A model generated the notes under the pieces. That model did not search any database. It was not told where the DNA came from and saw only the letters and a list, made by a program, of their open reading frames with translations. The position numbers and the translations under genes were made by a program. A stretch of DNA of 64,000 bases from IMG/VR virus record IMGVR_UViG_3300010373_000007, positions 4,792 to 68,791 of that record; one strand, given 5' to 3'. Source of the stretch: a virus. Shown here one piece after another: positions 1 through 64,000 of the stretch. Positions within the stretch are counted from its first letter, which is position 1; every line of letters begins with the position of its first letter.

Positions 1-2985
1 GTTGTAGATCTGGATCTCCTGCAACGACGTGACGCCCACGGGCGTCGTCCCGTTGAAGGTCAGGTGCGCGTCGTCGGTGAGCTGACCGCCGGTGCTACCG
101 AACGGGACCCGATGCTGCGTCGCCGCGAAGACGCTGATCGTATCGGGCGTCCCGACAGCGACACCGAGCATCCCGCTGCCCCCGCCGTAGGACATTGTGG
201 TGGGCGACGCGCCCGACGCGCCGGTGTTCGCGACGAAGCTGTGCGCGGCGATGGATCCGATCTGGGAGAGGGTGAGCCCGGAGATGGTCGACACGTTCGA
301 TCCGGCCGAGATGCTGAGCCCCCCACCGCTGATAGTCGCGCGCTGGAGGCCGCCTCCCCCGTTCAGCGTGATCGTGGCGTTGTCGATCTTCGTCCCGATG
401 GTGACGGCGCCGGCACTAGCCGAGACAGTCGACGGGTCCGTCGCGGCGAGGCTGGTGACGCCACCACCACCGGTTCCCGTGCAGTCAAGCACTCCACCCG
501 ATAGGGAGCAGTGAGGTCCGATTGTTATCTCCGATGGCGCCGCCGGAGACGCCCCCGAGTTACCGAGAATCGTCCCGTTGGTCTCGTTCTGGATCTTGGC
601 GTAGGTGACGGACGACGATGAATACGCTGCGGTCGCCAGTGTGCCGCACCCAAGCGTTGATCCACTCTCGCGATAGGCGCACCCGCTGGCCGCCGTCGCC
701 TGGATGTCCGCTACATTCCCGGTGCTGTTGGCGCTGCGCCCGAGGATAGCGAGCGGTCCGCTCTGACGGATCTTCGCGTTAGAGATGCCGTTGTCCGCGA
801 CTTGGACGCCGCCGCCGCCGCCCTGGTTGAGCGTCACGCCGTCGAGGTTGACGTCCACGTTCGGGTTCCCGGAGGCGCCAGTCCCATTCGTCACCACGAT
901 CGATGAGCCAGAGCTTGTCAGCGTGCGCGCGGACGTCGTCCCGGACGAGGTACGGACCACGATTCCATTGCTGCCCGGGTCCGCTAGGAATGCGTCGAAG
1001 CTCTTATATGCCCCTCCGTTCTCGCTGTATTGCAAGACGCCCGCGAGGTTCCTGAGCCTGGCATTGCCACTGGCCGAAACGGCTGACGTGCTCGGCCAGA
1101 GCTCAAAGCCACCATCTGCCCTGATAGTGATCTGCTTCTGGACCAGCGATCCTCCGTTGACGTTCAGAAATGTAACGTCTCCATGGAACGCAACGGGGTC
1201 AGAAGAATTGATCATCTGAAAAACGGCGTCGCCGCCCGGCCCGGCCCCGGCAGCACTCTCGCCGAACATCGTCATCAACATCGATGACTGCGCGTGGTTG
1301 GTGAGCTGGATCCCGGCGTTCCCGGCAGGGTTCGCGTCGTACACCCCAATCCGAGCCTGCTGACTGTTCGCGGAACTGTCGTTCGAGACTGCCAAGGGGA
1401 AAAGGCCGAGAGCGGCGCCACTCACGTTCCCAATTGCCGATTGACTCGCGCCAATTCGAAACCCGTACAGACCCACGTATAACCCAGTCCCGGTTGTCAG
1501 CGTCGCCTGCGAAGCAACAGTGACTCCGTCAGACCCCCAGTTTCCGCCGGCCGTGAAGGAACCGGATCCACCGACGCTGATACCGGTGTTCTGGCTCGCA
1601 TTGGTCGCCCGGTTGACGCTGAGGCCCGTCGCTCGAATTCGGAGAGGGACCGTCCCGTTGACGGCGTACTTGTCCGTCACGCCCGCGTTGGCCATGTCGA
1701 CGAAGACGTCCCCCGCGATGTTCCCAGCCCCCGGCGTCGTGCCCTGGGAGACGTGCGTCCCGAGCACCGCGGTCTCCAGATAGGTCGCCCCGTCGTACCA
1801 CTGCCAGGCCAGGCGCCCGCCGTAGTTGGTATTCGCCACGATCGTCGGAGACGCGAAGCTGCCCTGTGACTTCTGGAGCGTGACGCGGGGCCCGCTGTCG
1901 CTGGTCGCGTAGGTCCCGACGCCAACGCCGCGGTCCGTCGCCGCCGCCTGGTCGACGAGATGGAGCTGGAATGCCGCCGCAGAGGTTCGCAGGCCAATGC
2001 GGGCGTTGCTGACATCGACCGAGAACTTCGTAGGATCGTCAGTGAGAGTTCCGGTTGAACTGAAGTAGGCAACACCGTTCGCCGTCCCCGTAACCGAACC
2101 GCCCGGAACGAACTGCCAGACGAGCGCCGTCCCGGCGGAATTCACCATCAGCGATTGCCCGGCTGCCCCGCCGCCCAGATAAGCCGGGACCGCGCTCGCG
2201 TTGGTGGCGTTCGCAAGCACCGAGAGCGAGCCCGCGGCACCAAAAGCGGTCGTCCAGGTCCCTCCCGCCGTGGTGATGGCGCCGGAAAGTACCGGGGCGT
2301 TGGCAGCGGCCACGGCCCCCGTTACGCTCGCGCCCGCGGCGAGATTGACGCCCGGATTGGGATACGTCCCCGTGAGCGCACCGCCGGCAGCGCCCGACGG
2401 AGGCAGGGACGACGGCGTGCCGGTCAACTGCGAGTAATCAAGGACGTGAAAGGCGAGTGCCGTCCCCGTGTCCATTAAGACCTGGCCCGATGTTGTCGCG
2501 GTGGCCAGGGTGAGCGCGGCGGAGCTTGTTCCGACGTTCGCGTAGATCGAGAGACCGACCACGGGCGTCCAGGCCGACGCAGCGCTCCCGGTCGGCACGT
2601 CGATGACGCCCGTGATGTGGAGGCGCTGGAGGTTGCCGCCAGTCGTGCCGATCGTGACGCCGTCGGTCCCGGCGATCGCCGGCGGCGCGCATGCCCACGC
2701 ACCCGAGAGGCGCACCGGGACATCGCCGTCGGCCGAGCACGCGACGTCGGTCAGGAGGCCGGCCCCGTTCGCCGCCGGGAAGCTGAGCGCGGCGTGCCCG
2801 GTGTTGATCACGGGGGCGCCCGCGAACGACGGCGACGGCGACGGGAGGTTCTTCAGGTAGCAGGGCGTCCCGATCGGGCACCCCGCGGCGTCCTGCGGGT
2901 GGCTCCAGAGCTGCGGGGTCTGGGCGCGCGCCGGCGCGGCCGCCAGGAACGCGACCAGGAGGGCTACGACTCGGGCCTTCCCCAT
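1..2985 (-). CDS. Large secreted Gly/Ser/Thr/Ala-rich repeat protein, tail-fibre- or adhesin-like; C-terminus lies beyond window start
   Basis: Minus frame is open from ATG 2985 to base 1 (995 codons). It is missing from the ORF track only because no stop lies in the window, and no other ORF in that frame is listed. N-terminus MGKARVVALLVAFLAAAPARA/QTP looks like a Sec signal peptide. Body has recurring ...LTDDxxxF... and ...AKIxxxxxxxLG... segments. Confidence 0.7.
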   Translation of the reverse strand, partial: MGKARVVALLVAFLAAAPARAQTPQLWSHPQDAAGCPIGTPCYLKNLPSPSPSFAGAPVINTGHAALSFPAANGAGLLTDVACSADGDVPVRLSGAWACAPPAIAGTDGVTIGTTGGNLQRLHITGVIDVPTGSAASAWTPVVGLSIYANVGTSSAALTLATATTSGQVLMDTGTALAFHVLDYSQLTGTPSSLPPSGAAGGALTGTYPNPGVNLAAGASVTGAVAAANAPVLSGAITTAGGTWTTAFGAAGSLSVLANATNASAVPAYLGGGAAGQSLMVNSAGTALVWQFVPGGSVTGTANGVAYFSSTGTLTDDPTKFSVDVSNARIGLRTSAAAFQLHLVDQAAATDRGVGVGTYATSDSGPRVTLQKSQGSFASPTIVANTNYGGRLAWQWYDGATYLETAVLGTHVSQGTTPGAGNIAGDVFVDMANAGVTDKYAVNGTVPLRIRATGLSVNRATNASQNTGISVGGSGSFTAGGNWGSDGVTVASQATLTTGTGLYVGLYGFRIGASQSAIGNVSGAALGLFPLAVSNDSSANSQQARIGVYDANPAGNAGIQLTNHAQSSMLMTMFGESAAGAGPGGDAVFQMINSSDPVAFHGDVTFLNVNGGSLVQKQITIRADGGFELWPSTSAVSASGNARLRNLAGVLQYSENGGAYKSFDAFLADPGSNGIVVRTSSGTTSARTLTSSGSSIVVTNGTGASGNPNVDVNLDGVTLNQGGGGGVQVADNGISNAKIRQSGPLAILGRSANSTGNVADIQATAASGCAYRESGSTLGCGTLATAAYSSSSVTYAKIQNETNGTILGNSGASPAAPSEITIGPHCSLSGGVLDCTGTGGGGVTSLAATDPSTVSASAGAVTIGTKIDNATITLNGGGGLQRATISGGGLSISAGSNVSTISGLTLSQIGSIAAHSFVANTGASGASPTTMSYGGGSGMLGVAVGTPDTISVFAATQHRVPFGSTGGQLTDDAHLTFNGTTPVGVTSLQEIQIYN

Positions 2986-3041
2986 GCCAAGGATGGTAGA
3001 GCGTCGCCCCTCCCGTGTCACGCCGGGCGTAGTATCGGCTC

Positions 3042-3545
3042 ATGCCGCAGACGACCGAGGAGAAGCTGTTCCCGCCCGACATGACGGACGATCAGGTGGC
3101 GGACGTGCTGATGGAGGAGATCCCGGCCGCCATCCGGATCGCGGTCGGCCAACCGCTGCGCGCCTTGTTCAAGATGGCGATCCTTCGCGAGCGCGGGCGA
3201 TGCTGCTTGCTCGCCGACCGGGCCGCCCGCCACCATCAGGCGGAGGCCATGCGGATCGACCACGCCCTCCCCGGCCTGACGCCGGGTACTCCCGCCCTCG
3301 GATCGGCGATCGCCGCCCAGCGCGCCCACGCGGCGATGGCCGGCGCGGCGGCGGGGATGGCGGTGGTGATGCGGCGCGCTCCCGGCGCCTGCGCGCGCTG
3401 CCGCGGGACCCGCCTCGTACCTGGGACCTTGGCCGGCCCGGACGGTCAACCGGTCGCCGTGCCCTGCCCGAACTGCCCGCCCGCGGCGCCGGACGCCTCC
3501 GTCTCGGAACTTCCGCCGGGCGCCCCCGCGGCCTCCGAGAGCTGA
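3042..3545 (+). CDS. Hypothetical protein with CxxC...CxxC zinc-ribbon-like C-terminal part
   Basis: 167-aa ORF with almost every third codon position G/C. Contains CARCRGT...CPNC. Divergent from the 1..2985 gene. Its last 100 nt overlap the convergent ORF 3446..4027, so one 3' end is uncertain. Confidence 0.55.
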   Translation: MPQTTEEKLFPPDMTDDQVADVLMEEIPAAIRIAVGQPLRALFKMAILRERGRCCLLADRAARHHQAEAMRIDHALPGLTPGTPALGSAIAAQRAHAAMAGAAAGMAVVMRRAPGACARCRGTRLVPGTLAGPDGQPVAVPCPNCPPAAPDASVSELPPGAPAASES

Positions 3546-4027
3546 TCCTCCGCCCCCGCCACCACGTCCCGCGCCGCCGCGATCGTGGGCGTGATCCGGA
3601 GGTCGAACTGGGCCCGGCGCCCGATGTACCCCTGGCGGCGCAGCTCCCGCCGGGTCTTCCGGCGCACCCGCACCTGGAGGTCCTCCATGTCGGCCCCCAT
3701 CCCCTCCAGGATGGCCCCGCAGAGCCTCGACAGGTCGTCCTCGTCCCGCAGGGCCGCCCGCTCCGCCGCCCGCGCGCCCAGGGCCTCGGAGAAGGCCGGA
3801 GACGCCGCCAGGGCGGTCGCGGCGCGCATCCGGTCCCGGAGGCCCGTCCTGACCAGCTCCTCCTCGCTGGCGCGGCGCAGGGCGGATTCGGGGGTCTCGG
3901 GCGGGAGGGCGCGGGCGGCGAGCCAGGTCACGTACAGGCGTGCGGGATCGGATAACGCGGCTGGTTGTTGTTCCACGTGGAGACAGTCTCGCACGCCCGC
4001 GCCGGGACCGGCGTAAGGTTTCGACAT
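3446..4027 (-). CDS. Hypothetical protein
   Basis: Internal ATG (MSKPYAGPG...) of track ORF 3446..4108. Downstream sequence is protein-like (EEELVRTGLRDRMRAATALAASPAFSEALGARAAERAALRDEDDLSRL...). No family recognised. Confidence 0.5.
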   Translation of the reverse strand: MSKPYAGPGAGVRDCLHVEQQPAALSDPARLYVTWLAARALPPETPESALRRASEEELVRTGLRDRMRAATALAASPAFSEALGARAAERAALRDEDDLSRLCGAILEGMGADMEDLQVRVRRKTRRELRRQGYIGRRAQFDLRITPTIAAARDVVAGAEDQLSEAAGAPGGSSETEASGAAGGQFGQGTATG

Positions 4028-4331
4028 GTGGAAAAAGCTGTTGATCGGCTGTGGGGTGATCTTCGGGATGATGGGATGCGGCGAGCCAACCATGGACTGC
4101 GCCGCCATTCCGGATGGCGTGTACCGATCGGCTGCCGGGGACGAATACGCCTTCGTCGGGGGCGGCGTGACCGGGTGGTTGTGCTCCGCGGCCCCCGTGT
4201 GTCCCGGAACGGTTACATGCGCACCGCCCGCGGAGACGGTCTACACCGTGGCCTTCGAGCGGTCTGGTGATGGTCTGCTCGCGACCATCTCGCCGCCCGA
4301 TCGGACGGTCGTCCTGGTGCCAGTTCCCTAG
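4026..4331 (+). CDS. Putative lipoprotein
   Basis: MWKKLLIGCGVIFGMMGC: basic N-terminus, hydrophobic core and a lipobox-like GMMGC. 101 aa with several further Cys. Confidence 0.6.
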   Translation: MWKKLLIGCGVIFGMMGCGEPTMDCAAIPDGVYRSAAGDEYAFVGGGVTGWLCSAAPVCPGTVTCAPPAETVYTVAFERSGDGLLATISPPDRTVVLVPVP

Positions 4332-5311
4332 AAGATCCCACCGGGATAGATCGACTGGCAGTAGCGGACCGCTCCGAACGCGAACTCCTGCGCAGCGGCT
4401 CCCGCGTTGGGGGTCACGGAGAACGCGGGCACGACGTTGACGTTGACGGGTAGATCGACGGTGATGTTCGACACGACCGCCTCGTTGATCAGGAACAGGG
4501 CCCGCGCGGTTCCCGCATCGTCGCGATTCGCCCCCACGAGGATCACGCGACAGCGGTAGACGGTGTTGGCCGTCGCGGTGATCCCGCTGCTGGACGTGTG
4601 CGTGACAGAACCCACGGCGGTCCGGCATTGCCACTGCGGGAAGGTGTTGTCCTTGTAGAAGTAGGCGCCGTTCCCCGTGTCGGGGGAATTTCCAGCTCCG
4701 GCGAAGCCGAACGCGTAGGTGATGTTGGCGAAGCCATCGGCGAAGACTGGGAAATCGACCGACGCCAGCGTGTCGTCTGTGAAGATCAACCCGGCCGAAT
4801 CGGGATCGAGATTCATGCTCACGGAGTCGTTGGCCACGATCCCGGTAGCGAATCGAATCGCCCTCTGCTGGACGAATGGGTTGCCGGCCACGAATCCGGC
4901 GCCTGGGGGGGGGTTGTCGATGGCCCCGGTGGTCCCGCCGAGCGCCTGGTGCCACCTCCCGACTTGGCGATTGCCCGGACCAGCGCCGTACACGTACTGC
5001 AAGCTGTGATCCCAGTTCTCCGTCCAACCATAGGTTGAAGTGCGCGAGAGGCCGAAGTGATCGTATCCAGAGATCGGTTGCCCCAGGGCATTCTCGTAGG
5101 CGATGAGGTTCTGGGTCCACTGGCTGGCGTTGGCGAATGGTGCCTGGAAATACGCCTCAAAGTCGACCGCAACCTTCGCCATCTGGGCCACCGATGCGGC
5201 GATGAGCGGATCGCCGTCTGCGGGCAGCGTGGCTTTGGGCGGCGTGCCGTCGACCGGCGGGTCGCTCGGTGCCTGCGTTGCGGTCGGGTCAGCGGTGTAC
5301 GTCGTGGCCAT
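4328..5311 (-). CDS. Distal tail protein, tail-fibre / receptor-binding candidate
   Basis: 327-aa ORF directly downstream of the baseplate genes. Pro/Thr/Ala-rich N-terminal linker followed by a beta-rich body. Call is by position only. Confidence 0.55.
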   Translation of the reverse strand: MATTYTADPTATQAPSDPPVDGTPPKATLPADGDPLIAASVAQMAKVAVDFEAYFQAPFANASQWTQNLIAYENALGQPISGYDHFGLSRTSTYGWTENWDHSLQYVYGAGPGNRQVGRWHQALGGTTGAIDNPPPGAGFVAGNPFVQQRAIRFATGIVANDSVSMNLDPDSAGLIFTDDTLASVDFPVFADGFANITYAFGFAGAGNSPDTGNGAYFYKDNTFPQWQCRTAVGSVTHTSSSGITATANTVYRCRVILVGANRDDAGTARALFLINEAVVSNITVDLPVNVNVVPAFSVTPNAGAAAQEFAFGAVRYCQSIYPGGIF

Positions 5312-5325
5312 GATCTGCTCCTATC

Positions 5326-6249
5326 CTACTGCGGCGGGATGAATGTGGTCGAGCCCCCACCCCAGGTGAGGCCGAGATCGCCCCACTTGGTGCCGACGGG
5401 CCAGCCCCAGGTCGGGCCGCTGTTGATGATCCAGCAGCCCATGTAGCGCGCCTTTCCGGGCTTCCAGAGGCGCACGAGGCCGTTCAGGACGGAGGCCAGC
5501 TGGCTTCCGGGCGTCAGGCCGGACACCGTGGCGCCGAACAAGATCCCGAACTGGTTCCAGAGCCGCGGGTCGGAGCCATCAAACGTCCACAGGGGATGCG
5601 TCCCGTAGACCGGCGTCCCGCCCGAGGCCGTCAGCCACGAGTAGCGTTGCCACCGCTGGATGACGTGGGCCCCGCTCGGATCTCCCATCGGGAACCCGGC
5701 GCGATCGAGCGCGTAGAGCAGCGAGGCGTGCGACCCGGCCGGCAGCCAACCGTGGTCGTCGGTCCAGCAGACCTGGAGGCGCGCGGCCAACGCGGCGTCC
5801 AACTCGCCGGTGGCGCGCGGGAGCTGCCGCTCGGACGCGATGAGGTCGAGGGCATCCGACGGCCCGAGCCCTGGGAGGTTGGCGAGCAGCGCCTGGCGCG
5901 CGCGCTCGAAGGCGGTGTCCTTCTCGGCGCCCAGGTCGTTCTCCCACGTCGGGCCCGTGTTGTTGCGGGTCCAGGGAGGCCCGATGGTCAGCTGGTACTG
6001 CTGGTACATCCCCTGCGTCACGTGCACCAGGGCCGTCGCCGTCGAGAGCACCGAGTCGGTCACGGTGACCTGGTCGGGGCAGAGCCCGCGCGGGCCGGCC
6101 TGGTAGATGCCGGTGGTCGGGTCGATCGAGCCCCCGGATCGGTTCGACGAAATCGAGAAGACGTAGGGCCCCGTGCCGCCCGCGGCGGCGAAGTTCGCGC
6201 GGCCGTTCGGCTTCACGAAGACGGAGGTCGGGGAGATCGAGAGCGCCAT
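5326..6249 (-). CDS. Baseplate wedge/tail protein (Mu gp48 / P2 gpI-like position)
   Basis: ATG at 6249 shares its A with the TGA of the upstream gene (TGATG). The upstream part of track ORF 5326..6744 is Arg/Gly shadow. 307 aa starting MALSISPTSVFVKPNG... with an Ig-like start. Confidence 0.6.
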   Translation of the reverse strand: MALSISPTSVFVKPNGRANFAAAGGTGPYVFSISSNRSGGSIDPTTGIYQAGPRGLCPDQVTVTDSVLSTATALVHVTQGMYQQYQLTIGPPWTRNNTGPTWENDLGAEKDTAFERARQALLANLPGLGPSDALDLIASERQLPRATGELDAALAARLQVCWTDDHGWLPAGSHASLLYALDRAGFPMGDPSGAHVIQRWQRYSWLTASGGTPVYGTHPLWTFDGSDPRLWNQFGILFGATVSGLTPGSQLASVLNGLVRLWKPGKARYMGCWIINSGPTWGWPVGTKWGDLGLTWGGGSTTFIPPQ

Positions 6250-8957
6250 CAGGTCGCCACCCAGGTGAGGCCCGCCGTCAGGCTCGTGCCGACGATTGGG
6301 ACGTGGCTGCTCGGGAGCGCGATGTTGCCGTCGCCGCCGGCGCCGGTCAGGGCCTCGCCAGTGAAGTTCGAGGCCGGGTCCGCCGCGATCGCGTCGCCGA
6401 TGATCTGGCGCAGCGCCTGGAGGTAGACCTTCGATCCGATCTGCACGCCGGCGAGGTACGCCGTCCAGGCCGCGTCCGCCTGTGTCTGGGCCTGCGCCAG
6501 GAGTGCCAGCCGCACCGTCACGGTCCCGGTCGCCGAGATCGACTGGTTCGTGGAGTTCTGCGTGGTGTTGTAGTCGGTGATCGGGCTCAGCTTGTCGAAC
6601 GCGGCCTGGACCGCCGTGACCGTCCCGCCGGCGACGGCGCCGCCCGCGTTGGCCAGGGTTGTGACGACCCCGCCCGGGGTGACGGCATCGGGGTCCATCC
6701 GGAAGCGGGTGACGAGCGGCGGCGGCGCGGCGGCGAGCGCCCACATGATGAGCCGATCCTGGACGGGGACCGCCGTTAGGTCGGGCCAGGCGTCGTCGAT
6801 CGCGGCGGTGACGTCCGCGTCGCTATCGCCGCCGGCGCCGAAGGTCGCGATCGCGGCGGCCTGGACGACCACCCCGGGGAGACCAGAGTCGAGCGAGGCG
6901 ACGAGCCCGCGCGCGGTTCCGGTGGTCTCGGCGGTCATGGTGACCGAGATCGACGAGTTCGTCCCCAGCAGGGCGGCTCCGGCGGTGACGTCGTAGCGCA
7001 CCCCGTCGGACGAGAGCCCGACGACCGATGCGACCTGCGCCGCGGAGTATGGGCCGTGCCAGGGGTCGCAGAACAGGGTGACGTTCTGGGTCGCGGCCGC
7101 GGCGGCGGCGCGCGTCTTGTCGTACCAGTAGAGCGCGATCCGGGTGAGGCTCGTCCCGGTGGCGGTGTCGGGGTAGCCGTTGTCGGCCAGCTTCTGCATC
7201 GCCAGGCCGCAGAGCGAGTAGATGACCTGGCTCTCCAGCTCCCAGTAGGTCCGCAGGGCCGCGTTGCTCTCCCAGTCGGTGATCTCGTTGGCAGGGATCG
7301 AGATGTAGGCGAGGAGGAACGCCTTGAAGTCGGCCAGCCCGAGGGCCGGGATCAGGTCGGAGATCGACTGCGGGTCGGCGGCGAACGGCGACCCCGGCGC
7401 CGGCGCGGGCGGCGCGGGCGGCGCGGCGGTACCCGCCTGGGCGGGTTGCCAGGAGAGGCCCGCCAGGAGGGTGTAGCCGGCGGCCTGGGCCGGCGCGCTC
7501 CCGGCCGGAACCGCGAGGTCGGCGGCAACGCCGTTCAGCGTGAGGCCCTGGACGTCGACCGCCCCGAGGTCGCCCAGGATCCGGTAGAAGACCTCCATCT
7601 CGACGATCCCGGAGCCGTCGATCGGGATCGTCGCCAGGTACTCCTCCCACTGCTCGTCGGCGACCGCCTGCGCCGCCGCCAGCTGGTTGGCGGGGATCGT
7701 GATGGTCGCCGCCGCCGTGATGCCAAGGACGGTCGCGGACAGGGCGGTCACCATCTCCGCGGGCGATGTGCTGCCTGGGACAGACGGCGACGCGGGGGCC
7801 GGGACGCCGACGAACCCGGCGAGCTTGGGCTGGACGAAGTCCTCGATCGCCGCCTGGGCCGAGGGCGTCGCCGCGCCCGCCGCGCTCGCGACGGTGACGA
7901 GCATCCCGCCCGGTACGCTCGGATCGGCGTCCGTCCAGACTCGGAGGACCTCCGGCGCGGCGGTGCGCGCCCACAGTTCTACCGCGCCCGCCGTGGGGAT
8001 CGCCGACAGCGCCGGCCAGCGCATCTTGCAGCGGCGCCGGAACAGGGGATCGCTCTCGGCGTCCGTCCCGTGGGCCAGGAAGGAGGATCCCGCCCGGATC
8101 GTGAAGAACGACCCCTGGACGAAGCTCGTGGTCGCGCCGGGGCCGTTCGTGAACGCCAGCCGCGCGCCGCCGCCAGGCAGGACCATCGTCGGCGGGATGA
8201 CTCCGCGCCCCACCCAGGTTAGGCCGCCGTCGATCGAGACCGAGAAGGCCCCCGATCCGACGTTGCCAGAGGCGTCGATCCGGATGCGGATGACGTCAGG
8301 GGTCGTCCCCGGCCACGACCCGGCCGCGACGGTGCCTGGCGAGGACCCGACCTGGCGCGCCGGCAGGAAGTCGCTCGGCTGGACGTTGGTGACGGTCACG
8401 CCGGCCACCGATGTCACCAGTTGCGTCACCGTGCCGGGCGGGTCGAGATAGGAGGCGCCCGCGGTCGCGGCGGCGAACGGGGCCATCGGCGCCGTATTGG
8501 GAGCCAGCGTCATGCTCTGGCCCGCTGGGAGCGACAACACGTAGCGGTTGCCGGTCGCCGGTGAGCGAACGGTGAGCTGCCCGTCCGTGAACGACTGCGC
8601 CGAGGAGTTCGGGCCGCAGATGAACTGCATGTTCTGGACGGTCTTCGTCGCGCCGTACTTGGTGAGCCGGTAGAACTTCTTCCCGAGGTAGGACAGGAAG
8701 TAGCCGGTATCGGCGGAATCGGTCGCGGTCTCGATGAGCCGCCCCATGCAGAGGGCGGCGATCCGGGCGGCGGCAAGTTGGGCGAGCGCGCCCGAGACCA
8801 TGTCGAGGCGCAGGTTCTCCGAGCCGCCCGCGCTCGACGGCACCCACGAGGACGCCGGCAGGCCATCGGCCGTCAGCGCGGTGACGAGGCGCGCGCGGAT
8901 CGTCGCTTGGGTCTCGGGCGTCGACAGATCGGCGAAACTGTAGGGGCTGTTTCCCAC
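6249..8957 (-). CDS. Baseplate J-like protein, apparently two J-like modules in tandem
   Basis: 902 aa. Sits between the gp25-like and wedge genes. N- and C-terminal halves show a similar layout of Ala/Thr/Gly-rich beta segments joined by a Pro/Ala linker (AAPPAPPAPAPGSP). Confidence 0.65.
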   Translation of the reverse strand: MGNSPYSFADLSTPETQATIRARLVTALTADGLPASSWVPSSAGGSENLRLDMVSGALAQLAAARIAALCMGRLIETATDSADTGYFLSYLGKKFYRLTKYGATKTVQNMQFICGPNSSAQSFTDGQLTVRSPATGNRYVLSLPAGQSMTLAPNTAPMAPFAAATAGASYLDPPGTVTQLVTSVAGVTVTNVQPSDFLPARQVGSSPGTVAAGSWPGTTPDVIRIRIDASGNVGSGAFSVSIDGGLTWVGRGVIPPTMVLPGGGARLAFTNGPGATTSFVQGSFFTIRAGSSFLAHGTDAESDPLFRRRCKMRWPALSAIPTAGAVELWARTAAPEVLRVWTDADPSVPGGMLVTVASAAGAATPSAQAAIEDFVQPKLAGFVGVPAPASPSVPGSTSPAEMVTALSATVLGITAAATITIPANQLAAAQAVADEQWEEYLATIPIDGSGIVEMEVFYRILGDLGAVDVQGLTLNGVAADLAVPAGSAPAQAAGYTLLAGLSWQPAQAGTAAPPAPPAPAPGSPFAADPQSISDLIPALGLADFKAFLLAYISIPANEITDWESNAALRTYWELESQVIYSLCGLAMQKLADNGYPDTATGTSLTRIALYWYDKTRAAAAAATQNVTLFCDPWHGPYSAAQVASVVGLSSDGVRYDVTAGAALLGTNSSISVTMTAETTGTARGLVASLDSGLPGVVVQAAAIATFGAGGDSDADVTAAIDDAWPDLTAVPVQDRLIMWALAAAPPPLVTRFRMDPDAVTPGGVVTTLANAGGAVAGGTVTAVQAAFDKLSPITDYNTTQNSTNQSISATGTVTVRLALLAQAQTQADAAWTAYLAGVQIGSKVYLQALRQIIGDAIAADPASNFTGEALTGAGGDGNIALPSSHVPIVGTSLTAGLTWVAT

Positions 8958-8961
8958 GTCC

Positions 8962-9885
8962 TCACCGGATGGTAAGCGCCCTGTCGTCCGAGATCACGGC
9001 CTTCTCGGGTGCCGTCCCGGTCTGGGCCGTCACCGTGAGGTACTTCGTCCCCGTCGGGTTGGAGATCGTCGCCGCGAGCGACAGGCGCGTTGGCGTCCCG
9101 CTCGCCGTTGTCACGGGAGATCCGACCACCGATCCGTCCGCGTTCCCCTTCGTCCCGCCGACGCGGACGCGGTATGTCCCGGTCGCGCCGCCGGTAGTGT
9201 AGAAGTCGGCGATCAACTCGATGGTGATCGTCGCCGGGAGCGAGTCGAAGTCGATCCAGAACTGGTCGACGACACTCTCCGTCCCGGTATCGTCGTAACC
9301 CTCGCTGGTAGCCAGACGGCTCGTCCACTGCGGCGTCCCGCTGGCGCCGGCGCTTCCCTTCTCGCCCTGGGGGCCAGCGGAACCTGCCGGCCCGACGACA
9401 AGCTGGACGCCGGGGGCGGCGGGCGTGCCGCTGGTCGCGGCCTGGAGGCTCACGCCGTCGATCTGGAACAGCGCCACGGTGGCGTTCTGGGCGAGCATCA
9501 CCAGCGAGAAGGTCTGCCCGGTGACCAGCGTCTCCTCGATCCTGATGGTGCAGGCGCCGGAGGTCGGATCGTAGGTGAGCTTGACCGCGCAGCTGGAGAC
9601 CCGCTCGTCGTCCTCGATCGCGTGCCCGATGTTCGCCTCCCAGACGGCCAGGTCGCGGGTGACGACGATCGTCTGGTTGAGCAGGTCGAAGATGTCGCAG
9701 GAGACGTAGTTGGGGTCGTACCAGAGGCCGCCCGGCGGGGTTGTGATCCGGCGGATGTGCGCGTTGCCGAGGTTGCGCAGTCCCGTCGCCTGACCCCAGA
9801 CGGGTCCGGGACCGTTGTTGTCGACGTCCAGATCGGTCCCGTAGATCGACGGGTCGAACGGAGGAGGGACGAGGGCGGCGGTCAC
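8962..9885 (-). CDS. gp25/GPW-like baseplate wedge protein with collagen-like stretch and C-terminal extension
   Basis: GTG at 9885 overlaps the upstream TGA (GTGA); the track start 9945 is the alternative. LRNLGNAHIRRITTPPGGLWYDPNYVSCDIFDLL resembles the gp25 family core. Contains GPAGSAGPQGEKGSAGASG, six G-X-Y triplets. Confidence 0.6.
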   Translation of the reverse strand: MTAALVPPPFDPSIYGTDLDVDNNGPGPVWGQATGLRNLGNAHIRRITTPPGGLWYDPNYVSCDIFDLLNQTIVVTRDLAVWEANIGHAIEDDERVSSCAVKLTYDPTSGACTIRIEETLVTGQTFSLVMLAQNATVALFQIDGVSLQAATSGTPAAPGVQLVVGPAGSAGPQGEKGSAGASGTPQWTSRLATSEGYDDTGTESVVDQFWIDFDSLPATITIELIADFYTTGGATGTYRVRVGGTKGNADGSVVGSPVTTASGTPTRLSLAATISNPTGTKYLTVTAQTGTAPEKAVISDDRALTIR

Positions 9886-11102
9886 GGGGCGATTCTCACC
9901 TTGGTCGAAAGGAAGAGGTTGGCTCCAGCGCTGCTTGATGCCCATCCTGCCATCAGGCTGGCCAGGGTGGTGAAGAACTGGATCGCCCCAGGATCAACGG
10001 TCGGGACAGCGAGCGCAGCGGTCGCGGCGGCACCGATGGCGGCAAACAGCGTGTCCTCGGCCCCGCGATAGGGCGCCCCGACCACCGCTGGCGGCGCAAC
10101 GGCGTCGCCCAGCAGGAGCTGCGACAGGACCTTGATGACGCGAGTGGTCGGCACGGCGTCGCCCGTGAACCCCATCGCGTAGCGCCGCGAGGGATCACCC
10201 GCCCAGCCCACCGCCACCTTGCCTCCCTGCACGCCGTCCACGGCGTCCCCCGCCTGCGCCAGGAGCGGCACGGAGGCGACCTGCGGGACGCCAGGGACGT
10301 CCGGGCTTCCATCCACCGATCCGCCCGCCTGGGCGACCACGCTGGCCAGGTACAGGAAGCGGTAGTCGATCCCGGCGGGTGTGGCCCGGACCAGCGCCCG
10401 GAACGCCGCCACCAGCCTGTCTTCCCGCGGAGAGGGGCGGGAGAACCAGACCTGCGTCCGCATGGGCCCCTCGTGGGGGATGTCATCCTGGACGGTGTCT
10501 ACCTGCCCGCCCTCGAAGGTCGTCGCCACGAGGGCCACGGGGGCGTCTAGGGCCACCTCCAGCGCGTTGTTCTCGATCCAGCGGTGCGTGACCTCGTACG
10601 TCGCGGGCTGGAGGCTGGAGGCCGGGAAGGCATCCGTCCCCACCCAGACCGTCCCGTCGTCCAGGACGCGCCAGGCGGCGCCAGGCGCGCCGGCGGCGAG
10701 CACCTCAGAGATCAGCTCCCCCACGGGCCTGGCGGTCGTCGTCCAGGCCGGCAGGTCCGCCCCGAGCACCCCCGCGTCGGCCGTTCCCGAGAGCTTCTCC
10801 CCCGCGGCGCCCAGGAGGTCGCCCAGAACCTGACCCACGCTCGGCGCGGTGTAGTCCTGGGGACTGGCCAGAGTCCCCATCCCGCCCGCGCCGGCCAGGA
10901 TCTGGAGTTGGTTGACCCCCACGAACTGTCCGCCGCGGACGACGGTGCCCGTCATCGTGCGCGCGCCAAAGACGACCGTGACCGGTCCGGGGCCGATCTG
11001 GGTAGGATCGTCCACGCGGCAATCGAGCTGCCACACGCCCTGACGCGGACTGACCAGCCGCGCGGAGTAGGCCGCCAGGCCGTTGACCGTGACCAGGGAC
11101 AT
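9882..11102 (-). CDS. Baseplate hub / central spike candidate
   Basis: 406 aa, lying between a tape-measure-proximal gene and the gp25-like gene. Call is by position. Confidence 0.5.
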   Translation of the reverse strand: MSLVTVNGLAAYSARLVSPRQGVWQLDCRVDDPTQIGPGPVTVVFGARTMTGTVVRGGQFVGVNQLQILAGAGGMGTLASPQDYTAPSVGQVLGDLLGAAGEKLSGTADAGVLGADLPAWTTTARPVGELISEVLAAGAPGAAWRVLDDGTVWVGTDAFPASSLQPATYEVTHRWIENNALEVALDAPVALVATTFEGGQVDTVQDDIPHEGPMRTQVWFSRPSPREDRLVAAFRALVRATPAGIDYRFLYLASVVAQAGGSVDGSPDVPGVPQVASVPLLAQAGDAVDGVQGGKVAVGWAGDPSRRYAMGFTGDAVPTTRVIKVLSQLLLGDAVAPPAVVGAPYRGAEDTLFAAIGAAATAALAVPTVDPGAIQFFTTLASLMAGWASSSAGANLFLSTKVRIAP

Positions 11103-11738
11103 CTACTGCGCCCCGCCCGCGGCCGCAGAGAGCTTGGGCCCGTCCAGAGTCATGTTGGAGTCGACCGTGCTGGGCTCGGGCTGCGGTGCGTTGAGCGCAG
11201 CGCTCGCCGGCTGGCGCGAGTCCTCGGGCGGCAGGGCGCCGGCCGCCTGGAGGGCCTTGACCGGGCGCTGCTTGACCTCCTCGTGGAACTGGATCCGGAA
11301 GTTCTTCGCCCCCTCGACGTCGCTGGTCTCGGCCAGCGGCCACCCGATGATCACGCCCTGATAGACGCGCAGGCGGTTCAGGTCCGGGTGGCGAACCAGC
11401 ACCGTCGCCGCCGGCGGCTTGGCGGCCTTGCCGGGGCCGGCCCAGTACTTGTCTCCCAGGTCGCAGAACACGTCCCATTGTTCGGGTGTGGCGATCCGAA
11501 CGACGACGTCGAACTCCTTGGGATCGTAGCCGAGGATGCGGATCCGCTTCCCCGAAGAGTTCTTCCCCTTGGTGGCCTCCACCTCCAGCGCCGCGACGCC
11601 CTTGTTCTGGACCTCGCACTTCCCTGGGACGCGGTCGTTGTTGATGTAGAACGTGTCCCACGGGTCGGGGTAGTAGAGGAGATCCTCGTTCGGAACCGTC
11701 CCCGCGGCGTTGAGCCCCCAGAATGGCTGCCTAGGCAC
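11103..11738 (-). CDS. Tail/baseplate protein of unknown function
   Basis: 211-aa protein-like ORF immediately after the tape measure gene, with an 8-nt overlap. Confidence 0.5.
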   Translation of the reverse strand: MPRQPFWGLNAAGTVPNEDLLYYPDPWDTFYINNDRVPGKCEVQNKGVAALEVEATKGKNSSGKRIRILGYDPKEFDVVVRIATPEQWDVFCDLGDKYWAGPGKAAKPPAATVLVRHPDLNRLRVYQGVIIGWPLAETSDVEGAKNFRIQFHEEVKQRPVKALQAAGALPPEDSRQPASAALNAPQPEPSTVDSNMTLDGPKLSAAAGGAQ

Positions 11739-13494
11739 CGGTCGACCCTCCCTGCGCGTTCAGCGCCTGCTCCAGGAGCGAGATCAGCGTGGCGCGGTCG
11801 ACCGAGCGCGTGAAGGCGTCGGCGGCGCGCTTTCCCTGCTCCGCGCCGTCTTTGCCGCCAGAGACGTGGATCACCGGGGCCAGCGTGAGCTGAACGGTGC
11901 GGCTGCCGCCGCCCGCCGGCGCGGCGCCCGCCGGGACGCGCAGGGCGCGCTCAATGCTGTTGCCGATGCCGCCGGCGGCGCCGTCCATGCCGCGGATGAA
12001 CCCGGCGGCCGACATCTCGCCGATGTCCTCGAAGACGGTGGAGGGGCTCTTGACGCCCAGTTCCTTCTTCGCCGACCCATGCACGTGGCGCGCAAGCCCC
12101 ACGGCGGCGTCGCCGGCGGCGGCGGTGGAGGCCTTGATCCCCGCCGTCATGCCGGCTCCGACTTGCTTGCCGACATCGAACGACGCCGCGTTCAGGCTGT
12201 TGACCCCGGCGTCCCCGGTCGACGCGCCGCCGGCCTTCGCCGCGCGCATCTGGCGGAGCACCTCGCGCTGGTGAGCGTACTTCACGTCCAGCGCCTTCTC
12301 CTGCGCTGAGAGCGGGACCGACTTGGCGTTGATGGCGCCGCCCGGGATCAATTCCGTGATCCGCTCGATGGCCGACACCCACCCCTTAAAGGTGTCCCAG
12401 ATCGCCCCGACCATCGACGAGACGGTCTTGAGAGCGGGGACGACCAGGTCGAGCCCCTTGGAAAGGTCCTCGGCGATCGATCCGAAGTCGATCCCGCCGA
12501 CCAGGTCGGACACCTTCTCGAAGGCCCCCTCCAGCGCGCCGAAGATGCGCTTGCCGGTCGGGCTCTCCGGGTCGAGCTTGGTCAGGATCCCGTCGAGCGC
12601 GTTGGAGAGCGTCCCGACCGCCTTGGTATCTGCCAGCTTCTTGAAGAACCGTTCGGGCAGCTCCTGGAGCTTCTGGAGCTTCGTGCCGAGCAGGTCGACG
12701 TTGTCGGCGGAGCGCTGGCCCAGCTTCGTCTCGTGCGCGCGCGCCATGATCAGCTTGAAGAGATCGTTCTGGTTGAAGGATCCCTTCTCCAACACGCTGT
12801 TGAGCTGCGTGACGTTCATGTGCTTGTAGCGGTCGATCGTCCGCAGATCGTTGACGCCGACCCCGAGCGGCATCAGGGACCGCGCCTGCACGCGCCCCAT
12901 GATCTGGATTCGCGAGAACGCGGCGAGCGCCGTCTGATACGCCTCGTCCTTGTCCGCACTCACCGCGGCGACGTCGGCGGCGGCCTTCATGAACAGGCCG
13001 GCCTGCTGCTGGCCGATCCCCACCTTCTTGAGGTCGATGTAGGCCCGCTCGTTCATCTCCTCGGTGAACTCCGAGGTCTTGGAGAACTGCTCGATCCACT
13101 TGCGGGTGGCCTCGCCCATCTCCTTCCCGCCGGCGGCGATGTTGATGACGCGGTTGATCCGCTCGGCCTTGGCGGCGGTCCGGACGGCCTCCTCGCCGAT
13201 CTCGAATAGCTTCTCGCCGATCTTCTTGAGCACCTCCAGCGCGGCCTCGGCGCCGATGAACTCCAGGAACTCGCCCGTCTTGGCGCGCGCCTCGCCGGCG
13301 GCGAGCGAGATGTGGTGGAACCCCGCGGCGTTGAGCGTGAGGACGCGCCCCATCCGCTGCATGAGGCTCATGTGCTTGGCGCCCGCGGCCTCGGCGTGCT
13401 TGAGGCCCGTCTCCAGCTTGCCGACCTCGGCGGCCGCGCTCTTGACCTGCCCCGTCGGGACGTCGATCGGGATCCGCCACTTCAATTCAGGCAC
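11731..13494 (-). CDS. Tape measure protein
   Basis: 587 aa, helix-rich and Ala/Gly/Lys/Glu-rich. C-terminal KSPSTVFEDIGEMSAAGFIRGM motif. Follows the frameshifted chaperone pair. GTG start. Confidence 0.85.
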   Translation of the reverse strand: MPELKWRIPIDVPTGQVKSAAAEVGKLETGLKHAEAAGAKHMSLMQRMGRVLTLNAAGFHHISLAAGEARAKTGEFLEFIGAEAALEVLKKIGEKLFEIGEEAVRTAAKAERINRVINIAAGGKEMGEATRKWIEQFSKTSEFTEEMNERAYIDLKKVGIGQQQAGLFMKAAADVAAVSADKDEAYQTALAAFSRIQIMGRVQARSLMPLGVGVNDLRTIDRYKHMNVTQLNSVLEKGSFNQNDLFKLIMARAHETKLGQRSADNVDLLGTKLQKLQELPERFFKKLADTKAVGTLSNALDGILTKLDPESPTGKRIFGALEGAFEKVSDLVGGIDFGSIAEDLSKGLDLVVPALKTVSSMVGAIWDTFKGWVSAIERITELIPGGAINAKSVPLSAQEKALDVKYAHQREVLRQMRAAKAGGASTGDAGVNSLNAASFDVGKQVGAGMTAGIKASTAAAGDAAVGLARHVHGSAKKELGVKSPSTVFEDIGEMSAAGFIRGMDGAAGGIGNSIERALRVPAGAAPAGGGSRTVQLTLAPVIHVSGGKDGAEQGKRAADAFTRSVDRATLISLLEQALNAQGGSTGA

Positions 13495-14163
13495 GACGGC
13501 GCCGTCCCTTCTTCGGGGACTTCTTGACCTCGCGGGCCCCCAGGAACTGCGCGATCATGCCCTTGAGCATCCGAAGATCCGCGAAGTGGTCAAGCACCAT
13601 CTGCGCGCCCACGTCCCGCGCCGGCACGCTCACCCGCAGGTCGTCCGGGTCCGGGACGGTTTCCTCCAGGTCGTGGAGCAGGGCGCGCAGGGCGCGCGCG
13701 GCGATGACCGGATAGCGCCGCGCCTTCTCCGCGACGGCTAGAGTTTTTTTTGGATGGCCTCGGTCGAGTACCCGGTGACCCTGCAGATCTCCGAGGCGAT
13801 CATGGCGCCGATGAGAGCCCGCTTCGTCAGGAGCTTGACGATGTGCGGCTGGTACTCGGGGTAGAGGACGCAGGTCTTGACCAGGAACTCCTCGGCGATG
13901 TCGGTGTTGCCGAGCGCGCCGCGGTCCGCCTGCTCCCGGTACTGCTTCTGGTACTGGGAGATCTCCTGCTTCGACGCGGGCCGGTAAATGACCCAGTCGT
14001 GCGTCTTCTCGTGCTCGTAGTACCAGAGGTCGTCGGGGTCGATCCCGCGTCCCCGCGAGACGATCGCCTTGATCTCCTTGATGACGTCCTCGCCCGGCGG
14101 CGGAACAGAGTAGGCGGGCAGGCTGGGGGCTTCTTCCTGGGCTGGAACGGCGGCGTTGGTCAT
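13487..14163 (-). CDS. Tail assembly chaperone, -1 frameshift-extended form (gpGT-like)
   Basis: The -1 frame from the A8 tract (...PKKTLAVAEKARRYPVIAARALRALLHDLEE...) stays open to 13487 and overlaps the tape measure start. Confidence 0.6.
13738..14163 (-). CDS. Tail assembly chaperone (gpG-like)
   Basis: 141 aa between the tube and tape measure genes. Ends ...AIQKKL* on CAA AAA AAA CTC TAG. Confidence 0.75.
   Translation of the reverse strand: MTNAAVPAQEEAPSLPAYSVPPPGEDVIKEIKAIVSRGRGIDPDDLWYYEHEKTHDWVIYRPASKQEISQYQKQYREQADRGALGNTDIAEEFLVKTCVLYPEYQPHIVKLLTKRALIGAMIASEICRVTGYSTEAIQKKL
13744..13751 (-). promoter_or_regulatory. Slippery A AAA AAA site for programmed -1 frameshift
   Basis: T8 on the plus strand, which is A8 in the mRNA, two codons before the gpG-like stop. 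The -1 frame matches track ORF 13487..14200. Confidence 0.6.
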
Positions 14164-14209
14164 GCCGCCCAGAGTGCGCCAGCGCCAGCCCGCCCGTCAA
14201 GGGCGCCTC

Positions 14210-14776
14210 CTAGACCGTGACGATGACGCCGACCTGGCCCTGCGGGGTGTTCTCGTACACGACCGAGACGAAGTCGAGCATGATGTCCATGACGTTGAGC
14301 GTGTACTTCGTCTCCAGTTCCTCGTCGGAACCCGTCTCGATCGACACGCCGTCCTGCTCGATGCGCGCGCCGATCATGTCCAGGCGCGTGGTCCCAAGAG
14401 CCGGCTCGAAGATCGTCGCCGTCAGCTGGAACGTCTGCTGGAACGCGCCCTTGCCGAACGGCTTGCCGGCGTTGGCCAGGTAGATCTCCAAGAGCCGGCT
14501 GTCCTCGAAGTACATCGAGAACTCGGCCGAGGGCTCGAACTTCCCGTTGGTCCGCGTCTGCGGCTTGGAGCGGTGGCTCCAGCCCTTCCCGGGCGTCAGC
14601 TTCCGGGTGTAGGAGAGGCCGGTCCACCCCTGGATGCGCAGGGGCGCGGCGATCGCCGGCGGCGTCGTCTGCCCCGCGACCTGGGGGCCGGTGGCCACGA
14701 CCGAGACCTCGACGGAGGTCCGGCTGTACCGGATCCCGTCGGTGTCGGGGTAGTTCAGGAACGGCGTCATGGACAT
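14210..14776 (-). CDS. Tail tube protein
   Basis: 188 aa directly downstream of the sheath gene and upstream of the chaperone. Confidence 0.7.
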   Translation of the reverse strand: MSMTPFLNYPDTDGIRYSRTSVEVSVVATGPQVAGQTTPPAIAAPLRIQGWTGLSYTRKLTPGKGWSHRSKPQTRTNGKFEPSAEFSMYFEDSRLLEIYLANAGKPFGKGAFQQTFQLTATIFEPALGTTRLDMIGARIEQDGVSIETGSDEELETKYTLNVMDIMLDFVSVVYENTPQGQVGVIVTV

Positions 14777-14789
14777 GGTCGGAGCCTCC

Positions 14790-16448
14790 TCAGATCGTGA
14801 AGCCGAGCGTCAGCGCGATCGTCTTGACCTTCGCCTTGGGGACGATCTGGATCGACCACAGGAGCTGCTCGGTCGACAGGATGTTGTTCGTCCGGTTGAT
14901 CTGGCTGAATGCCGCCGTGACGTCCGGGATCGCCTTGTTGATGAGCCGGGCGGCGAGCGCCTGGTTCATGACGCCCTCCAGGCGGGTCGCCTCGCGGTCG
15001 TCGACCGTCCCATTCGCGGGGTTGGTGAGCAGGTCTGCGTTCAGCTGGTTGACGGCGACGCCGACGCCCACCGAGCAGGCGATGTCCATCACGCGGCGGT
15101 TCGTCACCGGCGTGAAGTCGCTGCCATAGTTGGCCATCGTGTTGCCGGTCTCGCAGTAGTACCCGGCCTTGGTGGGACGGGTCGTCGCGCAGGTGAACCG
15201 ATTCGCCGATCCCGACTGCGCCAGGGTCGCCTCGTTGCGGTAGATCGCGACGACGTTGGCCAGCGATCCGAGGCTGGATCCGACGAAGCCCGGGTCTTCC
15301 GACGGCTGCGTGGCCGCGAGGCGGGAGGCGATCGCCACCCCCAGATTCCGGCGGATCTCACGCCCGCGGAACAGCGACGAAAGGTGCAGGACGTCGGAGT
15401 AGCAAACCATCACGCGCGCGGCGACCGTCGAGGCGAAGGCCGCGAAGACCGTCGTGTCGCTGTTCTCCGCCTGCGTACACTCCACGATGCCCATGGCGTA
15501 GCGGAACGCGGTCGCCATCGAGTCGAGCGAGGACTCCACCGTGGCCGTCATCGAGGCGGCGCCGGCGCTGGTCGACCCCTGCCCGGCGACGTGAACGCCA
15601 AACCAGATCTGGCTCCCCGCCGCCAGCGTGTTCATCGTGTTGCCGATGTCGGTGGTCCCGAAGCCGGCCGTCACGCACGCCATCGCGTAGGTGTCCCCCG
15701 CCACGAAGGTCGAGGCGAACGTCAGGATGATGCCCGTCGCCGGGATCACGTAGACGCCTCCGCTGGGGATCTGGATGGCCGCGCTGTTGGAGTTCCCTCC
15801 ATCCAGCGAGTAGGTGAACGTCCCCGCACCGAGGCCGCCGGCGGCTCCGATGGTGACGAGGACCGAGTAGCCGTCGATCGGCGAGCTGGCCTGCGTCACC
15901 CAGCCGGCCGTGCCGGACCCGACGACGGTGATCCCGCCGGCGGTGGTGATCGTCCAGACGTCGCCGCTCGTGTAGGTCTGCGCGGCGAAGGTCAGCGTGG
16001 TCATCGTCCCCGGGACGAGGTAGCTCCACGTGGTCACCGTCGACAGGACCGGCGCCGAGTAGGCCCCGCCGTTGACTGAGAACTCCCACTGGCTGGTGCC
16101 CAGCGCGCCGCCGGTCGAGACCTTGGCGAGGATCTGGTAGGCCGGCCCGAGCGACCCCGTGACGGTCCCCGCGCCGGTGCCGACGTGGGTGGTGGCGCCG
16201 ATGGTCCCGGCGACCGACTGGTTGACCGGGATGGCGTAGCAGCTGCCCGCCACGGCGATGGTGTCCGCCACGCACTCGGTCAGGTTCCCCGGGCCGAGGG
16301 TGGAGCTTGCCGTGGGGATGTCCCCGAGGGCGTAGATCGTCCCGACCGTACCGGCCGCGCAGACGCCGGCGTGGACGATGGCGTTCTGGCCGACTGAGTT
16401 GATCAGCCCGAGCCCGCCGTCGAGAACAGTGACAGTGATGTCCGCCAT
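14790..16448 (-). CDS. Contractile tail sheath protein
   Basis: 552 aa, Gly/Thr/Ala-rich beta protein. Sits in the canonical sheath-tube-chaperone-TMP order. Confidence 0.8.
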   Translation of the reverse strand: MADITVTVLDGGLGLINSVGQNAIVHAGVCAAGTVGTIYALGDIPTASSTLGPGNLTECVADTIAVAGSCYAIPVNQSVAGTIGATTHVGTGAGTVTGSLGPAYQILAKVSTGGALGTSQWEFSVNGGAYSAPVLSTVTTWSYLVPGTMTTLTFAAQTYTSGDVWTITTAGGITVVGSGTAGWVTQASSPIDGYSVLVTIGAAGGLGAGTFTYSLDGGNSNSAAIQIPSGGVYVIPATGIILTFASTFVAGDTYAMACVTAGFGTTDIGNTMNTLAAGSQIWFGVHVAGQGSTSAGAASMTATVESSLDSMATAFRYAMGIVECTQAENSDTTVFAAFASTVAARVMVCYSDVLHLSSLFRGREIRRNLGVAIASRLAATQPSEDPGFVGSSLGSLANVVAIYRNEATLAQSGSANRFTCATTRPTKAGYYCETGNTMANYGSDFTPVTNRRVMDIACSVGVGVAVNQLNADLLTNPANGTVDDREATRLEGVMNQALAARLINKAIPDVTAAFSQINRTNNILSTEQLLWSIQIVPKAKVKTIALTLGFTI

Positions 16449-16460
16449 GGTCTGGGTCTC

Positions 16461-16838
16461 CTACCGGAAGATGTTCTTGCCGCGCGCCGGGTCGGTCGCG
16501 TCGGCCACCGCCGTCAAGAAGTCGCCCTCCGACAACTCCTTGCCGACCGGCCAGTTGTGGAACGCGCGCGCGGCCGCGAAGTGCTCGAAGCGCGGGTTGT
16601 AGACCCGCCGCATGACCTTCTTGGGCTTGTCGGCCGGCGATGGCGGCGTCGCGTACTGCGGCGTGTAGCCGTACGCCTCCGCCCACTGCTCGACGGTGAC
16701 GAACCGCTGGGCGCGCAGCGCCTTGATGGCGTCGTTCGGCGCTTCGGTGGCGGCCTGGATCTTGGGCGCCGGGTCCTTCTTGGGCGCGACCGCGGGCGCG
16801 GCGGGCTTGGTGTCGGTCTTGATGTCGGCGTCGCTCAT
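16461..16838 (-). CDS. Hypothetical virion-module protein
   Basis: ATG 16838 in an ATGA overlap with the upstream stop. 125 aa (MSDADIKTDTKPAAP...). The rest of track ORF 16461..17795 is shadow. Confidence 0.6.
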   Translation of the reverse strand: MSDADIKTDTKPAAPAVAPKKDPAPKIQAATEAPNDAIKALRAQRFVTVEQWAEAYGYTPQYATPPSPADKPKKVMRRVYNPRFEHFAAARAFHNWPVGKELSEGDFLTAVADATDPARGKNIFR

Positions 16839-17401
16839 GATGGCGTGATCTCCTGGACGAAGGTGCCGGTCCCGTCCTGCGTCGTGGGAGCCACGACAGG
16901 CTGCGGCTCGAAGGTGAACGGGATCTTGACCGTGAACTTCAGGAGGCAGAGCGCCCCCGACTTCGGCTGCCGGTCGACGTTGACCGACCAGAGCGTCGAG
17001 CGCGGGTAGAACCCGTGCGCCGAGAGCTGGACGCGCCCGGCGGCGCAGAAGTGCCCGACCAGCGTCTCGACGTCGCCGAAGATCTTCGCCCAGAAGTAGG
17101 CGTCGATCTCCTCGTCGCGCACCGCGAACTTGAGCGGCTTCTTGATGCCGTGGGCACCGTAGGCGAACGGTGCCGTCTTGAGCAGCGTCACATCGCGCAT
17201 CCCGTCGCCCTCGTACGTGATCGATTTCGCGCCGCGCGGGACCCAGATGATCGCCGGCTTCCCCTGCTCCTCCCCGATGTACTTCTCCAGGAGGTCCAGG
17301 TGGCGCTCGCCCAGCTCGTGGCGGACCTGCGGCTGCCCGAGCCCGTTCAGGACGAGCGAGAGCGCCTCCCTGATGTTCGTGAAGCACGCCTCGATGCTCA
17401 C
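16835..17401 (-). CDS. Neck/tail completion protein (by position)
   Basis: GTG 17401 in a GTGA overlap. 188 aa, VSIEACFTNIREAL.... Confidence 0.55.
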   Translation of the reverse strand: MSIEACFTNIREALSLVLNGLGQPQVRHELGERHLDLLEKYIGEEQGKPAIIWVPRGAKSITYEGDGMRDVTLLKTAPFAYGAHGIKKPLKFAVRDEEIDAYFWAKIFGDVETLVGHFCAAGRVQLSAHGFYPRSTLWSVNVDRQPKSGALCLLKFTVKIPFTFEPQPVVAPTTQDGTGTFVQEITPS

Positions 17402-17859
17402 GACGCGCCCCCAAGGTGGTGCCGCACGACCCGGTCCGTGACCTTCTCGAACGCCGGCGCCCAGAGGCCGAGGTCGGTGCCGTCCATCGGGAGCATCGCG
17501 CGCGGGCGGATGCCGCCCTTCCCGGGGCCCAGGCGCGTTCCGGTCCCCTTCTGCTGGAACCAGGCGTAGGGCGCCGAGAAGCCGACCTCGATGCCGTCGC
17601 CGAAGGCCCGGGAGATCCGGCTGCCGCGCAGTTGGCCCGTGTCGTCCAGCGGCTTCCCGCGGCCGCCTTTGGGACCGAAGCGCTCCACCGGCGCCCAGGC
17701 CACGCCCCACGGGTCGCGGCTCTGCCGGAACTCGGCCAGCACTTGGCGCTCCGCCTCGATGGCGATGGCGCCGCGCAGATCGGTCGCGAGGTCACCCGAG
17801 CCGACGTGGCCCAGGGCGTCTCGCAGGGGCGACAGATCTCCGGGCATCAGCCGCTCCAC
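17398..17859 (-). CDS. Virion morphogenesis / tail completion protein (Mu gpG / Phage_tail_S-like)
   Basis: 153 aa. ...LDDTGQLRGSRISRAFGDGIEVGFSAPYAWFQQKG... matches the family pattern (TG.L..S...v.vG...YA..hQ.G). Confidence 0.65.
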   Translation of the reverse strand: MERLMPGDLSPLRDALGHVGSGDLATDLRGAIAIEAERQVLAEFRQSRDPWGVAWAPVERFGPKGGRGKPLDDTGQLRGSRISRAFGDGIEVGFSAPYAWFQQKGTGTRLGPGKGGIRPRAMLPMDGTDLGLWAPAFEKVTDRVVRHHLGGAS

Positions 17860-18251
17860 ACGCAGTCCGGGAGGACCACCGCCGGCGAGAGCACCGCCGC
17901 CACACCGCCCAGGCCCGCCAGGCTCTGGAGGTAGCGGAACATCTGGCCGTAGCCGTTCCGCATGAACGGGTCGGCCGCCTGGCCATCCAAGAGCTTCGGG
18001 TCGCGCGCGACCTCCAGGGTAGCGCGCTTCTCGTGCACCCAGTCATTCGTCCCGCGGTCGAGGCCCCGATCGGGGTTGTTCTCGACGATGTAGAACGCCA
18101 CGCAGTAGCCCTGCGCGTTCGCCAGGTAGTCGCCGTAGCGCGACCCGTCGATGAACTCGGGCGCGGCGAGCGCGATCGCCGGGGCGATGACGGAATCCGG
18201 CTGCGGCTCGAACTGCGGGAACGCGGTTCGAATCTGCGCGGGCGTCGGCAT
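17847..18251 (-). CDS. Head-tail connector-like protein (DUF4054-like)
   Basis: Internal ATG 18251 (MPTPAQIRTAFPQFE...), 134 aa. Lies between the capsid-proximal genes and the tail completion gene. Confidence 0.5.
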   Translation of the reverse strand: MPTPAQIRTAFPQFEPQPDSVIAPAIALAAPEFIDGSRYGDYLANAQGYCVAFYIVENNPDRGLDRGTNDWVHEKRATLEVARDPKLLDGQAADPFMRNGYGQMFRYLQSLAGLGGVAAVLSPAVVLPDCVWSG

Positions 18252-18285
18252 CGTGGCCACGGCGATCGCTCCCCTGGAAATCGGC

Positions 18286-18513
18286 CTACGCCGACTCCTC
18301 TTCGTCCGAGACAACGACGAGGTGCCCAGCCGCGAAGTAGTTCGCGACGACCGGCTTGGCCTTCATGCCGGCGACCTCTTCGGCCGTCGCCTCGCGGACG
18401 GCGCCGGGCCCGATCTTGAAATCGTCGCCCAGGCGCTGCCCGGTGAGAGGGTTGTTCCCGAGGACGCCCGGGATGTCGATGATGTGGGTGGTCGTGTTCT
18501 TGATCTTGGGCAT
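18286..18513 (-). CDS. Hypothetical small virion-module protein
   Basis: ATG 18513 preceded by GGGGAAGG. 75 aa, MPKIKNTTTHIIDIPG.... Confidence 0.55.
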   Translation of the reverse strand: MPKIKNTTTHIIDIPGVLGNNPLTGQRLGDDFKIGPGAVREATAEEVAGMKAKPVVANYFAAGHLVVVSDEEESA

Positions 18514-18515
18514 GT

Positions 18516-18914
18516 TCAGGCCGCCTTCCCCTTCTGCTTGTCGTCGTCGATGGTGCGAGCGATCTCCAGGCCCTGCCCGGCCTTGATGTCGCGCCCAAAC
18601 CACTTCGAGGCGATGCGGTGGTTCTTCATGATCTGGAGCTGCTCGTCGGTGATGATCGTCTCGGTGGGGCCGCCCTTCTGGTAGCCCTTGTCGCCAGGCT
18701 CGCCGCGGGGCTGGAGGAACTTCGGGAACAGGATGGACTGCTTCTCCATCCGCTCCGTGTACTGGTCCCGAGATTCTCCGGGGCGCTGTTCAAGCATGCT
18801 GCGAATGCGCGCGGCATGCTCCTCCTCTTTCTCGCCCAACTTCTTTTCGAGGTTCGGAACGATGGGGAGGTGGAAGTCGTGCTCCGCGTAGTTGTGGATG
18901 ACGTGGGTCTTCAT
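18516..18914 (-). CDS. Hypothetical protein
   Basis: 132 aa, Lys/Glu-rich and protein-like. First gene after the capsid-gene hairpin. Confidence 0.6.
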   Translation of the reverse strand: MKTHVIHNYAEHDFHLPIVPNLEKKLGEKEEEHAARIRSMLEQRPGESRDQYTERMEKQSILFPKFLQPRGEPGDKGYQKGGPTETIITDEQLQIMKNHRIASKWFGRDIKAGQGLEIARTIDDDKQKGKAA

Positions 18915-18931
18915 GTCCTGGCTCCTTGGTC

Positions 18932-18956
18932 GGGGCCGGCATCCATCGCCGGCCCC
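18932..18956 (-). terminator. Perfect 9-bp GC hairpin after the major capsid gene
   Basis: GGGGCCGGC-atccatc-GCCGGCCCC in the 71-nt gap between the capsid stop (18986) and the next start (18914). No U-tract. Confidence 0.35.
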
Positions 18957-18985
18957 GCCATGGTGTCACAGGCGAGTCGCCGCGC

Positions 18986-20167
18986 CTAGTTGCCGTCCTG
19001 GTAATAGAACGACGGAGTGCGGCGGACGATGACGCCTGCGTAGCGGTACTGACCTGGGATCTTGACCTTCAGGTTCACCAGCTGGGGAGCCAGGAAGCGC
19101 AGCGGCATCGGGGTGTGCTGCACCAGATCCTGGTCCGTCTTCCGGTAGTAGACCGTGCGGCTGTTGTTCCCCGCGACGCCAGCTGAGGCCGCGTCGAAGC
19201 AGGGGCGGATGTCGACGTTGACGCCGAGTGCCTGCGCGAAGTTGTTCTTCTTGAGGAACTCCAGCAGCGAGATGAAGAAAGAGCCCGTGGTGCCGGCGGC
19301 GGGAGTCGACAGCGCGTAGTTCCAGGCGGCCGGAGGCAGGGCGACGGTGTCGGGGATCGTGGTGAACGAGCTGTTCGCGTACACCTGGTAGAGCCCGAAG
19401 TTGAAGTCGCCCAGCAGCTGGATCGGGGTGATGCCAGACGTCGCCGACCACGCCAGGCCCGAGGGGCTGGCCGCGTGCGTGACGTTGGCGTTGTTCAGGA
19501 ACCCGGTCAGGTTCCCGACGGTCTCCCCGAGCAGGCCGACCTCCGAGAGGTGCCGCTCGTACGCCTCGATCGCGGCCGCCATGCGGCGCTCCGAGATCGG
19601 CCGGCGCAGGAACGCTGCCTGAAGCAGCTCGATCGTCGTGTATTCGTAGCCGATGCCGCCCGTGTACACGTTCTGGGTGCCGTCGGCGTAGAAAGCGTCC
19701 GCCGTCGGGATGTCGTCCCCGGCGCTGTTGACGCGCTTCGCCTTGCCCACCCGGTCGTAGATCTCCCAGCGGATGACCTCGGCCGCCTCGCCCGCCGAGT
19801 ATTCCTGCGGGACGAAGTCCTTGTTCTGCATCGGCTGGTAGTAGCGCTCATACAGACCCGCCTCGGTGTAGGCCAGCTGCGAGATGAGGAACACCAGCGC
19901 CTCCTGCGCATCCTTCGCGCCGAAACGGTTGTTCCGGGTCATCTCCCGGCCCTTGCCCGCATTGATCCCGATGCCGTCCGAGATCGCCGACCACTCGTCA
20001 TGGATCTGGAGGTAGCGGTCGGGATCGATGTGGACATGCCCGCACTCGTAGCCGAGTCCGTTGCCGTTCGAGTCGCGACCGCGCCACTTGGCGCCGCAGC
20101 TTCCGATCTCTGCCTCGCGGGGGAGCCCGCTCACCGAGTCGGCGACCTGGATTTTCCGAGCGTTCAT
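18986..20167 (-). CDS. Major capsid protein (DUF2184-like)
   Basis: 393 aa. Follows the scaffold/protease and decoration-like genes. The central and C-terminal sequence resembles the DUF2184 capsid family. Confidence 0.75.
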   Translation of the reverse strand: MNARKIQVADSVSGLPREAEIGSCGAKWRGRDSNGNGLGYECGHVHIDPDRYLQIHDEWSAISDGIGINAGKGREMTRNNRFGAKDAQEALVFLISQLAYTEAGLYERYYQPMQNKDFVPQEYSAGEAAEVIRWEIYDRVGKAKRVNSAGDDIPTADAFYADGTQNVYTGGIGYEYTTIELLQAAFLRRPISERRMAAAIEAYERHLSEVGLLGETVGNLTGFLNNANVTHAASPSGLAWSATSGITPIQLLGDFNFGLYQVYANSSFTTIPDTVALPPAAWNYALSTPAAGTTGSFFISLLEFLKKNNFAQALGVNVDIRPCFDAASAGVAGNNSRTVYYRKTDQDLVQHTPMPLRFLAPQLVNLKVKIPGQYRYAGVIVRRTPSFYYQDGN

Positions 20168-20206
20168 CGTGTTCTCCTTGTTCGTGTCCGGGTTGGCGCC
20201 GCTCGA

Positions 20207-20749
20207 CTAGGTCGAGGTGGTCACGTCGCCGACGTACTTGATCCGCATCCGGCCAACGGTGCCGGTGGTGACGTTGTCGACCCAACCCGTGCCCGTAAGC
20301 GCGAGCCGCGTGGCCGAGGTGGCGCCGCCCTCGATGGAGCCGAGCGCGCCCGCGGATCCGTTGCCGGCGCCGCCCGACTGGAGGCCGTAGCACTGCTGCC
20401 GGGCCTTCACGGTCTCCGCCGCAAGGGCGAAGACCGTCCCGTCGATGCAGATCGGAACCGACTTGTACTGGGCGAAGTTGACGGTCGACAGGGTGTCGGC
20501 GTCGCTCGACGAGGTCATCGTCGGGAGGCGGACCGAGATCCCCGTGAACAGGTCCGTGCTCGCGTGCTGCGGGCGGCACTGCTCCGGGTCATCCCCGATG
20601 GCCCAGAAGACGGCCACGCCGAAGTCGATGGCGGTGGCGGACAGGTTGATGCGCGAGATGATCTGCGCGGTCTCCAGGTCAGCGACCTGGCCCGCGATCC
20701 CCGCGCTCAGGAGCGCGCCGCCGGTGGTGGAGAGAGTTGCCTGGGACAT
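20207..20749 (-). CDS. Head decoration/structural protein (DUF2190-like)
   Basis: Internal ATG 20749 (MSQATLSTTGGALLSAG...), 180 aa. Lies between the scaffold and capsid genes. Confidence 0.55.
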   Translation of the reverse strand: MSQATLSTTGGALLSAGIAGQVADLETAQIISRINLSATAIDFGVAVFWAIGDDPEQCRPQHASTDLFTGISVRLPTMTSSSDADTLSTVNFAQYKSVPICIDGTVFALAAETVKARQQCYGLQSGGAGNGSAGALGSIEGGATSATRLALTGTGWVDNVTTGTVGRMRIKYVGDVTTST

Positions 20750-20796
20750 GGTGTTCTCCTCGTTTCCTTCCTGGGTTCGTTTCCCGGCCGAGCCGG

Positions 20797-22215
20797 CTAG
20801 TTCTTGCCCTCGACCGGGCGGCCGACCGTCCGCGAGTCCTGCGCGTTGCGCTGGAGGAACAGATCGCGCCCGAAGGTGCCGCCGCCGTTGCCGCCGCCGC
20901 CCGCCGCCCCGATGGCGTCGCCGAGCAGGGCGCGCGAGATGCGCTTGTCGCCGCCGTCGTCGCCGGCCGATACCGTGCGCCCCCCCAGCTTGACGAGGGT
21001 CCGGAGGATCCGGGCCGCGTCCTTGGCGGAGAGCTTCTCGACCTTCACGCCGTCGAGCTGCTCGGTGACGATGTCGGCCAGCGCCTCGTCCTTTGCGGCG
21101 GCGCCGATGGCCGCCAGGCGGATGTCGTGGACCGACTTCCCCTTGGCGTCGAACTCGTCGCCCGCGAAGACCTTGGCGGCCTCCAGGACGGCGGCGCGCT
21201 CCTCGGCGAGCTTCTCGTGGGCCGAGGTGTCCTCGGCCTTGGCGCGCCACTTCTTGGCGGCGTCGAGGGCGCGGCGGAGCCGGTACTTCCAGGTCGGCTT
21301 GCCGTCCTTGGTGTAGCCGACCTTGTGGCCGTCCTTGGCCTTCTTGGCGCCGCCCTCCTCCTCCTCGGCGGCTTCCATCTCGGCGGTCTCGCCGTGCTCG
21401 GGGTCGGCCACGTCCTCCATGTCGTCGTCGTCCGCGGCCTCCTCCATGCCGGACTTGTACTCGTCGAACGACTTCTTGAGGGCGTCGTGGTCCTTCGCCA
21501 GCTTATCGTAGGCGTCTTTGGCCGCCTCGATCCCGTGCTTGTGCAGATCGAAGGCGTCCTGGACCTTGCGCGCGGTGGGGGCGTCGGCGATCTCGATCTC
21601 CTGGTCCATGCCGGAGACGGTGATCTTGCCGATGGCGGTGTCCGAAGCCTTGAGACGAATGAGCATGGTCTGTTCTCCCTTTCGGTCAGCGATCCGAACG
21701 CGCGAACCGGCGCGCCCGCGATCCACAATCGCGACGTGATTCCCCTCGATGTCCCGCTGGACGGCGTCGTACTGCTCGCCCGCGGGCGTGGTCCCGGACG
21801 TCATGTCCAGGTTGAACTCGTACCCGCAGGACAGCTCCGCCTTGCCGTCCTTCACCAGGTCGATCTGGTCCTGGTCCCGGACGATGATGACGGCCTCCGT
21901 GAACTCGCCCGCCATCGCGCAGTCGCGAACGTCCCCCTTCGCCAGGAGGTGCCAATTCACGGCATCCACGCCGTTCGGCGGGTGCTCGTTCGTCACCGTC
22001 ACCGACTCGAAGGTCTTGACGGCCTTGGCTACCTCCTCGGGCGGGCGCCAGAGCCGCATCGGCTTGTCCCCGCCGTCGAGCCCCAGTTCCCGGCACGAGT
22101 AGATCTGGATCCCGGTTCGGTTGATCTTGGCCGGCGCTCGCAGGAACCCCGTGCCAGGGAGGATCTCCCTGGACGCCGGAAGGTCGTAGAAGTCGCGAAC
22201 CTTGCACCGCTGCAT
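20797..22215 (-). CDS. Prohead protease/scaffold protein (DUF2213-like)
   Basis: ATG 22215 preceded by CCGGAGCAG; the track start 22257 is a GTG with no SD. N-terminal DUF2213-like region (RTGIQIYSCRELGL...) followed by a long acidic/Lys-rich coiled-coil scaffold-like tail. Confidence 0.7.
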   Translation of the reverse strand: MQRCKVRDFYDLPASREILPGTGFLRAPAKINRTGIQIYSCRELGLDGGDKPMRLWRPPEEVAKAVKTFESVTVTNEHPPNGVDAVNWHLLAKGDVRDCAMAGEFTEAVIIVRDQDQIDLVKDGKAELSCGYEFNLDMTSGTTPAGEQYDAVQRDIEGNHVAIVDRGRAGSRVRIADRKGEQTMLIRLKASDTAIGKITVSGMDQEIEIADAPTARKVQDAFDLHKHGIEAAKDAYDKLAKDHDALKKSFDEYKSGMEEAADDDDMEDVADPEHGETAEMEAAEEEEGGAKKAKDGHKVGYTKDGKPTWKYRLRRALDAAKKWRAKAEDTSAHEKLAEERAAVLEAAKVFAGDEFDAKGKSVHDIRLAAIGAAAKDEALADIVTEQLDGVKVEKLSAKDAARILRTLVKLGGRTVSAGDDGGDKRISRALLGDAIGAAGGGGNGGGTFGRDLFLQRNAQDSRTVGRPVEGKN

Positions 22216-22362
22216 CTGCTCCGGTCCCGACTGTGCGGGGATCTGAGATCCGCCCACAAGGCCGCGCCGCGCCGCGCGCGTCGATTCTCAGGAGGGTCCG
22301 CCGACCGTCAGCGGGCCGCCACGCGATTGTCTTCGGGTTCGGTCCCTGGTACCGTTTTCCCC

Positions 22363-22557
22363 ATGAGCGAGCCTGCCACCGCCAAGAAGGTCCCGAACCA
22401 CGTCATCCTCCGCATCGCCGGCGAGGTCCCGGCCGATCCAGCAACGGTCCGGAAGGTCCTCGCGGGCCAGCCGGTGCGCGGGTCAGTCTACTCGCGGATC
22501 TGCGCCGCGCTCACGAAGTCGGGGATCTCGTTCCCGGCTCCGGTCGAGGCCGAGTGA
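22363..22557 (+). CDS. Small HTH DNA-binding protein (stand-alone LacI-type HTH-like)
   Basis: 64 aa with high GC3. HVILRIAGEVPADPATVRKVLAGQPVRGSVYSRICAALTKSGISFP has the layout of a LacI-family N-terminal HTH. On the strand opposite to the head genes. Confidence 0.55.
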   Translation: MSEPATAKKVPNHVILRIAGEVPADPATVRKVLAGQPVRGSVYSRICAALTKSGISFPAPVEAE

Positions 22558-22880
22558 CCGACCAGGAGATCATCGCCCTCGCGAAGAAGGATCTCGCGGG
22601 GGCTGGCGAGGTCGCGGCATTGCTCTACATGGGCCCCGACGAGCAGCCTCCCATGGAACCGAAGTCCTGGGACGAGTGGCGACGCATGCCGCAGACCCGG
22701 CGTCTGCTGAGCTGGATCGTCGAACAGCTGGCCTCACGGCGCGTTGCGCGTGTCGGCGAAGATCAGAGCGACGCCGAACTTCTCAAGGCGCTCAGCCGGG
22801 CGCGCGTCCTGGAGTTCGGCGACCGCGTCGTAGAGGCGATCCTGACGAGCTACGGTCCCGCGAAGAAGGCTGGAGAATGA
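22554..22880 (+). CDS. Hypothetical protein (cassette gene 2)
   Basis: GTG 22554 in a GTGA overlap with gene 1. 108 aa with high GC3. Confidence 0.55.
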   Translation: MTDQEIIALAKKDLAGAGEVAALLYMGPDEQPPMEPKSWDEWRRMPQTRRLLSWIVEQLASRRVARVGEDQSDAELLKALSRARVLEFGDRVVEAILTSYGPAKKAGE

Positions 22881-22969
22881 GCGGGCGCGCCCTACTCGTT
22901 CTCGTCGTCGGCGAGATCGTCCTCATCGTCGCCGCCTGCGCCCTCGCCCGCGTCTTCCTCCGGGTCTAG
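22877..22969 (+). CDS. Possible 30-aa hydrophobic peptide (cassette gene 3)
   Basis: ATGA overlap and a GGAG 5 nt upstream. MSGRALLVLVVGEIVLIVAACALARVFLRV. Lies antisense to the acidic tail of the MuF-like gene, so it may be a shadow. Confidence 0.3.
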   Translation: MSGRALLVLVVGEIVLIVAACALARVFLRV

Positions 22970-23800
22970 GTCCAGGATCGGATCGGCCGCGCAGCGGCAG
23001 TTGATCCCGCAGTCGCCCGGCGGCCCGGTGTTACCGTCGGCGTCGGTGGGCGGGTCGTCCCAGTCGTGCACCGTGCCGTCCAGGTCCTGGTGGGCCTCCC
23101 GCACGCGGTCGTCTCCGACGGTCTGCCACTCGTAGCGCGTCACGCCCAGGCTCTGCTGCCGGGCCTGGTTGAAGCGCGAGTTCATCTTCATCGTCTGGTC
23201 GCGGGCGATCAGCTCGGCGCGGCTCTCGGTGACGTCGCCAAGGTGCTCCACCGCCGCGACCGCCTCGTGCCAGTCGCCGACGTTCTCCCAGTTGTCGCCC
23301 AGGACCGTCTCCAACTCGTCGAAGTAGTCATCCGAGATCGAGGTGATGAGCTGGATGTTGTCGGCGAGCGCGTCCCGCATCTCCGAATGGATCGCCGATT
23401 TGTCGAGCAGGAACGCGGTGCGAAGCTCGACCCCGAGGGACATCCGGATCCGCCCGGCCAGCTTGTTGTCGGTCTCCTGGGCCTGGGCGACGACCGTCCG
23501 GCTGGCGATGCGCGGGGCCTTCTCGTGCACCTCGGGCGTCACCTTCCCGCGCAGGCGTCCGACCTCGTGCCTGATGGACGGTGGGCGGGCGTCGTGGGCG
23601 GCGGGCCAGTGCGGGCGGAGGTTGCGGACGGCCTCCAGCCCCGCGGCGCGCAGGGGGCCGACGATCTCGTGGATGAGCGCCCCGGCGTAGCGGGTGGCGA
23701 TGGCGATGCTTGGGCGGATGGCCCCGAGGCGCCGCGCGCGCCGGACGCGGAGGCGCTCCCCGTGCGGGTGCTGGGCGACGAAGTGCCCGAGATGGATCAC
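22892..23800 (-). CDS. Head morphogenesis protein (Mu gpF / SPP1 gp7-like)
   Basis: GTG 23800 in a GTGA overlap, 302 aa. ...YEWQTVGDDRVREAHQDLDGTVHDWDDPP...GINCRC is the MuF motif. Acidic C-terminal tail. Confidence 0.8.
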   Translation of the reverse strand: MIHLGHFVAQHPHGERLRVRRARRLGAIRPSIAIATRYAGALIHEIVGPLRAAGLEAVRNLRPHWPAAHDARPPSIRHEVGRLRGKVTPEVHEKAPRIASRTVVAQAQETDNKLAGRIRMSLGVELRTAFLLDKSAIHSEMRDALADNIQLITSISDDYFDELETVLGDNWENVGDWHEAVAAVEHLGDVTESRAELIARDQTMKMNSRFNQARQQSLGVTRYEWQTVGDDRVREAHQDLDGTVHDWDDPPTDADGNTGPPGDCGINCRCAADPILDLDPEEDAGEGAGGDDEDDLADDENE

Positions 23801-24162
23801 GTCTCGCGCGCGGCCTGGTAGGCGATCCCGCGGAGGAGGGCGCCGTAGATCTCCGCCTTGATCTGCCCGACCGCCTTGTCCTTGGCGATGGCGTTCATCG
23901 TCTCCGGGCGCGCGCCGCGCATGTTCCGGTACTTCACCAGGGCGACCTCCTCGGCCTCCATGGCGGTCACGAGGCCCTCGGCCAGCGTCCCGATGAACCG
24001 CCGCATCGCCGGCAGCTTGACGAGCGCCTTCCACTCGGCCGGGGTGACGCTGTCGAACTCGTCCACCGGCATCGCGTCCAGGCCGAGTTCCTTGGCCACC
24101 GCCAGCGCCTTCCGGGTGACGTCCCGGTCGCGGGTCTCATCGCGCAGGATCTTGACGGCCAT
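23797..24162 (-). CDS. Hypothetical protein
   Basis: 121 aa, coupled to the portal stop by a TGATG overlap. Confidence 0.55.
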   Translation of the reverse strand: MAVKILRDETRDRDVTRKALAVAKELGLDAMPVDEFDSVTPAEWKALVKLPAMRRFIGTLAEGLVTAMEAEEVALVKYRNMRGARPETMNAIAKDKAVGQIKAEIYGALLRGIAYQAARET

Positions 24163-25955
24163 CAGGTCACCCCCTTCGCGGCCTTGGCCGCTTCGATCTG
24201 GCGGAGGCGCTCGTTCGCCTCGGCGCGGCTGGAATAGGTCCCCATCTTACGGCCGCTCTCGGCGTAGACGACGAACTTCCCGCCCTCCTTGCGGACGTAG
24301 TCCTTCCCCGTGGCGTCGCTGGCGTGGCCGCCGACCGGGCCGCCGGCGGCGGGTTCGACCGGCGCGCCGGCGGTGGGAGCCTTCTTCTCGGCGGGCTGGC
24401 CGGGCTTGCCGACGGGTTGCTGCGCGATCGCCATGGCGGCCATGCGCTCGATGAGCTGGACGTCCTTCTCGGACATCGACTTGTAGACGCCGTTCGCCCG
24501 AAGCTCCTCGGCGATGATGTGCTCCAAGACGGCGCCCTGGACGAGGTAGATCTGGTCCCGCTCGGCGTTGAGCTTCTGGATCTCGGCGCGCTCCTTGTCG
24601 GTGACCTGCCAGAGGGGCGGGAAGTCCAGCTCGTACCCGGTCGGCATCGACCCGGAGAGGTGCCGAAGCAAGACCTCGTCGAGGGTCTCGATCGGATGGC
24701 GCATGGTGCGCTCGCGGTCCGAGTCGAGGCGGTCGTAGTAGTTGCGGATGTCAGACTCACCGGTGGCGGTGAGGCCAGCGGGGCTCTGCCCGAACAGGCG
24801 GGTCATGGGGACGTCGGCGGCGCCGCAGACGTTGATCATGAACTTCTCGGCGACGTCCTTGAGGCCGGCGAAGGTGGTGGTCTTCTGCTGCCAGGTCTCG
24901 TGCGCCTGGTCCTTGGGGCCGTTCGCCTTCCCGCCGTCGAGCACCATCATGTGGTTGATCGACTTGAGGACTCCGAGCGCGGCGTAGCGATCGACGACCT
25001 GCTGGGACAGGGTGCCGCCAGGAGTGAGCGCCTGGGCGAGGCCGGGGCTGGTGATGATGTCGACCGACGCCTCGTAGACCAGGGAGGCGATCCCGGCCAT
25101 CGTCGCATCGTAGTCGCGGATCACCTCGGCGACGTGCTGGAGGACGGAGTCGTCCCAGAAGGCGTTCTGGATCCAGAGGAACCAGGGGAGCGGCTCGCCC
25201 TCGAACTTGAGGACGCGCGTCCAGTGGACGAGGTACTGGCTCGTGGTGGCGCCGGCCGATCCCGAGACCGTGTAGTACTTCGGCCTGCCGTAGTTCGTGG
25301 TGCGCCGGTCCTCGTCCAGCTCACCGGTTGCGGCGAGGCGCCAGCGGTCGAGGACGTGCAGGTTGCGGAGCTGCCCCTTCTGGATCGTCGCGATGTCGAG
25401 CGGTTGGCTCCAGTCCTCCTGGCCCTTGATGTCGAGGACGATCCCCGCGCCGCCGTAGAGCCGTCCCCAGGTCAGGGCGTCGAGCACCTTCCCGCGGACG
25501 TTGAATTTCTTCTCGGCGACCTTGAGCTGCGCCAGGAGCTGGTTGCCGGGCTCGTCCCAGCCGTCCCACTTCCGCTCGACCCAGGCGCGGGTCATGTCGT
25601 CGGCGGGCGTGCGGACGATCCGCTTGGCCAGCCAGGACGATCGAAACATGTTCTCCAGCTCGACCCGGGTGAGGGTCAGCGGGAAGGCGTAGAACGAGTG
25701 GGAGCGCTTGTCCTGGCGCGTCCCCAGGGCCGCCACGAAGTTCTTCAGGCTATCGCCCTGGTAGGGGACCGAGGAGCGCCGCGCCTCGGCGTCGTTCGCA
25801 ATCAGGGCCCGCCGCGCGCGCGCCAGGGTCTCCGGGGGCAGGTACTGCGCCGCCTGGGCGCGGGCGGCCGCCTGGAAGCGCGGCGAGGCGGCGTCCCCGA
25901 TCGGCGTCCTCCGGACCATCGCGCGGGAGACCCGGGACGCTGCCTGCTTCGCCAT
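24162..25955 (-). CDS. Portal protein (DUF1073-like)
   Basis: Start MAKQAASR at 25955, 597 aa. Size, position after terminase and family-like core (...SWLAKRIVRTPADDMTRAWV...). Confidence 0.8.
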   Translation of the reverse strand: MAKQAASRVSRAMVRRTPIGDAASPRFQAAARAQAAQYLPPETLARARRALIANDAEARRSSVPYQGDSLKNFVAALGTRQDKRSHSFYAFPLTLTRVELENMFRSSWLAKRIVRTPADDMTRAWVERKWDGWDEPGNQLLAQLKVAEKKFNVRGKVLDALTWGRLYGGAGIVLDIKGQEDWSQPLDIATIQKGQLRNLHVLDRWRLAATGELDEDRRTTNYGRPKYYTVSGSAGATTSQYLVHWTRVLKFEGEPLPWFLWIQNAFWDDSVLQHVAEVIRDYDATMAGIASLVYEASVDIITSPGLAQALTPGGTLSQQVVDRYAALGVLKSINHMMVLDGGKANGPKDQAHETWQQKTTTFAGLKDVAEKFMINVCGAADVPMTRLFGQSPAGLTATGESDIRNYYDRLDSDRERTMRHPIETLDEVLLRHLSGSMPTGYELDFPPLWQVTDKERAEIQKLNAERDQIYLVQGAVLEHIIAEELRANGVYKSMSEKDVQLIERMAAMAIAQQPVGKPGQPAEKKAPTAGAPVEPAAGGPVGGHASDATGKDYVRKEGGKFVVYAESGRKMGTYSSRAEANERLRQIEAAKAAKGVT

Positions 25956-26000
25956 GGCCCCGATGGTAGACGGGGCGCGGGGCGCGCACAAGGCGGACGG

Positions 26001-26306
26001 CTACTTGGCGGCGGCGGCGATGACCATCTCCCCGACGTCTGCCTGAAGACGCCGGAGTTTCATGCGGTCGCGCCATGCTTCGCTTTTGCCTAGCCGATCC
26101 ACAGAACCATCAATCACCCCTATCCCGCCGAGCGCAGACAGCACGGCGTCGCCGACGGTCCGGAAGCGAACGAAGCGCTTTGTCTGCGCTGCGGTCATCC
26201 GGGTAGCCGGACATTCGGCATCGCCACATTTCGTCCATCCGCGCAGGAGAAGCTCCTCGCCGCACCCTGGGCAATCGGGCAGATGCCTTCGCATCCGCTC
26301 AGCCAT
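26001..26306 (-). CDS. Small zinc-ribbon protein
   Basis: 101 aa, CPGCGEE...CGDAEC. Confidence 0.5.
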   Translation of the reverse strand: MAERMRRHLPDCPGCGEELLLRGWTKCGDAECPATRMTAAQTKRFVRFRTVGDAVLSALGGIGVIDGSVDRLGKSEAWRDRMKLRRLQADVGEMVIAAAAK

Positions 26307-26637
26307 GGCGAGCCTCGTCCAGATGGGAGATCAGTTCTTGCGCAGCTTCCGCGACCCCGCGAGGTGCTGCGGCTCCGATGTATTCACCGGGGAGCACCTC
26401 GGCGGCCACGTGTCGCAGCAGCGCCTCCATCTCGGGAGCGGCGGCGATGAGGGTCCGCGTCCCCGCCGACGGAACGTCCACCGGCTCCCCGGTCTTTGCG
26501 CTCCGCATCTTCATCGCGGAGACGAATGCCAGGTAGGTGTACTCGATGTCGACTAGCGTCCAGTTGCCACCGGCGTCCCGCTGCCAGATCCAGGCGTGGG
26601 CTTGCCGCGCTTCGGTTGTCGGTTTGTCAGCGCTCAC
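26299..26637 (-). CDS. Hypothetical protein
   Basis: 112 aa, GTG start, protein-like composition. Confidence 0.5.
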   Translation of the reverse strand: MSADKPTTEARQAHAWIWQRDAGGNWTLVDIEYTYLAFVSAMKMRSAKTGEPVDVPSAGTRTLIAAAPEMEALLRHVAAEVLPGEYIGAAAPRGVAEAAQELISHLDEARHG

Positions 26638-26648
26638 GGGATGACCCT

Positions 26649-26658
26649 AGATTACGCC
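26649..26658 (-). promoter_or_regulatory. GGCGTAATCT box
   Basis: In the 23-nt gap after the terL stop, 14 nt before GTG 26637. Confidence 0.4.
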
Positions 26659-26660
26659 GC

Positions 26661-28055
26661 TCAGGCGACGTCGAAGATCGAGATCTCCGGCCCGTTGTTC
26701 CACAGGTGGGCCAGCGCGTCGACCTGATCCGAGAATGGGTCGTTGACGCCGGTCCAGGTCTCCAGCTCGTAGAGGAACGGCTCCAGCCAGGGGGGGTTGC
26801 CGAGCGGCACGAGCACGCGCCCCTGGTTCCAGGCGGCGGCGACGCCCTGCGCGCGCTGGAACTTGTCGCCCTTGGCGGGGCTGGCGACGATCCGGGCGTG
26901 GGGGTCGACCCGCCAGATGGTGTCCATGACCGCGCGCCCCGGGCCCGGCCCCTCCACCGCCGCCATCGCGCCGTCGTTGCGCTCCTGGAAGCCGCGGAGG
27001 TCGTCGCAGAACTGCGGGACGGTGACCTGCTCGTGGTAGACGTCCGTCAGGTAGAGGATCCGCTCGTCCTCGATGACGCCACGGAAGCGCCCCGAGACCG
27101 CGGCCGAGTAGCACGCCGTCTCCGAGTCGCTGGCCGCCGGGTCCGCGCCGATCCCAATCTGGCAGTCGTTGAAGTTGACCGTCTTGGGGTCGTAGTAGTG
27201 CGGCGCTCCGAACAACCGCGTCCCCTTAACGCGCGGCTCACCCTGGAAGAGGGCGGAGAAGTTGAACTCGCCGATCGTGCGCTGCTTCTTCTTGAGCCAC
27301 TCGGCGGGGTACATCTCCGGCCAGAGCGCGTTCCCATCCGCGTCGAGCGCGGGCAGGTTGATGAACTGCCAGCCCGAGATGTCCCCCTTCTTCTGCATCC
27401 GCTTCAGGCGCCCGATCGCGTCGTCGGGGTGCCAGCGGGTCTGGATCAGGAAGATCGGCGCGCCGCCCTCAAGGCGGGTCAGCGCGACGGCCTGGATGGC
27501 GTCGAACACCTTCTCCCGGTAGGCGCGGCTGTTGGCGTCCTCGGGCCCGGCGTAGGGGTCGTCGATCACCAGTGGGCCCTGGATGCGCTTGCCGGTCAGC
27601 GACTCCATGCCGCCGGCGACGAGGCCGCCGTTCTGGGTGGTGCGCCACTCCCGCTTGGCGTTCGACTCCTCCGATAGCTCGACGCCCGCCATCTCGGTCA
27701 GGATGCGGGTCTGGGCGCTCTTTCCGAGGGCCTGGTCGGCGTTGTAGCTGTTGTACGCGCACAGATCGCCGGGGAACTTCGAGAGCCACCAGGCGATGGC
27801 GTGCATGACGAGGTAGCTCTTGGCGTGCCCGGGGGGCATCGAGACCCCGACCATCACGTCGCGCTCGACCCGCGCGCGCTCGAAGGCGTTGATCAGCGGC
27901 CGGAGGTGGGGCGGCGGCGGCCGGTGCGGCGCCATCCGCGTCATGAACTCCGCCAGCCCCTCCCCGCCGGCGATCGCCTCCACGTCCCCCGAGAACGCAT
28001 CCCGCTCGTCCTCGGTCATCGCCTCCCAGACCTCTGGGGTCAGGCCATCGAGCAC
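26661..28055 (-). CDS. terL: Terminase large subunit
   Basis: 464 aa. Walker A-like MPPGHAKS, Walker B-like LVIDDPY, and a C-terminal nuclease-like region (IGADPA...DQVDAL). Confidence 0.9.
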   Translation of the reverse strand: MLDGLTPEVWEAMTEDERDAFSGDVEAIAGGEGLAEFMTRMAPHRPPPPHLRPLINAFERARVERDVMVGVSMPPGHAKSYLVMHAIAWWLSKFPGDLCAYNSYNADQALGKSAQTRILTEMAGVELSEESNAKREWRTTQNGGLVAGGMESLTGKRIQGPLVIDDPYAGPEDANSRAYREKVFDAIQAVALTRLEGGAPIFLIQTRWHPDDAIGRLKRMQKKGDISGWQFINLPALDADGNALWPEMYPAEWLKKKQRTIGEFNFSALFQGEPRVKGTRLFGAPHYYDPKTVNFNDCQIGIGADPAASDSETACYSAAVSGRFRGVIEDERILYLTDVYHEQVTVPQFCDDLRGFQERNDGAMAAVEGPGPGRAVMDTIWRVDPHARIVASPAKGDKFQRAQGVAAAWNQGRVLVPLGNPPWLEPFLYELETWTGVNDPFSDQVDALAHLWNNGPEISIFDVA

Positions 28056-28056
28056 G

Positions 28057-28629
28057 CTACTCCTCGTCGCTCGCTGCGGCCTCGGCGACCTGAGCCGCCA
28101 CTCGGGCGCGGGCGGCCTCCAGGAGCTGCGCGGCGCGCGCGCGGCGCTCCCCGGATGTCAGGACCACCGCAGTGGCCGTCGACTCGGTCTGGATGGGGCC
28201 GCCGCCCTCGCCGGCGATGTGCACGACCTTGGCGGCCTCCGTCCCCTCCAGGCGCGACAGGTGGCGCTCCAGCTTGTCCACCTCGCCGTAGAGGCCCTTG
28301 GACACCAGGACCGGCAGCCGCTTGTAGTGCCGCCGGATCGCCCGCTGGCGGGCCACGCGGCGCCCGGGTAGGGGGTCGTCCTTCCAGCGCTGGGTCACCC
28401 GAGCGACATAGTCGTCAACGGTTCGGTCGGGGAGCGGCTCGGCCTCGGCTTGGGCGTCGGCTCCGGCTCCCGGCGGCAACGCCGCGATGGCCAGGACCTT
28501 CCCGTACCGGGCCCGGGGGATGTTCAGCAGCATCGCGTCCTCCAGGGCGTCAACCAGCCGGAGGATCTGAGCCTGACTGCGGGGTGTGCCGTGGGGGACC
28601 TTGGCCGGCGCGACCTTACGCGACTTCAC
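28057..28629 (-). CDS. Terminase small subunit candidate
   Basis: 190 aa, basic N-terminus, immediately upstream of terL. Call is by position. Confidence 0.5.
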   Translation of the reverse strand: MKSRKVAPAKVPHGTPRSQAQILRLVDALEDAMLLNIPRARYGKVLAIAALPPGAGADAQAEAEPLPDRTVDDYVARVTQRWKDDPLPGRRVARQRAIRRHYKRLPVLVSKGLYGEVDKLERHLSRLEGTEAAKVVHIAGEGGGPIQTESTATAVVLTSGERRARAAQLLEAARARVAAQVAEAAASDEE

Positions 28630-28685
28630 GGCTCCAAGGGTAACGCGACGGTCGGGGGACCGTCAATGGATGGCCCGGGGCGCGG

Positions 28686-29087
28686 TCAGCGCCCGGCGTC
28701 CGGGAGCAAGTCCCAGTCGTCGATGCTCGGGACGTACGGGGCCGGGCGGGCGGCCTTGTGGATGGTGCAGGCGCAGCCCAGGCGGCAGCCGGCCTCCGAG
28801 TCGGGGCGGTGGTCGCGGGAGCAAGAGCCGACGCGGTCCCCCTTGGTCATAGCGGCCTTCGGCGGGGGAAGCGTGGCAACGATGCCGCGCCTCGCCTGTT
28901 CGGGCAGCGGGTCGCGGCGCCCGTCCATCCAGCAAGCCTCGCAGCATCCAGCTCCGCCGATGATCCTGCCGTTCTCGTCGCGGTTGAACAGCGCCCTGGA
29001 CGCCGCGGTCATGCAAACGATTCCGACGGCCAAGCGCTGGGTACAGCACCAGTGGATCGAGACCTTCTCCCATTGCTGCATGCCCAT
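28686..29087 (-). CDS. Cys-rich hypothetical protein
   Basis: 133 aa with at least 10 Cys (HWCC, GCCEAC, CRLGCAC). Start uncertain. Confidence 0.4.
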   Translation of the reverse strand: MGMQQWEKVSIHWCCTQRLAVGIVCMTAASRALFNRDENGRIIGGAGCCEACWMDGRRDPLPEQARRGIVATLPPPKAAMTKGDRVGSCSRDHRPDSEAGCRLGCACTIHKAARPAPYVPSIDDWDLLPDAGR

Positions 29088-29134
29088 GTGGATCCTCCTC
29101 GGGGGATACTACGCCGAGCTGGTGACGAGGGCGA

Positions 29135-29365
29135 TCAGGGCGCCGCCCAGTCGAAGTAATTGCAGCAGAACGCATCCGGGTTGGCGATGACCTGCCCGGT
29201 CTTGCCGTCGACGAAGCGATCGTCCCCAGCCTTCTTCCAGCGGTAGCTGGACCGGATGTAGTCGGGGTTCTGGCAGCGGTCGCCATTGGGGGCCGGAGCC
29301 TGGTACTCGCACTTGGAGCAGCAGGAGCCGAGGACGGGGACGCGGATGCCGATGGGGGAGGGCAT
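29135..29365 (-). CDS. Small Cys-rich protein
   Basis: 76 aa, SCCSKC...C...FCC. ATG preceded by GGTTAGAATCTCCCCC with no SD. Confidence 0.5.
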   Translation of the reverse strand: MPSPIGIRVPVLGSCCSKCEYQAPAPNGDRCQNPDYIRSSYRWKKAGDDRFVDGKTGQVIANPDAFCCNYFDWAAP

Positions 29366-29382
29366 GGGGGAGATTCTAACCT

Positions 29383-29748
29383 CTACGGATCCCCCCTGGG
29401 GAGCTGCTCAGGCGCCATAAACACGGCGCATGTCTTCCCGGCTTTCTTCGCCAAGTCGATCGTGTGCTTCGTTCCACGGGACCTGCCGTCCCAGAACGCC
29501 GCGATTGCATCCGCCTTCTCCACGATGGTCACGTTCCGACGGAATCCGGCTGACTTGCCGAGACCTGACCAGTCGGCCGGGTAAACCTCGACAGCGATGC
29601 CCTGCTTCCGCGCCTCAGTCTCGGCGATCCGGTCGACGCCGCGGGCACCGCCAGAAACCAGGACCGTGCCGAAGTCCAGCGCCCGGACGTACCTGCGCAC
29701 CATCTCCATGTCGGCGAACCCCCTGCTTCCTACGACCGCGACCCTCAT
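29383..29748 (-). CDS. SLOG-family protein (DUF2493-like)
   Basis: ATG 29748 in an ATGA overlap, 121 aa. MRVAVVGSRGF...VLVSGGARGVDRIAE...YPADWSGLGKSAGFRRN...AFWDGRSRGT matches the DUF2493 pattern. Confidence 0.7.
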   Translation of the reverse strand: MRVAVVGSRGFADMEMVRRYVRALDFGTVLVSGGARGVDRIAETEARKQGIAVEVYPADWSGLGKSAGFRRNVTIVEKADAIAAFWDGRSRGTKHTIDLAKKAGKTCAVFMAPEQLPRGDP

Positions 29749-30182
29749 CGGATCGGCTCCCTCGGGGTGCAGTCGGGGCAGGCAATCGCCGCATGATGGA
29801 ACGACCGCACGACCTTCGCCCCCCCGCACGTCTCGCACTCCCGGGTGGGGCGGGGCTGGCAATCGGGGCAGCCGAAGCACCGGGGTCCGCCGGCCTTCCC
29901 GCCACGCACCTTGGTACCGCCGCACCCCCGGGTGGAGCTCTCCGGGGGCTGGCGGCAGTTCCCGTACGACCCGTCACCCAGCACCGGCGACCCGCACCGC
30001 TCACACGCTGGGCCTGTGGCCGTCGTGAACAGGCCAGCGCTCCCCGTAGGGCGCGAGGCCAGGGCTTCTTGCTGGGAGATGTAGGCGTCGAGGTCGAGCC
30101 GAGCCACGCGCCTGTCTTCGGCGTCGTTCGAAGTCGTCATCAGGACGGCGAGCTTGGCCTGATCATGCGTTACGGGCTTCAT
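29745..30182 (-). CDS. Protein with DnaJ-type CxxCxGxG zinc-finger repeats
   Basis: 145 aa. CERCGS, CGGTKVRGG, CFGCPDC, CETCGGAK and CPDC. Confidence 0.6.
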   Translation of the reverse strand: MKPVTHDQAKLAVLMTTSNDAEDRRVARLDLDAYISQQEALASRPTGSAGLFTTATGPACERCGSPVLGDGSYGNCRQPPESSTRGCGGTKVRGGKAGGPRCFGCPDCQPRPTRECETCGGAKVVRSFHHAAIACPDCTPREPIR

Positions 30183-30499
30183 CGGGTCTCCGTGGCGAGC
30201 CGGAACCTCACGCGAGCCGGGTCCAGGAACGCCGCCAGCCGAGCCAGCGACATCCCGACGGTCAGACCCTCGGGAGAGCTTCCGGTGATGAACAGCTCCC
30301 ATGGGCCGCCGTCGACGGACCACTCTACGACCCGGCCAAGCAGGGTCTCGCGGGCCGCCCAGCGTAAGTCGTGTTGCTTCTCCAGCACGCCCAGAATCAA
30401 CCGCGTGTCGTCGTAGTAGTTCTGTCCCGCCCGGCTGTCGACGAGGGCATTCAGGATGGCTTGGGCAAGCGGGGAGTTTGGCACGGTGTCAGCGTTCAT
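30179..30499 (-). CDS. Hypothetical protein
   Basis: 106 aa, ATGA-coupled at both ends. Confidence 0.55.
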   Translation of the reverse strand: MNADTVPNSPLAQAILNALVDSRAGQNYYDDTRLILGVLEKQHDLRWAARETLLGRVVEWSVDGGPWELFITGSSPEGLTVGMSLARLAAFLDPARVRFRLATETR

Positions 30500-30879
30500 C
30501 GGTCGGTCTCCTTCTCTTCGGGGCGTAGGTCCAGGAAGGCACGTACGCGGTGCCTCCAGCACGGAGCATCGGGATGCCAGCAGGCCCTTGACCTACTGGT
30601 CATGCACCCGCCGCCGAGGTCATCGGCCTCCAATAGCCCCCGCGCCGCGACGAGGGCGGACTCTGCGGCTTCCCGGTCGACGTGCTCGCCGCCGTATCGG
30701 ACTGCCACGTCGTGCAGCAGTCCCCTCGCCTCCGCAAGCTCTCCCTGGAGGCGCAGGACGTCGGACTCTACCTCTCCGAGGCGCTGGGTTAGGGAGGCGA
30801 CTTGGGCGCGGGCCATTCGCAGCGCACCGGCCAGCACGCGCGTGTCCTCGGTTGCCAAGTCGTCATCGCTCGTCTCCAT
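30496..30879 (-). CDS. Hypothetical coiled-coil protein
   Basis: 127 aa. ATG 30879 preceded by AGGAGG. Confidence 0.55.
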   Translation of the reverse strand: METSDDDLATEDTRVLAGALRMARAQVASLTQRLGEVESDVLRLQGELAEARGLLHDVAVRYGGEHVDREAAESALVAARGLLEADDLGGGCMTSRSRACWHPDAPCWRHRVRAFLDLRPEEKETDR

Positions 30880-30880
30880 G

Positions 30881-31657
30881 TCAGCGGCCCTCCTTCGGCT
30901 GTACTGGGGGGTGAGTGGCGAGGGAGCGGATGCGGGCCAGGAAGGCATCGGCGCCAGCAAGACCGGCCTTGGCTTTTCCGGTCGCGTCGACCATCTGGTT
31001 GTAGACGGCGAGCGACGGTGGGCCGGCGCCGTTCACCTGATGCCAGTAGGCATCGAATGCGGCGACGAGCCCGCTCAAGTCGCCCTGCACCTTCTCGAAG
31101 AACGCCAGGGTTTCGTTGACCGCCCCGGCCCAGCTTGCAGCGGTCTCCGCTCGTACCCGCTCCAACTCGGCGGTGTGAGCGGCGCGGTCGGCTTCGAGGG
31201 ATGCGGTCCAGGCGGCGTCCCGGGCGATGATTGCGTCTGTCAACCGACGAACCCTCAATAGCCCGCTGTGGTCGCGCACCATTTCCTCGTAGAGCTGTTC
31301 GGCGAGTTCCAGCGGCTCCCTCGTCCCCATCCCTGCCCCGTCCCCGGCTCCCCGCGGCTTCCCGTAGTGCCTCTCCCAGCACGCATCGCAGACGGTGAAC
31401 ACGGTTCCGCCCTCGGCCTTCGTACGCGGTTTGCCGCAGTCGGCACAGGGGTACGTCTCGTCGTCTCCGGCTCCTGGGCTGGGAGTGCGGCGGTTCCACT
31501 TTTTTACCGCGTGAGGTCCGACCGAATGCGATCCGCCGCGGGCGAGGCAGTTCGCGCACTCGACGTAGGCGGTGTTGAAGTCGTGGACCAACGCCCGCAC
31601 CTCGGACCCGCAAAACGGACAAGGGGCCAGCGCTCCTGGCGTCCTGGTGGTGGTCAT
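30881..31657 (-). CDS. Lar-like (restriction alleviation family) zinc-ribbon protein with second zinc ribbon and coiled-coil extension
   Basis: N-terminus CPFCGSEVRAL...YVECANCLARGGSH...AVKKWNRR fits the Lar family signature. Followed by CADCG...CDAC and a helical C-terminal half. Confidence 0.6.
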   Translation of the reverse strand: MTTTRTPGALAPCPFCGSEVRALVHDFNTAYVECANCLARGGSHSVGPHAVKKWNRRTPSPGAGDDETYPCADCGKPRTKAEGGTVFTVCDACWERHYGKPRGAGDGAGMGTREPLELAEQLYEEMVRDHSGLLRVRRLTDAIIARDAAWTASLEADRAAHTAELERVRAETAASWAGAVNETLAFFEKVQGDLSGLVAAFDAYWHQVNGAGPPSLAVYNQMVDATGKAKAGLAGADAFLARIRSLATHPPVQPKEGR

Positions 31658-31845
31658 GCTGCCCTCGCACGGGTAAGCGGGTCACGTACGATTTCCAGGC
31701 CATGCTTCGCGGCCCATTTTGCTATCCGCTTGTTCGCGGCCCGAGTTTCCGAATCGGACAGAAGGCCGTGAACGCTCAAGAGCATCCACGCGTCCATGAA
31801 TCGTTTTCCCAGCGCCAGCGCTCGCTTCTTCTCGTCGTCGCCCAT
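31654..31845 (-). CDS. Hypothetical small protein
   Basis: 63 aa, coupled to the next gene. Confidence 0.45.
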   Translation of the reverse strand: MGDDEKKRALALGKRFMDAWMLLSVHGLLSDSETRAANKRIAKWAAKHGLEIVRDPLTRARAA

Positions 31846-31846
31846 C

Positions 31847-32062
31847 TCATCCCTCCTTCCTCTCAGTAGTAGACGCAGGGGTGCCCGCTGGACGATGAAC
31901 CGGGCATAGAACCTCTCCCGGTCGCTTCGTCGCGGGGGTCGTCATCCACGTCATCCATCCCTCTGATTCAGCTCGCGCCATGTCCGTCGAGGCTGAGCAC
32001 AGAACCTGTCGCGCGAATCGATCGACGTAGGCGGTACATTTGAGCGGCCAAGGTTCACCCAC
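31847..32062 (-). CDS. Hypothetical small protein
   Basis: 71 aa. Confidence 0.4.
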   Translation of the reverse strand: MGEPWPLKCTAYVDRFARQVLCSASTDMARAESEGWMTWMTTPATKRPGEVLCPVHRPAGTPASTTERKEG

Positions 32063-32453
32063 GGTTCACGTCCTTCCTCTCGGCCGTAGACACAGGGGTG
32101 CCGAAGAGCAGGCCCTCCAAGCCCTGTAGCGCTTCGTCGATTATCCTGCTTCGGGCGCCAAGCGACAGTTCGGGCAACTCGTTCTCCAGCGCGTCGTCGA
32201 GCGCCTCGACCGCCTCATGGGATTCGGCCAGCCCCTCTCGGTTCCCCGCTGCGGCCAGGGCACGGCGAGCGATGGCCCCGCGGCAATCCCCCTCCTCGCT
32301 CCAGTTCGGCTCCGCGTCGCAGTATTCGACCCAGCGGAGACAGGCGGGGCAGCACCTACGGCCGCCATACTCGTCGTCGAAGCCGCACGCCTCCAGCGCA
32401 CCAATGAGCCCCTGAACGAAGTCACGGGAGGAGATCATACGAACATCCGGCAT
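32055..32453 (-). CDS. Hypothetical protein
   Basis: 132 aa, with a CCPAC...C...C cluster. Confidence 0.5.
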   Translation of the reverse strand: MPDVRMISSRDFVQGLIGALEACGFDDEYGGRRCCPACLRWVEYCDAEPNWSEEGDCRGAIARRALAAAGNREGLAESHEAVEALDDALENELPELSLGARSRIIDEALQGLEGLLFGTPVSTAERKDVNRG

Positions 32454-32710
32454 GGCGCCTTCTCCTCTCCGTCGATGTTGTGCTCCAGCTCCAGGTAGCT
32501 ACAGGACCGGCACGCGCGCCCGAAGCTGCGGATCATTTCTGTGGCCTCGCGCCGGAAAACCTCGCCGGAGCCGTACGACCACGTAGCCGCCAGAACTGCC
32601 TGCCGACCGCGTCTGGGGTCCCAGTTGACCGATTGGAATCCGTCGGTGCTGGTCCAGGCTCGATAGGTCCCGTTCGGCTGCCGCTCAAACGTAATCCTGG
32701 CTTCAGCCAT
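32435..32710 (-). CDS. Hypothetical protein
   Basis: 91 aa. Confidence 0.5.
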   Translation of the reverse strand: MAEARITFERQPNGTYRAWTSTDGFQSVNWDPRRGRQAVLAATWSYGSGEVFRREATEMIRSFGRACRSCSYLELEHNIDGEEKAPCRMFV

Positions 32711-33299
32711 TGCGTCCCTCCCCGAGGTACTCGCGCTCGGCCGCCTTGAGCCCCGTCAGTATCTCCTCGCCGGTGTACTGCACGTTCGAGTAGAACTTCC
32801 ACTTCACCCGCTCCAGTACTTCCCGTACAAGGCGTTCCCCGTGGCACACGATGAACTCACGCACTTCATGAGCCGGATAGACGCCCTCTGGCCGCAGCCC
32901 CACCTCGCCTGCCAGCTCCCTCGCCCGTGAGACTGGAGCGGGAGCGGGTTCGGGCTTGAGGCGGAAGTCCCAGGCGCCGCGAGAGATGTCCTTCGGCGAA
33001 AAGGCGTCGAAGTCATTCATGTCGACCCACGTCCCGCCAGTGGCCACGTAACGGCATTCCACCTTGCGCCCGGCAGCGATGTCCTCGCACGCCTGCAAGA
33101 ATTTCGCACGCGTCAGCTCCCCGTCCGCCTTGGCTGGGTGCAGGGAGCCATTTGGATTCCGAACGCATCCGCTTTGGCAAAGACATGGCAGCACACCTTC
33201 CTCTGTCTGAAAACATTTCAGGCCACGTCCGCACATCCAGCCGTGCTTGGCATGGGTTCGGATTTCCCCGCACCACTTCTCGCACACCTTCGTCTCCAT
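32703..33299 (-). CDS. Hypothetical protein with Cys-rich N-terminus
   Basis: 198 aa. Start lies within the repeated junction GGGTAGGACCCCATGG. Confidence 0.6.
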   Translation of the reverse strand: METKVCEKWCGEIRTHAKHGWMCGRGLKCFQTEEGVLPCLCQSGCVRNPNGSLHPAKADGELTRAKFLQACEDIAAGRKVECRYVATGGTWVDMNDFDAFSPKDISRGAWDFRLKPEPAPAPVSRARELAGEVGLRPEGVYPAHEVREFIVCHGERLVREVLERVKWKFYSNVQYTGEEILTGLKAAEREYLGEGRNG

Positions 33300-33311
33300 G
33301 GGGTCCTACCC
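33296..33311. repeat. 16-bp direct repeat, copy 1 (CCATGGGGTCCTACCC)
   Basis: Identical to 33710..33725. Contains the MazG-like stop (TAG) and the next ATG. Confidence 0.8.
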
Positions 33312-33713
33312 GACGCGAACGGTGATTTTCGATCCGGCCCGCTCGCTCACCATGTTGAAGGTCTTACCGAGCAGGGTCTCCAGGTCCATGCACCCAACGT
33401 TGCTGGCCACGAGGGACAGGTACGTCATGGCGTCCGCGACCGCGTCGAGCACGTCGTCGTTCGTCAGGTGCGCCTTGCGCTTCTTCTCGCCGGTCACGCC
33501 GAGCACCGCCGCCGCCAGCTCGCCGACCTCCTCTTGCACGCACGCCACTAGCGCCATCAGCGGGTGAGGCGGCGCGAACGCTTCCCGCTGGCGCTCGTAG
33601 TTTGCGCGGTGAAACTCGTTGAGGTGAAACTCTCTCTGGCATCCGTAACCCATCTCGGCCTCCTTTGCTTTCTGTCCAACAATCGCGTTCCAACCTCGTT
33701 CGTCGCCGCCCAT
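33306..33713 (-). CDS. MazG-like nucleotide pyrophosphohydrolase
   Basis: ...LVACVQEEVGELAAAVLG...DVLDAVADAMTYL... is an EExxE-type MazG helix pair. An alternative start at 33653 is preceded by AAGGAGG. Confidence 0.65.
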   Translation of the reverse strand: MGGDERGWNAIVGQKAKEAEMGYGCQREFHLNEFHRANYERQREAFAPPHPLMALVACVQEEVGELAAAVLGVTGEKKRKAHLTNDDVLDAVADAMTYLSLVASNVGCMDLETLLGKTFNMVSERAGSKITVRVG

Positions 33714-33725
33714 GGGGTCCTACCC
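33710..33725. repeat. 16-bp direct repeat, copy 2
   Basis: Identical to 33296..33311. Here the TAG closes a 12-codon mini-ORF that is ATGA-coupled to the pentapeptide gene stop. Confidence 0.8.
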
Positions 33726-33754
33726 TCCCTTCCTAGTCGTTGGGTCTGTCGTGG

Positions 33755-34621
33755 TCATGGGTTCACGGGGGTCCCGGCACACCGCTTGATGTCCTCCAGG
33801 GCGGCGGTGTTTGTGGCGTAGAAGTGCGGGGCGCGACCGGTGGAGGCTAGGTAGATCATCCGCCCCGCAACGGCCGAGTCGTACTTGACCTCCAGTTCAT
33901 AGCCGGGCTTCCCCGCGAGATGAATCGCCCACCCGGCGCGGCAATGGGTCGTTTCGCAGGAGTGCCAGTTGCCCATCTCCAGCTTGCCTTCACCGGACTC
34001 GATGACCGCTAGGATCTTCGCGTCGAGCGCTTCGACCACGGGAACGTCTGGGTGTTTCTCGCGGTAGCGCCTTGCCCGCTCCGCCGCCGTCCTGGCGCGG
34101 TTCGCCTCCCATTCTTCGCGGGTCTTCCGGGGCTGCGGCGCGCGGGCCAGGTCCGCGCCGGCCAGGTCCGCGCCGGCCAGGTACGCGTCGGCCAGGTCCG
34201 CGCGGGCCAGGTCCGCGCCGGCCAGGTCCGCGCCGGCCAGGTACGCGTCGGCCAGGTCCGCGCGGGCCAGGTTCGCGCCGGCCAGGTCCGCGCGGGCCAG
34301 GTTCGCGCCGGCCAGGTTCGCGCCGGCCAGGTCCGCGCCGGCCAGGTACGCGTCGGCCAGGTCCGCGTCGGCCAGGTTCGCGCCGACCAGGTCCGCGCCG
34401 GCCAGGTACGCGTCGGCCAGGTCCGCGCGGGCCAGGTTCGCGCGGGCCAGGTCCGCGCCGGCCAGGTCCGCGCCGGCCAGGTACGCGTCGGCCAGGTCCG
34501 CGCGGGCCAGGTTCGCGCCGGCCAGGTCCGCGCGGGCGCCAGATCGGCCACCGCTCGCCCGCCACTCCTTGTGCGCGGCCAGAATCTTCGTTAGTTGGTC
34601 CTTGCTAATGGTCATCATCAC
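33755..34621 (-). CDS. Pentapeptide-repeat protein with distinct C-terminal domain
   Basis: 288 aa. Has 26 consecutive A(D/N)LxG/A-type pentapeptides (ARADL AGANL ADAYL ...). C-terminal part includes GNWHSCETTHCRAGWAIHLAG. Confidence 0.9.
   Translation of the reverse strand: MMMTISKDQLTKILAAHKEWRASGGRSGARADLAGANLARADLADAYLAGADLAGADLARANLARADLADAYLAGADLVGANLADADLADAYLAGADLAGANLAGANLARADLAGANLARADLADAYLAGADLAGADLARADLADAYLAGADLAGADLARAPQPRKTREEWEANRARTAAERARRYREKHPDVPVVEALDAKILAVIESGEGKLEMGNWHSCETTHCRAGWAIHLAGKPGYELEVKYDSAVAGRMIYLASTGRAPHFYATNTAALEDIKRCAGTPVNP
34148..34537. repeat. 15-bp periodic coding repeat array with exact long internal duplications
   Basis: Printed 60-mers 34141-34200, 34201-34260 and 34441-34500 are identical. 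Identity continues so that 34201-34296 matches 34441-34536. Confidence 0.85.
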
Positions 34622-34699
34622 TCTCCTCCTTGCTTGCGTCTCAGCGGGGCGTCCATGGTCCGCGCGGGTTGATAGGTAATCGCTGCGCGCGGGGTGCTA

Positions 34700-35035
34700 C
34701 TAGACGCGCGGCGGCTCGAACCAGCAGCCCGCCTTGTCGGTGGAGTCGGCGATGACCTGGCCGCGCGAGGTGGCCCAGTATTCGTCCGAGCCGTCGAGGA
34801 ACACGCGCAGGTTCGACGTGCCGACGTCGCTGGGCTGGAACACCCGCACGATCATCGCGGGGTAGACGTCGCCGGCCGCGACCGGGTTGCCGATGTGCGC
34901 CTGCGCTCCGATGGGCCACCGACCGGCCTCGATGCGCTGGGCGATGGCGACTTCGGTGGTGCGGCGGCGCGTGATTTCGGCGGCGTCCTGCTCGGTCAGC
35001 ATGTAGTGAACGATTCTTCCCGGCGATGGCGTCAT
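34700..35035 (-). CDS. Hypothetical protein
   Basis: 111 aa, protein-like. First gene after the 311-nt non-coding region. Confidence 0.55.
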   Translation of the reverse strand: MTPSPGRIVHYMLTEQDAAEITRRRTTEVAIAQRIEAGRWPIGAQAHIGNPVAAGDVYPAMIVRVFQPSDVGTSNLRVFLDGSDEYWATSRGQVIADSTDKAGCWFEPPRV

Positions 35036-35149
35036 GGTCTGTCCTTTCTGTTCTTGGGCGTGTTGGCTGGGTTAGGCACCGAAATCCGTTTCAGTCCCCC
35101 GCTTGCGTCTCATACGGGGGTCTCCGTGTGCTGCCGTTGTCACGATCCT

Positions 35150-35159
35150 AGGTTACGCC
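35150..35159 (-). promoter_or_regulatory. GGCGTAACCT box
   Basis: Inside the 311-nt gap. A GTG follows after 9 nt, opening only a short ORF. The annotated start 35035 lies 118 nt downstream. Confidence 0.35.
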
Positions 35160-35346
35160 GGCGGCGCAGCGGAGCGAGGACAGGCGACCGCCCTAGATCC
35201 GGGTTCCACGCGGTCGCCCACAAGGTGGGGCAGGCGCGTCAGGTAGGCCGGCCAGTCACGGAGCCTGCACGCCTTCCCCGGAGCGGCACCACACTACTCG
35301 CACGGCTCATCATCCCGGCGCCGGCGGACGTTCACGACGTCCTTGT

Positions 35347-35829
35347 TCACTGCGTCCCTGTAGCGGCGAGTTGCTCGACCATGACGTTGACGGCGGAAAA
35401 CCGCGCCGTGCCGCGCGCTGGCCCCAGGAAATGGAGCACTTCGATCGCCTCGATGATCCGCCCCATCCCAGACCGCGCGTAGAGGGCTGCCTCCCCGGCG
35501 ATGGCTGAGAGGAGCTGGCCACGCTGGGCCCGGCAGTCGGCGGGGAGCTTCTCGTGCCCCAGGACGAGGAGGCGGTGCCCAGAGCGCGCCTCGGTGTAGA
35601 GCCGACCAACGGCGGCCAAGTCGGGCGAGGGGCCGAGGTCGGCGCGGCGCTCGTACCCGACGCCCCGGACGCCCAGGAGCGTCTCCAGGCGCTCGGCGCC
35701 GAATCCGGGGGTGCGGACCTGCTTCGGGCGGAGGTCGACGACCCGGGAGACGCGGTGGCGCGTGACGAGGCGCAGGAGGTTGTCCGTGGTCGAGCCCTCG
35801 CAGCCCCAGGATAGGATCGCTCCGGTCAT
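35347..35829 (-). CDS. DUF488-family protein
   Basis: ATG 35829 in an ATGA overlap, 160 aa. ...VSRVVDLRPKQVRTPGFGAERLETLLGVRGVGYERRADLG... fits the DUF488 pattern. Confidence 0.65.
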   Translation of the reverse strand: MTGAILSWGCEGSTTDNLLRLVTRHRVSRVVDLRPKQVRTPGFGAERLETLLGVRGVGYERRADLGPSPDLAAVGRLYTEARSGHRLLVLGHEKLPADCRAQRGQLLSAIAGEAALYARSGMGRIIEAIEVLHFLGPARGTARFSAVNVMVEQLAATGTQ

Positions 35830-36407
35830 GCCTTCGGCGCCCTCCGGGCCGTTTCCTCGCGCTGCGCCTGGGCGATGAAATTCAGGACGCCTTTGTCCTC
35901 CTCGGGCCATGCGGTCGGGAGCGGCGTCCCGTCGGTCTTGAAGAACGCGAACAGCGAGGCGAGGTCGCTCATCTCGCAGAGGACGTCCTCGGCCTCATGC
36001 GTGAAGGGGATCGACGAGACGAGCCGGAAGATGCCGTGGGGGTCCGATCCATCGACATCGAAGACCGCGATCGCGTCCTGGATGAGGTTCGTCGGGCACT
36101 GATGGGAGTGGATGAAGTAATCGTCGTGGTCGCTTGGCGTCGCGGAGCTGTACTGGTTCCGCAAGACGAAATAGACATCGCCGATCCGGACGAGGTAGAG
36201 GCGCCCCTTCCGCTCTCTGGTCGAGAAGGTCACGTCGGCGCCGTCCGCCGTCACGGTCCCGCGGACCTCCTGGTTGCAGTCGGTATTTCGACACGACCAC
36301 GGACCGAAGGGGGAGCCCAGCTTCAGGTGGTCGATCGACCCGAAGTGACCACCGCACGCTTCGCACGCGATCCGATGTATCACCTGGATCTTCGCCGCGA
36401 TAGTCAT
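35826..36407 (-). CDS. Hypothetical zinc-binding protein
   Basis: 193 aa. CEACGG...CRNTDC near the N-terminus. ATGA-coupled. Confidence 0.55.
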   Translation of the reverse strand: MTIAAKIQVIHRIACEACGGHFGSIDHLKLGSPFGPWSCRNTDCNQEVRGTVTADGADVTFSTRERKGRLYLVRIGDVYFVLRNQYSSATPSDHDDYFIHSHQCPTNLIQDAIAVFDVDGSDPHGIFRLVSSIPFTHEAEDVLCEMSDLASLFAFFKTDGTPLPTAWPEEDKGVLNFIAQAQREETARRAPKA

Positions 36408-36604
36408 CCGCGCGCCTTTACCCGGCCGACGATGTTCCGCGGACCAGCGGCCGCGCGCCCGGCCTTCACGCGGTCGTCCAGGTCGGCGCACATCTCTGCC
36501 TCGCGGGCCGCGTCCCGCCAGCGCCCGGTCGCCACCGCAAGCTTGAGGCGTGTCTCGGCGGTGCTCCTCGCGACCCTGAACTTCGTCTCCTCATCGTCGG
36601 ACAC
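36404..36604 (-). CDS. Small hypothetical protein
   Basis: GTG start inferred. 66 aa, VSDDEETKFRVARSTAETRLKLA.... Start uncertain. Confidence 0.35.
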   Translation of the reverse strand: MSDDEETKFRVARSTAETRLKLAVATGRWRDAAREAEMCADLDDRVKAGRAAAGPRNIVGRVKARG

Positions 36605-37481
36605 GGCGGACCTCCTCGATGTACGGATCGTACAGCGGCCCCTTGGCGGCGCCAGGGACGGCGTAGCTCGCATCGGCGTACTGGATGACCTCCCCGGCGT
36701 CGTCGAGCTTGAGCGACGAGTAGTGGTAGAGGACCACGTCGCAGAACGTCCACGGCGGGCCGCGCCGGAAGATGCGGGGCGGATCGCCGGGCTCGGCCGC
36801 CAGGATCCCATCGCACGAGGCGCGGAGGTTCCAGGGCGCGAGGTTGACGCCGGGATTCTTGATGACGTGCGCCGGGATGATCTCGTCGATCAGCGCCAGC
36901 CAACCCTGGTCCCCGAAGATCACGCGCCCGTCGAGCAGCTCCAGGAACCCCTGGTAGGCCCACTGCTCGGCGTGGTTTGCCATGAAGATCGCCGGCGCGG
37001 GGTCGCGGAACCACGCCCAGCCGCCGTTGAAGCGCCCGAACTTCCCGTGGCTCTCCTGCGTCACGCCCTGGAGCCCGCGCGCGGCCGGCGCGAAGCGGTG
37101 CTCCGTCAGGGCCCAGGGCGCGGGAGACACCTCCAGCTCTTGCCAGAGGGCCTCCGGCGACGACCAGAACCACATGTCCCCGTCGATCGCCATGATCTGA
37201 CCGTGCGCAGAGGCGAGGTCGGCGAACCAGCGCCAGCGCACCGAGCAGTTGTACTCGTTCGGGTTGCGCGGGCGCCCAGGCAGCCGCGCGAGGTGCGGGT
37301 ACCTGGCGACGAGGTCCGACCCGCGCGTGAAGATCAGCTGGCGATCCTCGGCGGTGATGTCGGCGATCGGCTCGTAGTCGGTCGCCAGGACGTGCAGCGC
37401 GAACGGGCGGCAGTGCCGCTTCATCGACTCGTAGAGGACGCATGCCTGCCAGGCCGGGGCGGCGGTGGCGTAGTGCCTCAC
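36591..37481 (-). CDS. GT8-like nucleotide-sugar glycosyltransferase
   Basis: 296 aa. IMAIDGDMWF (DxD), RFNGGWAWF, FGDQGWL and NLAPWN follow the order of GT8 motifs. Confidence 0.65.
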   Translation of the reverse strand: MRHYATAAPAWQACVLYESMKRHCRPFALHVLATDYEPIADITAEDRQLIFTRGSDLVARYPHLARLPGRPRNPNEYNCSVRWRWFADLASAHGQIMAIDGDMWFWSSPEALWQELEVSPAPWALTEHRFAPAARGLQGVTQESHGKFGRFNGGWAWFRDPAPAIFMANHAEQWAYQGFLELLDGRVIFGDQGWLALIDEIIPAHVIKNPGVNLAPWNLRASCDGILAAEPGDPPRIFRRGPPWTFCDVVLYHYSSLKLDDAGEVIQYADASYAVPGAAKGPLYDPYIEEVRRVRR

Positions 37482-37729
37482 GGCGAGAACCCCGCGCGCG
37501 CGTTCGCGGCCTTGGCCCGATCGTTCCTCGGCTCCGTGCTCCAGATGCCGTGGGCGGGGGCGAGCCGCGGGAAGGGAACGACCTCGTCGGCCTCACGCAT
37601 CGCCAGGATGTCCTCCAGGTCGCGCGCGCCGTTATGCTCCGCGTCCCGGTGCAGGATCAGGCAGAACTCCGCGCCGCCGGGTCCGAGGAACTCGGCGGGA
37701 AAGTCCGCCCCGCACACGCCGCATGTCAC
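37478..37729 (-). CDS. Hypothetical small protein
   Basis: 83 aa, CGVCG near the N-terminus. Coupled on both sides. Confidence 0.45.
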   Translation of the reverse strand: MTCGVCGADFPAEFLGPGGAEFCLILHRDAEHNGARDLEDILAMREADEVVPFPRLAPAHGIWSTEPRNDRAKAANARAGFSP

Positions 37730-38604
37730 GGCGCGCGCCGCTCCTGCTCGTTCAGCCAGTCGATGTCGGTTTGGCCCATGGCCTGGACGTTGGCGAGGTA
37801 GGCCGACGTCTGCTTACGCTCCTCGAAGTCCGCCTCCTTCGAGTAGGAGATGTGCAGCGACCGCTCGCGGCTCCAGCCGGTGCAGGACTGAGCCGCCCAG
37901 GCGAAGGCGGAGTCGTCCTTCGTCCCCGTCAGCCAGGCGACCTCGCGCGACATCGGCCCGAGCTGCTCCGCGGTCCACCCGCGCGACCCCCAGATGTTCG
38001 CGATCAGCTTGGTCGGGCGCGCCGCCGCCAGGTACGCATCGCGGTGGTAGAGGTCCCACGCCTGCTCGGGGGGCGTCACCTGGACCGATGGGTGGTCGAT
38101 CCACCAGGGGACCTGGAGAACCATCGATCCATTTATGTGCGGCCGACCGCCCATGTAGGGACCCGTCACGGACTTGCCGGCGGCGATCGTCCGCTCGTGC
38201 TCCTCCAGCAGCCGGTCCAGCCAATCGGCGCGCAGCGGGCACCCGTCGGCCTCGGCAAGGAACACGGCGGAGCGCGCGAAGCCGTCCCGCCAGAGCCCCG
38301 CCAGGTGGTCGAGCGTCCCGCCGGCCAGGGCGTTGCAGCCGGCGGGGTGGCCCTCTCCATCCCGGGCCGAGCGCGCGACCATCACCGGGAAGCGCTTGGA
38401 CAGCTTCTCGACCGCGTCGGGGAACGCGATTTCCGCGCGCGTCGTGTCCTTGCGGCAGATCAGGAGCATCGTGACGTCGCCGCGCGGGCGCGGCTCGATC
38501 GCCGCCAGCAGCCGTGCCAGCCGGAGCGCCTTGGCCTGGTCCCCGGCCCAGAACTGGATCGCGACGACGAGGCCCTTGGGTCCGGCAGGCAGGCGGAGGC
38601 CCAT
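37726..38604 (-). CDS. Putative second transferase (GT-A-like?), function unknown
   Basis: 292 aa. VVAIQFWAGDQ..., GHPAGCN and FLAEADGCPL (DxD-like). Fold assignment is tentative. Confidence 0.5.
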   Translation of the reverse strand: MGLRLPAGPKGLVVAIQFWAGDQAKALRLARLLAAIEPRPRGDVTMLLICRKDTTRAEIAFPDAVEKLSKRFPVMVARSARDGEGHPAGCNALAGGTLDHLAGLWRDGFARSAVFLAEADGCPLRADWLDRLLEEHERTIAAGKSVTGPYMGGRPHINGSMVLQVPWWIDHPSVQVTPPEQAWDLYHRDAYLAAARPTKLIANIWGSRGWTAEQLGPMSREVAWLTGTKDDSAFAWAAQSCTGWSRERSLHISYSKEADFEERKQTSAYLANVQAMGQTDIDWLNEQERRAP

Positions 38605-38948
38605 CAGTCCACCATCTCCTCGGGAATCTCGACCTCCTTGATGGTCCCCTCCATCGGGTCATTCTCCAGGCCAAGTTCGACGAGCCGCTGGGTTGCCTGA
38701 TGGGCGTGCTCGAAATCCTCGCGGAACGGGATGCCCTTCAGCTTCCCCTCGATCCGGTGGCGCTTGACCATCTTCGGCGGCGCAGGGACGAGAACCGTCA
38801 TTCCCCAATCGGTCTTGCGGGCGACGAGCCTGCCGCCCTTGCCGTCGGTGATGATGACGCCGGTTACGTTGCCATCCGTCTTCTCCAACTCGACGCTCAC
38901 CCCGGCGAGCGAGACGTCCGACAGGTTCTTCACGGTCTTCATGTTCAT
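38604..38948 (-). CDS. Hypothetical protein
   Basis: ATG 38948 preceded by GGAGGG. 114 aa. Confidence 0.55.
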   Translation of the reverse strand: MNMKTVKNLSDVSLAGVSVELEKTDGNVTGVIITDGKGGRLVARKTDWGMTVLVPAPPKMVKRHRIEGKLKGIPFREDFEHAHQATQRLVELGLENDPMEGTIKEVEIPEEMVD

Positions 38949-38971
38949 GGCTGGGTTTCCCTCCGCCACGA

Positions 38972-38981
38972 ACATTACGCC
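38972..38981 (-). promoter_or_regulatory. GGCGTAATGT box
   Basis: In the gap between 38989..39348 and the next gene, 26 nt before ATG 38948. Confidence 0.35.
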
Positions 38982-38988
38982 GCCCCGG

Positions 38989-39348
38989 TCACGGGACCTG
39001 CGGGTTCAGCCGGATCAGCAGCGAGCGGTCCGGCGGCCAGGTAATCCGCTCGCCCCCCGCCGGCTGCTGGATGAGGAAGTTCCCCTGGTAGTCGCCCGGT
39101 ACCTGGGGCGAGCCGAGGTCGGTCGCGCGCCAGAGGTACTGAGCCTTGGTCTGGGGTGTCGTCCCCGCCACCGACCCGACCAGGTCGACCGCCGCTACCG
39201 TCTCGTTCAGGGGCCCGACGTGGAGCGTGACGGTCGCCCCCGTGATGTCGATATAGGACCCGAAGGCATCGGTGACCGTGAAGGCCATGGGGACGTTGTC
39301 GTCGCCCACCCAGAACTCGAAGTCGGGGACGGGGTCGTTCTCGCTCAT
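38989..39348 (-). CDS. Hypothetical Ig-like/beta-sandwich protein
   Basis: 119 aa. ...DITGATVTLHVGP...YLWRATDLGSPQVPGDYQGNF... resembles phage Ig-like domains. Confidence 0.5.
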   Translation of the reverse strand: MSENDPVPDFEFWVGDDNVPMAFTVTDAFGSYIDITGATVTLHVGPLNETVAAVDLVGSVAGTTPQTKAQYLWRATDLGSPQVPGDYQGNFLIQQPAGGERITWPPDRSLLIRLNPQVP

Positions 39349-39381
39349 GGGGCGATGGTACCACCGCCTGGGTCAGCGGGC

Positions 39382-39603
39382 CTACCCGCCGGAGCGAACG
39401 GCGTCCGCGGCTTCCTGGGCCTTGTCGCGGTAGCGCTGGTGCCGGGCCGGAGCCGAGGCGCGCCAGCCGTCGATCACCGCGGCGGCCTCCTCGGGATTGA
39501 GCGGCCGCCCCTGGGCGCACTCGAAGTTGACGGTGATGGTGCGGGCGTCGATCCCGCGCGCGCCCAGCTCCTCGGCCTTCTCCCTGATCTGGCTGGTGGT
39601 CAT
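39382..39603 (-). CDS. Hypothetical small protein
   Basis: 73 aa. The start is preceded by an AT-rich island and has no SD. Confidence 0.5.
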   Translation of the reverse strand: MTTSQIREKAEELGARGIDARTITVNFECAQGRPLNPEEAAAVIDGWRASAPARHQRYRDKAQEAADAVRSGG

Positions 39604-39611
39604 GAACGGAC

Positions 39612-39624
39612 AATAATATCTATC
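39612..39624 (-). promoter_or_regulatory. AT-rich -10-like island (GATAGATATTATT on gene strand)
   Basis: TATTAT at 39613-39618. CTGGAC lies 15 nt upstream. ATG 39603 follows 9 nt downstream. Confidence 0.35.
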
Positions 39625-39641
39625 GTTGCCGCCGTCCAGGG

Positions 39642-40526
39642 CTATTCGGAGGCGCCCGGCTCGGCCAGTTCTAGTGAGATTTCAACCTTGCCGCAGGCTT
39701 TCGTTGCCTTGGCCGGGTCGCCCTTGCAGAAGACCAGTACATTCTGGTGGGTCTTCCCTAGTTTGCGACCGGCGGCGAACTGGCGTCCGGCCCGGATGCT
39801 CAACGACCCGACGGCCGTCACCAAGATCGCTTCGTTGTAGAGCCGCGCGCCAGCCGCCTCGAACGCCAGCTCCGTGTCTCGCACGAAGCCGCGATAGAAG
39901 CCTTTGCGGTCCCGAAAATCTCCCACGACGATACATGCGAAGCGATCCTGGCGGAGTTGCGCGACGCTCGCCGCGATGATCTGCCGGTACTTCTCGGCGA
40001 ACGCGTCGTAGCCGAGCGTCGACAGGTCTCGCGGGTCGTCGCTGTAGACCTCCAGGTCACCGTACGGCGGACAGGTGAACACGAAGTCGACCTGCCCTGG
40101 AGCCAGCGCCGCCACGTCGACCGAATCGCCAACGATCCAGATCGGCGCATGGTTGCCACAGATCACCTTCCCCTGCTGTCGGTTGGCCGATACCTGCTCC
40201 TCTCGAAGATCAATCCCGACGTACTTCCGGCCGACCTTGGAGGCGACGATTCCGCGCACGCTGCCGCCAGCGAACGGGTCGAGGACAGTTCCGCCCTTGG
40301 GCGAGAACCAGAGATAGGCCAGCTCGCAAAGGACGGGATCGAAGATCGACGTCCCGCTGGCAGCATTCAGAATGCTGCCAGCCTCCGTATTGGAGGTGTT
40401 GCCGGGTGGATTGAAGGCTCCCTTTTTCTTCACGCGCTGCCCCCCCCTACAACGTGCTCGCCGCGCATCAGGTCTTGCCCGAACGTACGCCCGAACTGCT
40501 TCACAGCGGATGCCCCGCTCCGTCAC
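39642..40526 (-). CDS. DNA methyltransferase (amino-MTase; motif I DPFAGGS, motif IV TCPPY)
   Basis: GTG start. ...TSIFDPVLCELAYLWFSPKGGTVLDPFAGGSVRG...VFTCPPYGDLEVYSDD.... Confidence 0.8.
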   Translation of the reverse strand: MTERGIRCEAVRAYVRARPDARRARCRGGQRVKKKGAFNPPGNTSNTEAGSILNAASGTSIFDPVLCELAYLWFSPKGGTVLDPFAGGSVRGIVASKVGRKYVGIDLREEQVSANRQQGKVICGNHAPIWIVGDSVDVAALAPGQVDFVFTCPPYGDLEVYSDDPRDLSTLGYDAFAEKYRQIIAASVAQLRQDRFACIVVGDFRDRKGFYRGFVRDTELAFEAAGARLYNEAILVTAVGSLSIRAGRQFAAGRKLGKTHQNVLVFCKGDPAKATKACGKVEISLELAEPGASE

Positions 40527-41292
40527 CGCGCATGATCTTGCCGTTCCGCCCGAGCTTCATCGCCGGCCTCGGGTTGCCGCCGGGGCTTTCTCGCCCCCTC
40601 CTTACGTGAGCGTTCTTCGCTCGATCCAGCGGCATCGGCCCCCCCCCAATCGGGGCGGTTCGGCCAAGCTCCGACTTGATGCCGAGCGAGAGCCATGCCC
40701 GCTTGCGCTCTTGCCAGTAGCCCTGTCGCGCGTCGAGCACCGAGAAGGGCGGAACCAGGAACTGCTCGGCTAGGCTGCCGGGAGGCGCGTCAGGCGTCGC
40801 CGGCGTGACGAGCGCGGCCCATTGCTCGCCGTCAAGGCCGGTGCCGAGGAGCCCGTCGGTGGCGACTACCTCGCGGAGGAGCGCGGCCAAGCCGTCCTCG
40901 TCACGCTCGGCGAGGTTGCCTACCTCGTTGTCGATCGCGACCAGCTTCAGGGCGCGCGGGTCGCTGGGCGCGAGCGGGAGGCGGCGCGCGCTGATCTTCT
41001 TGCGACCGGCGCGGCGGGCGGCCTTGACCACGCCGTGGCCCATGAGGATCGTCCCCTCGCGGGCGATGACGACATTCTTGTAGACGCCGGCGACCCGCAT
41101 CGCCTCCTCGATGTGCTCGATCTGGGCGTCGGGATGCTGCTTGTAGTTGCGCGGGTGATCCTTGAGGGAGGCCAGTGCCACCAGCTCCGTCGGCGTCTCC
41201 TCCAGCTCGGCCCCGGGGATGGGCTTCGACTTCCTCGCCTCGGCTTCTTTCGGCAAGGCCCCAGGATGCACCCGGTTTGACCGCGCGCGCAA
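40501..41292 (-). CDS. ParB-like nuclease-domain protein (N-terminal part of a ParB-methyltransferase architecture?)
   Basis: The track start is TTG, so the true start is uncertain. LKDHPRNYKQHPDAQIEHIEEAMRVAGVYKNVVIAREGTILMGHGVVKAARRAG is a ParB N-terminal domain. FSVLDARQGYWQERKRAWLSLGI follows. The last ~40 aa look like shadow. Confidence 0.7.
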   Translation of the reverse strand: MRARSNRVHPGALPKEAEARKSKPIPGAELEETPTELVALASLKDHPRNYKQHPDAQIEHIEEAMRVAGVYKNVVIAREGTILMGHGVVKAARRAGRKKISARRLPLAPSDPRALKLVAIDNEVGNLAERDEDGLAALLREVVATDGLLGTGLDGEQWAALVTPATPDAPPGSLAEQFLVPPFSVLDARQGYWQERKRAWLSLGIKSELGRTAPIGGGPMPLDRAKNAHVRRGRESPGGNPRPAMKLGRNGKIMRGDGAGHPL

Positions 41293-41336
41293 TGGTGACT
41301 ACGCTCTACCCCGTGCGCACAACCGACCGCCAGACG

Positions 41337-41388
41337 CCCAGGGCGCCGCGCTGACCCCCTCTCAGGAAGGCGGCGCGGCGCTCCTGGG
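41337..41388 (-). terminator. GC-rich hairpin between lysozyme and ParB-like genes
   Basis: CCCAGGGCGCCGCGC...GCGCGGCGCTCCTGGG imperfect inverted repeat in a 107-nt gap. No U-tract. Confidence 0.3.
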
Positions 41389-41399
41389 AAGAGGCAGGG

Positions 41400-42056
41400 T
41401 CAGGGGCTCTTGATGTACGGCGCGCCGGCGGGGACCAGGGCGGCGAAGGTGCGGAGCGAGGCGAGGTCGCCGTTCCAGACGTCCAGGTCGACGTTGCCGC
41501 CGATCCCTGGCTCCCGCCCGGTCTGCGAGTACTGCCACATCGCCCAACTCTTGCCGGCGGCAAGCCAGGGCGCGGGGACAAGCGGCTCCTGGTCGCCCGA
41601 GTCGTAGCGCGGCAGGAACAGCGCGATCTTGTCGGCCAGGTCCCACGTCGCCGGGTACTGATTTCCGACCCAGTAGCCGTTCGACGTGTAGAGGCAGGGC
41701 TGGCGGTCCGGGACATCGGCCAGGAGCTGGTCGAAGAACTCGTCCAGGTAGTCGAACGGCACGACGCTGGAGCGCTCGGTGTCGAGCGTGATCCGCTCGT
41801 TCGGGTAGAGCGGGCCCACCAGGTCCAGAACCCGCTTCGCCTGCCCGCGCGCGTCGCCGATCCCGGCCACGTGGTAGTACCAGACCAGCTCGAAGCCCAT
41901 CGAGCGGGCGCCGGCGATGTCGGCCGCCAGGGCGGGGTCGGTGTTCGTCTCGCCCTGGGATGTCTTGATCCCGACGAAGTCGACGGCGCGCCTGAGGGCG
42001 ACCCAGTCGCGCGGGGGATTCCAGTGGGAGACGTCGCAGCCCCGCGCTCGATCCAT
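41400..42056 (-). CDS. GH25 muramidase (endolysin)
   Basis: 218 aa. GCDVSHWN...VDFVGIKTSQGE... and ...WAMWQYSQTGREPGIGGNVDLDVWNG are GH25 hallmarks. Confidence 0.85.
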   Translation of the reverse strand: MDRARGCDVSHWNPPRDWVALRRAVDFVGIKTSQGETNTDPALAADIAGARSMGFELVWYYHVAGIGDARGQAKRVLDLVGPLYPNERITLDTERSSVVPFDYLDEFFDQLLADVPDRQPCLYTSNGYWVGNQYPATWDLADKIALFLPRYDSGDQEPLVPAPWLAAGKSWAMWQYSQTGREPGIGGNVDLDVWNGDLASLRTFAALVPAGAPYIKSP

Positions 42057-42100
42057 CGCCCCGGATGGTGCCGCGCGCGGGGGCGTGGGTCAAGCTCGGG

Positions 42101-42619
42101 TCAGAACGGGCAGCCCTCGTCCCATCGCCAGGTGTGGAAGCCAGGGCGCTCCCACCGGCCGTAGACCAAGATCATCAGATCCTTCGGGTACGGGTCCTTC
42201 TGGCCGACGAACTTGAGGCGGGGGCGAATCGGCTCGACGAGCGCCTTCCCCTCGACGTGGTCTGCGAACCAGTTCGTCCCCACCGCGGCCTGGACGAGGA
42301 CGGTTATCGCCCCAGGCATCGACGTGGCCTGCTCGGCGCACTTCTTCACGAACGGCGCGACGTTCCCGTGCGGCGGGTTCAGGAACCAGTGGCCCATGAC
42401 CACGCCGCGCTCGGGGAGCATCGCCCAGTCGACCGCCAGGGCGTCCTCGCCAAGCTGAGATCCGGGCCCCAGCCACTGCTCGCAAACCCGGTTCTCTTGG
42501 TTGGCGGCCAGGTCCAGGTTGATGGGTCCGAAGCGGTCGACGAGCGCCGCCAGGAACTCCGGCGGCGTCCCGACATCCTGCTTCGAGCGGTGGCGGTTCA
42601 GCCCGGCTCCGGTCTTCAT
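42101..42619 (-). CDS. Phage Dam-like N6-adenine DNA methyltransferase homologue with NPPH motif
   Basis: ATG 42619 in an ATGA overlap, 172 aa. VGTPPEFLAALVDRFGPINLDLAA...WFLNPPHGN...ITVLVQAAVGTNWF.... Confidence 0.65.
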   Translation of the reverse strand: MKTGAGLNRHRSKQDVGTPPEFLAALVDRFGPINLDLAANQENRVCEQWLGPGSQLGEDALAVDWAMLPERGVVMGHWFLNPPHGNVAPFVKKCAEQATSMPGAITVLVQAAVGTNWFADHVEGKALVEPIRPRLKFVGQKDPYPKDLMILVYGRWERPGFHTWRWDEGCPF

Positions 42620-42789
42620 GACGCCTCCTGTGGCGTAGTCCTGCGGATCGCTTCGCGCATCGGCACCGCGTCGCGCCTTGTGTTCTCGTCGCACCACTGC
42701 TCGGCGGCCGCCCGAAGCTCCTCGGGGCTGAAGGTGCCCAGGCCGATCTGGGCCAGGGTGGCAGCGATGACGTGGTAGTTCGGGCACAT
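42616..42789 (-). CDS. Small hypothetical protein
   Basis: 57 aa from an internal ATG (MCPNYHVIAATLAQ...). Confidence 0.4.
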   Translation of the reverse strand: MCPNYHVIAATLAQIGLGTFSPEELRAAAEQWCDENTRRDAVPMREAIRRTTPQEAS

Positions 42790-42833
42790 GACCGCCAGCC
42801 CCGCGGCGAAGGCGGCCGTTCCACGTGGAACCC

Positions 42834-43100
42834 TCACGACGAGCCCCCTGCCGCCGGCTGGTCGACCGCCGCCGCCATGCGCGACCACCCCCAGACAGTG
42901 TCGATCTCGGGGTTGGAGCCCCGCCCGCGCAGCCATGAGACGAAGCTCTCGACGCACGAGGCCGCGGTGGGGAGGCCGACGAATGTGGACTCGGCTCCGC
43001 CCGGCACCGTCACGTCCATCCGGTAGGGCGGGAGGTGGCCGTTCATGGGGGCGACAATGGCGCGAGCTCCGCCTTGCTCTAGGTCGAGGGTGATCCTCAT
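42834..43100 (-). CDS. Hypothetical protein
   Basis: ATG 43100 in an ATGA overlap. 88 aa. Confidence 0.45.
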   Translation of the reverse strand: MRITLDLEQGGARAIVAPMNGHLPPYRMDVTVPGGAESTFVGLPTAASCVESFVSWLRGRGSNPEIDTVWGWSRMAAAVDQPAAGGSS

Positions 43101-43699
43101 CGCCAACCCCGGATCAGGATCCGCAGGGCCCGCAGGCGGTCGGCCTCATCCGCCAGCTTGGCAACCCGCCGCTCCGCCCCGCTGGACGTCTTGTCGGCCT
43201 GGAACTGCTTGCGCAGGGCCGTCTCCATCTCGCCGATGAGGCGGTCCAGGCCGTAGGTCTTGACCGCCTCCACGGGGCTGACGATGCGCTCGGTGGCCTT
43301 CCAGCGAGATACCTCGCCTGGGACGGTGGACCAGGGGCCGTCGTAGACCAGCTCGACGAGTTCCCCGTCCTGGCGCAGCATGAGCCGCGTCCCCGAGTAG
43401 CGGCCGCGGGACGATATCGGCCCGCGGACGGTCGGCGCTCCGGTGGTGGGCCCCGCGCCACCCAGGTAGAGCCCGCGCCAGGGGGCCGGCTCGACGATCG
43501 TCCCGGCGCTGGTGGTGACGGACGCCAGGCCGACCTGCGAGGCGAGCGCCCGCAGGGCCGGGCCGACCGCCTGGATGACCTCGTGGAGGATGGTGGCCCG
43601 CTCGGCGAGCGCGGCGGCGCCGGCGGCGTCCAGGGCGTCCAGGCTGCGGCCAACCTGCTCGGCGACGCTGCGGAGGTCGGTGATGGTCTCGGTGTCCAT
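43097..43699 (-). CDS. Hypothetical protein
   Basis: 200 aa. ATG preceded by AAGGAG. Confidence 0.6.
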   Translation of the reverse strand: MDTETITDLRSVAEQVGRSLDALDAAGAAALAERATILHEVIQAVGPALRALASQVGLASVTTSAGTIVEPAPWRGLYLGGAGPTTGAPTVRGPISSRGRYSGTRLMLRQDGELVELVYDGPWSTVPGEVSRWKATERIVSPVEAVKTYGLDRLIGEMETALRKQFQADKTSSGAERRVAKLADEADRLRALRILIRGWR

Positions 43700-43714
43700 G
43701 GCGGGGGCTCCTTG

Positions 43715-43724
43715 AGGTTACGCC
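43715..43724 (-). promoter_or_regulatory. GGCGTAACCT box
   Basis: Its TAA is the stop of 43718..44533. 18 nt before ATG 43699, and an SD is present here. Confidence 0.35.
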
Positions 43725-44533
43725 CGCGCGACGGCGAGCAGGTTGTTCTCGGCTTCGGTGACGGCGGCCTCGGCGGCCTTGACGGCGGCCTCGGCGATTC
43801 GGACGGATTCGATCGCGGCCTTGTGCTCGCCGCGGGCCTGCTCTGCGGCGACCAGGGCGCGCGCGTAGGCGGCGCCGGCCTCCTCGGCGGGCGAGCGCGG
43901 GGCGGAGGCGGGAGCCTTGCCGCGGGGAGATCCATCCTTGAGGCCGCGCGGCTTGGGGTAGTCGCGCAGCGCCGGGATCAGCTCCAGGAGCTTGTCGTAG
44001 TTCGCCTGCATCGGGAGCATGAGCCCCATCTCCCAGCCGCTGATCGTTGAGCCGTGGACGCCGCCCAGGGCGCCCAGCTCGCGCTGTCCGATCTTCTCGA
44101 CCTCCTCGCGTAGGTATCGGAGCGCGTCCCGGAAGTTCCGGATGTTGGGGCGCGAGGGCGGGATGACGACGAGGGAGCCGGCATCGATCACGGCGGCGGG
44201 CGCGGGCGGCGTGGCGACGGCGGGCGCGGGCGGCGTGGCGGCTGGCTCGGGGTCGCGGGATCTCTCCGGGAGGAGGTGCTGGAACGTCGTCAGGACCCGC
44301 ATCCCCTTGAGCGTGTAGATCCCCTTGAGCTGGTAGCTGCTCGGGAACCCGAGGCCTGCCTCCCACTTGTCGACCTCTCCGGCGCCGGTGCTCGCGTGGC
44401 CCGCGATCTCTCGGAGTGTGAACCCGGCTCGCTCTCGGCACTGACGGAGGGCCTGGCCCCAGGTTGTGATCTTGGCGGGGCCTGACGGGATGAGTCTGGG
44501 CGCGTTGAATGGCTGCTTGGCGTGTGCGTTCAT
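43718..44533 (-). CDS. Tandem-HTH (two XRE-like domains) regulator with coiled-coil tail
   Basis: ATG 44533 preceded by CAGGAGAAC; a GTG at 44560 (GTGA overlap) is the alternative. TWGQALRQCRERAGFTLREIA...KWEAG and NFRDALRYLREEVEKIGQRELG...GWEMG. A 24-nt tandem duplication encodes ATPPAPAV/ATPPAPAA. Confidence 0.65.
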   Translation of the reverse strand: MNAHAKQPFNAPRLIPSGPAKITTWGQALRQCRERAGFTLREIAGHASTGAGEVDKWEAGLGFPSSYQLKGIYTLKGMRVLTTFQHLLPERSRDPEPAATPPAPAVATPPAPAAVIDAGSLVVIPPSRPNIRNFRDALRYLREEVEKIGQRELGALGGVHGSTISGWEMGLMLPMQANYDKLLELIPALRDYPKPRGLKDGSPRGKAPASAPRSPAEEAGAAYARALVAAEQARGEHKAAIESVRIAEAAVKAAEAAVTEAENNLLAVARA

Positions 44534-44556
44534 CGGGCGTTCTCCTGGTTGGTGGT

Positions 44557-44817
44557 TCACGGTCGGGATCCTTCTCGGATCGCGATCTCATTGGCCGCCT
44601 TGGCGATCACCTCCATCCACTTGCGGCCGTGCCCCGTGAGCCGGTGCCCGAGGCGGTGGTGGCGGAGCATCTCGGGGACCTTGGAGGTGACGATGATCCG
44701 CTCGGCGAGGGTTCCGTAGTCGTCTCCCATCTGGAAGTCCCCCCGCTCTGCGCGGCGGGTGTCTCCCCACTTGGCCCCGCAGGAGCAGGTAGCTACGGCG
44801 TTCTGGCGTGTTGGCAT
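44557..44817 (-). CDS. Hypothetical protein
   Basis: 86 aa. Confidence 0.45.
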   Translation of the reverse strand: MPTRQNAVATCSCGAKWGDTRRAERGDFQMGDDYGTLAERIIVTSKVPEMLRHHRLGHRLTGHGRKWMEVIAKAANEIAIREGSRP

Positions 44818-44876
44818 CTGGTGGACCCCGTGCGGGCCCGGAACCGAAGCTCCGGGCCCGAGGCGGGATCCGCCAG

Positions 44877-46040
44877 CTACGCGGCCTGCTTCTCCCCCGC
44901 GCCCCCGACGAACGAGCCCGCGAGCACCTGGAGGTCCAGCTTGCGGTCGGCGTCCATGCCGTCCTGGTTGGCCAGCCAGGAGATCGCGTTGGAGAAGCGC
45001 CAGGCCGTGTTACCCGGCGGGAGCATCTCGACGTCGGGCGAGTTGTACTTGTCCACGATCAGCTTCTCCTCGGCCTTGCCGACGACCTTCCGGAGCGAGG
45101 CCAGCGCCTTGTCGGCGTCCAGCTCGGTCGCGTTCGCCTCGCGGACCCGCTCGATCATCCCCTTGATGGCGTCGGCGCCGAGGAGGGCCTTGGCGGCGTC
45201 GGTCATCGCGCTGCGGGTGAAGTCCTCGTTCAGCTTGCGGGTCCGGTTCGAGAACGTCGTCTCGTCGAGCTGGGCGCCGATGTGGACGCGGCGGAACTGG
45301 GCCGTGACGCTCGCGCCGTTGAGGCAGAGGAGCCGCTCGATGAACCCGCGGAGCTCGCGCCCGCCGTTCCCGTAGTCGCTCGTCCGGTAGTCGGCGCCGA
45401 TGATCGCCCACTCGCCCGGGAAGACCTCGATCGGCTCCGGCTTGACGATCCGGAACGAGCAGCGCGTGTCGAGCGCGTAGCCGTCGATCATGACGGCGCC
45501 GGCGACGCGGGCGACCTCCATGATGGCCTGGAGCGCCGGGCGGCTGTCGTCGGTCCGGTAGTTCCGCCCGAGGACGCCGCGGACGACGCCGTCGACCCGG
45601 CGAACGAGGAACTTCGCGTCGTCGTCCTGGTGCGCGAGGAGCTCGCTCAGGTTGCGGCCGACGAGGTCGCGCCCCCAGTCCGTCCCGCGCAGCTCACCGA
45701 GGTACTTACGAGGGAACCCCGCCCGCTCGGCGACCTGGCCGAGCGCGTGCTCGTGGAAGTCTCCGAGGTGGCCGGCGGCGTCGCCGATTTGGCCGAGCTT
45801 GAACTTGCCGTCGGCGTTCGCCCAGACCTTCAGGGCCGTCGCGCGGACGACCGCGTCAACGGGGACCTCGCGCTCGACCCGGGCGAGCGCGGCGACGGCG
45901 TTCTCGCGTCCCTTGTTGATCCGCTCCTGCAGCTTCGCCCGGGCCTTGTTCTCCCGCTCGGCGGCCGACATCCCGGCGTACTCGCCGTGAACGCGGTCCA
46001 GGGTGCGGGGCTGGGGCTTGATGACCTCGACGTTTTCCAT
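44877..46040 (-). CDS. DUF932-like phage/plasmid protein
   Basis: 387 aa. VRGVLGRNYRTDDSRPALQAIME... and ...YRTSDYGNGGRELRGFIERLLCLNGA fit the DUF932 pattern. Confidence 0.55.
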   Translation of the reverse strand: MENVEVIKPQPRTLDRVHGEYAGMSAAERENKARAKLQERINKGRENAVAALARVEREVPVDAVVRATALKVWANADGKFKLGQIGDAAGHLGDFHEHALGQVAERAGFPRKYLGELRGTDWGRDLVGRNLSELLAHQDDDAKFLVRRVDGVVRGVLGRNYRTDDSRPALQAIMEVARVAGAVMIDGYALDTRCSFRIVKPEPIEVFPGEWAIIGADYRTSDYGNGGRELRGFIERLLCLNGASVTAQFRRVHIGAQLDETTFSNRTRKLNEDFTRSAMTDAAKALLGADAIKGMIERVREANATELDADKALASLRKVVGKAEEKLIVDKYNSPDVEMLPPGNTAWRFSNAISWLANQDGMDADRKLDLQVLAGSFVGGAGEKQAA

Positions 46041-46124
46041 GTTCTTTCTCCTCGGTTCGTTGGTGGTCGCGGTAGTGCGGACCGTGCGGGGCCCGACGGC
46101 GGTCAGACCCAGAGGCGGCGCGCG

Positions 46125-46646
46125 CTACGGGTCTAGTTCATCCAGGACCATGTCGATCAGATCTCGGTACGGCATCCACGCCACGCAGGCGTCCTGCTTT
46201 GAGCCATACCGGACGACACATCCCTCGTTCGCGATCCGTTCCGGCAGGGGAAGCGGTTCAAGCCCACGACATCCGGACGGGCGGTGGTCGAAGATCGCGC
46301 AACCTGCGGCCGTCAGGAAGTTGCAGGGGCCGCCCCACGACCCGTCTCGCAGGCGCCCGCGCCCTTGCGTTGTAGCCGGGCGGAGGTAGTACGCCGACCC
46401 GACCATCGCGTCGCTCAGACGGCTGTGATCCGGGCGCGGGTCGCCTTCCCACCAATCGACCGACCATGCACCGGAAGCGAGACGCTCCCGCAGAAGCCGA
46501 TGCATCTCTGCCCGATCGGGAGCGCCGAAGTCTTCTGGCAGTGCCGCGCCTGGCGCAGAGTGGCAGCAAGACGCCTTGGCATCTCCGCATGGTCCGCAAA
46601 GATCGGGTCGCTCATACGAATCGCGAACCACCGGAAGATGTTTCAT
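46125..46646 (-). CDS. YkgJ-type Cys-cluster (zinc/iron-chelating) protein
   Basis: ATG 46646 in an ATGA overlap, 173 aa. CGPCGDAKASCC ... GCAIFDHRPSGCR. Confidence 0.6.
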   Translation of the reverse strand: MKHLPVVRDSYERPDLCGPCGDAKASCCHSAPGAALPEDFGAPDRAEMHRLLRERLASGAWSVDWWEGDPRPDHSRLSDAMVGSAYYLRPATTQGRGRLRDGSWGGPCNFLTAAGCAIFDHRPSGCRGLEPLPLPERIANEGCVVRYGSKQDACVAWMPYRDLIDMVLDELDP

Positions 46647-47062
46647 AGCCCCACCGCCCGCACGGCCGCCGTGACCCCCGCGTCGAACGTCTGGTTCAGC
46701 ACGTCCAGGAGCACCTCGCAGGCGACGCAGCGGCCCGGCTTCTGGTAGTGCGCCCGGTGGGCCTTGCGGCCGGTCTCGGCGAAGTCCGGCCGGCGGACGT
46801 CCTGCTTGACGTCGATGGCCGCACCGTCGCCGGAGAAGTGGCGCGCGCGGATGGCCGCCACGACCATCCCCCAGGTGGTGTCGGAAGGGGCGGTCTTGCA
46901 GCCAGCCAGGAGGCCGTAGACGTCGCGTTGGGGGGGCGTCAGGTGCTCCAGGAAGGTCGCCAGGAGGTCGTTCTGGGCCTGCGAGCGCGTGGGCGGGAGG
47001 ATCCCCAGGATGGAGATGACCTTCCGGGCGCGGGCGGCGTCCTCGAAGCCGTTGGCGGCCAT
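46643..47062 (-). CDS. Hypothetical protein
   Basis: ATG 47062 in a TGATG overlap. 139 aa. Confidence 0.5.
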   Translation of the reverse strand: MAANGFEDAARARKVISILGILPPTRSQAQNDLLATFLEHLTPPQRDVYGLLAGCKTAPSDTTWGMVVAAIRARHFSGDGAAIDVKQDVRRPDFAETGRKAHRAHYQKPGRCVACEVLLDVLNQTFDAGVTAAVRAVGL

Positions 47063-47367
47063 CAGAGATCCACCTCGTTCGTGCGAACTTTCCCGCCCTG
47101 CGCCTCGAACCACGGAACCAGCTTGCCGCGGAAGCAGTCGGGACAGATGTCGAGGATGGTCTGGTTGATGGTCCCGCCCTCGGGATAGATGTCGCCCTCT
47201 TCCATGCCGACGTGGACCTCCATTTTTTCGTACATGCCCTGGCTGTAGTCGCCCCCGACGGGGTAATCCTCGCCGCGCCCGCGGCGCCCACACAGCTCGC
47301 AGACCACAGCCGCCACACGCCGGACGGTGCTCGCCGGCACCTCGACCGTCTTGTGCTCAATCGCCAT
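47062..47367 (-). CDS. Small zinc-ribbon protein
   Basis: 101 aa, CELCG...CPDC. Confidence 0.5.
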   Translation of the reverse strand: MAIEHKTVEVPASTVRRVAAVVCELCGRRGRGEDYPVGGDYSQGMYEKMEVHVGMEEGDIYPEGGTINQTILDICPDCFRGKLVPWFEAQGGKVRTNEVDL

Positions 47368-47933
47368 CAGCGCACCGCCCCGGTCGTCACGCCGTCAGTC
47401 TTGGGGGCCACCTCGGGCAGCTCCGCGGGCGTCTCGGTGGTCGCCGTGGCCGTCCGGTCGTCGTCCCCCGAGTCGACGATCTGGGCGTGGCCGAAGTCGG
47501 TCGTGGCGTGAACGGGAGCTGTCCATGTCGACGGCCCGGCGGCCAGCGTCCCGACCGTCTCGACCTGCGGCGCCGCCGCGCGCGCCGCGCACCCGGCGCC
47601 CAAGAAGGCCGCCAGGGCGAGTGTCATCACCGCCCCGAGGACCGCGCGCGCCCAGCGCGGCAGGTCCGGCGCGCCCGCGCAGCGGTGCCCGAACACCAGC
47701 GCCTTCATCCCCATCGGCTCCAGGCAATTCCCGCAGGCCCGGTAGACGACGTCGGTGGTCTTGAGGTCGTCCTCGTGCTCCTCGGTGGCCAGGAGCACCT
47801 CCAGGCACCAGGACGGCCAGTCGTGGTGGCGGCCGGCGGTACCATTGAGGATCATCTCCGGGACCACCGTGCCGGCCGCCGTTCGGCCCGACCAAAGCAG
47901 CCCCACCAACCTCGCGCGCGTCGTTTCAGTCAT
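47367..47933 (-). CDS. Hypothetical protein with one predicted membrane span
   Basis: 188 aa. ATG preceded by GAGGAGG. Hydrophobic AVLGAVMTLALAAFLGAG. Confidence 0.55.
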   Translation of the reverse strand: MTETTRARLVGLLWSGRTAAGTVVPEMILNGTAGRHHDWPSWCLEVLLATEEHEDDLKTTDVVYRACGNCLEPMGMKALVFGHRCAGAPDLPRWARAVLGAVMTLALAAFLGAGCAARAAAPQVETVGTLAAGPSTWTAPVHATTDFGHAQIVDSGDDDRTATATTETPAELPEVAPKTDGVTTGAVR

Positions 47934-47977
47934 CGGTTCCTCCTCGGAAAACCCAGTTCGGCTCCTCGCCGATCTGT

Positions 47978-47995
47978 TACGTACATATTATCGAA
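47978..47995 (-). promoter_or_regulatory. AT-rich -10-like island (CGTTCGATAATATGTACG on gene strand)
   Basis: TAATAT at 47984-47989, with ATGGAC 17 nt upstream. About 50 nt upstream of ATG 47933. Confidence 0.35.
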
Positions 47996-48002
47996 CGTTG
48001 GC

Positions 48003-48033
48003 CCGAAGTCCATCCCCTTCGGCGTCTTTTTTT
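48003..48033 (+). terminator. Hairpin plus T7 tract (plus-strand orientation)
   Basis: CCGAAG-8nt-CTTCGG followed by CGTC and TTTTTTT. No plus-strand gene is obvious upstream. Confidence 0.25.
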
Positions 48034-48040
48034 CGGACCT

Positions 48041-48069
48041 CGTAACCCCGCGAGTCTCGCGGACTTACG
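48041..48069. repeat. 29-nt palindrome CGTAAC-CC-CGCGAG-T-CTCGCG-GA-CTTACG
   Basis: 12 of 14 symmetric pairs match. The outer arms are inverted CGTAA half-sites. Confidence 0.6.
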
Positions 48070-48181
48070 GCAGCCTTTCGGGCGTCTTCGGCCTGGGCAT
48101 CGGCGATGAGGCGCTCCAGGCGGGCCCGATCCTCGTCGTCCCGGATGGGTTGCCGGGCCAGCTCCCGGCGCCAGCGGCGGC

Positions 48182-48922
48182 TCACTTGACGACCTCGAAC
48201 GAGAGCGCCCAGACCATCGGGTTGTCCCGGAACGACTGCTCCCCGTTGAGGACCTTCCAGAGCGCGAAGAAGGCGCCGCGCGCGGTCGGCTCGGCAACGC
48301 CATCGCGGTCGCTCCGCCAGCCATCGTCGCCCGGGATCATCCCCTCGGCGCGCGCGTCCTCCTCGCTGATCTCGGTGAGGCGCTGGGCGCGGACCTCGGT
48401 GATCTTGAGCGTCAGGCGCGACGCCCAGCGCGGAAGGAAGATGCCGGGGCGCCACTTTCGATCGGCCGCCTTCTGGTCGATGGCGAAGTTGCTCGGCTCG
48501 CTCAACGTCGACCAGGTATCGCTCAGCCGGCCCGCCCACTCGGATGGGATCGTCTCACACAGCCGTCGCGAATCATCGGCTCGGTACCGAATGAACGGAT
48601 AACCGTCCTCGGTCCAATCGGCGTACTGCCAGGCTTCGCGGACCCAAAGGTGGTCGCCGATACGAATCCTCGACCAAGCCACTAGTCCGCGCGGCCACGG
48701 CATGATCCGCGTTCCCTTCCAGGCCCACCCGATCTGCTTCTCGTCCCCTGCTTCTTCCGGTAACAATCCAGCGCCAGCGCACGCCTTGAGCGTATCGAAC
48801 GCAGTCTGGTCCATGATCGACTGCTCGGGCTGGGGATTCAGCAGCCGCCGCGTCTGGGTCTTTCGGCCCGTGAGGATGGCTCGGATCATTGGAGGCGAAA
48901 ACAGGATCGGCCGCTCGGTCAT
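48182..48922 (-). CDS. ASCH-like (PUA-fold) phage protein
   Basis: ATG 48922 in an ATGA overlap, 246 aa. MTERPILFSPPMIRAILTGRKTQTRR is the typical N-terminus of this prophage family. Confidence 0.6.
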   Translation of the reverse strand: MTERPILFSPPMIRAILTGRKTQTRRLLNPQPEQSIMDQTAFDTLKACAGAGLLPEEAGDEKQIGWAWKGTRIMPWPRGLVAWSRIRIGDHLWVREAWQYADWTEDGYPFIRYRADDSRRLCETIPSEWAGRLSDTWSTLSEPSNFAIDQKAADRKWRPGIFLPRWASRLTLKITEVRAQRLTEISEEDARAEGMIPGDDGWRSDRDGVAEPTARGAFFALWKVLNGEQSFRDNPMVWALSFEVVK

Positions 48923-49797
48923 CGTGGGAATTCCCTGATGCGGATGTCCTCCGGCCACTCGGCCATGTCGCCGCCGTGATTTGGATCCTTCTCCAGCCGG
49001 AGGCGGTTCAAGCCCTCGGCGTGCCTCGCGTTGACCCCGAGTTGCTTCCAGAACGGGTGCACGCCGTCCCGGCGCATCGCGCGCGTCAAGGCGCGGCCCC
49101 AGTCCAGAACGAACGGGCGCGCGCCCGCCCCGCTCTCACCGCCGATGATTCCCCAGTGGATATCGCGGAGATCGACCGACTCATGGATCGGTCCGATCAG
49201 CGGCTCGAACGACGCGAACCGAACAATCGCCGGGATCTGCCGCAGGATCGGGATCCGAGATGTCGCTGCCTCGTCTTCGACCGTCGTCCCGATCCAGACG
49301 TTCGGCCACGGGTCGCAGCCGCGCCCACCATCCGCGATGTCGCAGAAGTCCTCGCCGCAGCAAACCCCGTCGCGCATCGACGCCTTGCAGGTGACGTTCC
49401 CGCATCCTTCGGGCGTCCACGGGAGCATCCGCGCGACGTTCTCCGGCCGCTTGGTGAGCAGCATCCAGTCGAGGTTCGGCGTCGCCAGGATGAGGCGCCA
49501 GAGGCGCTCGCGCTCGACCAGGAGGTCGACGCGGTCCTCGAACACGTCCGCCATCGACGCGCAGAACACACGCTGGCGTCGACCCTCGCCGCCGGCCTTG
49601 GCGTTCCACTTGAGCGGCTCCCGCCAGTGGTTCTCGCCGAAGAACCGGCGCGGCGCGCGCGGCCCCCAGTCGGCGCGCCCTAGGCGCTTGTCGAACGCCT
49701 CCGCGTAGCAGTGTTCGCAGCCCTTCGACACGCGCTGGCAGCCCCACCACGGGTTGAACGTCGAATCGGCCCAAGCGATCTTGGTCTCGGCTCCCAT
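48919..49797 (-). CDS. Phage Gp37/Gp68 family protein (DUF5131)
   Basis: KIAWADSTFNPWWGCQRVSKGCEHCYAE is the family signature. An extra Cys-rich insert follows (CGNVTC...CCGEDFC). Confidence 0.8.
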   Translation of the reverse strand: MGAETKIAWADSTFNPWWGCQRVSKGCEHCYAEAFDKRLGRADWGPRAPRRFFGENHWREPLKWNAKAGGEGRRQRVFCASMADVFEDRVDLLVERERLWRLILATPNLDWMLLTKRPENVARMLPWTPEGCGNVTCKASMRDGVCCGEDFCDIADGGRGCDPWPNVWIGTTVEDEAATSRIPILRQIPAIVRFASFEPLIGPIHESVDLRDIHWGIIGGESGAGARPFVLDWGRALTRAMRRDGVHPFWKQLGVNARHAEGLNRLRLEKDPNHGGDMAEWPEDIRIREFPR

Positions 49798-49803
49798 CCC
49801 GGG

Positions 49804-49813
49804 AGATTACGCC
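49804..49813 (-). promoter_or_regulatory. GGCGTAATCT box
   Basis: GGCGTAATCTCCCGGG-ATG(49797). No SD. Confidence 0.45.
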
Positions 49814-49826
49814 GGGCCGGCGACGG

Positions 49827-50144
49827 TCAGCGCTGGCAGCCGGGCGTGCCGGGATCGGCGCAGCGCACCCCCGGGCAGTCGGCGGCCGCCACCAGGCGCG
49901 CGGCGTACGCCTGCCCGATGCGGTGGCAGTCGGCGGTCAGGTCGGCCTGGATGACGGCGGGGCAGACGGCGTGCGCGTGCGCGGCGGCGGCCTCGCAGGT
50001 CACGGAGGCCGGCGGGGGCGGGGAGGCGTCGGCGTCCGGGGACGGGTTCACGGGGGGCTTTGGCGCGGGGCAGGCGAGCGACAGGAACGCGCAGGCGGCG
50101 CCCCCGAGGGCCCATAGGAGGACGCGCTGTCGGAAGCCGCGCAT
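49827..50144 (-). CDS. Cys-rich lipoprotein
   Basis: ATG 50144 in a TGATG overlap, 105 aa. MRGFRQRVLLWALGGAACAFLSLAC lipobox. Confidence 0.6.
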   Translation of the reverse strand: MRGFRQRVLLWALGGAACAFLSLACPAPKPPVNPSPDADASPPPPASVTCEAAAAHAHAVCPAVIQADLTADCHRIGQAYAARLVAAADCPGVRCADPGTPGCQR

Positions 50145-50917
50145 CAGGCCACCGCCGCCAGGAACCCATCGTAGGCCGGCACGAGGTCGCCCGCGGGGGT
50201 TTTGCCCTTCGGCGCCCAGATGCCGTTCGCCAGGAGCGCCCACGCCTCGTCGTTGTAGGCCGCCATGAAGTCGTTCGTCAGGCGCACCCGGACGCCCCAG
50301 GTGACGACGAGGAAGCCGTCGGCGTCGTACGCCTCGATCACGACGCAGTGGCCGCCCAGGCTGCCGGGCTCGGCATCGGCACCAGCGGTGGGGTCGTAGG
50401 ACCACGTCGCACCGTCGCCCTCGCCCTGCGCCTCAATGGTGCGCGGGAGCGACAGGCCGATGTAGCAGCCGCCGAAGGTGTTCACGATCTGGCGGATCTC
50501 GCCGAGGTTCTGGGCCTGCGCCGAGGCGAAGCCATCGATCTTGAACCCGCCGCAGCCGATCCCCTTGAGGTAGGTCAGGACCTCGGCCTCGACGCCCCCC
50601 TGGTCGGTCGAAGGATCCGCCGGGTTGTAGCCGGTCGACCCCTCGTAGAGCTTGAGGATGTCGTCGTCCGAGATCGTGACCTCGGATCCGTTCGCGGAGG
50701 TCGCCGCCTGGACCCAGTGCCCGAACCCGGCCGCCGTGCAGTCGCCGAGGCGGTCGTTCCCCATCACGCCGGCGGGGAAGGCCATCCCGGTCGTCCAGTC
50801 GCGCGCGTCCGGCGCCGGTGGGAGCGACGCCACGAGCTGGCGCGCCGCCATCCGGTGGGCCAGCGAGACCGGCCGCGGGGCAGCTTTCCCGAGGCGATGT
50901 CCGCCAGCGGTGGTCAT
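50144..50917 (-). CDS. Papain-like cysteine peptidase candidate
   Basis: ATG 50917 in an ATGA overlap, 257 aa. GNDRLGDCTAAG (Cys), GGHCVVIEAYD (His) and VVTWG parallel the papain CGSCW/HAV..VGY/NSWG order. Confidence 0.5.
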   Translation of the reverse strand: MTTAGGHRLGKAAPRPVSLAHRMAARQLVASLPPAPDARDWTTGMAFPAGVMGNDRLGDCTAAGFGHWVQAATSANGSEVTISDDDILKLYEGSTGYNPADPSTDQGGVEAEVLTYLKGIGCGGFKIDGFASAQAQNLGEIRQIVNTFGGCYIGLSLPRTIEAQGEGDGATWSYDPTAGADAEPGSLGGHCVVIEAYDADGFLVVTWGVRVRLTNDFMAAYNDEAWALLANGIWAPKGKTPAGDLVPAYDGFLAAVA

Positions 50918-51531
50918 CGCGCCGCCCAAGTCAGGCGCCCGCCGACGATCCGCCCGCACAGACAATCCGCGCCGGGGGAGCCGATGGCGTCAGGGCCGCC
51001 GCAGGACGCCTCGCAGCGCGCCTGCGCCGCCGCGACGGTCTCACCCGCGTAGGCGAAGTCGACCCCGGCCGGCACCCGTGGGGCTCCTCCGGCCGGGGTA
51101 CCCGGTTGGCCCGGCTCGCCCTCGGCGTTTTTTTGGAAGTCTTTCTCCAGCGACGGCGGGCAGATCAGCGACTGGTGGATCTGCCGAACCACCCCGACCG
51201 CGTGCGCCCGACCGCGGAGCTGTGCGGAGGCCGACGGGTTGCCCTCGATCTTGGCGATGATGCAGTCGATCGTCGCCTTGCCATCGGGCCCCAGCACCGC
51301 CTCCAGGTTCCGCAGCTCGTCGAGCGCGCAGACGGGGGCGGCGGCGGGGTCGAAGTTCGGGTCGCACTGGAGGGCGATGATGACCATGTCCCCCAGCTCG
51401 GTCGCCGTTCCCGTCCAGGTGATCTTCCCGATCTCGGGCTTCACGCAATCGGCGTAGATGCTTCCACAGCCTGGAATCGCCATGAAGGCGGAGAGGAGGG
51501 CGAGCAGGGCGGGCATCGTGAGGCGCTTCAT
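50914..51531 (-). CDS. Cys-rich lipoprotein
   Basis: ATG 51531 in an ATGA overlap, 205 aa. MKRLTMPALLALLSAFMAIPGC lipobox. Confidence 0.65.
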   Translation of the reverse strand: MKRLTMPALLALLSAFMAIPGCGSIYADCVKPEIGKITWTGTATELGDMVIIALQCDPNFDPAAAPVCALDELRNLEAVLGPDGKATIDCIIAKIEGNPSASAQLRGRAHAVGVVRQIHQSLICPPSLEKDFQKNAEGEPGQPGTPAGGAPRVPAGVDFAYAGETVAAAQARCEASCGGPDAIGSPGADCLCGRIVGGRLTWAAR

Positions 51532-51749
51532 TTGGTCACTCCGGCGTCGGGTTTCTTGGTCATCGTGCTCGGGTTGTCGCCCCAGTCGTTCGGCGGTGCC
51601 GGGCAGCCGGGCGTGCGCGGGTCCATGCAGGGGCACGGCTTGAGCACCGGGTCGCCCTGGCAAGACGGGTCGGCGGGCTGGTCGAACAGGTGACATCCGC
51701 CGGCCAGGAGCGCCAGCATCCCGATCGCGAGTCCCGTCTTGACCCTCAC
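51528..51749 (-). CDS. Small Cys-rich lipoprotein
   Basis: GTG 51749, 73 aa. (M)RVKTGLAIGMLALLAGGC lipobox. Confidence 0.5.
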   Translation of the reverse strand: MRVKTGLAIGMLALLAGGCHLFDQPADPSCQGDPVLKPCPCMDPRTPGCPAPPNDWGDNPSTMTKKPDAGVTK

Positions 51750-51781
51750 GCCGACGATGCTGCGCCGGCCGCGCGCGCCCG

Positions 51782-52174
51782 TCAAGCGTCGGTCTCGGGC
51801 CGGTCCTCGACGTCGGCCTGGTAGTCCTTCTTCTCCAGGGTCCGCTCGCCAAGTTTCTCGTCCGTCTCGGCGTCGTGGATCGCCGCGATGCCGTGTCCGA
51901 AGTCCTTCAATTCGTAAACCTGGCACTCCTGCTCGGTCGTCCCCTCGCGAATGTCCTGCTTCAACTTCCGCTTGTCAGCGCGCAGGGCGGTAATCTTCTC
52001 CTTGGCGGGCTTGAGCGTCTCGGTCAGGGCGTCGATCTGAAGCTCCGCCTCGGCGAGGCGCATCTTCCGCGCCGCGGTCTCGTCGGCGTCGATCGGGACG
52101 CGAACAAGCTTCGGGAAAATTCCGGTGCGGACGACTTCACTGGACTTCGCAGTCTCTGGCATGCTTGCCTCCAT
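51782..52174 (-). CDS. Hypothetical coiled-coil protein
   Basis: 130 aa. Start follows a GGCGTAATCT box by 9 nt. Confidence 0.55.
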   Translation of the reverse strand: MEASMPETAKSSEVVRTGIFPKLVRVPIDADETAARKMRLAEAELQIDALTETLKPAKEKITALRADKRKLKQDIREGTTEQECQVYELKDFGHGIAAIHDAETDEKLGERTLEKKDYQADVEDRPETDA

Positions 52175-52180
52175 CGGCAG

Positions 52181-52190
52181 AGATTACGCC
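52181..52190 (-). promoter_or_regulatory. GGCGTAATCT box
   Basis: TAG-GGCGTAATCTCTGCCG-ATG(52174). No SD. Confidence 0.45.
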
Positions 52191-52472
52191 CTATCCGGCA
52201 CGGAGGGCGGCGTCCCGCACCCGGCGGATGATGGGGAGGCGTTCCTTGAACGACAGGCCGGCGCGCACCAGCTCCCGCTCCAGGGCGGCGCAGACGCGCT
52301 CGACCCCTTCGCCGTAGCCGGATTCGCGACCCGCCATGTGGTCCAGAGAGCGGTGCGGAGTCGTCTCGGCGAGCGGTTCCGGGCGAGCATCGATGACGGT
52401 CGGCATCCGCTGGAACCACTCGGGCACCGGATTGTCGTCATCGTCTCCCTGGTCCACGCCGAGACGATACAT
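52191..52472 (-). CDS. Hypothetical protein
   Basis: 93 aa. Confidence 0.5.
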   Translation of the reverse strand: MYRLGVDQGDDDDNPVPEWFQRMPTVIDARPEPLAETTPHRSLDHMAGRESGYGEGVERVCAALERELVRAGLSFKERLPIIRRVRDAALRAG

Positions 52473-52953
52473 CGCGTGCCTTCCGTTCGGCGTCCAAGCT
52501 CACGGTCTCCCGTTGGTCGGCGATCAGCTCGTCGAACTCGGGTCGGTGCTGCTCCACGAGCTTCGCGATCGCAAAGAGCTGGCGCGCGAGGTCCCTCGTC
52601 CGCTCCGCCCGCTTACCGCCGCCGTAGCCGTCGCCGACGGAATGGATCCGGTGGCCCCAGGCCCCGCCGCCCGATGAGATCTCGCGCTCCATCGCTGAGA
52701 TCGGGTTCTCCTCCCAGGTGTTCGGGTAGCGCTTCAGCGTGTCGTAGCAGGTCAGGCACGTCGTCATCGCGGTCCGACGCTCGCCGAGCTTCTTCAGGCG
52801 GGCGTTGAACTCGTCGCGCGTCAGTGCCGACAGGCGGAGGTTGTCGAGCGGGAGGCCGCATTGGGTCAGGTCAGCCGTATTCCAAGGAAGGGAGATCCGC
52901 TTGATGTGCTGGATCGTCACGTCGTCTTCGTCCGCCGCTTCTTGGTCGCTCAT
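52438..52953 (-). CDS. Hypothetical protein
   Basis: 171 aa, acidic N-terminus. Confidence 0.55.
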   Translation of the reverse strand: MSDQEAADEDDVTIQHIKRISLPWNTADLTQCGLPLDNLRLSALTRDEFNARLKKLGERRTAMTTCLTCYDTLKRYPNTWEENPISAMEREISSGGGAWGHRIHSVGDGYGGGKRAERTRDLARQLFAIAKLVEQHRPEFDELIADQRETVSLDAERKARDVSSRRGPGRR

Positions 52954-53528
52954 ATCGTTCCCCCTGCGGCCCGCACGTCCCAGTGCGCCCGCCCGTCATC
53001 GGTGAGCCCGTCCCAGTAGTAGCTCGCGAACCGGACCAGCTTGGCGCGCAGCTCGCGCTGGCCGTCGCGCCCGAGAGCGACGTACCAGGGGGCCTTCCCG
53101 CCCTCCTTGCCGTCGATCGCCTTGTGGTGCTTCCGGCAGAGCGGCGCCGTCTTGTCGTCCGGCGCGCGCCGCCAGCCGCCGGTCCCGGTTGCGCCGCGAT
53201 CCCCGATGTGGGCGACCTCGATCCCGGACCAGTACGTCCCGCGACCGCAGGCCGTCGCAGCTTCGACCAGATGCGGCTCGATGTTCCCCGTCAGCGCAAT
53301 ATCCCGCAGGATGCACCAGAGGCTCGCGTAGAACGCCATCCGGCCGCGCTCCCTGGGCCGTCGCGCGTGCCTTGTCCCATCGGGGGCGACCGGCGGCGGG
53401 AGGGCGAGGGCGGCCTTGGCGGCGCGGCGGGAGGCCCTGGCGGCGATCTCGGCGCGGGGACGGCGGCGCGCGCGCAAGGGGCTCGGTTTCTTCTCCCGCT
53501 TGACCGGCTTCGGCTGGGGGCGGATCAA
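52950..53528 (-). CDS. DUF968/HNH-like nuclease candidate
   Basis: 192 aa, basic N-terminus. ...IEVAHIGDRGATGTGGWRRAPDDKTAPLCRKHHKAIDG fits the AH...G.K..D...PLC..HH pattern. Confidence 0.55.
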   Translation of the reverse strand: MIRPQPKPVKREKKPSPLRARRRPRAEIAARASRRAAKAALALPPPVAPDGTRHARRPRERGRMAFYASLWCILRDIALTGNIEPHLVEAATACGRGTYWSGIEVAHIGDRGATGTGGWRRAPDDKTAPLCRKHHKAIDGKEGGKAPWYVALGRDGQRELRAKLVRFASYYWDGLTDDGRAHWDVRAAGGTI

Positions 53529-53737
53529 GTGTCCTCCTCCGGGGCGGCCCAGGCGACCTGCGCATCCACGACCTCTTTTGCGCGCAGCCTAGCGGACGGA
53601 AACGTCCAGCCGCGCTTCGATAGGTAATTGACGACGGCAGCTCGGACGACGTCCTTGTGCTCACCCCGATCCAGCATGGCGCCCGCCAGGGTGCGCGTCG
53701 ACTTCCGCTCCCGGTCGTCGAGCTTTCGGAGGCCCAC
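53525..53737 (-). CDS. Hypothetical small protein
   Basis: 70 aa, GTG start. The frame stays open upstream, so the start is uncertain. Confidence 0.45.
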   Translation of the reverse strand: MGLRKLDDRERKSTRTLAGAMLDRGEHKDVVRAAVVNYLSKRGWTFPSARLRAKEVVDAQVAWAAPEEDT

Positions 53738-53954
53738 CAGGACACCGCCGCCGGCCAGTGGATCGCGCAGCGCGGACCTACGTTGCTCTGCTTCGCGGGC
53801 TGGTCGCAGAAGGCCCTGAGCGTGCCGCAGGTCAGCTTGGGCGGCGCCACCCGGGAAAATCGAAACTCGCCCGTGAATTCCCGGGAGCCGCGCTCGGCGT
53901 ACCAGCGCTCCAGCCCGGGGCCGACCGACGCCTTGTCGTCGTCGAAGCGGCTCA

Positions 53955-55709
53955 CTAGCTCATCTCCGCCTGGCCCGCGCCGCTCTGGTCCGCCCAGAAT
54001 GGGGTCTGGGTCCCGTCGAGAAGCTTGAACACCTTCCCCTCCTTGCCGGCGTCTACGATCCTACCGAGCGTGTAGTCCGAGTCGTAGCAGTTCTTTCGCA
54101 CGTCGAACTTCGTGAGCGCGACGAAGCGCGTGACGCTCATGTCGGTTCGGTTCTTGGCGGCCGCCATGTAGGTCCCCCACTTGAAGCTGTCTGGGCTGGA
54201 GACACCGAACGCGGGCGCTATCACAACCGCCTTCGTCGCCACGTTCCCGATGTCCTTCGCGCCCGAGAAGTCCTCCAGGTTCGGGATGATCGACTCCTTT
54301 GCGCGGTCGCTCTTTCGGAGGTGCGCCACCACGATCACGGGGACGCGCGCGCCGAGCGCGCAGGCGGCGAGCTTCTTCGCGAGCTTGCTCGCCGCTCGGA
54401 TCTCGTTGTCGCGCTCGTCCTCGCCCCCGACGTAGTGGAAGTGGTCGAGCACCACTAGGTCGGCCTCGTCCTGGATCGCCTCGAACTGCACCTGGAAGTC
54501 GTTCGAGGTGAACGAATCCTCCCGGTAGAACGTGCGGAGGTTCTCCAGCGCGGTCTCCATCTCCTGGTCGGCCTCGTCCTCGAACTGCCCCAGCACGCCG
54601 TCGAGGTCACCGCTCACCCAGTCCTGATATCGGATCGGCTTCGTCCCGATGCGCCGGTAGTACATGTTCGCGATCGCCTGGTACTTCATGCGGCGCTCGA
54701 TCTCGCGGTCCTCCGCCTCCAGCGCGAAGTAGAAAACCCGCTTGCCGCGCCGGCAGTTCGCCATCGACGTAATCGCCGCGAGTTGCGTCTTCCCCGTCCC
54801 CGACTTGGCCCCGTAGAGCACCACGTCTGTGCGGGTGATGCCGCCCAGGGCCTGGTCGAGGAACGGGACCCCGAACGTCATCCGATCCTTGCCCGCCGCT
54901 AGGCGCGCGGCGCGCTCGCCAGAGAGGCGCGATGTCGCCGGCTTGAACGTCTGCGGGATCTTCCCCGGCGCCGCCGCCACCAGCCGCTCAAGCTCGACGC
55001 GCGTCCCGCCCTTCGCGATCCAGTCGGAGACGTCCCCCTTCGCCGGCAGGCCCGGCAGTTCCACGACCTTCACCCAGGCGGCGATCCCGCCGAGCGCCTT
55101 CGCGACGATCGCGGCGTGGGCGGCGCCCGGTTGGTCGTTGTCCGGGAGGATCGCAACACCGCGCCCGCGCAGCGCCGCCGAGTAGTCGTCCCGCCACTTC
55201 CCCGCGCCTCCGACGTTCGTGGTCGCCAGGAGCCCGAGCCGCTCTAGGTTGTCGGCGTCCTTCTCGCCCTCGACGACGAACGCGATCCGGTCCTTCGGCG
55301 CCTTCGAGATCTCGGGGAGGTGGTACAGGACGCGGCGCGCGCCGTCCATGGTCCACTTCCAGCCGCCCCGCCCGTCCGGCTGCCGCTGCCGGAAGGTCTT
55401 CGGGACCATCCTCACGACCTCGTAGAGCAGCGCCCCCTTCTCGTCCTGGTAGGCGTAGCGCGCCGCCACGTCGTTCCCAGCCGAGTCGCGATCGGGGAAT
55501 AGGTCCGACATCGCCATCTCAAGGTCCTCGACGATGCTCTCCGTCTCGCATCCGGCATGGCAGTTCAGGAGCACCCGGCCGTCGTCCCCCTCCTTCACGC
55601 TCAGGCTCGCCTGGCGGTCGTCGTGGCTCGGGCACTTCGCCATCCAGGCCCGGGGCCCGACGCCCTTGACCCCTTCGAGGCGCGACACGAACTGGTCGGC
55701 TGGTTTCAT
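53955..55709 (-). CDS. Bifunctional primase-helicase (zinc finger + TOPRIM + DnaB/RecA-type NTPase)
   Basis: 584 aa. CPSHDD...CHAGC, TOPRIM VVEGEKDADNL...DNDQPG, Walker A GAKSGTGKT and Walker B LVVLDH. Confidence 0.9.
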   Translation of the reverse strand: MKPADQFVSRLEGVKGVGPRAWMAKCPSHDDRQASLSVKEGDDGRVLLNCHAGCETESIVEDLEMAMSDLFPDRDSAGNDVAARYAYQDEKGALLYEVVRMVPKTFRQRQPDGRGGWKWTMDGARRVLYHLPEISKAPKDRIAFVVEGEKDADNLERLGLLATTNVGGAGKWRDDYSAALRGRGVAILPDNDQPGAAHAAIVAKALGGIAAWVKVVELPGLPAKGDVSDWIAKGGTRVELERLVAAAPGKIPQTFKPATSRLSGERAARLAAGKDRMTFGVPFLDQALGGITRTDVVLYGAKSGTGKTQLAAITSMANCRRGKRVFYFALEAEDREIERRMKYQAIANMYYRRIGTKPIRYQDWVSGDLDGVLGQFEDEADQEMETALENLRTFYREDSFTSNDFQVQFEAIQDEADLVVLDHFHYVGGEDERDNEIRAASKLAKKLAACALGARVPVIVVAHLRKSDRAKESIIPNLEDFSGAKDIGNVATKAVVIAPAFGVSSPDSFKWGTYMAAAKNRTDMSVTRFVALTKFDVRKNCYDSDYTLGRIVDAGKEGKVFKLLDGTQTPFWADQSGAGQAEMS

Positions 55710-56440
55710 TTCCCACCCAAGTTACGCCCGAATAATCGCCGCTCGGCCTCTTCGAGGTCGCCGCCGGGCGCCGGCGCCGCGTGAACGCGCGCCTCGTTCG
55801 GGTCCTGGAGGTACCTCCCATCGCTGAGCCATGTGCGGACGTGCGGGTAGTGGAACCAATCGGCTTTCCACTCGGCCGACGCCTCCCAAAGCTTCCACGC
55901 GGCACCGAACCTGGGGCGGCCAGCCTTCTCCCAGAACGTGCACGCCTTGTCCTTCGACCCCGTCCTGGCGGTCTGGCTCCACTCGGCCTCGAACTCCGCG
56001 GGGTAGCTCGTTCGGGGGAGCGTCGGCGCGCGCCTAGATCTCTTCGTTGTAGGGATCTGGATCTCTCTCTGATCCGGTCGGATCAAGACCAGATCGAGTA
56101 CCCCGGATAGACCCCCCCCCAAAGCCCCCCCCCTTCCGGGGGAGGGCGCTATAGGTAGCGGGCTCCCGCGGGCCTGCCCGATACCTGTAGCGGGCGACCG
56201 AACCATCAGCCCGGCATTAGTAGCGGGCGGAATGACTTCACCCGCTATAGGTAGCGGGCTAGCGTTCTTTGGAATGGGGTCGCCCTTGCGCCAGATCGAC
56301 CCCGCGCGGACCGCCTGGTCGCTGGTCCAGCGGCTCTCGCACGCCTCGCAGACGTGGCGCCGCACGGGGGCCTTTCCAGGGACCGTTCGGATGGTCCCAG
56401 TGCGGTCGCTCCCGCAGACCGGGCAGGTCATTTGGTCCAT
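55706..56440 (-). CDS. Zinc-ribbon replication-initiator-like protein
   Basis: ATG 56440, 244 aa. CPVCGS...CEAC. C-terminal FEAEW...FWEKAG...AWKLW...YPHVRTWLSDGRYLQD resembles a common phage replication-module domain. Iterons lie inside the gene. Confidence 0.55.
   Translation of the reverse strand: MDQMTCPVCGSDRTGTIRTVPGKAPVRRHVCEACESRWTSDQAVRAGSIWRKGDPIPKNASPLPIAGEVIPPATNAGLMVRSPATGIGQARGSPLPIAPSPGRGGALGGGLSGVLDLVLIRPDQREIQIPTTKRSRRAPTLPRTSYPAEFEAEWSQTARTGSKDKACTFWEKAGRPRFGAAWKLWEASAEWKADWFHYPHVRTWLSDGRYLQDPNEARVHAAPAPGGDLEEAERRLFGRNLGGK
55719..55728 (-). promoter_or_regulatory. GGCGTAACTT box
   Basis: 12 nt before primase-helicase ATG 55709. Lies inside the 3' end of the initiator-like gene. 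Confidence 0.3.
56037..56095. repeat. Cluster of six GATC sites
   Basis: GATC at 56037, 56054, 56060, 56071, 56081 and 56092, all within 59 nt. Confidence 0.7.
56112..56133. repeat. Two C9 (coding-strand G9) homopolymer tracts 4 nt apart
   Basis: C9 at 56112-56120 and at 56125-56133. They encode GRGGALGGGL. Confidence 0.8.
56147..56260. repeat. Four in-phase iterons (core GTAGCGGGC)
   Basis: Cores at 56155, 56187, 56220 and 56251, spaced 32, 33 and 31 nt. The outer two share an 18-mer, CGCTATAGGTAGCGGGCT. Confidence 0.75.
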
Positions 56441-56850
56441 GGCCCGACGTTCGGGGCGTGGTCGATGGCGCAACCGAATCCGGCGATCTCCATCGGCGAC
56501 ATGACGGCCCAGTCGCCGTCGTCGTGGTCCGGATCCTCCGCCGCAAGGGCGCTCACGACTCCAATCACGAAGTCGATGTTCGCGGCGTCGAGCGTGCTCA
56601 AGAGGACCTTCAGCCGGTCGATCTTCTTGGTCACCAGGCCGTGGCAGTCCTCGCAGACCGTCGCGAGCTGTTCGTCTCCGTACTCCCAGGGAGCCAGGTC
56701 CCGCAGGTAGAAGTTGTGGTGGACGTTCAGCGTCTTGTCGGTGGCTCGACAGAGCCGACACGCGAATCCGTCCCGCTGCATGATCTCCAGCCGCTTCCGC
56801 TGCCAGCGAGGATCCTTCAGGAGCGCGGCGTAGGCGTTACGCGATGCCAT
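56428..56850 (-). CDS. HNH endonuclease
   Basis: 140 aa. DPRWQRKRLEIMQRDGFACRLC...LNVHHNFY...PWEY...VCEDCH. Confidence 0.7.
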   Translation of the reverse strand: MASRNAYAALLKDPRWQRKRLEIMQRDGFACRLCRATDKTLNVHHNFYLRDLAPWEYGDEQLATVCEDCHGLVTKKIDRLKVLLSTLDAANIDFVIGVVSALAAEDPDHDDGDWAVMSPMEIAGFGCAIDHAPNVGPWTK

Positions 56851-57007
56851 CGCGGTTCCCGTCCGGCGCCAGCGACTCCCACGCGCGGTCGATGAGCCGA
56901 TCCAGCTCCTCGACGCGGGCGCTGCGCTCGGGGGTGAACTCCTCGCCGACGATCGCGTCTCGCTCGGCCTCCCAGGCGCAGATCCGGTCCCGAATGTCGT
57001 CGGGCAT
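56837..57007 (-). CDS. Small hypothetical protein (56 aa, below track cutoff)
   Basis: ATG 57007 preceded by GGAGG. MPDDIRDRICAWEAERDAIVGEEF... with high GC3. Confidence 0.4.
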   Translation of the reverse strand: MPDDIRDRICAWEAERDAIVGEEFTPERSARVEELDRLIDRAWESLAPDGNRDGIA

Positions 57008-57025
57008 CTCAGCCTCCGAACGCGA

Positions 57026-57113
57026 GAAAGCCGCTCTGCGGACCCCGCCCCGTCCGATTCACGATCGCTTGCTGAGGGCGACGGGATAGGACGAGGACCG
57101 CAGAACGGCTTTC
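57026..57113. repeat. 19-nt inverted repeat with 50-nt spacer
   Basis: GAAAGCCGCTCTGCGGACC (57026-57044) pairs with GGACCGCAGAACGGCTTTC (57095-57113); 17 of 19 positions are complementary. Confidence 0.65.
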
Positions 57114-57152
57114 AGGCGTGATCATGAGTTGTCGGCACCCTCAGCGTCAAGG

Positions 57153-57162
57153 ACGTTACGCC
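57153..57162 (-). promoter_or_regulatory. GGCGTAACGT box
   Basis: In the 178-nt gap. Sits 30 nt from the next box, in direct orientation. Confidence 0.35.
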
Positions 57163-57182
57163 GGACGAGCCACGAGGTCTAG

Positions 57183-57192
57183 GACTTACGCC
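57183..57192 (-). promoter_or_regulatory. GGCGTAAGTC box
   Basis: Its TAA is the stop of 57186..57389. Confidence 0.35.
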
Positions 57193-57389
57193 CGACCGCC
57201 CCCGCTGGCGCCCTTGGCGGCCTCCAGGAGGCAGCTCCGGCAGATGGCGAATCGGTGGAGGATCACGCAGTTGGACGGCTGCTCCACGAGGAGCTTCGCC
57301 GCCACGCGGACCCGGTAGGTGTTGCAGACGTCGCAGCTCTGCCCCTCCCGCTTGCTGTGGCGGCGGGAGAGGAGCAGCAGGCGCGCCAT
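57186..57389 (-). CDS. Small zinc-ribbon protein
   Basis: ATG 57389 in a TGATG overlap, 67 aa. CDVC...CRSC. Confidence 0.5.
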   Translation of the reverse strand: MARLLLLSRRHSKREGQSCDVCNTYRVRVAAKLLVEQPSNCVILHRFAICRSCLLEAAKGASGGGRA

Positions 57390-57841
57390 CAGCCGCCGAA
57401 CGGGTCGGACCCGCCCCCCATGGGATCGCCGTCGTCGTCGCCAGGCGTGCGCTCCCGCTTGAACGGGTCGTCGGTGGTGCCGGCCGCGGGCTCCGTGGGC
57501 TTCTCGGCGGGCTTGCGGCTCGACCCCTCGACCTCGAATTTGGCGGGGCGCAGGGCGGGGATCCAGACCTCGTAGCCGTCGACCTTGACGTCGTTCCGGC
57601 TCTTGTCCTGGAGCTTCTCGCTCTCGATCTTCCCCGTGAACTGGACCCGCTGCCCCACGCGGAGGTCGCGCTGCATGTCCCCGATCAAGATCCGATCGAA
57701 GCACTTCATGTCCAATTCCGGTGGGTGCGGCGGCGAGTTCACCTTCAGCCTGACGGCGGCGAACTTCCCCGTGGGGGAGATGAACAGCCGCTTGATGGTC
57801 CCGACGATCCGGAAGCCGGCCCCCTCCTGCCAGGAGGCCAT
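57389..57841 (-). CDS. SSB-like OB-fold protein with acidic/DPF tail
   Basis: ATG 57841 in a TGATG overlap, 150 aa. Beta-rich core and a C-terminal ...GDDDGDPMGGGSDPFGG. The upstream 440 aa of the track ORF are shadow. Confidence 0.55.
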   Translation of the reverse strand: MASWQEGAGFRIVGTIKRLFISPTGKFAAVRLKVNSPPHPPELDMKCFDRILIGDMQRDLRVGQRVQFTGKIESEKLQDKSRNDVKVDGYEVWIPALRPAKFEVEGSSRKPAEKPTEPAAGTTDDPFKRERTPGDDDGDPMGGGSDPFGG

Positions 57842-59475
57842 CAGGCTTCGTCCCCGCCCAGCTCGGCCAGGCTGTAGAGGCCCATCGCGCGGCCAGGGTA
57901 GACGCGGCGGGCGAGCTGCGACGAGCAAGTCTTGTCGAGGAGTTCGGGGCGCCGCTTGTCCCAGTTGTTGCGCCGGTCCTTGTCGGGTTTCCCCGTCTTC
58001 GGGTCGATCGTCCAGTCGCGCGGGACGATCTCCAACTGGCAGAGGCCGGCGTTGACCGCGTCCTCGATGGTGTAGGTGTGGAAGATCGGCTCGGAGATCC
58101 CGCGGTGCTTCGTCCCCCATCGGGCGACCTTGTTCTTGTCGTCGCCCTCGGCCGGACACGGCAGGAACCATTCGCAATTGGGGTCGCTCTGGGCCAGGTG
58201 GCGGATCAGGTGGGCGTGGAGGGCCAGCTTCTCCTCGAAGTAGTGGAAGCAGTCGAGCGCCGCCAGGGCCGGAATCCCCAACTCCCGCCCGCGCGTGATG
58301 ACGGCGTACAGCGCCTCCTCCGTGGGGAACTTCCCGTAGAGGCCGGACTTCCACAGAACTCCAGCCATGTTGCGCGCCTGGCTGGCATTGACGGGCTCCA
58401 GGGCCAGCTCGAAGCGGGGCGCGATGACCTCCGGGACCACCACCGCCAGCGCGGTCGACTTGGCCGGCGCGGGCGCAGCGGGGGGCGTCGCAGCCGGAAC
58501 TGCCGCCTGCGGGGCGATCGGCGCCGGCGTGGGGGATTCTGCCCCGGCGGCCTTCGGCGTCTCCTGAGCGCTCCCAGGCGCTCCGTCGCCCTCTTGCGTT
58601 AACTCGTTCGTCGCGGTCATCTCGTCCTCCTGCGGTGGTTGGTCGGGTTGCCGCCGGCGCTCCCGCGGGCGGTAGATCTCCTCGAAGTCGATCGGGGCGT
58701 CGAAGCGCAGCTCCACCAGCTTGCGGGCCAGGCGGATGTCGGCCTCGTTGGCGGCGATGGCGGCGGCGAGCTTGGCGGCGCTCCGGATGCCCGAGATCTG
58801 CCCGGCGACGCCCGCCCGGCACCCCTCGAACAGGTGGCCCAGGCCCGGATAAGCCATCAGGAACCCGGTTGCCGATTTGGGGCCGACGCCGGGCGCACCC
58901 CGGATGTTGTCGGAGCTGTCGCCCACCAGTGCCAGCCAGTCGCCTAGGAGGTAGGGCGGGATCCCGAACTCGGCCATCACCTCGGCCTTCCCCCATGGGT
59001 CCGCGTAGCTGGAGCCGATGTGCGGGCGAATAACCCGCACGCCGTCCGTCGCCACCAGCTGGAGGAGGTCCTTGTCGGACGAGGCGATCCGGACAGGGTG
59101 GCCGGCGGCAACCGCCTTCTGGGTCGCGGTGGCGATGATGTCGTCCGCCTCGAAGCCGTCTACCCCCCATGTCGTGAATCCCTCATCGGCTAGCATCCGC
59201 TCCGTCTTGCGCAGCTCGTCGACCGCCTGGAGGTCTTTCTCCGGCCGGGTGGCCTTGTAGGTGTCGGCGATGTCCTTCCGGAACGAGCGGCCGCGGTCCA
59301 GGCAGATCGCGACCGGCGCCTGGAAGCCGCACCCCTCCATGCAGCGGCGAATCAGGGCTAGGGTGTTGTCGCGCGCCTTGAGGGTCTCGCCGTTCGACAT
59401 CCACGACCGCCAGAAAAGGCCGGAGAGGTCGACGAGGAGCACTTCCTGTTTTGGCTGCTCGGATGAGGCGGTCAT
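57841..59475 (-). CDS. Fusion of 5'-3' (FEN/53EXO) exonuclease and RecT-like annealing domain
   Basis: N-terminus LLVDLSGLFWR, GFEADDIIA, SSDKDLLQLV and GAPGVGPKSA (H3TH). Then a Pro/Ala/Gln linker. C-terminus ...ITRGRELGIPALAALDCFHYFEEKLALHAHL...NWDKRRPELLDKTCSSQLARRVYP... is RecT-like. Confidence 0.75.
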   Translation of the reverse strand: MTASSEQPKQEVLLVDLSGLFWRSWMSNGETLKARDNTLALIRRCMEGCGFQAPVAICLDRGRSFRKDIADTYKATRPEKDLQAVDELRKTERMLADEGFTTWGVDGFEADDIIATATQKAVAAGHPVRIASSDKDLLQLVATDGVRVIRPHIGSSYADPWGKAEVMAEFGIPPYLLGDWLALVGDSSDNIRGAPGVGPKSATGFLMAYPGLGHLFEGCRAGVAGQISGIRSAAKLAAAIAANEADIRLARKLVELRFDAPIDFEEIYRPRERRRQPDQPPQEDEMTATNELTQEGDGAPGSAQETPKAAGAESPTPAPIAPQAAVPAATPPAAPAPAKSTALAVVVPEVIAPRFELALEPVNASQARNMAGVLWKSGLYGKFPTEEALYAVITRGRELGIPALAALDCFHYFEEKLALHAHLIRHLAQSDPNCEWFLPCPAEGDDKNKVARWGTKHRGISEPIFHTYTIEDAVNAGLCQLEIVPRDWTIDPKTGKPDKDRRNNWDKRRPELLDKTCSSQLARRVYPGRAMGLYSLAELGGDEA

Positions 59476-59705
59476 CGCGGGCCTCCCTTCGCGCGCGCGG
59501 CGTGCCTCTCCTGGACCTCATCCCAGGCCGCCGCCGCCTCGGCCAGGAACCCCCCGCGGGTCATCTTCTTCGACTCGCAACCCGTGGCCGCCTGCCAGAG
59601 ATAGGCGCGGACTACGTTCATCACCTTGAATTCGAGGGCGGCGAAGTCATGGTTCAACTCCATCAGCATGATGAACGCCGCGATCGTTTCCTTGCTCGCC
59701 GTCAT
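59472..59705 (-). CDS. Hypothetical small protein
   Basis: 77 aa. Confidence 0.45.
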   Translation of the reverse strand: MTASKETIAAFIMLMELNHDFAALEFKVMNVVRAYLWQAATGCESKKMTRGGFLAEAAAAWDEVQERHAARAKGGPR

Positions 59706-59989
59706 GGCCGGTACCCCAGAGGGCGGCCCGTCCGCTTCCGGCGGGACTGCTTGGCGGCGAGCCTCACGCTCTCCCGAAGGAACCAGCGGTTGGCCGCCTC
59801 CCGGCGGGTGAGCGGCGTCCTGGCGACGTCCACCCCGGGCGGGATGGGGAGCTGGCCCTTCCGCGCCCAGAGGTAGAGCGTCACCACGGCGATCTTGTGC
59901 TTGGCGGCGAGTGCCTGGGCGGTCGCGTAGCCCTGGATCGCCATGTCTCGGATCAGCGCGCGCGGGGGCGCGCCTCCACGTGTGTTCAT
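59702..59989 (-). CDS. Small HTH DNA-binding protein
   Basis: 95 aa. ...GYATAQALAAKHKIAVVTLYLWARKG.... Basic tail. Start follows a GGCGTAATCT box by 9 nt. Confidence 0.55.
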   Translation of the reverse strand: MNTRGGAPPRALIRDMAIQGYATAQALAAKHKIAVVTLYLWARKGQLPIPPGVDVARTPLTRREAANRWFLRESVRLAAKQSRRKRTGRPLGYRP

Positions 59990-59995
59990 TCAGGG

Positions 59996-60005
59996 AGATT
60001 ACGCC
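59996..60005 (-). promoter_or_regulatory. GGCGTAATCT box
   Basis: Its TAA is the stop of the sigma-like gene. GGCGTAATCTCCCTGA-ATG(59989). No SD. Confidence 0.45.
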
Positions 60006-60703
60006 GCCAACTCGGCGAGCTTGCGCCGTGCTCGGACCGCCCCGCGATCGGCCCGCACGCGCTGCCCGAGACGGTGCAGGGCCGCGGAGAGCCCGACCGA
60101 GCTGTTGCCGGTGATCCAGGCCGCGTCGGAGATCGGCGTCTCGCTGTCCCGCGACAGGGCGACCTCCAGGCCGCGCCGCTGGCGTTCCGGAAGGGCGCAG
60201 AGGTGCGAACGGACGAGCCGCCCGACCTCAGCGCGCGCCGCCCGCGCGTCCGCCGCCGCGCGCCGCGCCGTCGGATCGTCCCCGCCCGAGATGTCGATCG
60301 GATCTGAACGCGGGTCGACGTTGGCGTTGTCGCGGGCCGCCGACTTGCCACCCTTCAAGGCGACATGGCCGCAACCGATCAGGGGCATGTATCCGACCGG
60401 CGCCTCCCGCGCGAAGCGGTCGTAGACACTGGCCGCGCACGCCGCGCGCCTCCCCTGGTAGATCACCTTCAGGCGGGCCGCCTTGAAGTGGTAGACGCGG
60501 TTCCCGGCGCAGAGCGGGACGCCCCGCAGGACGACCCCCTCCCAGACGGCGAGCGCCGCCCACTGGAAGGCGTCCTCCTCGTCCCCGTGCAGCTCGCCGC
60601 GCGCGCGCATCGTCGCGAGCACCATCCGCACGAACTCCTCAAGCTCCCGCGACTCTGGGGGCTTGACCGCCCCGGCGCGCGCCCTGACAATCGACTTCGA
60701 CAC
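59999..60703 (-). CDS. Sigma-70-family (ECF-like) factor candidate
   Basis: 234 aa. DEEDAFQWAALAVWEG is region-2-like. LPERQRRGLEVAL...ISDAAWITGNSSVGLSAALHRLGQRVR is region-4 HTH-like. Confidence 0.55.
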   Translation of the reverse strand: MSKSIVRARAGAVKPPESRELEEFVRMVLATMRARGELHGDEEDAFQWAALAVWEGVVLRGVPLCAGNRVYHFKAARLKVIYQGRRAACAASVYDRFAREAPVGYMPLIGCGHVALKGGKSAARDNANVDPRSDPIDISGGDDPTARRAAADARAARAEVGRLVRSHLCALPERQRRGLEVALSRDSETPISDAAWITGNSSVGLSAALHRLGQRVRADRGAVRARRKLAELAA

Positions 60704-60792
60704 TGGATCCCTCCTGGCTGGGTGGGTTCTGGTTCGTTGGTTGGGGCGGCGGCGCCGGGTTCCCCCTGATTTCCCGGCGCCGCCACCTCGTT

Positions 60793-61272
60793 TCAGGCGG
60801 CGCGCGCCTGGAGCCGGTAGGACGGGACCACGAACGAGTCCCCCTTGAGGCCATCGCGATCCACCTGTACCTTCGCCTGCTTCCCCTTGACGTCGAGGAC
60901 GACGAGCGAGGCCAGGTCGTCCTTGTCGAAGAAGTCAGTGTACTTGCCGGCGTGGCGCGGCTTGACCATCGCCAGCGACCCGGCGACCAGGACGTCACGC
61001 CCGCCGATGCGCGGCTCCCACTTGGCCTTGGTCAGCGCCAGGAGCGCCTCCGACATCGCCGTGCACACCTGGACGGCCTGATCGGCGTACGCGGCGGCAG
61101 CCTGGATCTTGTCCTTCGTCTCCTGCGGGGCGGATGCCCCGGCGGCGACGAGGAGCTTGTTCACCCCCCGGGCGTAGTCGCCGAACTTGACGACCTTGGC
61201 GTTGATGGGGTCGAGCTTCGACTTCCGCTTCTTGGCGGGCGTGGCTGCGCCCCCCTCTTTCTTCGGTGACAT
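60793..61272 (-). CDS. Hypothetical protein with Lys-rich N-terminal tail
   Basis: 159 aa. ATG preceded by AGGAGGG. First gene after the AT-rich island at 61.3 kb. Confidence 0.6.
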   Translation of the reverse strand: MSPKKEGGAATPAKKRKSKLDPINAKVVKFGDYARGVNKLLVAAGASAPQETKDKIQAAAAYADQAVQVCTAMSEALLALTKAKWEPRIGGRDVLVAGSLAMVKPRHAGKYTDFFDKDDLASLVVLDVKGKQAKVQVDRDGLKGDSFVVPSYRLQARAA

Positions 61273-61336
61273 GGCATCCCTCCTGATTTTTGGCTGGGCG
61301 GAGCCAACCGGCGCCGCATGAGGGACACCCTAACCC

Positions 61337-61372
61337 ATAATATCGCCCGATGGGAAACTATTTTATCGGGCG
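61337..61372 (-). promoter_or_regulatory. AT-rich -10-like island (GCGATATTATGGG on gene strand) adjoining an 8-bp hairpin
   Basis: TATTAT at 61337-61342. Arms 61344-61351 and 61365-61372 (CGCCCGAT/ATCGGGCG) with a 13-nt AT-rich loop. About 65 nt upstream of ATG 61272. Confidence 0.4.
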
Positions 61373-61605
61373 TTCGGAACCGTCGTGGTTCCGTGGGGAT
61401 GCGGCGAGCAATCTGGGCACCGGCAGGAGCATGGTTCGGCGCGGACGGCTTCGATCGCGGCGGCGATGACCGCCACCGGATCGTGCACGCTTGGCCCGAA
61501 TGCGTTCACCATCCCCTTGCCCATCTCCGCTGAGCGCTCCGCCGCGCGCTGGGCGTCCCGCCAAGCGTCCTCGGCGATCGACCGGGCTGGGCGGCGGATC
61601 GGCAT
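61363..61605 (-). CDS. Hypothetical small protein
   Basis: Internal ATG 61605 in a TGATG overlap, 80 aa. Contains CSCRCPDC. Confidence 0.4.
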   Translation of the reverse strand: MPIRRPARSIAEDAWRDAQRAAERSAEMGKGMVNAFGPSVHDPVAVIAAAIEAVRAEPCSCRCPDCSPHPHGTTTVPNAR

Positions 61606-61817
61606 CAGGACCCGCTGTACGGCCCGGGAACGCGCTTCGCCTGGCGCCCGCGGCGGACGGGGAACTGGAACGTCCCGGCGCACTCAGGGCGGCGCCACTG
61701 GCCATCAACCCGGCGGCTACGCGGCGCGCGCGGGTCGGCGTGGACGGTGAGGCGGAGCGCGGGGCCCATGCGGCGGAGGGAGATCTCGCGCCGGCAGACG
61801 CGGCAACGGCCCATCAC
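61605..61817 (-). CDS. Hypothetical small basic protein
   Basis: 70 aa, CRVC...C. Coupled to the rusA stop. Confidence 0.4.
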   Translation of the reverse strand: MMGRCRVCRREISLRRMGPALRLTVHADPRAPRSRRVDGQWRRPECAGTFQFPVRRGRQAKRVPGPYSGS

Positions 61818-62284
61818 TCGACGAGCCCCGGAAGGACCGGACCGGACTCGGTGGCCGGCGGCGGCTTGTAATCGACCGGCTCAACGGTGATGGTCGCCCC
61901 TTCGTCGCCGGGATCGGCGTAGGTCTTCGTGACGATCTTCTCGCAGATCCGCGAGTCGTCGTCGTAGATGGTGCCGATCATCGAATCGAGCGTGGCGCGC
62001 GTGAGCTTGTCGATATCGGGCTTCACGATCGGGTAGGGCGTCCGGCGCCCGGTGGCGTTGAGCCCGTTCTTCCCCCAGTGCCCGGACGGCCGCGCGAGCC
62101 GGAACCCCAGGATCACGCGGAGCGCGGTCTCAACATAGACCGGCCCTTCTGCCTCCGGTGCGAACAGGTTGCGGGCGTTGCTCGCCTCCGCGCGGACCGC
62201 GGCGTCCCAGGTCCGCAGCTTGGCGCGGGCCGTGTCCGATCCAGAAGCACCGAGGACCGCGTGCGGATTCGGTCCCCGGGTCAT
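61814..62284 (-). CDS. rusA: RusA-family Holliday junction resolvase
   Basis: 156 aa. ...VKPDIDKLTRATLDSMIGTIYDDDSRI... is the RusA catalytic motif. Confidence 0.8.
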   Translation of the reverse strand: MTRGPNPHAVLGASGSDTARAKLRTWDAAVRAEASNARNLFAPEAEGPVYVETALRVILGFRLARPSGHWGKNGLNATGRRTPYPIVKPDIDKLTRATLDSMIGTIYDDDSRICEKIVTKTYADPGDEGATITVEPVDYKPPPATESGPVLPGLVE

Positions 62285-62337
62285 GAAGGCGCGCGCGGAT
62301 CCCTTCGGCGCCGGCGACCCCAGGACGTCGAACCGGA

Positions 62338-62538
62338 TCAGTTTGGCCTCCGGAACTGCCGGTCGTAGTCCTCGTCGAAGTCCGATACCGGCGCGCCCTG
62401 GCCGAGCATTTTCCCGGCGCAGTACATCCCCCGGCAGACCCCGCGGAAGAACCCCGCGCGCCGCCCGGTGACGAACCCGACCAGGGTCGCAAGTCCGATC
62501 GAAAACACCTCGATGGCGAGGAGGGCCAGGATCCGCAT
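62338..62538 (-). CDS. Small membrane protein
   Basis: ATG 62538, 66 aa. MRILALLAIEVFSIGLATLVGFV. Start follows a GGCGTAACAT box by 10 nt, no SD. Confidence 0.5.
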   Translation of the reverse strand: MRILALLAIEVFSIGLATLVGFVTGRRAGFFRGVCRGMYCAGKMLGQGAPVSDFDEDYDRQFRRPN

Positions 62539-62545
62539 GGGGGAG

Positions 62546-62555
62546 ATGTTACGCC
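62546..62555 (-). promoter_or_regulatory. GGCGTAACAT box
   Basis: GGCGTAACATCTCCCCC-ATG(62538). Confidence 0.4.
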
Positions 62556-62599
62556 GCCCGCGCGGCGCGGTCATCCCGAGCGGCGGCGCGCGAAGTCCT

Positions 62600-62836
62600 C
62601 TAGCTGGCGGGCGTGGTCGTGGGCAGCGTCGGCGAGATCCCGGGCAGCGTCGGCGAGGTCCCATGCGAGCGCCGCGCGATGATCCGATCCAGCTTCCCCC
62701 CAAAGGCGTCGAGCCGTGCGGACGCGATCGAGATCGCCCAATAAAGCTCGTTCGAGTCCTCTCCAGGCTGCGCCGAGAGGGACGTCAGGACGTCGTGCAT
62801 TGAGGTCCACTGGGGTCGTCGTGTCATCATCGTCAT
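62600..62836 (-). CDS. Hypothetical protein
   Basis: 78 aa. Higher GC3 than the overlapping frame 62571..62864. Contains an 18-19-nt tandem DNA repeat near 62621-62660. Confidence 0.4.
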   Translation of the reverse strand: MTMMTRRPQWTSMHDVLTSLSAQPGEDSNELYWAISIASARLDAFGGKLDRIIARRSHGTSPTLPGISPTLPTTTPAS

Positions 62837-62870
62837 CTCCTGTCGGCGGTGGTGGCGTGGACATCTAAGC

Positions 62871-63191
62871 CTACGGCTTCCGTTCTGGCGCGGTGGTGGG
62901 CTCGCTCACGAAGTCCATCGCGGTCGTGGGGGTTCCGGTCTTCGGGAGCTCGGCCGGCGCCGTCGCCCCGCCAGCGCGCACGTACCGCCAAGCCTTGACG
63001 GCCGCGCCACCAAGCGCGGAGGCGGCGCCGACCAGTCCGGCCACGACGCTCACGACCTTCGTCCAGCGCTTCGCGTGGGCCACCAGTCGCGCGTCCCAGG
63101 GCCGCAAGGCGTCCGGCCGCTGCCAACGTGCCCGGCGCGCCACCTCGTCGCTCTGCGCAACGCTGAGGTGGTCTGGCTTCCGGGGCGACAT
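62871..63191 (-). CDS. Membrane protein (one span)
   Basis: 106 aa. VVSVVAGLVGAASALGGAAV. Confidence 0.5.
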   Translation of the reverse strand: MSPRKPDHLSVAQSDEVARRARWQRPDALRPWDARLVAHAKRWTKVVSVVAGLVGAASALGGAAVKAWRYVRAGGATAPAELPKTGTPTTAMDFVSEPTTAPERKP

Positions 63192-63222
63192 GCCACATCG
63201 TACGCGTGTCCCGGTGCCAGCG

Positions 63223-63636
63223 TCAGCCCTTTGGCGCGGCGGGCGGCGGCTGGTCGAGCGGCGGCTTCCCGAGCAGCGCGCGCGCGCCCTGGCGGCCGCC
63301 GATCACACCGAGCAGGATGCCGACTGCCCCGATGACGCCGTACAGGTGGGCGTGGGCCGTCGGGTCCCCCAACTTACCGGTCGCGTGGGCGACCAGCAGG
63401 GCGGACGTCGCACTGCTCAAGTAGCTGAAGACCTTCGCGAGTGTCGGGCTGACCGGCCACGGCAGGACGCCTAGCTGGCCGAGCACGCCGGAGCCAGCGA
63501 GGATCAGCGAGGCCCCCCATGCCGGAACGCCCAGAACGCTCTCTCCGATCGCGTCCGTCGTCGCGGCGAGCACCAGGGCGATCCAGGGGAGGATGTACTT
63601 CGCGAGCCAGCGCCCGGCGGCCTTGATCTTGTCCAT
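63223..63636 (-). CDS. Multi-span membrane protein (holin-like or exclusion-like)
   Basis: 137 aa with about four hydrophobic segments. Confidence 0.5.
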   Translation of the reverse strand: MDKIKAAGRWLAKYILPWIALVLAATTDAIGESVLGVPAWGASLILAGSGVLGQLGVLPWPVSPTLAKVFSYLSSATSALLVAHATGKLGDPTAHAHLYGVIGAVGILLGVIGGRQGARALLGKPPLDQPPPAAPKG

Positions 63637-63650
63637 AGCCGGAAATGGTC

Positions 63651-64000
63651 TCAGGGCTTGCGGGTCGGCGTCAAGGGTGGCCGCTCGGCGAGCTGCTTCC
63701 TGAGCGCGGCGATCTCATCGTCCTTGGCCTTCTCCCTGGCCACCGCCTCGGGCGTGCTCGCGTTCATAAAGGCCACGACATCCGCGCTGACGTCCTTCGC
63801 CCCCGCCACCGGGGACACCGGGAGGATGACCAGGCCGCGCGACTCGGCGAGCTTGGCGACCGCGGCGTCGCGGGCGGCGATCAGCTTGGCGTCCGATTCC
63901 TGGACGGCGTGTTGGGCGTCCTGCTGGACCTTGGCGAGGACCGCGCCGGCGCTCTCGACCTTCGCGTCCTTTCCCTTCCCGCCGGCCGTCTTCGCGTCCG
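63651..64000 (-). CDS. Hypothetical coiled-coil protein, N-terminus beyond window end
   Basis: Open minus frame ending ...IAALRKQLAERPPLTPTRKP-TGA at 63651. Not in the track because no start lies in the window. Confidence 0.5.
   Translation of the reverse strand, partial: DAKTAGGKGKDAKVESAGAVLAKVQQDAQHAVQESDAKLIAARDAAVAKLAESRGLVILPVSPVAGAKDVSADVVAFMNASTPEAVAREKAKDDEIAALRKQLAERPPLTPTRKP

Follow-up and report, generated by a model that had tools for sequence, protein, structure and literature searches.

What are the short GGCGTAA words that recur between the genes of this uncultivated 68.7-kb phage, and which protein reads them? We analyzed 64,000 bases (the window; W in comparisons) of the circular 68,668-bp assembly, for which a preliminary description had proposed eleven copies of GGCGTAAYCT as a phage-specific promoter class. 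An exact count recovers all eleven GGCGTAA copies on the gene (minus) strand, at 26652, 35153, 38975, 43718, 49807, 52184, 55722, 57156, 57186, 59999 and 62549, and a single copy on the plus strand, at 4010. A search of the missing 4.7 kb of the circle yielded no further gene-strand copy. Over both strands of the window, 12 copies are seen where 3.05 +/- 1.84 are expected, and none of 100 shuffles reached 12; on the gene strand, 11 copies compare with 0.8-1.7 expected under Markov models of order 1-3 (P = 1e-6 to 1e-9). Seven of these 11 are wholly non-coding and four fall within the last 23 nt of a coding sequence, positions that make up ~13.6% of the total (P ~3e-10 for this placement).

The core of the proposed motif stands, but its extent has to be redrawn, with YNT in place of YCT and a CG box 10 nt upstream. 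The full element is bipartite, CG-N10-GGCGTAAYNT. Exact GGCGTAAYNT is present in 10 of the 11 gene-strand copies, and variants with one mismatch are scarce. Numbering from the first G, the box has C at -12 in 10/11 and G at -11 in 11/11 window copies; when sites from relatives are included, these bases occur in 22/24 and 21/24 sites, respectively. TAAYNT agrees with the -10 pattern TANNNT: across window and relatives together, hexamer position 2 is A at 24/24 sites and position 6 is T at 21/24. When a weight matrix built exclusively from related metagenomic phages was run on the window, the window sites ranked first, and two opposite-strand sites were added, both with an opposite-strand ORF whose ATG follows 6 nt later.

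A start codon lies exactly 6-7 nt past the hexamer at six of 14 window sites (62549, 59999, 52184, 49807, 3026 and 4010). The same spacing is found at eight sites in relatives (L204 7875 and 12086; L207 3904 and 7044; L120 13532; L121 2953; L210 6795 and 8762), where the independent gene calls of the collection picked that very start. Canonical promoters elsewhere in the genome share this geometry (TTGACS-N17/18-TACCMT-N6-7-start), and those predicted to be leaderless include TTGACG-N18-TACCCT-N7-GTG 28629, TTGTGC-N17-TACCAT-N7-ATG 25955 and GTGACA-N17-TACCAT-N7-ATG 2985.

Four gene-strand sites, here called class II sites like the others that follow, have this spacing. At 62546..62567 (-), a CG box and GGCGTAACAT are followed after 7 nt by ATG 62538, the predicted leaderless start of a gene for a small hydrophobic protein (62338..62538 (-)). 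L204 and L207 orthologues back this start, and orthologous motif-N9/10-ATG arrangements occur at L204 7875 and L207 3904, with a similar one at L210 6795. At 59996..60017 (-), a CG box and GGCGTAATCT stand 6 nt before ATG 59989, the predicted leaderless start of a 95-aa gene (59702..59989 (-)); GGCGTAATCTCCC is invariant across W, L204 and L207 at this site. The gene caller's start for the 95-aa gene, 59944, was rejected, as the L204 and L207 orthologues fix 59989, and the N-terminus MN(T/S)RGGAP is conserved in all three. GGCGTAATCT also lies 6 nt before ATG 49797 (site 49804..49825 (-)), the predicted leaderless start of a DUF5131 gene (48919..49797 (-)) whose Pfam alignment runs from residue 4 and whose start agrees with the collection's gene call. 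It recurs 6 nt before ATG 52174 at 52181..52202 (-), the site with the top matrix score (23.2). All four starts had been described as lacking a Shine-Dalgarno sequence. This holds for 62538, 59989 and 49797, whereas the 130-aa gene at 51782..52174 (-) may start leaderless at 52174 or Shine-Dalgarno-led at 52162, an ambiguity that arises because the second ATG has a GGAGG.

About half of the sites lie 17-140 nt from the next start, and the genes there have their own Shine-Dalgarno sequences. The site at 43715..43736 (-) (GGCGTAACCT) precedes a gene (ATG 43699) with an AAGGAG; its predicted transcription start would fall within that Shine-Dalgarno, which we count against our preferred explanation. 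GGCGTAATGT at 38972..38993 (-) precedes ATG 38948 with a GGAGGG, and a variant site with a CG box at 29106..29127 (-) (GGCGTAGTAT) precedes a Shine-Dalgarno-led gene (start 29087). Two further class II sites overlap a second hexamer: 35150..35171 (-), again GGCGTAACCT, in a 344-nt gap (TAGGAT, also TANNNT), and 26649..26670 (-), GGCGTAATCT directly after the terminase stop (TAGGGT, 6 nt before GTG 26637). Two more copies form a tandem pair. Its upstream member, 57183..57204 (-) (GGCGTAAGTC), lacks T at hexamer position 6, has a low matrix score (10.9) and has no counterpart in L204 or L207. The second, 57153..57174 (-) (GGCGTAACGT), lies upstream of a structured leader and a 56-aa gene, has a conserved TCCTAGACCT box in the -35 position (TAGACC-N17-TAACGT), and keeps its footprint in L204 and L207.

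Two points of the preliminary description need correction here. The TAA of the motif was said to serve as the upstream gene's stop codon in four copies; it does so in three, for the double-HTH gene (43718), a 67-aa gene (57186) and the sigma-like gene discussed below (59999). These are three of the four TAA stops among 88 genes, and TGA is indeed the usual stop (60, with 24 TAG). Also, the GGCGTAACTT copy at 55719..55728 (-), listed as a promoter copy, sits within the 3' end of the initiator-like gene, encoding F-G-R-N there, and ATG 55709 follows after 9 nt. It has no CG box, and L207, with a primase 90% identical, has no copy of the motif at the corresponding position. This copy is probably the one expected by chance, or non-functional.

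Is the motif tied to the direction of transcription? The gene strand of the ~30-kb virion operon lacks it. Contrary to the preliminary description, the virion module is nevertheless not free of the motif: extended copies lie on its opposite strand at 3026 and 4010. The first is a variant site at 3014..3035 (+), with a CG box and GGCGTAGTAT 6 nt before ATG 3042, the predicted leaderless start of a 167-aa gene (3042..3545 (+)) in the tail module that is the sole called opposite-strand gene. The second, a full-motif site at 3998..4019 (+), has a CG box and GGCGTAAGGT 6 nt before ATG 4026 of an uncalled 101-aa ORF (4026..4331 (+)) with a lipoprotein-like signal peptide (MWKKLLIGCGVIFGMMGC). In L209 the motif precedes the ortholog of the 167-aa gene, and in L207 and L121 it precedes an opposite-strand gene at the equivalent position beside tail genes. 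Motif direction thus tracks gene direction in all four phages (W, L209, L207 and L121) even for the isolated opposite-strand gene. Because this gene cannot be co-transcribed with its neighbors, it must have its own promoter, and the motif is the only conserved element upstream of it.

Related phages provide a further line of evidence. In five related contigs, GGCGTAA or CGCGTAA lies 6-7 nt ahead of the start codons of orthologous genes, and footprints are conserved where flanks have diverged. Position 0 of the motif holds a G in W, L204, L207, L209 and L120; in L121 and L210 it is a C. At the orthologous promoter that corresponds to site 57153..57174 (-), before a conserved structured leader, the TA columns of the motif are invariant when aligned with the canonical -10 of L120, L002 and L121 (in L120, TTGACT-N18-TACCGT). 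Motif conservation, start spacing and this orthologous -10 alignment therefore support the original reading of the sites as promoters, many of them with leaderless geometry, as far as sequence and comparative evidence can.

Which polymerase would recognize them? The preliminary description had singled out gene 59999..60703 (-) for testing, and profile, fold and family matches bear out that choice: the gene appears to encode a divergent, ECF-like member of the sigma-70 family (234 aa; sigma2, linker and sigma4) and is our candidate motif reader. Searched on its own, the window protein matches nothing in Pfam or NCBIfam, and its family has no match among isolated phages. Family members, however, match TIGR02937 (sigma70-ECF) at 5e-5, and the family profile aligns collinearly with SigA from sigma2 to sigma4 (E = 1.2e-3) and also matches RpoS, the sigma4 region of RpoD, and SigB; hhalign against E. 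coli RpoE gave no match. The structure model consists of two helical domains with a disordered linker between them, and sigma factors make up nearly all of its top Foldseek matches in PDB and BFVD (E-values 0.016-1.5). We conclude from these profile and fold searches that the protein is, as far as sequence and a model can tell, of the sigma-70 family. Each single score is weak, a point counted against our best explanation.

Among 210 fetched loci scanned for gene-strand motif enrichment, enrichment occurs only in contigs with a homologue of the 234-aa protein, a co-occurrence that is confounded by phylogeny because the contigs with both are the closest relatives. The sigma-like proteins of L121 and L210, the two contigs with C at position 0, are only 30-35% identical to that of the window; this motif base thus covaries with the clade of the sigma-like protein. 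The sigma gene itself lacks an upstream motif and is instead preceded by a distinct AT-rich region and a hairpin, both conserved. In transcription order, several class II sites come before it (62549; L204 7875; L207 3904; L210 6795 and 8762), an arrangement that fits auto-amplification and equally fits a host sigma.

We weighed two possible readers. We consider it likely that CG-N10-GGCGTAAYNT is a dedicated, often leaderless promoter class, with the phage sigma-like protein as the best candidate reader. TAAYNT would serve as the -10 hexamer, and GGCG as a lineage-specific extension replacing a canonical -35. Alternatively, the host primary sigma holoenzyme alone might read these sites, with GGCG as a host-specific extended -10 and the sigma-like protein serving elsewhere. 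TAAYNT is a legitimate primary-sigma -10, host-type leaderless promoters appear to be freely used in this genome, site 57156 has its conserved -35-like TAGACC at N17, and class II sites lie ahead of the sigma gene in every relative, L204, L207 and L210 among them. Against this, GGCG is invariant and its one-mismatch variants almost absent, unlike host -10 regions; host-type hexamers here vary (TACCAT, TACCCT, TAGAAT, CACCAT); class II sites lack both a TG extension and a TTGAC -35; and position 0 changes from G to C between phage clades. We infer that the reader is the phage sigma and not the host sigma, and regard the host-only alternative as unlikely.

The motif could also be an oriented binding site at which a phage protein, perhaps the 280-aa double-HTH protein encoded at 43718-44560, blocks or modulates transcription. 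The stoperators of Cluster A mycobacteriophages are 13-mers bound genome-wide by the immunity repressor of a temperate phage, and those of the L5 type are described as asymmetric, in short intergenic gaps, co-directional with transcription and sometimes over stop codons (PMC9283540). Our motif shares these last four traits and, like stoperators, is present in many copies; it is also bipartite, and the candidate protein has two HTH domains. Unlike stoperators, which are genome-wide (PMC9283540), it does not occur on the gene strand of the virion operon. Its fixed 6-7 nt to starts and its alignment with canonical -10 hexamers would have no role in a roadblock, the isolated opposite-strand gene needs a promoter and has the motif as its sole conserved upstream element, and no integrase or recognizable immunity repressor was found in the window. 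We consider this explanation very improbable. Cluster K mycobacteriophage start-associated sequences offer another parallel, a conserved word a few bases before many start codons; they contain a Shine-Dalgarno and always lie at the same short distance from the starts they are associated with, whereas our motif has no Shine-Dalgarno and lies 9 nt to >100 nt from starts. Least probable of all is action in RNA, as a processing site or a (re-)initiation signal replacing the Shine-Dalgarno: it would suit the 9-10 nt to Shine-Dalgarno-less AUGs and the three UAA stops, but about half of the sites are distant from genes with their own Shine-Dalgarno, at most sites the UAA is either not in frame or not used, no conserved RNA structure or Rfam match was found, and the motif is conserved in the manner of a -10 hexamer and aligns with DNA-level promoters of relatives.

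The promoter class that we favor resembles known bacterial classes in part. Leaderless mRNAs of Actinobacteria and other bacteria have promoters with TANNNT 6-7 nt before the start, as in TSS maps of Mycobacterium and Streptomyces. The geometry here is identical, as it is at canonical -35/-10 promoters in this genome, but the phage motif has an invariant GGCG extension and no -35. Promoters of ECF (group 4) sigma factors carry a -35 AAC and a -10 CGT, or CGTA for B. subtilis sigma-W (PMC5758882). The two-domain sigma2/sigma4 architecture of the 234-aa protein and the CGTA within the motif recall this group. Unlike ECF promoters, motif sites have no AAC -35 (counted against our explanation, as it bears on the use of sigma4), the upstream CG is separated from the first G of GGCGTAA by 10 nt and from its CGT by 12 nt, rather than by ~16, and conservation reaches a T five bases past CGTA, giving a TANNNT in the style of groups 1-3. 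The CG box also lies ~5 bp nearer the hexamer than a normal -35, a further point against.

If our explanation is correct, host core RNA polymerase carrying the divergent sigma-70-family protein would start transcription 6-7 nt past the hexamer. In about half of the cases this position coincides with the first base (A or G) of the start codon, and leaderless mRNAs would result; the remaining sites would yield short leaders with a Shine-Dalgarno. The sigma-like protein would be made from the separate, conserved AT-rich early promoter region, so that a cascade might run from an early host-type promoter through the phage sigma to class II promoters, which would serve the non-structural genes as well as both opposite-strand genes of the tail module.

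Phage sigma factors with their own promoter classes include T4 gp55 (late promoters), SPO1 gp28/gp34 and phiEco32 gp36. The T4 and SPO1 proteins are named in PMC9429907. As in these phages, a divergent sigma-family gene is here paired with a short, highly invariant promoter word over part of the genome and, like the TATAAATA of T4, that word is dominated by its -10 region. Unlike gp55, the 234-aa protein keeps a sigma4-like domain. Unlike all three systems, it is a candidate sigma known here from sequence, with no match in Pfam or among isolated phages, and its motif has a GC-rich stretch ahead of the hexamer and a CG box at ~-28/-27, and precedes many transcripts predicted to be leaderless. 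The phage would thus add a divergent example to an already known kind of system, a phage sigma factor with its cognate promoter class.

An exact count places all eleven previously described copies of GGCGTAA on the minus strand, the gene strand for nearly all genes of this phage (26652, 35153, 38975, 43718, 49807, 52184, 55722, 57156, 57186, 59999 and 62549), and finds a single copy, at 4010, on the plus strand. Markov backgrounds of order 1-3 predict 0.8-1.7 gene-strand copies (P 1e-6 to 1e-9), and 0 of 100 shuffles reached 12 copies of the heptamer. All 11 copies are non-coding or fall in the final 23 nt of a coding sequence, a category that takes in 13.6% of positions (P ~3e-10 for the placement of all 11). 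The strand bias, the excess over background and the non-coding preference anticipated in the preliminary description are thus all borne out. Its statement that the virion module has no copies holds for the gene strand, on which none occurs from 26.6 kb to the end of the tail genes, and fails for the plus strand, which carries sites at 3026 and 4010. The 4.7 kb of the assembly outside the window hold no additional gene-strand copy. A second over-represented 7-mer, AGCGGAT (18 occurrences vs 3.7 expected), was set aside as a codon effect within genes (xAG-CGG-ATx).

The extended sequence GGCGTAAYNT is exact in 10 of the 11 copies, and few variants with one mismatch occur. In 10/11 aligned copies the third base past TAA is T, so TAAYNT can be read as a TANNNT hexamer; this reading of the motif as a -10 element suits 10 of the 11 original copies as well as sites at 3026, 4010 and 29106, the exception being 57186, where the T at hexamer position 6 is missing. 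Alignment also reveals a second conserved block, with a C in 10/11 copies and a G in 11/11 at positions -12 and -11 relative to the first G. When 24 sites from five phages are pooled, this CG box is retained at 22/24 and 21/24, and the A and T at hexamer positions 2 and 6 at 24/24 and 21/24, respectively. In the place of a -35 partner there is no TTGAC-like consensus 16-19 nt upstream, apart from TAGACC at N17 of site 57156, and what is conserved instead is the CG located 14 nt before the hexamer. From an ECF sigma promoter the motif has the CGT(A) and lacks the AAC, its upstream CG being 12 nt from CGT. A simple promoter and terminator scan yielded counts no different from those of shuffles, with zero terminators upstream of motif sites. 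CTAG sequences adjoining three sites were judged uninformative.

Leaderless geometry, in which a start codon follows the hexamer by 6-7 nt with no Shine-Dalgarno sequence, is found at six window sites and at eight more in related phages. Four such starts had been proposed earlier. Those at 49797, 59989 and 62538 are backed by domain or orthologue alignments, and the one at 52174 is ambiguous, being rivalled by an ATG at 52162 with its own Shine-Dalgarno. Two of these assignments revise the gene caller, from 62574 to 62538 and from 59944 to 59989, the latter because in the window and in the related contigs L204 and L207 the gene downstream of the sigma-like gene (59999-60703, minus strand) has GGCGTAATCTCCC-N3/4-ATG at its start and encodes the conserved N-terminus MN(T/S)RGGAP. 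At 43718 the inferred transcription start falls within the Shine-Dalgarno of the downstream gene. The copy at 55722 has no CG box, lies within coding sequence and is missing from L207, although the L207 primase is 90% identical; it is probably the single copy expected from chance.

Related metagenomic contigs (L120/L001, L121, L204, L207, L209 and L210) were recovered by homology of their proteins to the primase-helicase and the 234-aa product of the sigma-like gene. In most of these six the motif is found mainly on the gene strand. GGCGTAA occurs six times on the gene strand and once on the other in L204, four times and once in L207, two and two in L209, and three and zero in L120; the shorter GCGTAA occurs six and two times in L121 (three of the six being CGCGTAATATC) and five and zero times in L210 (three being CGCGTAACNT). 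L120 and L001 are one phage, and the 8 kb of L001 end before the motif sites. Comparable enrichment was seen in none of ~200 other fetched loci, and the motif is absent from the available 6 kb of L002 (IMG/VR, primase ~68% identical) and from 21.7 kb of L122 (58% identical, with an integrase).

Individual promoter-like sites are conserved as well. The arrangement motif-N9/10-ATG before the gene for a small hydrophobic protein is kept in the window, L204 and L207, and L210 has the near-identical CGCGTAACATCACCCCCATG there. Before the gene for a 56-aa protein, TCCTAGACCT-N14/15-GGCGTAA is common to the window, L204 and L207 while the flanks diverge. In L120, L002 and L121, which are more distant, canonical hexamers fall exactly in the columns of the motif TAACGT, with the TA columns invariant; the L120 hexamer at the orthologous promoter is TACCGT, accompanied by TTGACT at N18.

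Between this promoter and the 56-aa gene lies a structured leader of ~140 nt (57008-57150, minus strand, in the window; 5560-5714 in L120; 2215-2380 in L002; 9035-9147 in L121); it is kept in at least four related phages and matches no Rfam family. Its long imperfect terminator-like hairpin ends in GGGG..CTTTC, and the leader could serve as an attenuator or a small RNA. Elsewhere, L204 carries an opposite-strand DDE_3 transposase cassette (10718-12014) between the sigma-like gene and its motif-preceded downstream gene. The primase-helicases of L207 (11501-13258) and the window (53955-55709) are 90% identical and the sigma-like proteins 54%, which indicates strong mosaicism within the lineage.

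A weight matrix trained only on sites of the relatives ranked the window sites at the top and also picked two sites on the plus strand, both with a CG box. The first (GGCGTAGTAT at 3026) lies 6 nt before ATG 3042 of the only called opposite-strand gene, and the second (GGCGTAAGGT at 4010) lies 6 nt before ATG 4026 of an uncalled 101-aa ORF. A gene with no neighbours on its own strand needs a separate promoter. The orthologous opposite-strand gene of L209 has the motif upstream in its own orientation, and L207 and L121 have an opposite-strand gene in the corresponding location, beside the tail genes, again with a co-oriented motif; in all three a leader of 17-20 nt with a Shine-Dalgarno comes after the motif, which is the only conserved element upstream of the gene. 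In our view, the presence of the motif before lone opposite-strand genes is the strongest computational evidence for its putative promoter function.

The uncalled ORF (4026-4331, plus strand) encodes a lipoprotein-type signal peptide (N-terminus MWKKLLIGCGVIFGMMGC), is antisense to tail genes, occupies the whole 219-nt gap separating two genes of the tail module and extends over the annotated start of a 220-aa gene. Its product may be a moron, for example an exclusion protein.

Other gaps in the gene array hold canonical sites, and gene-strand TANNNT hexamers are rare (75 in total), which points to two promoter-like sequence classes with the same hexamer-to-start geometry. The canonical examples, all on the minus strand, read TTGACG-N18-TACCCT-N7-GTG before 28629, TTGTGC-N17-TACCAT-N7-ATG before the portal gene, GTGACA-N17-TACCAT-N7-ATG before a large tail gene, TTGACC-N17-CACCAT-N8 before the lysin gene and TAGAAT-N7-ATG before 29365. 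The host-type class has a -35 element, whereas the GGCG class does not. Canonical promoters that are likewise set for leaderless starts make such starts appear general in this phage. Locations of the canonical class are 25962-26000, 28636-28680, 42057-42100, 14164-14209, 39349-39381 and 2986-3021 (minus strand), ahead of portal, small-terminase-like, lysin and tail genes, with the pattern TTGACS/GTGACA, N17/18, TACCMT/CACCAT, N6-8 and the start; in L210, TGTAGCAT-N6-GTG takes the place of this pattern.

The candidate reader of the motif is the 234-aa protein, in which sequence patterns resembling sigma regions 2 and 4 can be discerned by eye. On its own this protein gave no Pfam hit at E<=10, no NCBIfam hit at E<=1 and no PDB sequence match, and an 8-sequence family profile likewise matched neither Pfam nor PDB sequences. 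The family comprises 24 cluster representatives of ~210-220 aa, all from uncultivated phages; tblastn gave no match in isolated phages, and no member of the family turned up in the IMG/VR and JGI metagenome contigs scanned. In an AF2 model (pLDDT 66.8), a disordered linker connects two helical domains. Foldseek matches against PDB are almost exclusively sigma factors among the top matches, with weak E values (0.07-1.5) that we attribute to the mobility of the domains, and the top matches in BFVD are phage sigma factors (E 0.016, probability 0.96-0.99). In a comparison of the family profile with PDB, B. subtilis SigA was matched at E = 1.2e-3, collinear from sigma2 to sigma4, along with RpoS, the sigma4 of RpoD, and SigB. 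Family members other than the window protein match TIGR02937 (sigma70-ECF, 5e-5) and RpoS (3.9e-4), and Sigma70_r2/r4 marginally (0.04). An hhalign comparison of the family with an approximate E. coli RpoE sequence was not significant. From these profiles and the predicted fold, we conclude that the 234-aa protein is a putative and very divergent member of the sigma-70 family.

Two conserved elements lie near its gene. A GC-only hairpin of 12-14 bp (GGCGGCGCCGGG...CCCGGCGCCGCC, 60748-60784, minus strand) separates it from a 159-aa gene and is also found just upstream of the sigma-like genes of L204, L207, L209 and L210, its structure kept and its sequence varying. No U-tract follows. The hairpin may control sigma expression, whether as a terminator, as an attenuator or as an RNA-stability element. 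AT content in the region peaks upstream of the 159-aa gene (61290-61370, minus strand), in a stretch conserved in L204 (~9140-9190), L207 (~5150-5215) and L209 (~8985-9030). It contains two direct repeats (CGATAAAAT/CGATATTAT), a TANNNT hexamer (TAGGGT, TAAGGT, TATCGT or TATGGT) and TCCCTC. This stretch resembles an early host-type promoter and is probably an early promoter or operator.

The 234-aa protein is tied to the motif by three observations: the two co-occur among the fetched loci, a G-to-C switch at motif position 0 tracks the sigma clade, and the sigma-like gene itself is not preceded by the motif, having upstream the GC hairpin and then the AT-rich region. We infer that this protein reads the motif, although a host sigma factor is a possible reader in its place. 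A site of the stoperator kind would share the asymmetry and orientation of the motif (PMC9283540). Four facts do not fit such a repressor site. Cluster A stoperators are spread over the whole genome, whereas the gene strand of the virion operon is free of the motif; they belong to temperate phages with a cognate immunity repressor, whereas neither an integrase nor an immunity-repressor family was found among ~70 proteins scanned; the distance from hexamer to start codon is fixed at 6-7 nt; and the motif aligns with -10 hexamers. The start-associated sequences of Cluster K also differ, since they include a Shine-Dalgarno and keep a fixed short distance to each start, whereas the motif contains none and lies 9 to >100 nt from the start. 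Action at the RNA level is not supported, because minimum-free-energy folds of the 11 sites have no common structure (and so no shared hairpin pairing CGYC with GGCG), no Rfam family matches, and about half of the sites are distant from the next start, where genes have their own Shine-Dalgarno.

A promoter with leaderless starts is the interpretation supported by these sequence comparisons, and the most likely mechanism is a phage sigma factor with a cognate promoter class. The sigma-like gene would be expressed from the host-type early promoter in the AT-rich region, and its product would then activate the motif promoters, with RNA starts predicted 6-8 nt after the hexamer. Tentatively, and with slightly less than even confidence, we propose an unannotated phage sigma-70 clade, founded by the 234-aa protein, that reads an extended -10 plus CG, with no canonical -35, and thereby yields leaderless mRNAs from much of the non-structural programme and from antisense genes of the tail operon. 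In detail, this equally tentative reading would entail a 10-bp GGCGTAAYNT element, a CG at about -28/-27, an orthogonal sigma/promoter pair and a non-standard use of sigma4.

The genome is a circular metagenomic assembly of 68,668 bp (ENA ERZ27256675, k141_5289262; ~69% GC), 64,000 bases of which form the window, and Logan SRR6185512 holds an identical 37-kb piece. Transcription on the minus strand passes from small early genes and RusA to the 234-aa protein gene, then to the 5'-3' exonuclease and primase-helicase, to DUF5131, methylases, GH25 lysin and a double-HTH protein, to terminase (26661-28055), portal and capsid, and finally to the tail genes, which run on round the circle to the window start. 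The double-HTH gene (43718-44560, minus strand) ends on the TAA of a motif copy and encodes 280 aa with HTH_31 (residues 35-74) and a separate HTH_3 (159-194); no other obvious classical transcription regulator is encoded in the window. After RusA, a 541-nt gap left by the gene caller (61363-61817, minus strand) holds two plausible small ORFs, one Cys-rich (61605-61817 in the ORF list), whose ATG at 61814 overlaps the RusA stop (GTGATG), and one ending at TAA 61362-61364. No tRNAs were found, and a megablast of 12 kb of the window had no match, hence no close relative, among isolated phages. Host identification did not succeed: relatives of the primase domain are spread over MAGs from many phyla (Planctomycetota, Acidobacteriota and Actinomycetes among them), capsid and portal are ~33% identical to those of Rhizobium and Vibrio phages, and terminase and primase resemble those of actinophages.

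No new principle is involved here, since sigma cascades of phages and leaderless promoters have been described before. The unusual features are the GGCG extension, the CG box at about -28/-27, the lack of a -35 element and a sigma family undetected by domain libraries. The analysis corrects two automatic gene starts (59989 and 62538) and adds the lipoprotein-like ORF at 4026-4331. Compact sigma/promoter pairs of this type serve well as orthogonal expression parts, and the unusual placement of the CG box would be relevant to the promoter contacts made by minimal sigma factors. If confirmed, the findings would add a sigma-family clade missed by current domain libraries and provide an uncultivated phage lineage with a regulon of ~13 promoters for which start sites are predicted, together with a candidate sigma factor.

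Follow-up and report, generated by a model that had tools for sequence, protein, structure and literature searches.

A glycosyltransferase gene pair in an uncultured phage and its possible role in virion O-glycosylation

To our knowledge, experiments have demonstrated virion glycosylation in phages for a few mycobacteriophages only; there it makes recognition by antibodies less effective. For the gp108-110 system of the mycobacteriophage Che8 (Freeman et al. 2023, Cell Host Microbe 31:1216, cited via PMC11256854), a glycan is reported on the C-termini of structural subunits. Both Che8 acceptors are Ser-terminal, the capsid protein ending in ...KTGS and the major tail protein in ...SDGS. Here we describe a pair of predicted glycosyltransferase genes that lies just upstream of the packaging genes in an uncultured, high-GC, contractile-tailed phage, whose nearest genome matches are MAGs of Myxococcota and Pseudomonadota. 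The window, by which we mean the whole stretch of 64,000 nucleotides that was analysed, comes from IMG/VR record IMGVR_UViG_3300010373_000007.

The gene cluster and its conserved core

For gene calling in this high-GC DNA we used a GC3-weighted caller. Seven minus-strand genes (38975..35347) have stop-to-start overlaps throughout. An earlier note on this DNA had described six translationally coupled genes, and the ORF coordinates and junction overlaps bore this out. From gpB through gpC, gpD, gpE and gpF to gpG the successive junctions overlap by 4, 4, 14, 4 and 4 nt, and a seventh gene, gpA, is also coupled, upstream of gpB, with an overlap of 1 nt. The true start of gpF is the ATG at 36407, not 36410. 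The cluster genes and the gene of a candidate acceptor protein are as follows.

gpA, 38604..38975, minus strand: 123 aa; coupled upstream of gpB; no family match in Pfam, PHROG or NCBIfam
gpB, 37726..38604, minus strand: 292 aa; predicted glycosyltransferase with a GT-A fold, from a family that is unannotated and viral almost throughout; proposed to act on protein as the priming transferase
gpC, 37478..37729, minus strand: 83 aa; N-terminal CGVCG; sits between the two transferase genes
gpD, 36591..37481, minus strand: 296 aa; GT8/GT77-like GT-A enzyme, probably retaining; proposed chain-extending enzyme
gpE, 36404..36604, minus strand: 66 aa; coupled at both ends
gpF, 35826..36407, minus strand: 193 aa; N-terminal Cys4 zinc ribbon and a C-terminal domain with HSHxCP...DPHG
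gpG, 35347..35829, minus strand: 160 aa; divergent DUF488-like protein
phrog_563 head protein, 20207..20749, minus strand: 180 aa; proposed acceptor; ends in ...RIKYVGDVTTST (...DVTTST)

Scans of all cluster proteins against Pfam, PHROGs and NCBIfam returned nothing above threshold for gpA to gpF, gpC included. In a set of 50,697 phage records, the cluster region had no match by blastn, and neither gpB nor gpD had one by tblastn. No membrane-like segment was found in the seven proteins (maximum Kyte-Doolittle 19-residue mean below 1 in each), in agreement with the previous statement that the cluster is without membrane spans.

We compared the locus with about 150 related phage fragments and found that the core recurring among relatives is gpB-(gpC)-gpD only. 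The idea that the six genes form one glycosylation module was therefore not sustained as to the unit, while its central part stood, since both large proteins are predicted glycosyltransferases by fold and motifs. Homologues of gpC lie between gpB and gpD in two relatives, L004 (53% identity) and L005. A gpE homologue follows gpD in L006 only, where a relative of gpG (28% identical) was also found. No homologue of gpF was found in the related gpB/gpD loci examined, and no counterpart of gpA is kept in relatives. Judged by this conservation, gpF and gpG are not in the core, and we treat them as apparently unrelated neighbours specific to this phage lineage. The zinc-binding call made earlier for gpF reflects a real family (346 cluster representatives at E<=1e-3) with an invariant Cys4 set (C15, C18, C39, C44), together with invariant C104, D122, H124 and G125, but no family match stands behind it, gpF having no Pfam family. 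Similarly, the DUF488 call for gpG rests on a similarity to PF04343 (E 1.2e-3) that is below the Pfam threshold (19.9 bits against a gathering cut-off of 22.2) and spans profile positions 4-60 of 121, the N-terminal half only. One other gpG homologue was found, 71% identical and without a precomputed Pfam domain.

Two predicted GT-A glycosyltransferases

Of the searches that the earlier note had proposed for the ORFs, those by structure, together with the motifs, assigned the two large proteins to the GT-A enzymes. By their models, gpB and gpD are both GT-A glycosyltransferases in which the metal and catalytic motifs are intact, and both are predicted to be soluble. The DxD-like EADGC motif and Rossmann-like N-terminus first noticed in the 292-aa gpB agree with its AF2 model (pLDDT 89.5), which matches dozens of GT-A enzymes (VIA Z 15.5-12). 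Among 37 homologues, none of which has a name, residues E118, G121, H156, N158, D184, H187 and K229 are invariant, with D120 conserved to at least 90%, again in agreement with E-A-D-G-C. The best structural matches are GT31-type inverting enzymes (Z 15.5-14.8 over about 207 residues), with GT8 structures scoring within about 1 Z unit of them (Z 14), and no link of gpB to GT31 was found by sequence or Pfam. Single-sequence and profile searches of the PDB returned no match or chance matches only, both for gpB and for gpD, and a BFVD fold search with gpB gave generic viral GT-A matches only (TM <= 0.55). We found 77 gpB-family loci in IMG/VR; no Pfam family is shared by the 30 Atlas clusters nearest to gpB, of which the closest three are 94-96% viral. 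Together, these results indicate that gpB is, as modelled, a GT-A-fold glycosyltransferase of a large, unannotated and almost purely viral family. A gpB domain also occurs naturally fused to a PF03407 transferase domain, in the protein P0047. We rejected P0047 as a gpD-gpB fusion, its N-terminal PF03407 domain not being alignable with the gpD profile.

A search of 5.8 billion proteins yielded only 10 homologues of gpD. Invariant in these 10 family members are D100xD102, H128, N152xG154, D191-Q192 and the C-terminal His, H253; in 24 remote relatives no change is seen at D100, D102, N152, G154 or Q192, and H253 is conserved to at least 90%. The spacing of the DxD, N-x-G, D-Q and His elements resembles that of what we take to be their equivalents in LgtC (D103/D105, N153, D188-Q189 and H244). 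The gpD model (pTM 0.84) gave XXYLT1, LARGE1, LgtC, glycogenin and Skp1 GlyT as top Foldseek matches (E 3e-7 to 5e-6), with identities of 12-15% and TM-scores of about 0.5 to solved GT8 structures. The DxD, NGGWAWF and FGDQGWL motifs from which the GT8-like enzyme was described earlier are real, their key residues (D100, D102, N152, G154, D191, Q192) being invariant within the family, and the model matches GT8 structures. gpD had no match to the PF01501 (Glyco_transf_8) HMM at E<=0.1, and PF01501 occurs in only 11-27% of the members of the Atlas clusters nearest to it. A PF03407 match (Nucleotid_trans, GT77-like) was detected in 5 of the 24 remote relatives, with a best E of 2e-5. From the model and the motifs, gpD is a GT8/GT77-like GT-A glycosyltransferase, which is probably retaining.

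Genomic context of gpB and a candidate acceptor

Among phages that share this head module, gpB lies between the portal (phrog_146) and Mu-F-like (phrog_324) genes in seven of the eight loci where both of these are seen, often as 2-4 tandem copies. The pair is located just upstream of TerS/TerL in the window and in four relatives, and between TerL and portal in L094. In a mid-GC phage group gpB belongs to a conserved block running from TerL to a collagen-like tail fibre gene, and a nucleotide-sugar epimerase adjoins it. In several relatives (L102, L105, L103) the gpB genes and the head genes lie on different strands, which looks more like moron insertion than co-regulation. Because the fold matches included collagen glycosyltransferases, collagen-type glycosylation was considered; it was dropped, as the window has only a single run of seven G-x-y repeats (9331-9393).

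The ORF at 20207..20749 matched phrog_563 ('virion structural protein') with E 1.4e-20. It has a good ribosome-binding site and is situated between the protease and major capsid genes; the transferase pair, 16 kb from it and beside DNA methyltransferase genes, is in this respect placed counter to a virion reading. Its product is the only one from a plausible ORF of the window with at least three Ser/Thr among the last five residues, as two further frames that pass this count overlap other genes. No Ser/Thr tag was found on the major capsid, sheath or tube proteins of this phage.

We found that phrog_563 sequences fall into a short and an extended class. The short class comprises 27 distinct sequences with 0-5 residues after the last strand; gpB was found in none of their records, among which are seven complete genomes. 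A complete Vibrio phage genome, also without gpB, has a 7-residue tail, DGNLVTA, with no Ser/Thr cluster. The extended class comprises 37 sequences with extensions of 9-11 residues, nearly all Ser/Thr-ended, and gpB was found with 22 of these, including all three in records at least 97% complete. The gpB-negative records of this class are all at most 86% complete, among them a record of 86% completeness whose phrog_563 protein ends in ...NMTTT. Among complete genomes, the Ser/Thr-ended extension was therefore seen in 3/3 with gpB versus 0/8 without it. In a TerL-anchored control set of 80 loci, which were too distant to be informative, a phrog_563 homologue occurred in one only. On the phrog_563 tree the extension is explained by two changes only, so the co-occurrence of a structural protein bearing C-terminal Ser/Thr with the transferases counts as roughly two independent events and might simply reflect shared ancestry. 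Presence of the extension only in gpB-bearing lineages is suggestive of a tie between enzyme and tag and is not proof of one.

These findings lead us to propose virion O-glycosylation analogous to that of Che8, by enzymes without detectable homology to those of Che8, a reading to which we give a little less than an even chance. The gpB-(gpC)-gpD core would act late and in the cytoplasm, as two enzymes that put sugars on the particle of the phage itself. All such phages have gpB, and this enzyme would place the first sugar on Ser/Thr of the C-terminal extension of the phrog_563 protein, ...DVTTST, which would be exposed. gpD, whose cellular relatives build polysaccharides, would then lengthen the glycan with host UDP-sugars. 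We infer which protein is the acceptor, in what order the enzymes act, which sugars they use and any benefit (shielding, stability or adsorption). More tentatively, gpB may represent a phage-specific family of protein O-glycosyltransferases that recognise short, Ser/Thr-ended C-terminal extensions of phrog_563. Glycosylation of virion proteins was one option that the earlier note had kept; it gains comparative support from gpB in head modules and from a Ser/Thr-ended extension that tracks gpB.

Possible targets and known systems

During infection the pair might instead modify, from within the cytoplasm, a glycan of the host envelope, be it LPS core, O-antigen, exopolysaccharide or wall polymer. 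This would mask receptors and so keep progeny from being wasted on debris and already infected cells, or it would exclude competing phages. The remote cellular relatives of gpD (25-32% identity) do sit in polysaccharide loci, with genes for a Wzx flippase, Bac_transf, DegT aminotransferase, epimerase, Wzt and Wzy_C-type proteins, and the orientation of some gpB genes is like that of independent morons. TarP (from a prophage), LgtC and RfaJ are soluble or peripheral GT-A enzymes, and TarP and LgtC act on envelope glycans from the cytoplasm, so the lack of membrane spans is compatible with an envelope role. The earlier judgement that Gtr-type O-antigen conversion is unlikely agrees with our search for its hallmarks, membrane proteins and a temperate phage: there is no hydrophobic segment in the seven proteins and no tyrosine or serine integrase in the complete genome. 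As an argument against any surface-glycan role, the absence of spans had been pressed too far. The missing integrase also makes classical lysogenic conversion (seroconversion) unlikely. We regard the envelope as an unlikely target, since the gpB family is almost purely viral and placed in head modules, and since this explanation would leave the tagged head protein unexplained.

Glycosylation of the phage DNA, as an anti-restriction hypermodification, would fit the neighbours of the pair, which are a ParB-like gene, an N6/N4 DNA methyltransferase and a Dam-like methyltransferase (phrog_111), as well as a MazG-like gene nearby reported by an earlier annotation made from the sequence. The base J glucosyltransferase and phage-TET-associated transferases are predicted GT-A enzymes too. 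However, Tet/JBP (PF12851), thymidylate-synthase-type hydroxymethylase (PF00303), C5 methylase (PF00145) and TGT/DpdA (PF01702) were all absent from the complete 68,791-bp genome, which thus encodes no known pathway to a base that accepts sugar, and the gpB family in relatives is tied to head genes, not replication genes. The earlier remark that no hydroxymethylase could be seen therefore extends to the complete genome, and, with none of these four base-modification families found, DNA glycosylation loses support; we consider it most improbable. Distinctly unlikely, in our estimate, is a target elsewhere in the infected cell, such as a host protein, a defence component or an antibiotic-like anti-phage small molecule. 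According to that same annotation the downstream accessory region resembles a counter-defence arsenal, and some GT-A enzymes do inactivate proteins or nucleoside drugs; AvpGT is among the fold matches. Nothing specific points to such a target, however, and the fixed position of gpB in head modules across many phages would be unexpected for a counter-defence gene.

If virion O-glycosylation is correct, phages would sugar-coat their particles more broadly than thought. A transferase together with a tagged structural protein would provide a sequence rule for finding such systems in metagenomes, and the compact enzyme-plus-tag pair would be directly testable by co-expression. A viral protein family without Pfam, PHROG or NCBIfam annotation would gain a function. 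Should the proposal for the gpB family also be true, tag-directed virion glycosylation would be widespread in uncultured phages well beyond Actinobacteria, having arisen independently of the mycobacteriophage enzymes.

Among known enzymes, gpB shares with the GT31-type proteins (B3GalT5/6, Fringe, C1GalT1 and the chondroitin synthase domain) the fold and a DxD-like E-x-D after the fourth strand, but identity is only 8-15% and GT8 enzymes score almost equally. gpD shares the GT-A fold of the retaining CAZy GT8 enzymes (LgtC, glycogenin, XXYLT1 and the LARGE1 xylosyltransferase domain), whereas it lacks a PF01501 match and its remote relatives touch PF03407 instead. Gtr-type conversion differs from the cluster described here in needing membrane-bound GtrA and GtrB and a serotype-specific Gtr in a temperate phage. 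PBCV-1 A64R (2p6w) is among the structural matches of gpB (Z 12.0), a likeness confined to the general fold. Like the pair proposed here, it and other giant-virus capsid glycosyltransferases are virus-encoded cytoplasmic GT-A enzymes acting on the capsid of their own virus, but chloroviruses carry N-linked glycans and infect eukaryotic algae. With respect to Che8, the gpB and gpD profiles had no detectable homology to gp108, gp109 or gp110 (hhalign probability <1%), in line with the absence of tblastn matches among the 50,697 phage records, and the candidate acceptor here is a small head protein, not a major capsid or tube protein, in a system predicted from sequence. In both phages, the transferases are phage-encoded and soluble with no adjacent genes for sugar-nucleotide synthesis, and the Che8 virion proteins with Ser/Thr at the extreme C-terminus have a counterpart in the phrog_563 protein, which ends in ...TTST.

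Gene order and the gpA-gpG cluster

The source record is a complete IMG/VR virus of 68,791 bp with direct terminal repeats, of which the window covers 64 kb (GC ~69%). PHROG matches indicate a contractile-tailed phage. Nearly all genes lie on the minus strand, and a search for tRNA genes found none. In order of transcription, the genes are:

Exonuclease and primase/helicase, first
ParB-like gene and N6/N4 DNA methyltransferase, just before the cluster
38975..35347, minus strand: seven coupled genes, gpA-gpG
Pentapeptide-repeat protein, after the cluster
TerL, portal, Mu-F-like head protein and protease
20207-20749, minus strand: phrog_563 virion protein, followed by the major capsid protein
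Sheath, tape measure and baseplate, last

Seven consecutive G-x-y triplets (9331-9393, minus strand) form a short collagen-like stretch in a tail-fibre-like protein (ORF 8962-9945).

The six ORFs that an earlier note had read as a possible virion or DNA glycosylation module (gpB-gpG) are present as it described, each overlapping the next. The overlaps are 1 nt for gpA/gpB, 14 for gpD/gpE and 4 each for gpB/gpC, gpC/gpD, gpE/gpF and gpF/gpG. We found no hydrophobic segment in any cluster protein, in agreement with the claim that none spans a membrane. gpG, which has one close homologue only, reaches the proposed DUF488 family only with a score below threshold. The zinc protein gpF is a member of a genuine family with at least 346 cluster representatives, for which we sought an annotation and found that none exists. 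Its N-terminal Cys4 ribbon is invariant across the family, and a second invariant motif, HSHxCP...DPHG (H102, C104, D122, H124, G125), looks like an additional metal or catalytic site.

Two predicted GT-A glycosyltransferases

gpB has 37 homologues, all unnamed, and a conserved E-x-D-G motif. Its confident predicted structure (pLDDT 89.5) contains a GT-A domain that best matches GT31 enzymes (Z 15.5), with GT8 close after (Z 14). For gpD, 5.8 billion proteins yielded only ten homologues, and its invariant residues are D100-x-D102, H128, N152-x-G154, D191-Q192 and H253. The best matches of its AlphaFold model (pTM 0.84) are the GT8 structures XXYLT1, LARGE1, LgtC, glycogenin and Skp1 galactosyltransferase. 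The GT8-like assignment of gpD was borne out by motifs and fold, but gpD does not reach a match to the Pfam GT8 model; 5 of 24 remote relatives instead touch PF03407. Motifs and predicted folds confirm that the cluster holds two transferases, as had been suggested, both active-looking GT-A enzymes.

gpB is much commoner than gpD, occurring in 77 IMG/VR loci. Its closest neighbours among the Atlas clusters are 94-96% viral, with no Pfam family assigned. The gpB domain is fused to an N-terminal PF03407 transferase domain in homologue P0047, to an HNH_3 endonuclease domain in P0032, and to a GH130 mannoside-phosphorylase domain in viral 548-aa proteins of one Atlas cluster (46% of members). In the 75-kb record IMGVR_UViG_3300046740_000358, the gpB copy (G028:C1:63144-63914) has one in-frame TGA, which may reflect a sequencing error, a pseudogene or recoding.

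The relatives of gpD in cellular genomes (25-32% identity) are situated in polysaccharide loci, together with genes for a flippase, a priming transferase, an aminotransferase, an epimerase and Wzt/Wzy-type proteins, so that an origin of gpD from sugar-to-sugar transferases is probable. For gpD, the nearest matches in the genome collections (L014, L015) are contigs assigned to a Myxococcota MAG (42%) and a Pseudomonadota MAG (35%), and one gpB homologue (P0039) comes from a Polyangia MAG, suggesting that the host may be a Gram-negative bacterium of high GC and not an actinomycete.

Recurrence and placement of gpB and gpD

Relatives of gpD occur in twelve viral loci; six of these are close, and in five of them gpB adjoins gpD. 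Because gpC recurs in two related loci, gpE and gpG in one, and gpF and gpA in none, the conserved unit, judged from gene order, is gpB-(gpC)-gpD and the remaining genes are neighbours; a six-gene functional module was not supported.

The pair lies shortly upstream of TerS/TerL in the window and four relatives, and between TerL and portal in L094. Some relatives share the head module of the window phage (portal phrog_146, Mu-F phrog_324, protease phrog_530, phrog_563, capsid phrog_264). gpB lies between portal and Mu-F in 7 of 8 loci showing both, frequently as two to four tandem copies in either orientation. Three or four tandem paralogues at this position (L102, L105, L111, L169, L254, L255) suggest step-wise glycan building by duplicated enzymes. 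In a separate, large mid-GC group of IMG/VR loci (L120-L168, GC 0.48-0.60), gpB sits in a conserved block running TerL, 701-aa, 448-aa, 305-aa, gpB, 249-aa, an adjoining nucleotide-sugar epimerase, 426-aa and a collagen-like tail fibre. PHROG and Pfam give no match for the 701-, 448- and 426-aa proteins; the 305-aa protein has a faint Anp1-like (GT62) match.

A candidate acceptor and the possible targets

The phrog_563 protein of the window ends ...RIKYVGDVTTST and has at least three Ser/Thr in its last five residues, which no other plausible ORF there has, barring two frames overlapping other genes. We used the capsid gene as anchor to collect 79 related loci, read their phrog_563 C-termini and ran a gpB profile against the entire records. 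The C-termini sort into two classes. The short class (27 distinct proteins) ends 0-5 residues past the last conserved strand (G-x-V-G-x-V-R-I), and no gpB was detected in its records. Eight complete genomes lack gpB: seven of the short class (for example MW202455.1) and Vibrio phage MG592425, whose phrog_563 tail is 7 residues, DGNLVTA, with no Ser/Thr cluster. The extended class (37 proteins) carries 9-11 further residues, almost all Ser/Thr-ended (RTTT, RTTS, KTTT, TLTS, TLTT, PYIS and LYS among them); the exceptions are one clade ending NY-x-(T/A)-Y and one pair ending RTA. gpB was detected in 22 of these 37 cases, and the three records that are at least 97% complete all have it. The correlation of extension with gpB is subject to the serious caveat that it represents about two evolutionary events and is indistinguishable from shared descent, because the extension requires only two changes on a maximum-likelihood tree built from the core of the protein. 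Extended-class cases without detected gpB all came from records at most 86% complete.

The best-supported mechanism, which we hold tentatively at somewhat short of an even chance, is O-glycosylation of the virion at the phrog_563 C-terminus, where gpB would prime and gpD would extend the glycan. It is unlikely that the two enzymes instead modify an envelope glycan; against a lysogenic-conversion route, the complete genome contains no tyrosine or serine recombinase. Some other intracellular target is less probable again. Glycosylation of DNA by the pair is very improbable: no gene for Tet/JBP, a thymidylate-synthase-family enzyme, a C5 methylase or TGT was found in the complete 68,791-bp genome, consistent with the earlier observation that no hydroxymethylase is encoded.

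Virion glycosylation at phrog_563 would have a counterpart in mycobacteriophage Che8, whose proven acceptors end in Ser, like the Ser/Thr-ended extensions described here, whereas homology of its transferases (gp108-110) to gpB or gpD is not detectable. If this reading is true, a known phenomenon would here have evolved independently of the Che8 enzymes.

Follow-up and report, generated by a model that had tools for sequence, protein, structure and literature searches.

A papain-fold peptidase gene among three lipoprotein genes in a soil phage: a candidate lysis module set apart from its muramidase

A complete soil phage carries, on the minus strand of the 64,000-nt stretch of DNA analysed here (the window), a four-gene block (49827-51749) encoding three lipoproteins, termed A, B and D, and a papain-fold peptidase, termed C. 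We favor, with a probability of about 0.55, the reading that C serves as a second lysin, partnered by lipoproteins on the envelope side, and that the block is a lysis module displaced from its muramidase; this reading is drawn from sequence comparisons and structural models. The family of C is tied to lysis by the fusions and export signals of its members, by contiguous cassettes in related phages, and by the enrichment of neighbouring lipoprotein genes.

Organization of the four-gene block

The block, its predicted transcription unit and the muramidase gene comprise the following features.

52181..52190, minus strand: upstream copy of the box GGCGTAATCT, promoter-like, 6 nt 5' of the orf130 ATG
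51782..52174, minus strand: orf130, 130 aa, acidic, helical (ORF and third-position GC)
51528..51749, minus strand: lipoprotein A, 73 aa, GTG start, lipobox ...LLAGGC (ORF translation)
50914..51531, minus strand: lipoprotein B, 205 aa, lipobox ...AIPGC (ORF translation)
50144..50917, minus strand: peptidase C, 257 aa (ORF translation)
49827..50144, minus strand: lipoprotein D, 105 aa, lipobox ...LSLAC (ORF translation)
49804..49813, minus strand: next GGCGTAATCT box, 6 nt 5' of the ATG of a DUF5131 gene
41400..42056, minus strand: GH25 muramidase, the endolysin (phrog_291, 2e-21; Pfam Glyco_hydro_25, 6e-15)

The genes for A, B, C and D overlap at ATGA (A/B and B/C) and TGATG (C/D) junctions. 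A first-pass annotation, made from the sequence alone, had reported four coupled genes of these sizes with these lipoboxes, and the translations and junctions agree with it. The third-position GC of A, B, C and D was 0.88-0.95, a range expected of genuine genes in a genome of 69% GC. The box GGCGTAATCT occurs in 6 exact copies within the window, against 0.09 expected, and its upstream copy is arranged as box-CTGCCG-ATG (orf130). From this arrangement, the transcription unit probably starts at 52181..52190, a predicted promoter, and probably takes in orf130 (51782-52174) as its first gene, and the next copy of the box marks its predicted end. orf130 is only loosely linked to the module; homologues lie 5' of the module in two relatives (L005 and L016), where a gene for a 564-635-aa product separates them from it. 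The orf130 product has no TM segment and no signal (maximum hydropathy 0.48), and its sole match was a weak one to phrog_12688.

Fold and catalytic residues of C

The AF2 model of C (pLDDT 92.2, pTM 0.90) is a two-domain papain-type peptidase with both lobes of the papain fold, the helical L domain and the beta-barrel R domain. Foldseek ranked xylellain (PDB 3ois) first (7e-9, probability 1.00), followed by procathepsins and propapain. In VIA-align, C matched xylellain with Z 19.9 and an rmsd of 2.8 A over 207 residues, and procathepsins and propapain with Z 15-17, residues 1-232 being covered. Zymogen structures align with C from residue 1 and mature enzymes from about residue 35; in the model, residues 1-34 look like a short pro-segment. 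By sequence, C had no match in Pfam at E <= 1, Peptidase_C1 included, and its profile reached a best E of 0.07 against the PDB.

Asn54, Cys60, His190 and Trp207-Gly208 are invariant in C relatives (n = 40). In alignment, the Cys60 and His190 motifs fall on their xylellain counterparts; Cys60 opens the central helix and His190 is in the second lobe, as the papain fold requires. The oxyanion position, six residues before Cys60, is occupied by the invariant Asn54 where papain has Gln, with the same spacing and a similar amide. The triad Asn of the papain N-S-W-G motif was not found; C has (V/I)-T-W-G, and the aligned column is hydrophobic. Glu224 (E224) is also invariant in C relatives, and another third catalytic residue, such as E224, is conceivable. 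The hydrophobic residue at the papain Asn175 position and the change of the oxyanion Gln to Asn weaken the lysin reading. C has neither an export signal nor a hydrophobic N-terminus (maximum 15-aa hydropathy 0.52). Both halves of the earlier proposal for this gene, a papain-like protein and one without a signal peptide, thus stood up.

Lipoproteins A, B and D

Besides the lipobox Cys, the mature forms contain further cysteines, 4 in A, 9 in B and 6 in D, which bears out the earlier remark on extra cysteines in all three, and the lipobox Cys and several of the further ones are kept in relatives of A, B and D. Mature A (55 aa, 22% Pro) ends in a conserved C-terminal motif, GDNPS-M-K..D-G. Its homologues numbered 5 in 2.9 million viral contigs, all 5 on module-bearing contigs, and A was never seen without C in that search. 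Mature B (184 aa) has two domains, modelled (pLDDT 70) as an N-domain forming a four-helix bundle and a C-terminal 4-Cys mini-domain, with a disordered linker between them. Only 4 relatives of B were found among 5.8 billion proteins, structural matches of the model were limited to generic helical bundles (Foldseek E > 0.2; VIA-align best Z 7.8), and the Atlas gave no lead. In L035 and L045, the B N-domain occurs as a fusion with multi-TM proteins. Mature D (81 aa, 17% Pro) has an invariant Cys-Pro after cleavage, followed by a linker rich in Pro and a domain of about 55 aa that contains 6 Cys; a D homologue lies 3' of C in L005, L016, L018, L056, L083, L084 and L035.

None of A, B and D has an Asp at +2 or a hydrophobic segment other than the signal peptide. 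They also share no consistent RR motif, on which ground Tat co-export of C by a partner was rejected as the main reading. Searches of solved structures with the A, B and D sequences returned nothing meaningful, those of A-D against Pfam and NCBIfam returned nothing, and those of A-D against PHROGs returned only the unannotated phrog_19005, for C. A, B, C, D and orf130 had no match in PADLOC at E <= 0.01.

Both strands of the 68.8-kb genome contain six lipoprotein-type signals, three of which lie inside the 1.9-kb block, and this clustering is far above chance. The idea that A, B and D are the sole lipoproteins of the phage was ruled out by the three further signals, one in orf188 (internal start) and two in the 4.8 kb beyond the window.

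The C family and its fusions

phrog_19005, to which C belongs, is a large, mostly viral family of more than 4,000 clusters at 50% identity, without a Pfam model and with no function in PHROGs. PF00112 was present in 20% of the members of one related Atlas cluster, and a metagenome scan yielded three loci. Stand-alone proteins of about 250 aa account for 110 of 150 C-family representatives. Fused forms join the C domain to Phage_lysozyme and Lipase_3 in one 750-aa protein (P0154), to an Rv2525c-like glycosidase (P0164, P0157 and P0174) or to Pesticin-lysozyme (P0236), and the catalytic residues are kept in every fused form. Export features also occur among C relatives, namely a lipoprotein signal (P0178), a Sec signal (P0229) and TM helices (P0155), and in these too the catalytic residues are kept.

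The lysozyme-lipase-C protein and other large multi-domain fusions are similar to tail-associated lysins, and several C homologues are encoded immediately after a tail-fibre or tail-spike gene. These features would suit a virion-associated entry enzyme, with C packaged or ejected to digest the wall at infection and the lipoproteins shielding the infected cell. We regard such a role as highly improbable, as C of the present phage is small, stand-alone and encoded outside the structural module, most representatives of the family are likewise stand-alone, and the slot after the tail fibres is also a classical one for lysis cassettes.

Gene neighbourhoods in related phages

The A-B-C-D block is kept while C falls to 42% identity. 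In the closest relative, L084, a GH25 gene follows D at a distance of about 2 kb, and its product is 63% identical to the GH25 of the present phage. The gene order in L035 is a multi-TM protein with a B-like domain, C, a D homologue (hhalign 96.8%, E 3e-10) and GH25; in L045 it is a multi-TM protein with a B-like domain, a B-like lipoprotein, C, a 125-aa ORF and GH25. The GH25 homologue lies about 0.4-0.6 kb from C in both. In MW202816, a 3-TM (holin-like) protein, a lipoprotein and an amidase precede C, and C is flanked by lysozyme or lipase genes in L038, L039 and L078. Among 59 C-family loci, most neighbours were unannotated and a recognisable lysin was nearby in a minority, which argues against the lysin reading.

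Lipoprotein genes are enriched about 10-fold beside C family-wide, unrelated lipoproteins included. Lipoprotein signals occurred at 0.23 per kb upstream of C and 0.215 downstream, compared with 0.022 elsewhere on the strand, and the gene at the -1 position carried one in 8 of 46 cases (4 of 616 for other genes; p = 1e-7). In cultured Komagataeibacter phages, a lipoprotein gene overlaps the end of the C gene; partner lipoproteins in these phages and in L034, L047, L061 and L075 have twin-arginine signals.

That unrelated lipoproteins hold the same position in other lineages is reminiscent of fast-evolving immunity genes. C may be lytic while A, B and/or D are periplasmic inhibitors that neutralise any peptidase reaching the envelope too early or from outside, either during lysis from without or when a related phage superinfects, by analogy with the amidase-immunity lipoprotein pairs of T6SS and with T4 spackle acting against gp5 lysozyme. 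The placing of the signal-less papain-clan C between exported lipoproteins rich in disulfides, the overlaps of stop and start codons, and the strict linkage of A to C would fit such an effector-immunity arrangement. We nevertheless consider it unlikely: the searches run gave no similarity to known inhibitor or immunity families, three different inhibitors for one enzyme would be unusual, and the B domain on multi-TM, holin-like proteins in relatives suits lysis control better than inhibition.

Genomic setting and the muramidase

The GH25 muramidase is the only recognisable endolysin, lies 7.8 kb from the module and is the probable working partner of C. No TM protein is encoded beside GH25. Three features of the setting speak against the lysin reading: no TM or holin gene is adjacent to the module or within its unit, the module sits among replication and accessory genes, and the muramidase is 7.8 kb distant. 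The first-pass annotation had placed the only recognisable endolysin about 8 kb away, with no adjacent holin, and had found no match to a standard lysis cassette. The first two points were reproduced; the third holds for the present phage, largely because of the approximately 7.8 kb of accessory genes between module and muramidase, whereas relatives carry contiguous cassettes. No cultured phage exceeded 30% identity in TerL or 35% in GH25, a tRNA search found none, and two genome scans for a close prophage yielded none, with only a 36% match in Acetobacter papayae.

The position of the module amid non-structural accessory genes, and the location of a Komagataeibacter-phage C homologue near integrase and toxin-antitoxin genes, could also be taken to indicate superinfection exclusion or receptor masking, a role raised in the first-pass annotation. 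A, B and D, which are small, Cys-containing and, lacking Asp at +2, of the outer-leaflet type, would then alter or block receptors (cf. T5 Llp and phi80 Cor), and C would be an unrelated cytoplasmic protease for host or phage proteins encoded in the same operon. This proposal gained no support and appears very unlikely. The lipoproteins co-vary with C and not with tail-fibre genes, the GH25 or amidase cassettes, like the C domains joined to muramidases and to export signals, fit a cytoplasmic target poorly, and no PADLOC or PHROG match favored it.

Proposed mechanism and significance

In the second-lysin reading, C would be synthesised as a cytoplasmic protein lacking an export signal, a cysteine peptidase with the two domains of the papain fold and a short pro-segment at its N-terminus. 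After the cytoplasmic membrane is breached, it would attack the envelope alongside the GH25 muramidase, cleaving peptidoglycan peptides or wall-linked proteins. A, B and D would have been exported and lipid-anchored earlier, with disulfides stabilising them outside the cytoplasm, and would act on the periplasmic side, where they may position or time the peptidase or deal with the outer layer. Here we infer the substrate, the need for a holin, the activation of the pro-segment and the single roles of A, B and D.

In a more specific scheme, which we judge quite unlikely, A, B, D and C would form a spanin-independent device for the final lysis step, in which the lipoproteins capture and activate the released, zymogen-like C, which then cuts the protein tethers that join wall and outer layer. 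B would be at the inner-membrane side, a placement suggested by its TM-fused relatives, with A and D on the outer one. In a variant of this scheme, a partner lipoprotein would carry the signal-less C across the membrane, resulting in holin-independent export; the Tat-type signals of several partners in other phages bear on this variant. If true, the spanin-independent scheme would represent a third, protease-based mode of outer-envelope disruption beside spanins and disruptin.

Assignment of a lysis role to the C family would annotate thousands of phage genes. The recurrent pairing of C with unrelated lipoproteins suggests an undescribed envelope-side step or control of lysis, and bears on how phages without recognisable spanins pass the outer layer.

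Comparison with known systems

A and D resemble o-spanins (lambda Rz/Rz1) as small, Pro-rich, Cys-containing lipoproteins encoded by overlapping genes in a lysis-type context. The block differs from spanins in having three lipoproteins, one of which (B) is a 184-aa two-domain protein, and in placing lipoproteins on both sides of an enzyme gene. An i-spanin of the Rz/Rz1 type was sought and rejected, as no product combines an N-terminal TM segment with a coiled coil: orf130 is TM-less, and B is a lipid-anchored helical bundle with a disordered linker. A unimolecular spanin (T1 gp11) was likewise rejected, as A, B and D have no C-terminal TM segment. Of the envelope-disruption or second-lysin role proposed in the first-pass annotation, the lysin part was strengthened by the fusions and cassettes, while a strictly spanin-like system did not hold.

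The cassettes of L035 and L045 are headed by a multi-TM protein whose extracytoplasmic end is the disulfide-bearing, B-like domain, an arrangement reminiscent of a holin with a regulatory domain in the periplasm, as in T4 holin T and antiholin RI, whose periplasmic domain governs when lysis occurs. This is an analogy only, with no sequence or detectable fold relationship, and in the present phage the B domain has a lipid anchor in place of a TM anchor. T5 Llp and phi80 Cor are, like A, B and D, small phage lipoproteins with disulfides; they have no sequence similarity to A, B and D, which track the peptidase and are unlinked to receptor-binding genes.

Like xylellain (PDB 3ois, from Xylella fastidiosa) and the short C1A peptidases of bacteria, C is small, has a papain fold of two domains and carries the Cys and His motifs, and its N-terminus aligns with the zymogen part, in likeness to the xylellain N-terminal pro-region. 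Identity to xylellain is about 14-16%, and C differs in having Asn for the oxyanion Gln and in lacking Asn at the papain-175 position. The phage family further differs in its muramidase fusions and lipoprotein neighbours, which are undescribed for xylellain. Acquisition of xylellain-type C1A peptidases by tailed phages has been described (PMC10380794).

Characterised cysteine-peptidase lysin domains are all small CHAP or NlpC/P60 domains, and none is a two-domain C1 peptidase (PMC10318531; bioRxiv 10.1101/2025.01.22.634383), which weakens the lysin reading for C. The N4 domain of D29 is a papain-like-core cysteine peptidase inside an endolysin (bioRxiv 10.1101/2025.01.22.634383). Modular endolysins, such as mycobacteriophage D29 LysA (C40 peptidase and GH19) and CHAP lysins, resemble C in setting a Cys-His peptidase beside a muramidase, and C relatives are physically fused to lysozyme-type domains. 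The peptidases of modular endolysins are single-lobed, of the NlpC/P60 or CHAP type, whereas C is two-lobed and C1-type with a pro-segment, and in the present phage it is encoded separately, far from the muramidase gene. If assigned to lysis, C would bring a full papain-type (C1-like) domain to an endolysin toolbox in which the cysteine peptidases have so far been CHAP and NlpC/P60 only.

The four-gene module and its likely transcription unit

The four ORFs described at 49827-51749 in the first-pass annotation were recovered with exactly the same translations, joined by ATGA, ATGA and TGATG junctions, and their third-position GC is 0.88-0.95. The features considered below are as follows.

52181-52190, minus: exact copy of the promoter-like box GGCGTAATCT, ending 6 nt before the orf130 ATG at 52174
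51782-52174, minus: orf130, a 130-aa ORF upstream of A
51528-51749, minus: A, 73-aa lipoprotein
50914-51531, minus: B, 205-aa lipoprotein
50144-50917, minus: C, 257-aa papain-fold peptidase
49827-50144, minus: D, 105-aa lipoprotein
49804-49813, minus: exact copy of the GGCGTAATCT box, ending 6 nt before the ATG at 49797 of the next gene
48919-49797, minus: gene for a DUF5131 protein, directly downstream of the module
47367-47933, minus: orf188
41400-42056, minus: GH25 muramidase, the endolysin gene

As annotated, A, B and D have the features of Cys-rich lipoproteins (basic n-region, hydrophobic core, and Cys after a small residue), with 4, 9 and 6 further cysteines in the mature proteins, respectively, and no Asp at +2 in any of the three, and C lacks the hydrophobic N-terminus of a signal peptide. 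The lipobox Cys and several other cysteines are kept in the relatives of A, of B and of D, and therefore the three are real genes and not GC-driven ORFs. The source's gene call for D is apparently just 58 aa (P0274, 100% identity over 55% of D); the 105-aa call is supported by the conservation of its signal peptide and lipobox in relatives.

TM and lipobox calls were made with our own simple hydropathy and regular-expression detectors. Scanning both strands of the whole genome, six lipoprotein-type signals were found in 68.8 kb, three of them within the 1.9 kb of the module; by these predicted signals, the phage is unusually rich in lipoproteins. Two further ORFs with such signals (mature parts of ~98 and ~298 aa) lie outside the window at ~1-367 and 2759-3718 of the genome (minus; locus L088), at the distal end of the tail region. 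In orf188, an N-terminal half with Cys and His precedes a hydrophobic segment ending in ...FLGAGC; starting at an internal Met (47714), it would encode another lipoprotein-type precursor, the fourth, whose mature part measures 74 aa. orf188 gave no family match.

The GGCGTAATCT box (GGCGTAAYCT) occurs six times in the window against 0.09 expected, the other copies being at 26649, 35150, 43715 and 59996. As one copy precedes orf130 and the next precedes the DUF5131 gene, orf130-A-B-C-D is likely a transcription unit. At these two genes the box ends 6 nt before the ATG, a spacing that matches a TANNNT -10 element with leaderless transcription; the box may thus hint at the host or at a sigma-like factor of the phage itself.

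The window spans bases 4792-68791 of a virus record that is complete (68,791 bp) with direct terminal repeats, and thus represents a free phage genome, not a prophage. GC content of the window is ~69%, with nearly every gene on the minus strand. No close cultured phage was found (identity to any was at most 30% for TerL and at most 35% for the endolysin), and two genome scans yielded no prophage relative.

Fold and family of peptidase C

The papain-like fold proposed for C was borne out by structure prediction (AlphaFold pLDDT 92.2, pTM 0.90). Xylellain was the top Foldseek hit of the model (7e-9), followed by procathepsin K and propapain, and an independent aligner gave Z 19.9 with xylellain (rmsd 2.8 Å, 207 residues) and Z 15-17 with many C1 zymogens. 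The C profile searched against PDB sequences also aligned the Cys motif and the GGH...WG motif with xylellain, weakly (E 0.07). C matched no Pfam or NCBIfam model, and its only PHROG match was phrog_19005, of unknown function (8e-38). The family is large: an exhaustive search gave 4,137 representative clusters with E <= 0.001, of which 2,576 reached E <= 1e-10, and the viral share of Atlas clusters was 52-81%. N54, C60, H67, D105, S186, H190, W207, G208 and E224 are invariant in a 40-member alignment. Some members (P0206, P0219) are interrupted by an intein (Intein_splicing; LAGLIDADG), inserted just ahead of the catalytic-Cys motif in P0206; such sites are typical of inteins in important enzymes. 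C has just four cysteines, without the papain-type disulfide pattern, and the contrast with the many cysteines of A, B and D would fit cytoplasmic folding of the enzyme and export of its partners.

Lipoproteins A, B and D

Among 5.8 billion proteins, B had four relatives and D one, and a scan of 2.9 million viral contigs gave five homologues of A, all of them on module-bearing contigs. The window, L005/L006, L016, L018 and L056 carry the complete A-B-C-D block, and the short contigs L083 and L084 part of it. The block persists while C drops to ~42% identity; in a quick maximum-likelihood tree of C, proteins that come with the module grouped as one clade of five and a nearby pair, and may have a single origin. 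Mature A (55 aa, 22% Pro) has an invariant C-terminal GDNPS-M-K..D-G motif. B was modelled as a confident four-helix bundle (pLDDT 83-92) with a disordered linker that varies in length and a small C-terminal 4-Cys helix-hairpin domain, and structure comparisons of this model found no informative relative. D combines an invariant Cys-Pro with a Pro-rich linker and a 6-Cys domain.

Lipoprotein genes adjoining C across the family

At 69 non-redundant loci, the density of lipoprotein-type signal ORFs was 0.23 per kb over the 1.3 kb preceding C and 0.215 per kb over the 0.7 kb following it, against 0.022 per kb elsewhere on the same strand and 0.009 per kb on the opposite strand. Among called genes, 8 of 46 at position -1 carried the signal versus 4 of 616 others (Fisher p = 1e-7). 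Eleven loci with an upstream hit lack homologues of A, B and D; thus unrelated lipoproteins take the same place. The module could also be read as an effector-immunity set whose lipoproteins inhibit C, which we consider unlikely. That exclusion lipoproteins merely lie beside an unrelated cytoplasmic protease is more doubtful still, and no defence-family match supports it.

In cultured phages of Komagataeibacter (Gram-negative), the C gene is overlapped at its end by one for a lipoprotein, and slightly upstream a Tat-type lipoprotein is encoded (phiKX2/phiKM1: L094 4497-5072, L002 1037-1645). Twin-arginine signals were also seen on several unrelated C-adjoining lipoproteins (L034, L047, L061, L075), and co-export of the signal-less peptidase with such partners is a possibility. 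A recurrent family of 165-320 aa, without annotation, adjoins C in nine other phages (L007, L008, L047, L052, L054, L057, L076); in these proteins a hydrophobic segment precedes a lipobox-type Cys, and they also share a long hydrophobic helical stretch and a basic tail at the C-terminus.

Domain fusions and synteny of C

Of the 150 best representatives of the family, 110 stand alone, 24 have C-terminal and 16 N-terminal extensions. The C domain is fused to Phage_lysozyme and Lipase_3 in P0154, to a Pesticin-type lysozyme in P0236, and to an Rv2525c-like glycoside hydrolase, in both orders, in P0164, P0157 and P0174. P0178 is extended by a lipoprotein signal, P0229 by a Sec signal and P0155 by TM helices. 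Catalytic residues are kept in all of these extended forms. That C is a virion-borne entry enzyme appears very improbable.

Lysis genes lie near C in several relatives. In phage MW202816, the C homologue comes after genes for a 3-TM protein, a 122-aa lipoprotein and an N-acetylmuramoyl-L-alanine amidase, in that order. Overlapping genes in L035 encode a multi-TM protein ending in a B-like domain, C, a D homologue (89-aa Cys-rich lipoprotein; hhalign 96.8%, E 3e-10) and a GH25 muramidase 41% identical to that of the window; L045 is similar, with an extra B-like lipoprotein. In L084 (C 66% identical), a GH25 63% identical to that of the window lies ~2 kb after D, and C has a lysozyme or lipase gene beside it in L038, L039 and L078. 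The large terminase directly follows the module in L056, and the small terminase is the next gene at two other loci; a position next to terminase genes is classical for lysis cassettes.

The ~8-kb distance to the endolysin noted in the first-pass annotation is correct. The arrangement in relatives shows that module and muramidase once lay side by side or almost so, and the distance is best read as an accessory-gene insertion and not as evidence against lysis. The intervening stretch contains the DUF5131 gene, several ORFs without annotation, and genes for a regulator-like protein and a methyltransferase. The DUF5131 protein matches the PADLOC candidate defence components PDC-M41B (E 1e-46) and PDC-M30B (2e-45).

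A probable role in lysis and comparison with known systems

Fusions, synteny and lipoprotein neighbours, three independent kinds of evidence, point the C family to the cell envelope and lysis. With a probability of roughly 0.55, the module is part of the phage lysis system, C being a second lysin and A, B and D its envelope partners. The lipoproteins would be placed in the envelope beforehand, and C would reach the wall once the membrane is breached and work with the GH25 muramidase. That the B domain is joined to multi-TM proteins heading related cassettes suggests a role for B at the inner-membrane face, perhaps in timing, and A and D look like outer-side lipoproteins.

The spanin-like option raised earlier fails in its canonical form: canonical spanins have a TM-anchored coiled-coil partner or a C-terminal TM, and the module has neither. 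For C, the closest known counterpart is xylellain. Zymogens align from residue 1 of the C model and mature enzymes from about residue 35, so that residues ~1-34, the invariant L9-G10 among them, have the behaviour of a short pro-segment such as that described for xylellain (Leite et al. 2013, as cited in PMC10380794). Short xylellain-type C1A peptidases have been acquired by tailed phages, with no role assigned there (PMC10380794). Unlike in canonical C1 enzymes, Asn replaces the oxyanion Gln and a hydrophobic residue replaces the Asn of the N-S-W-G motif; C is therefore described as a xylellain-type, C1-like member of the papain clan rather than as a proven C1A member.
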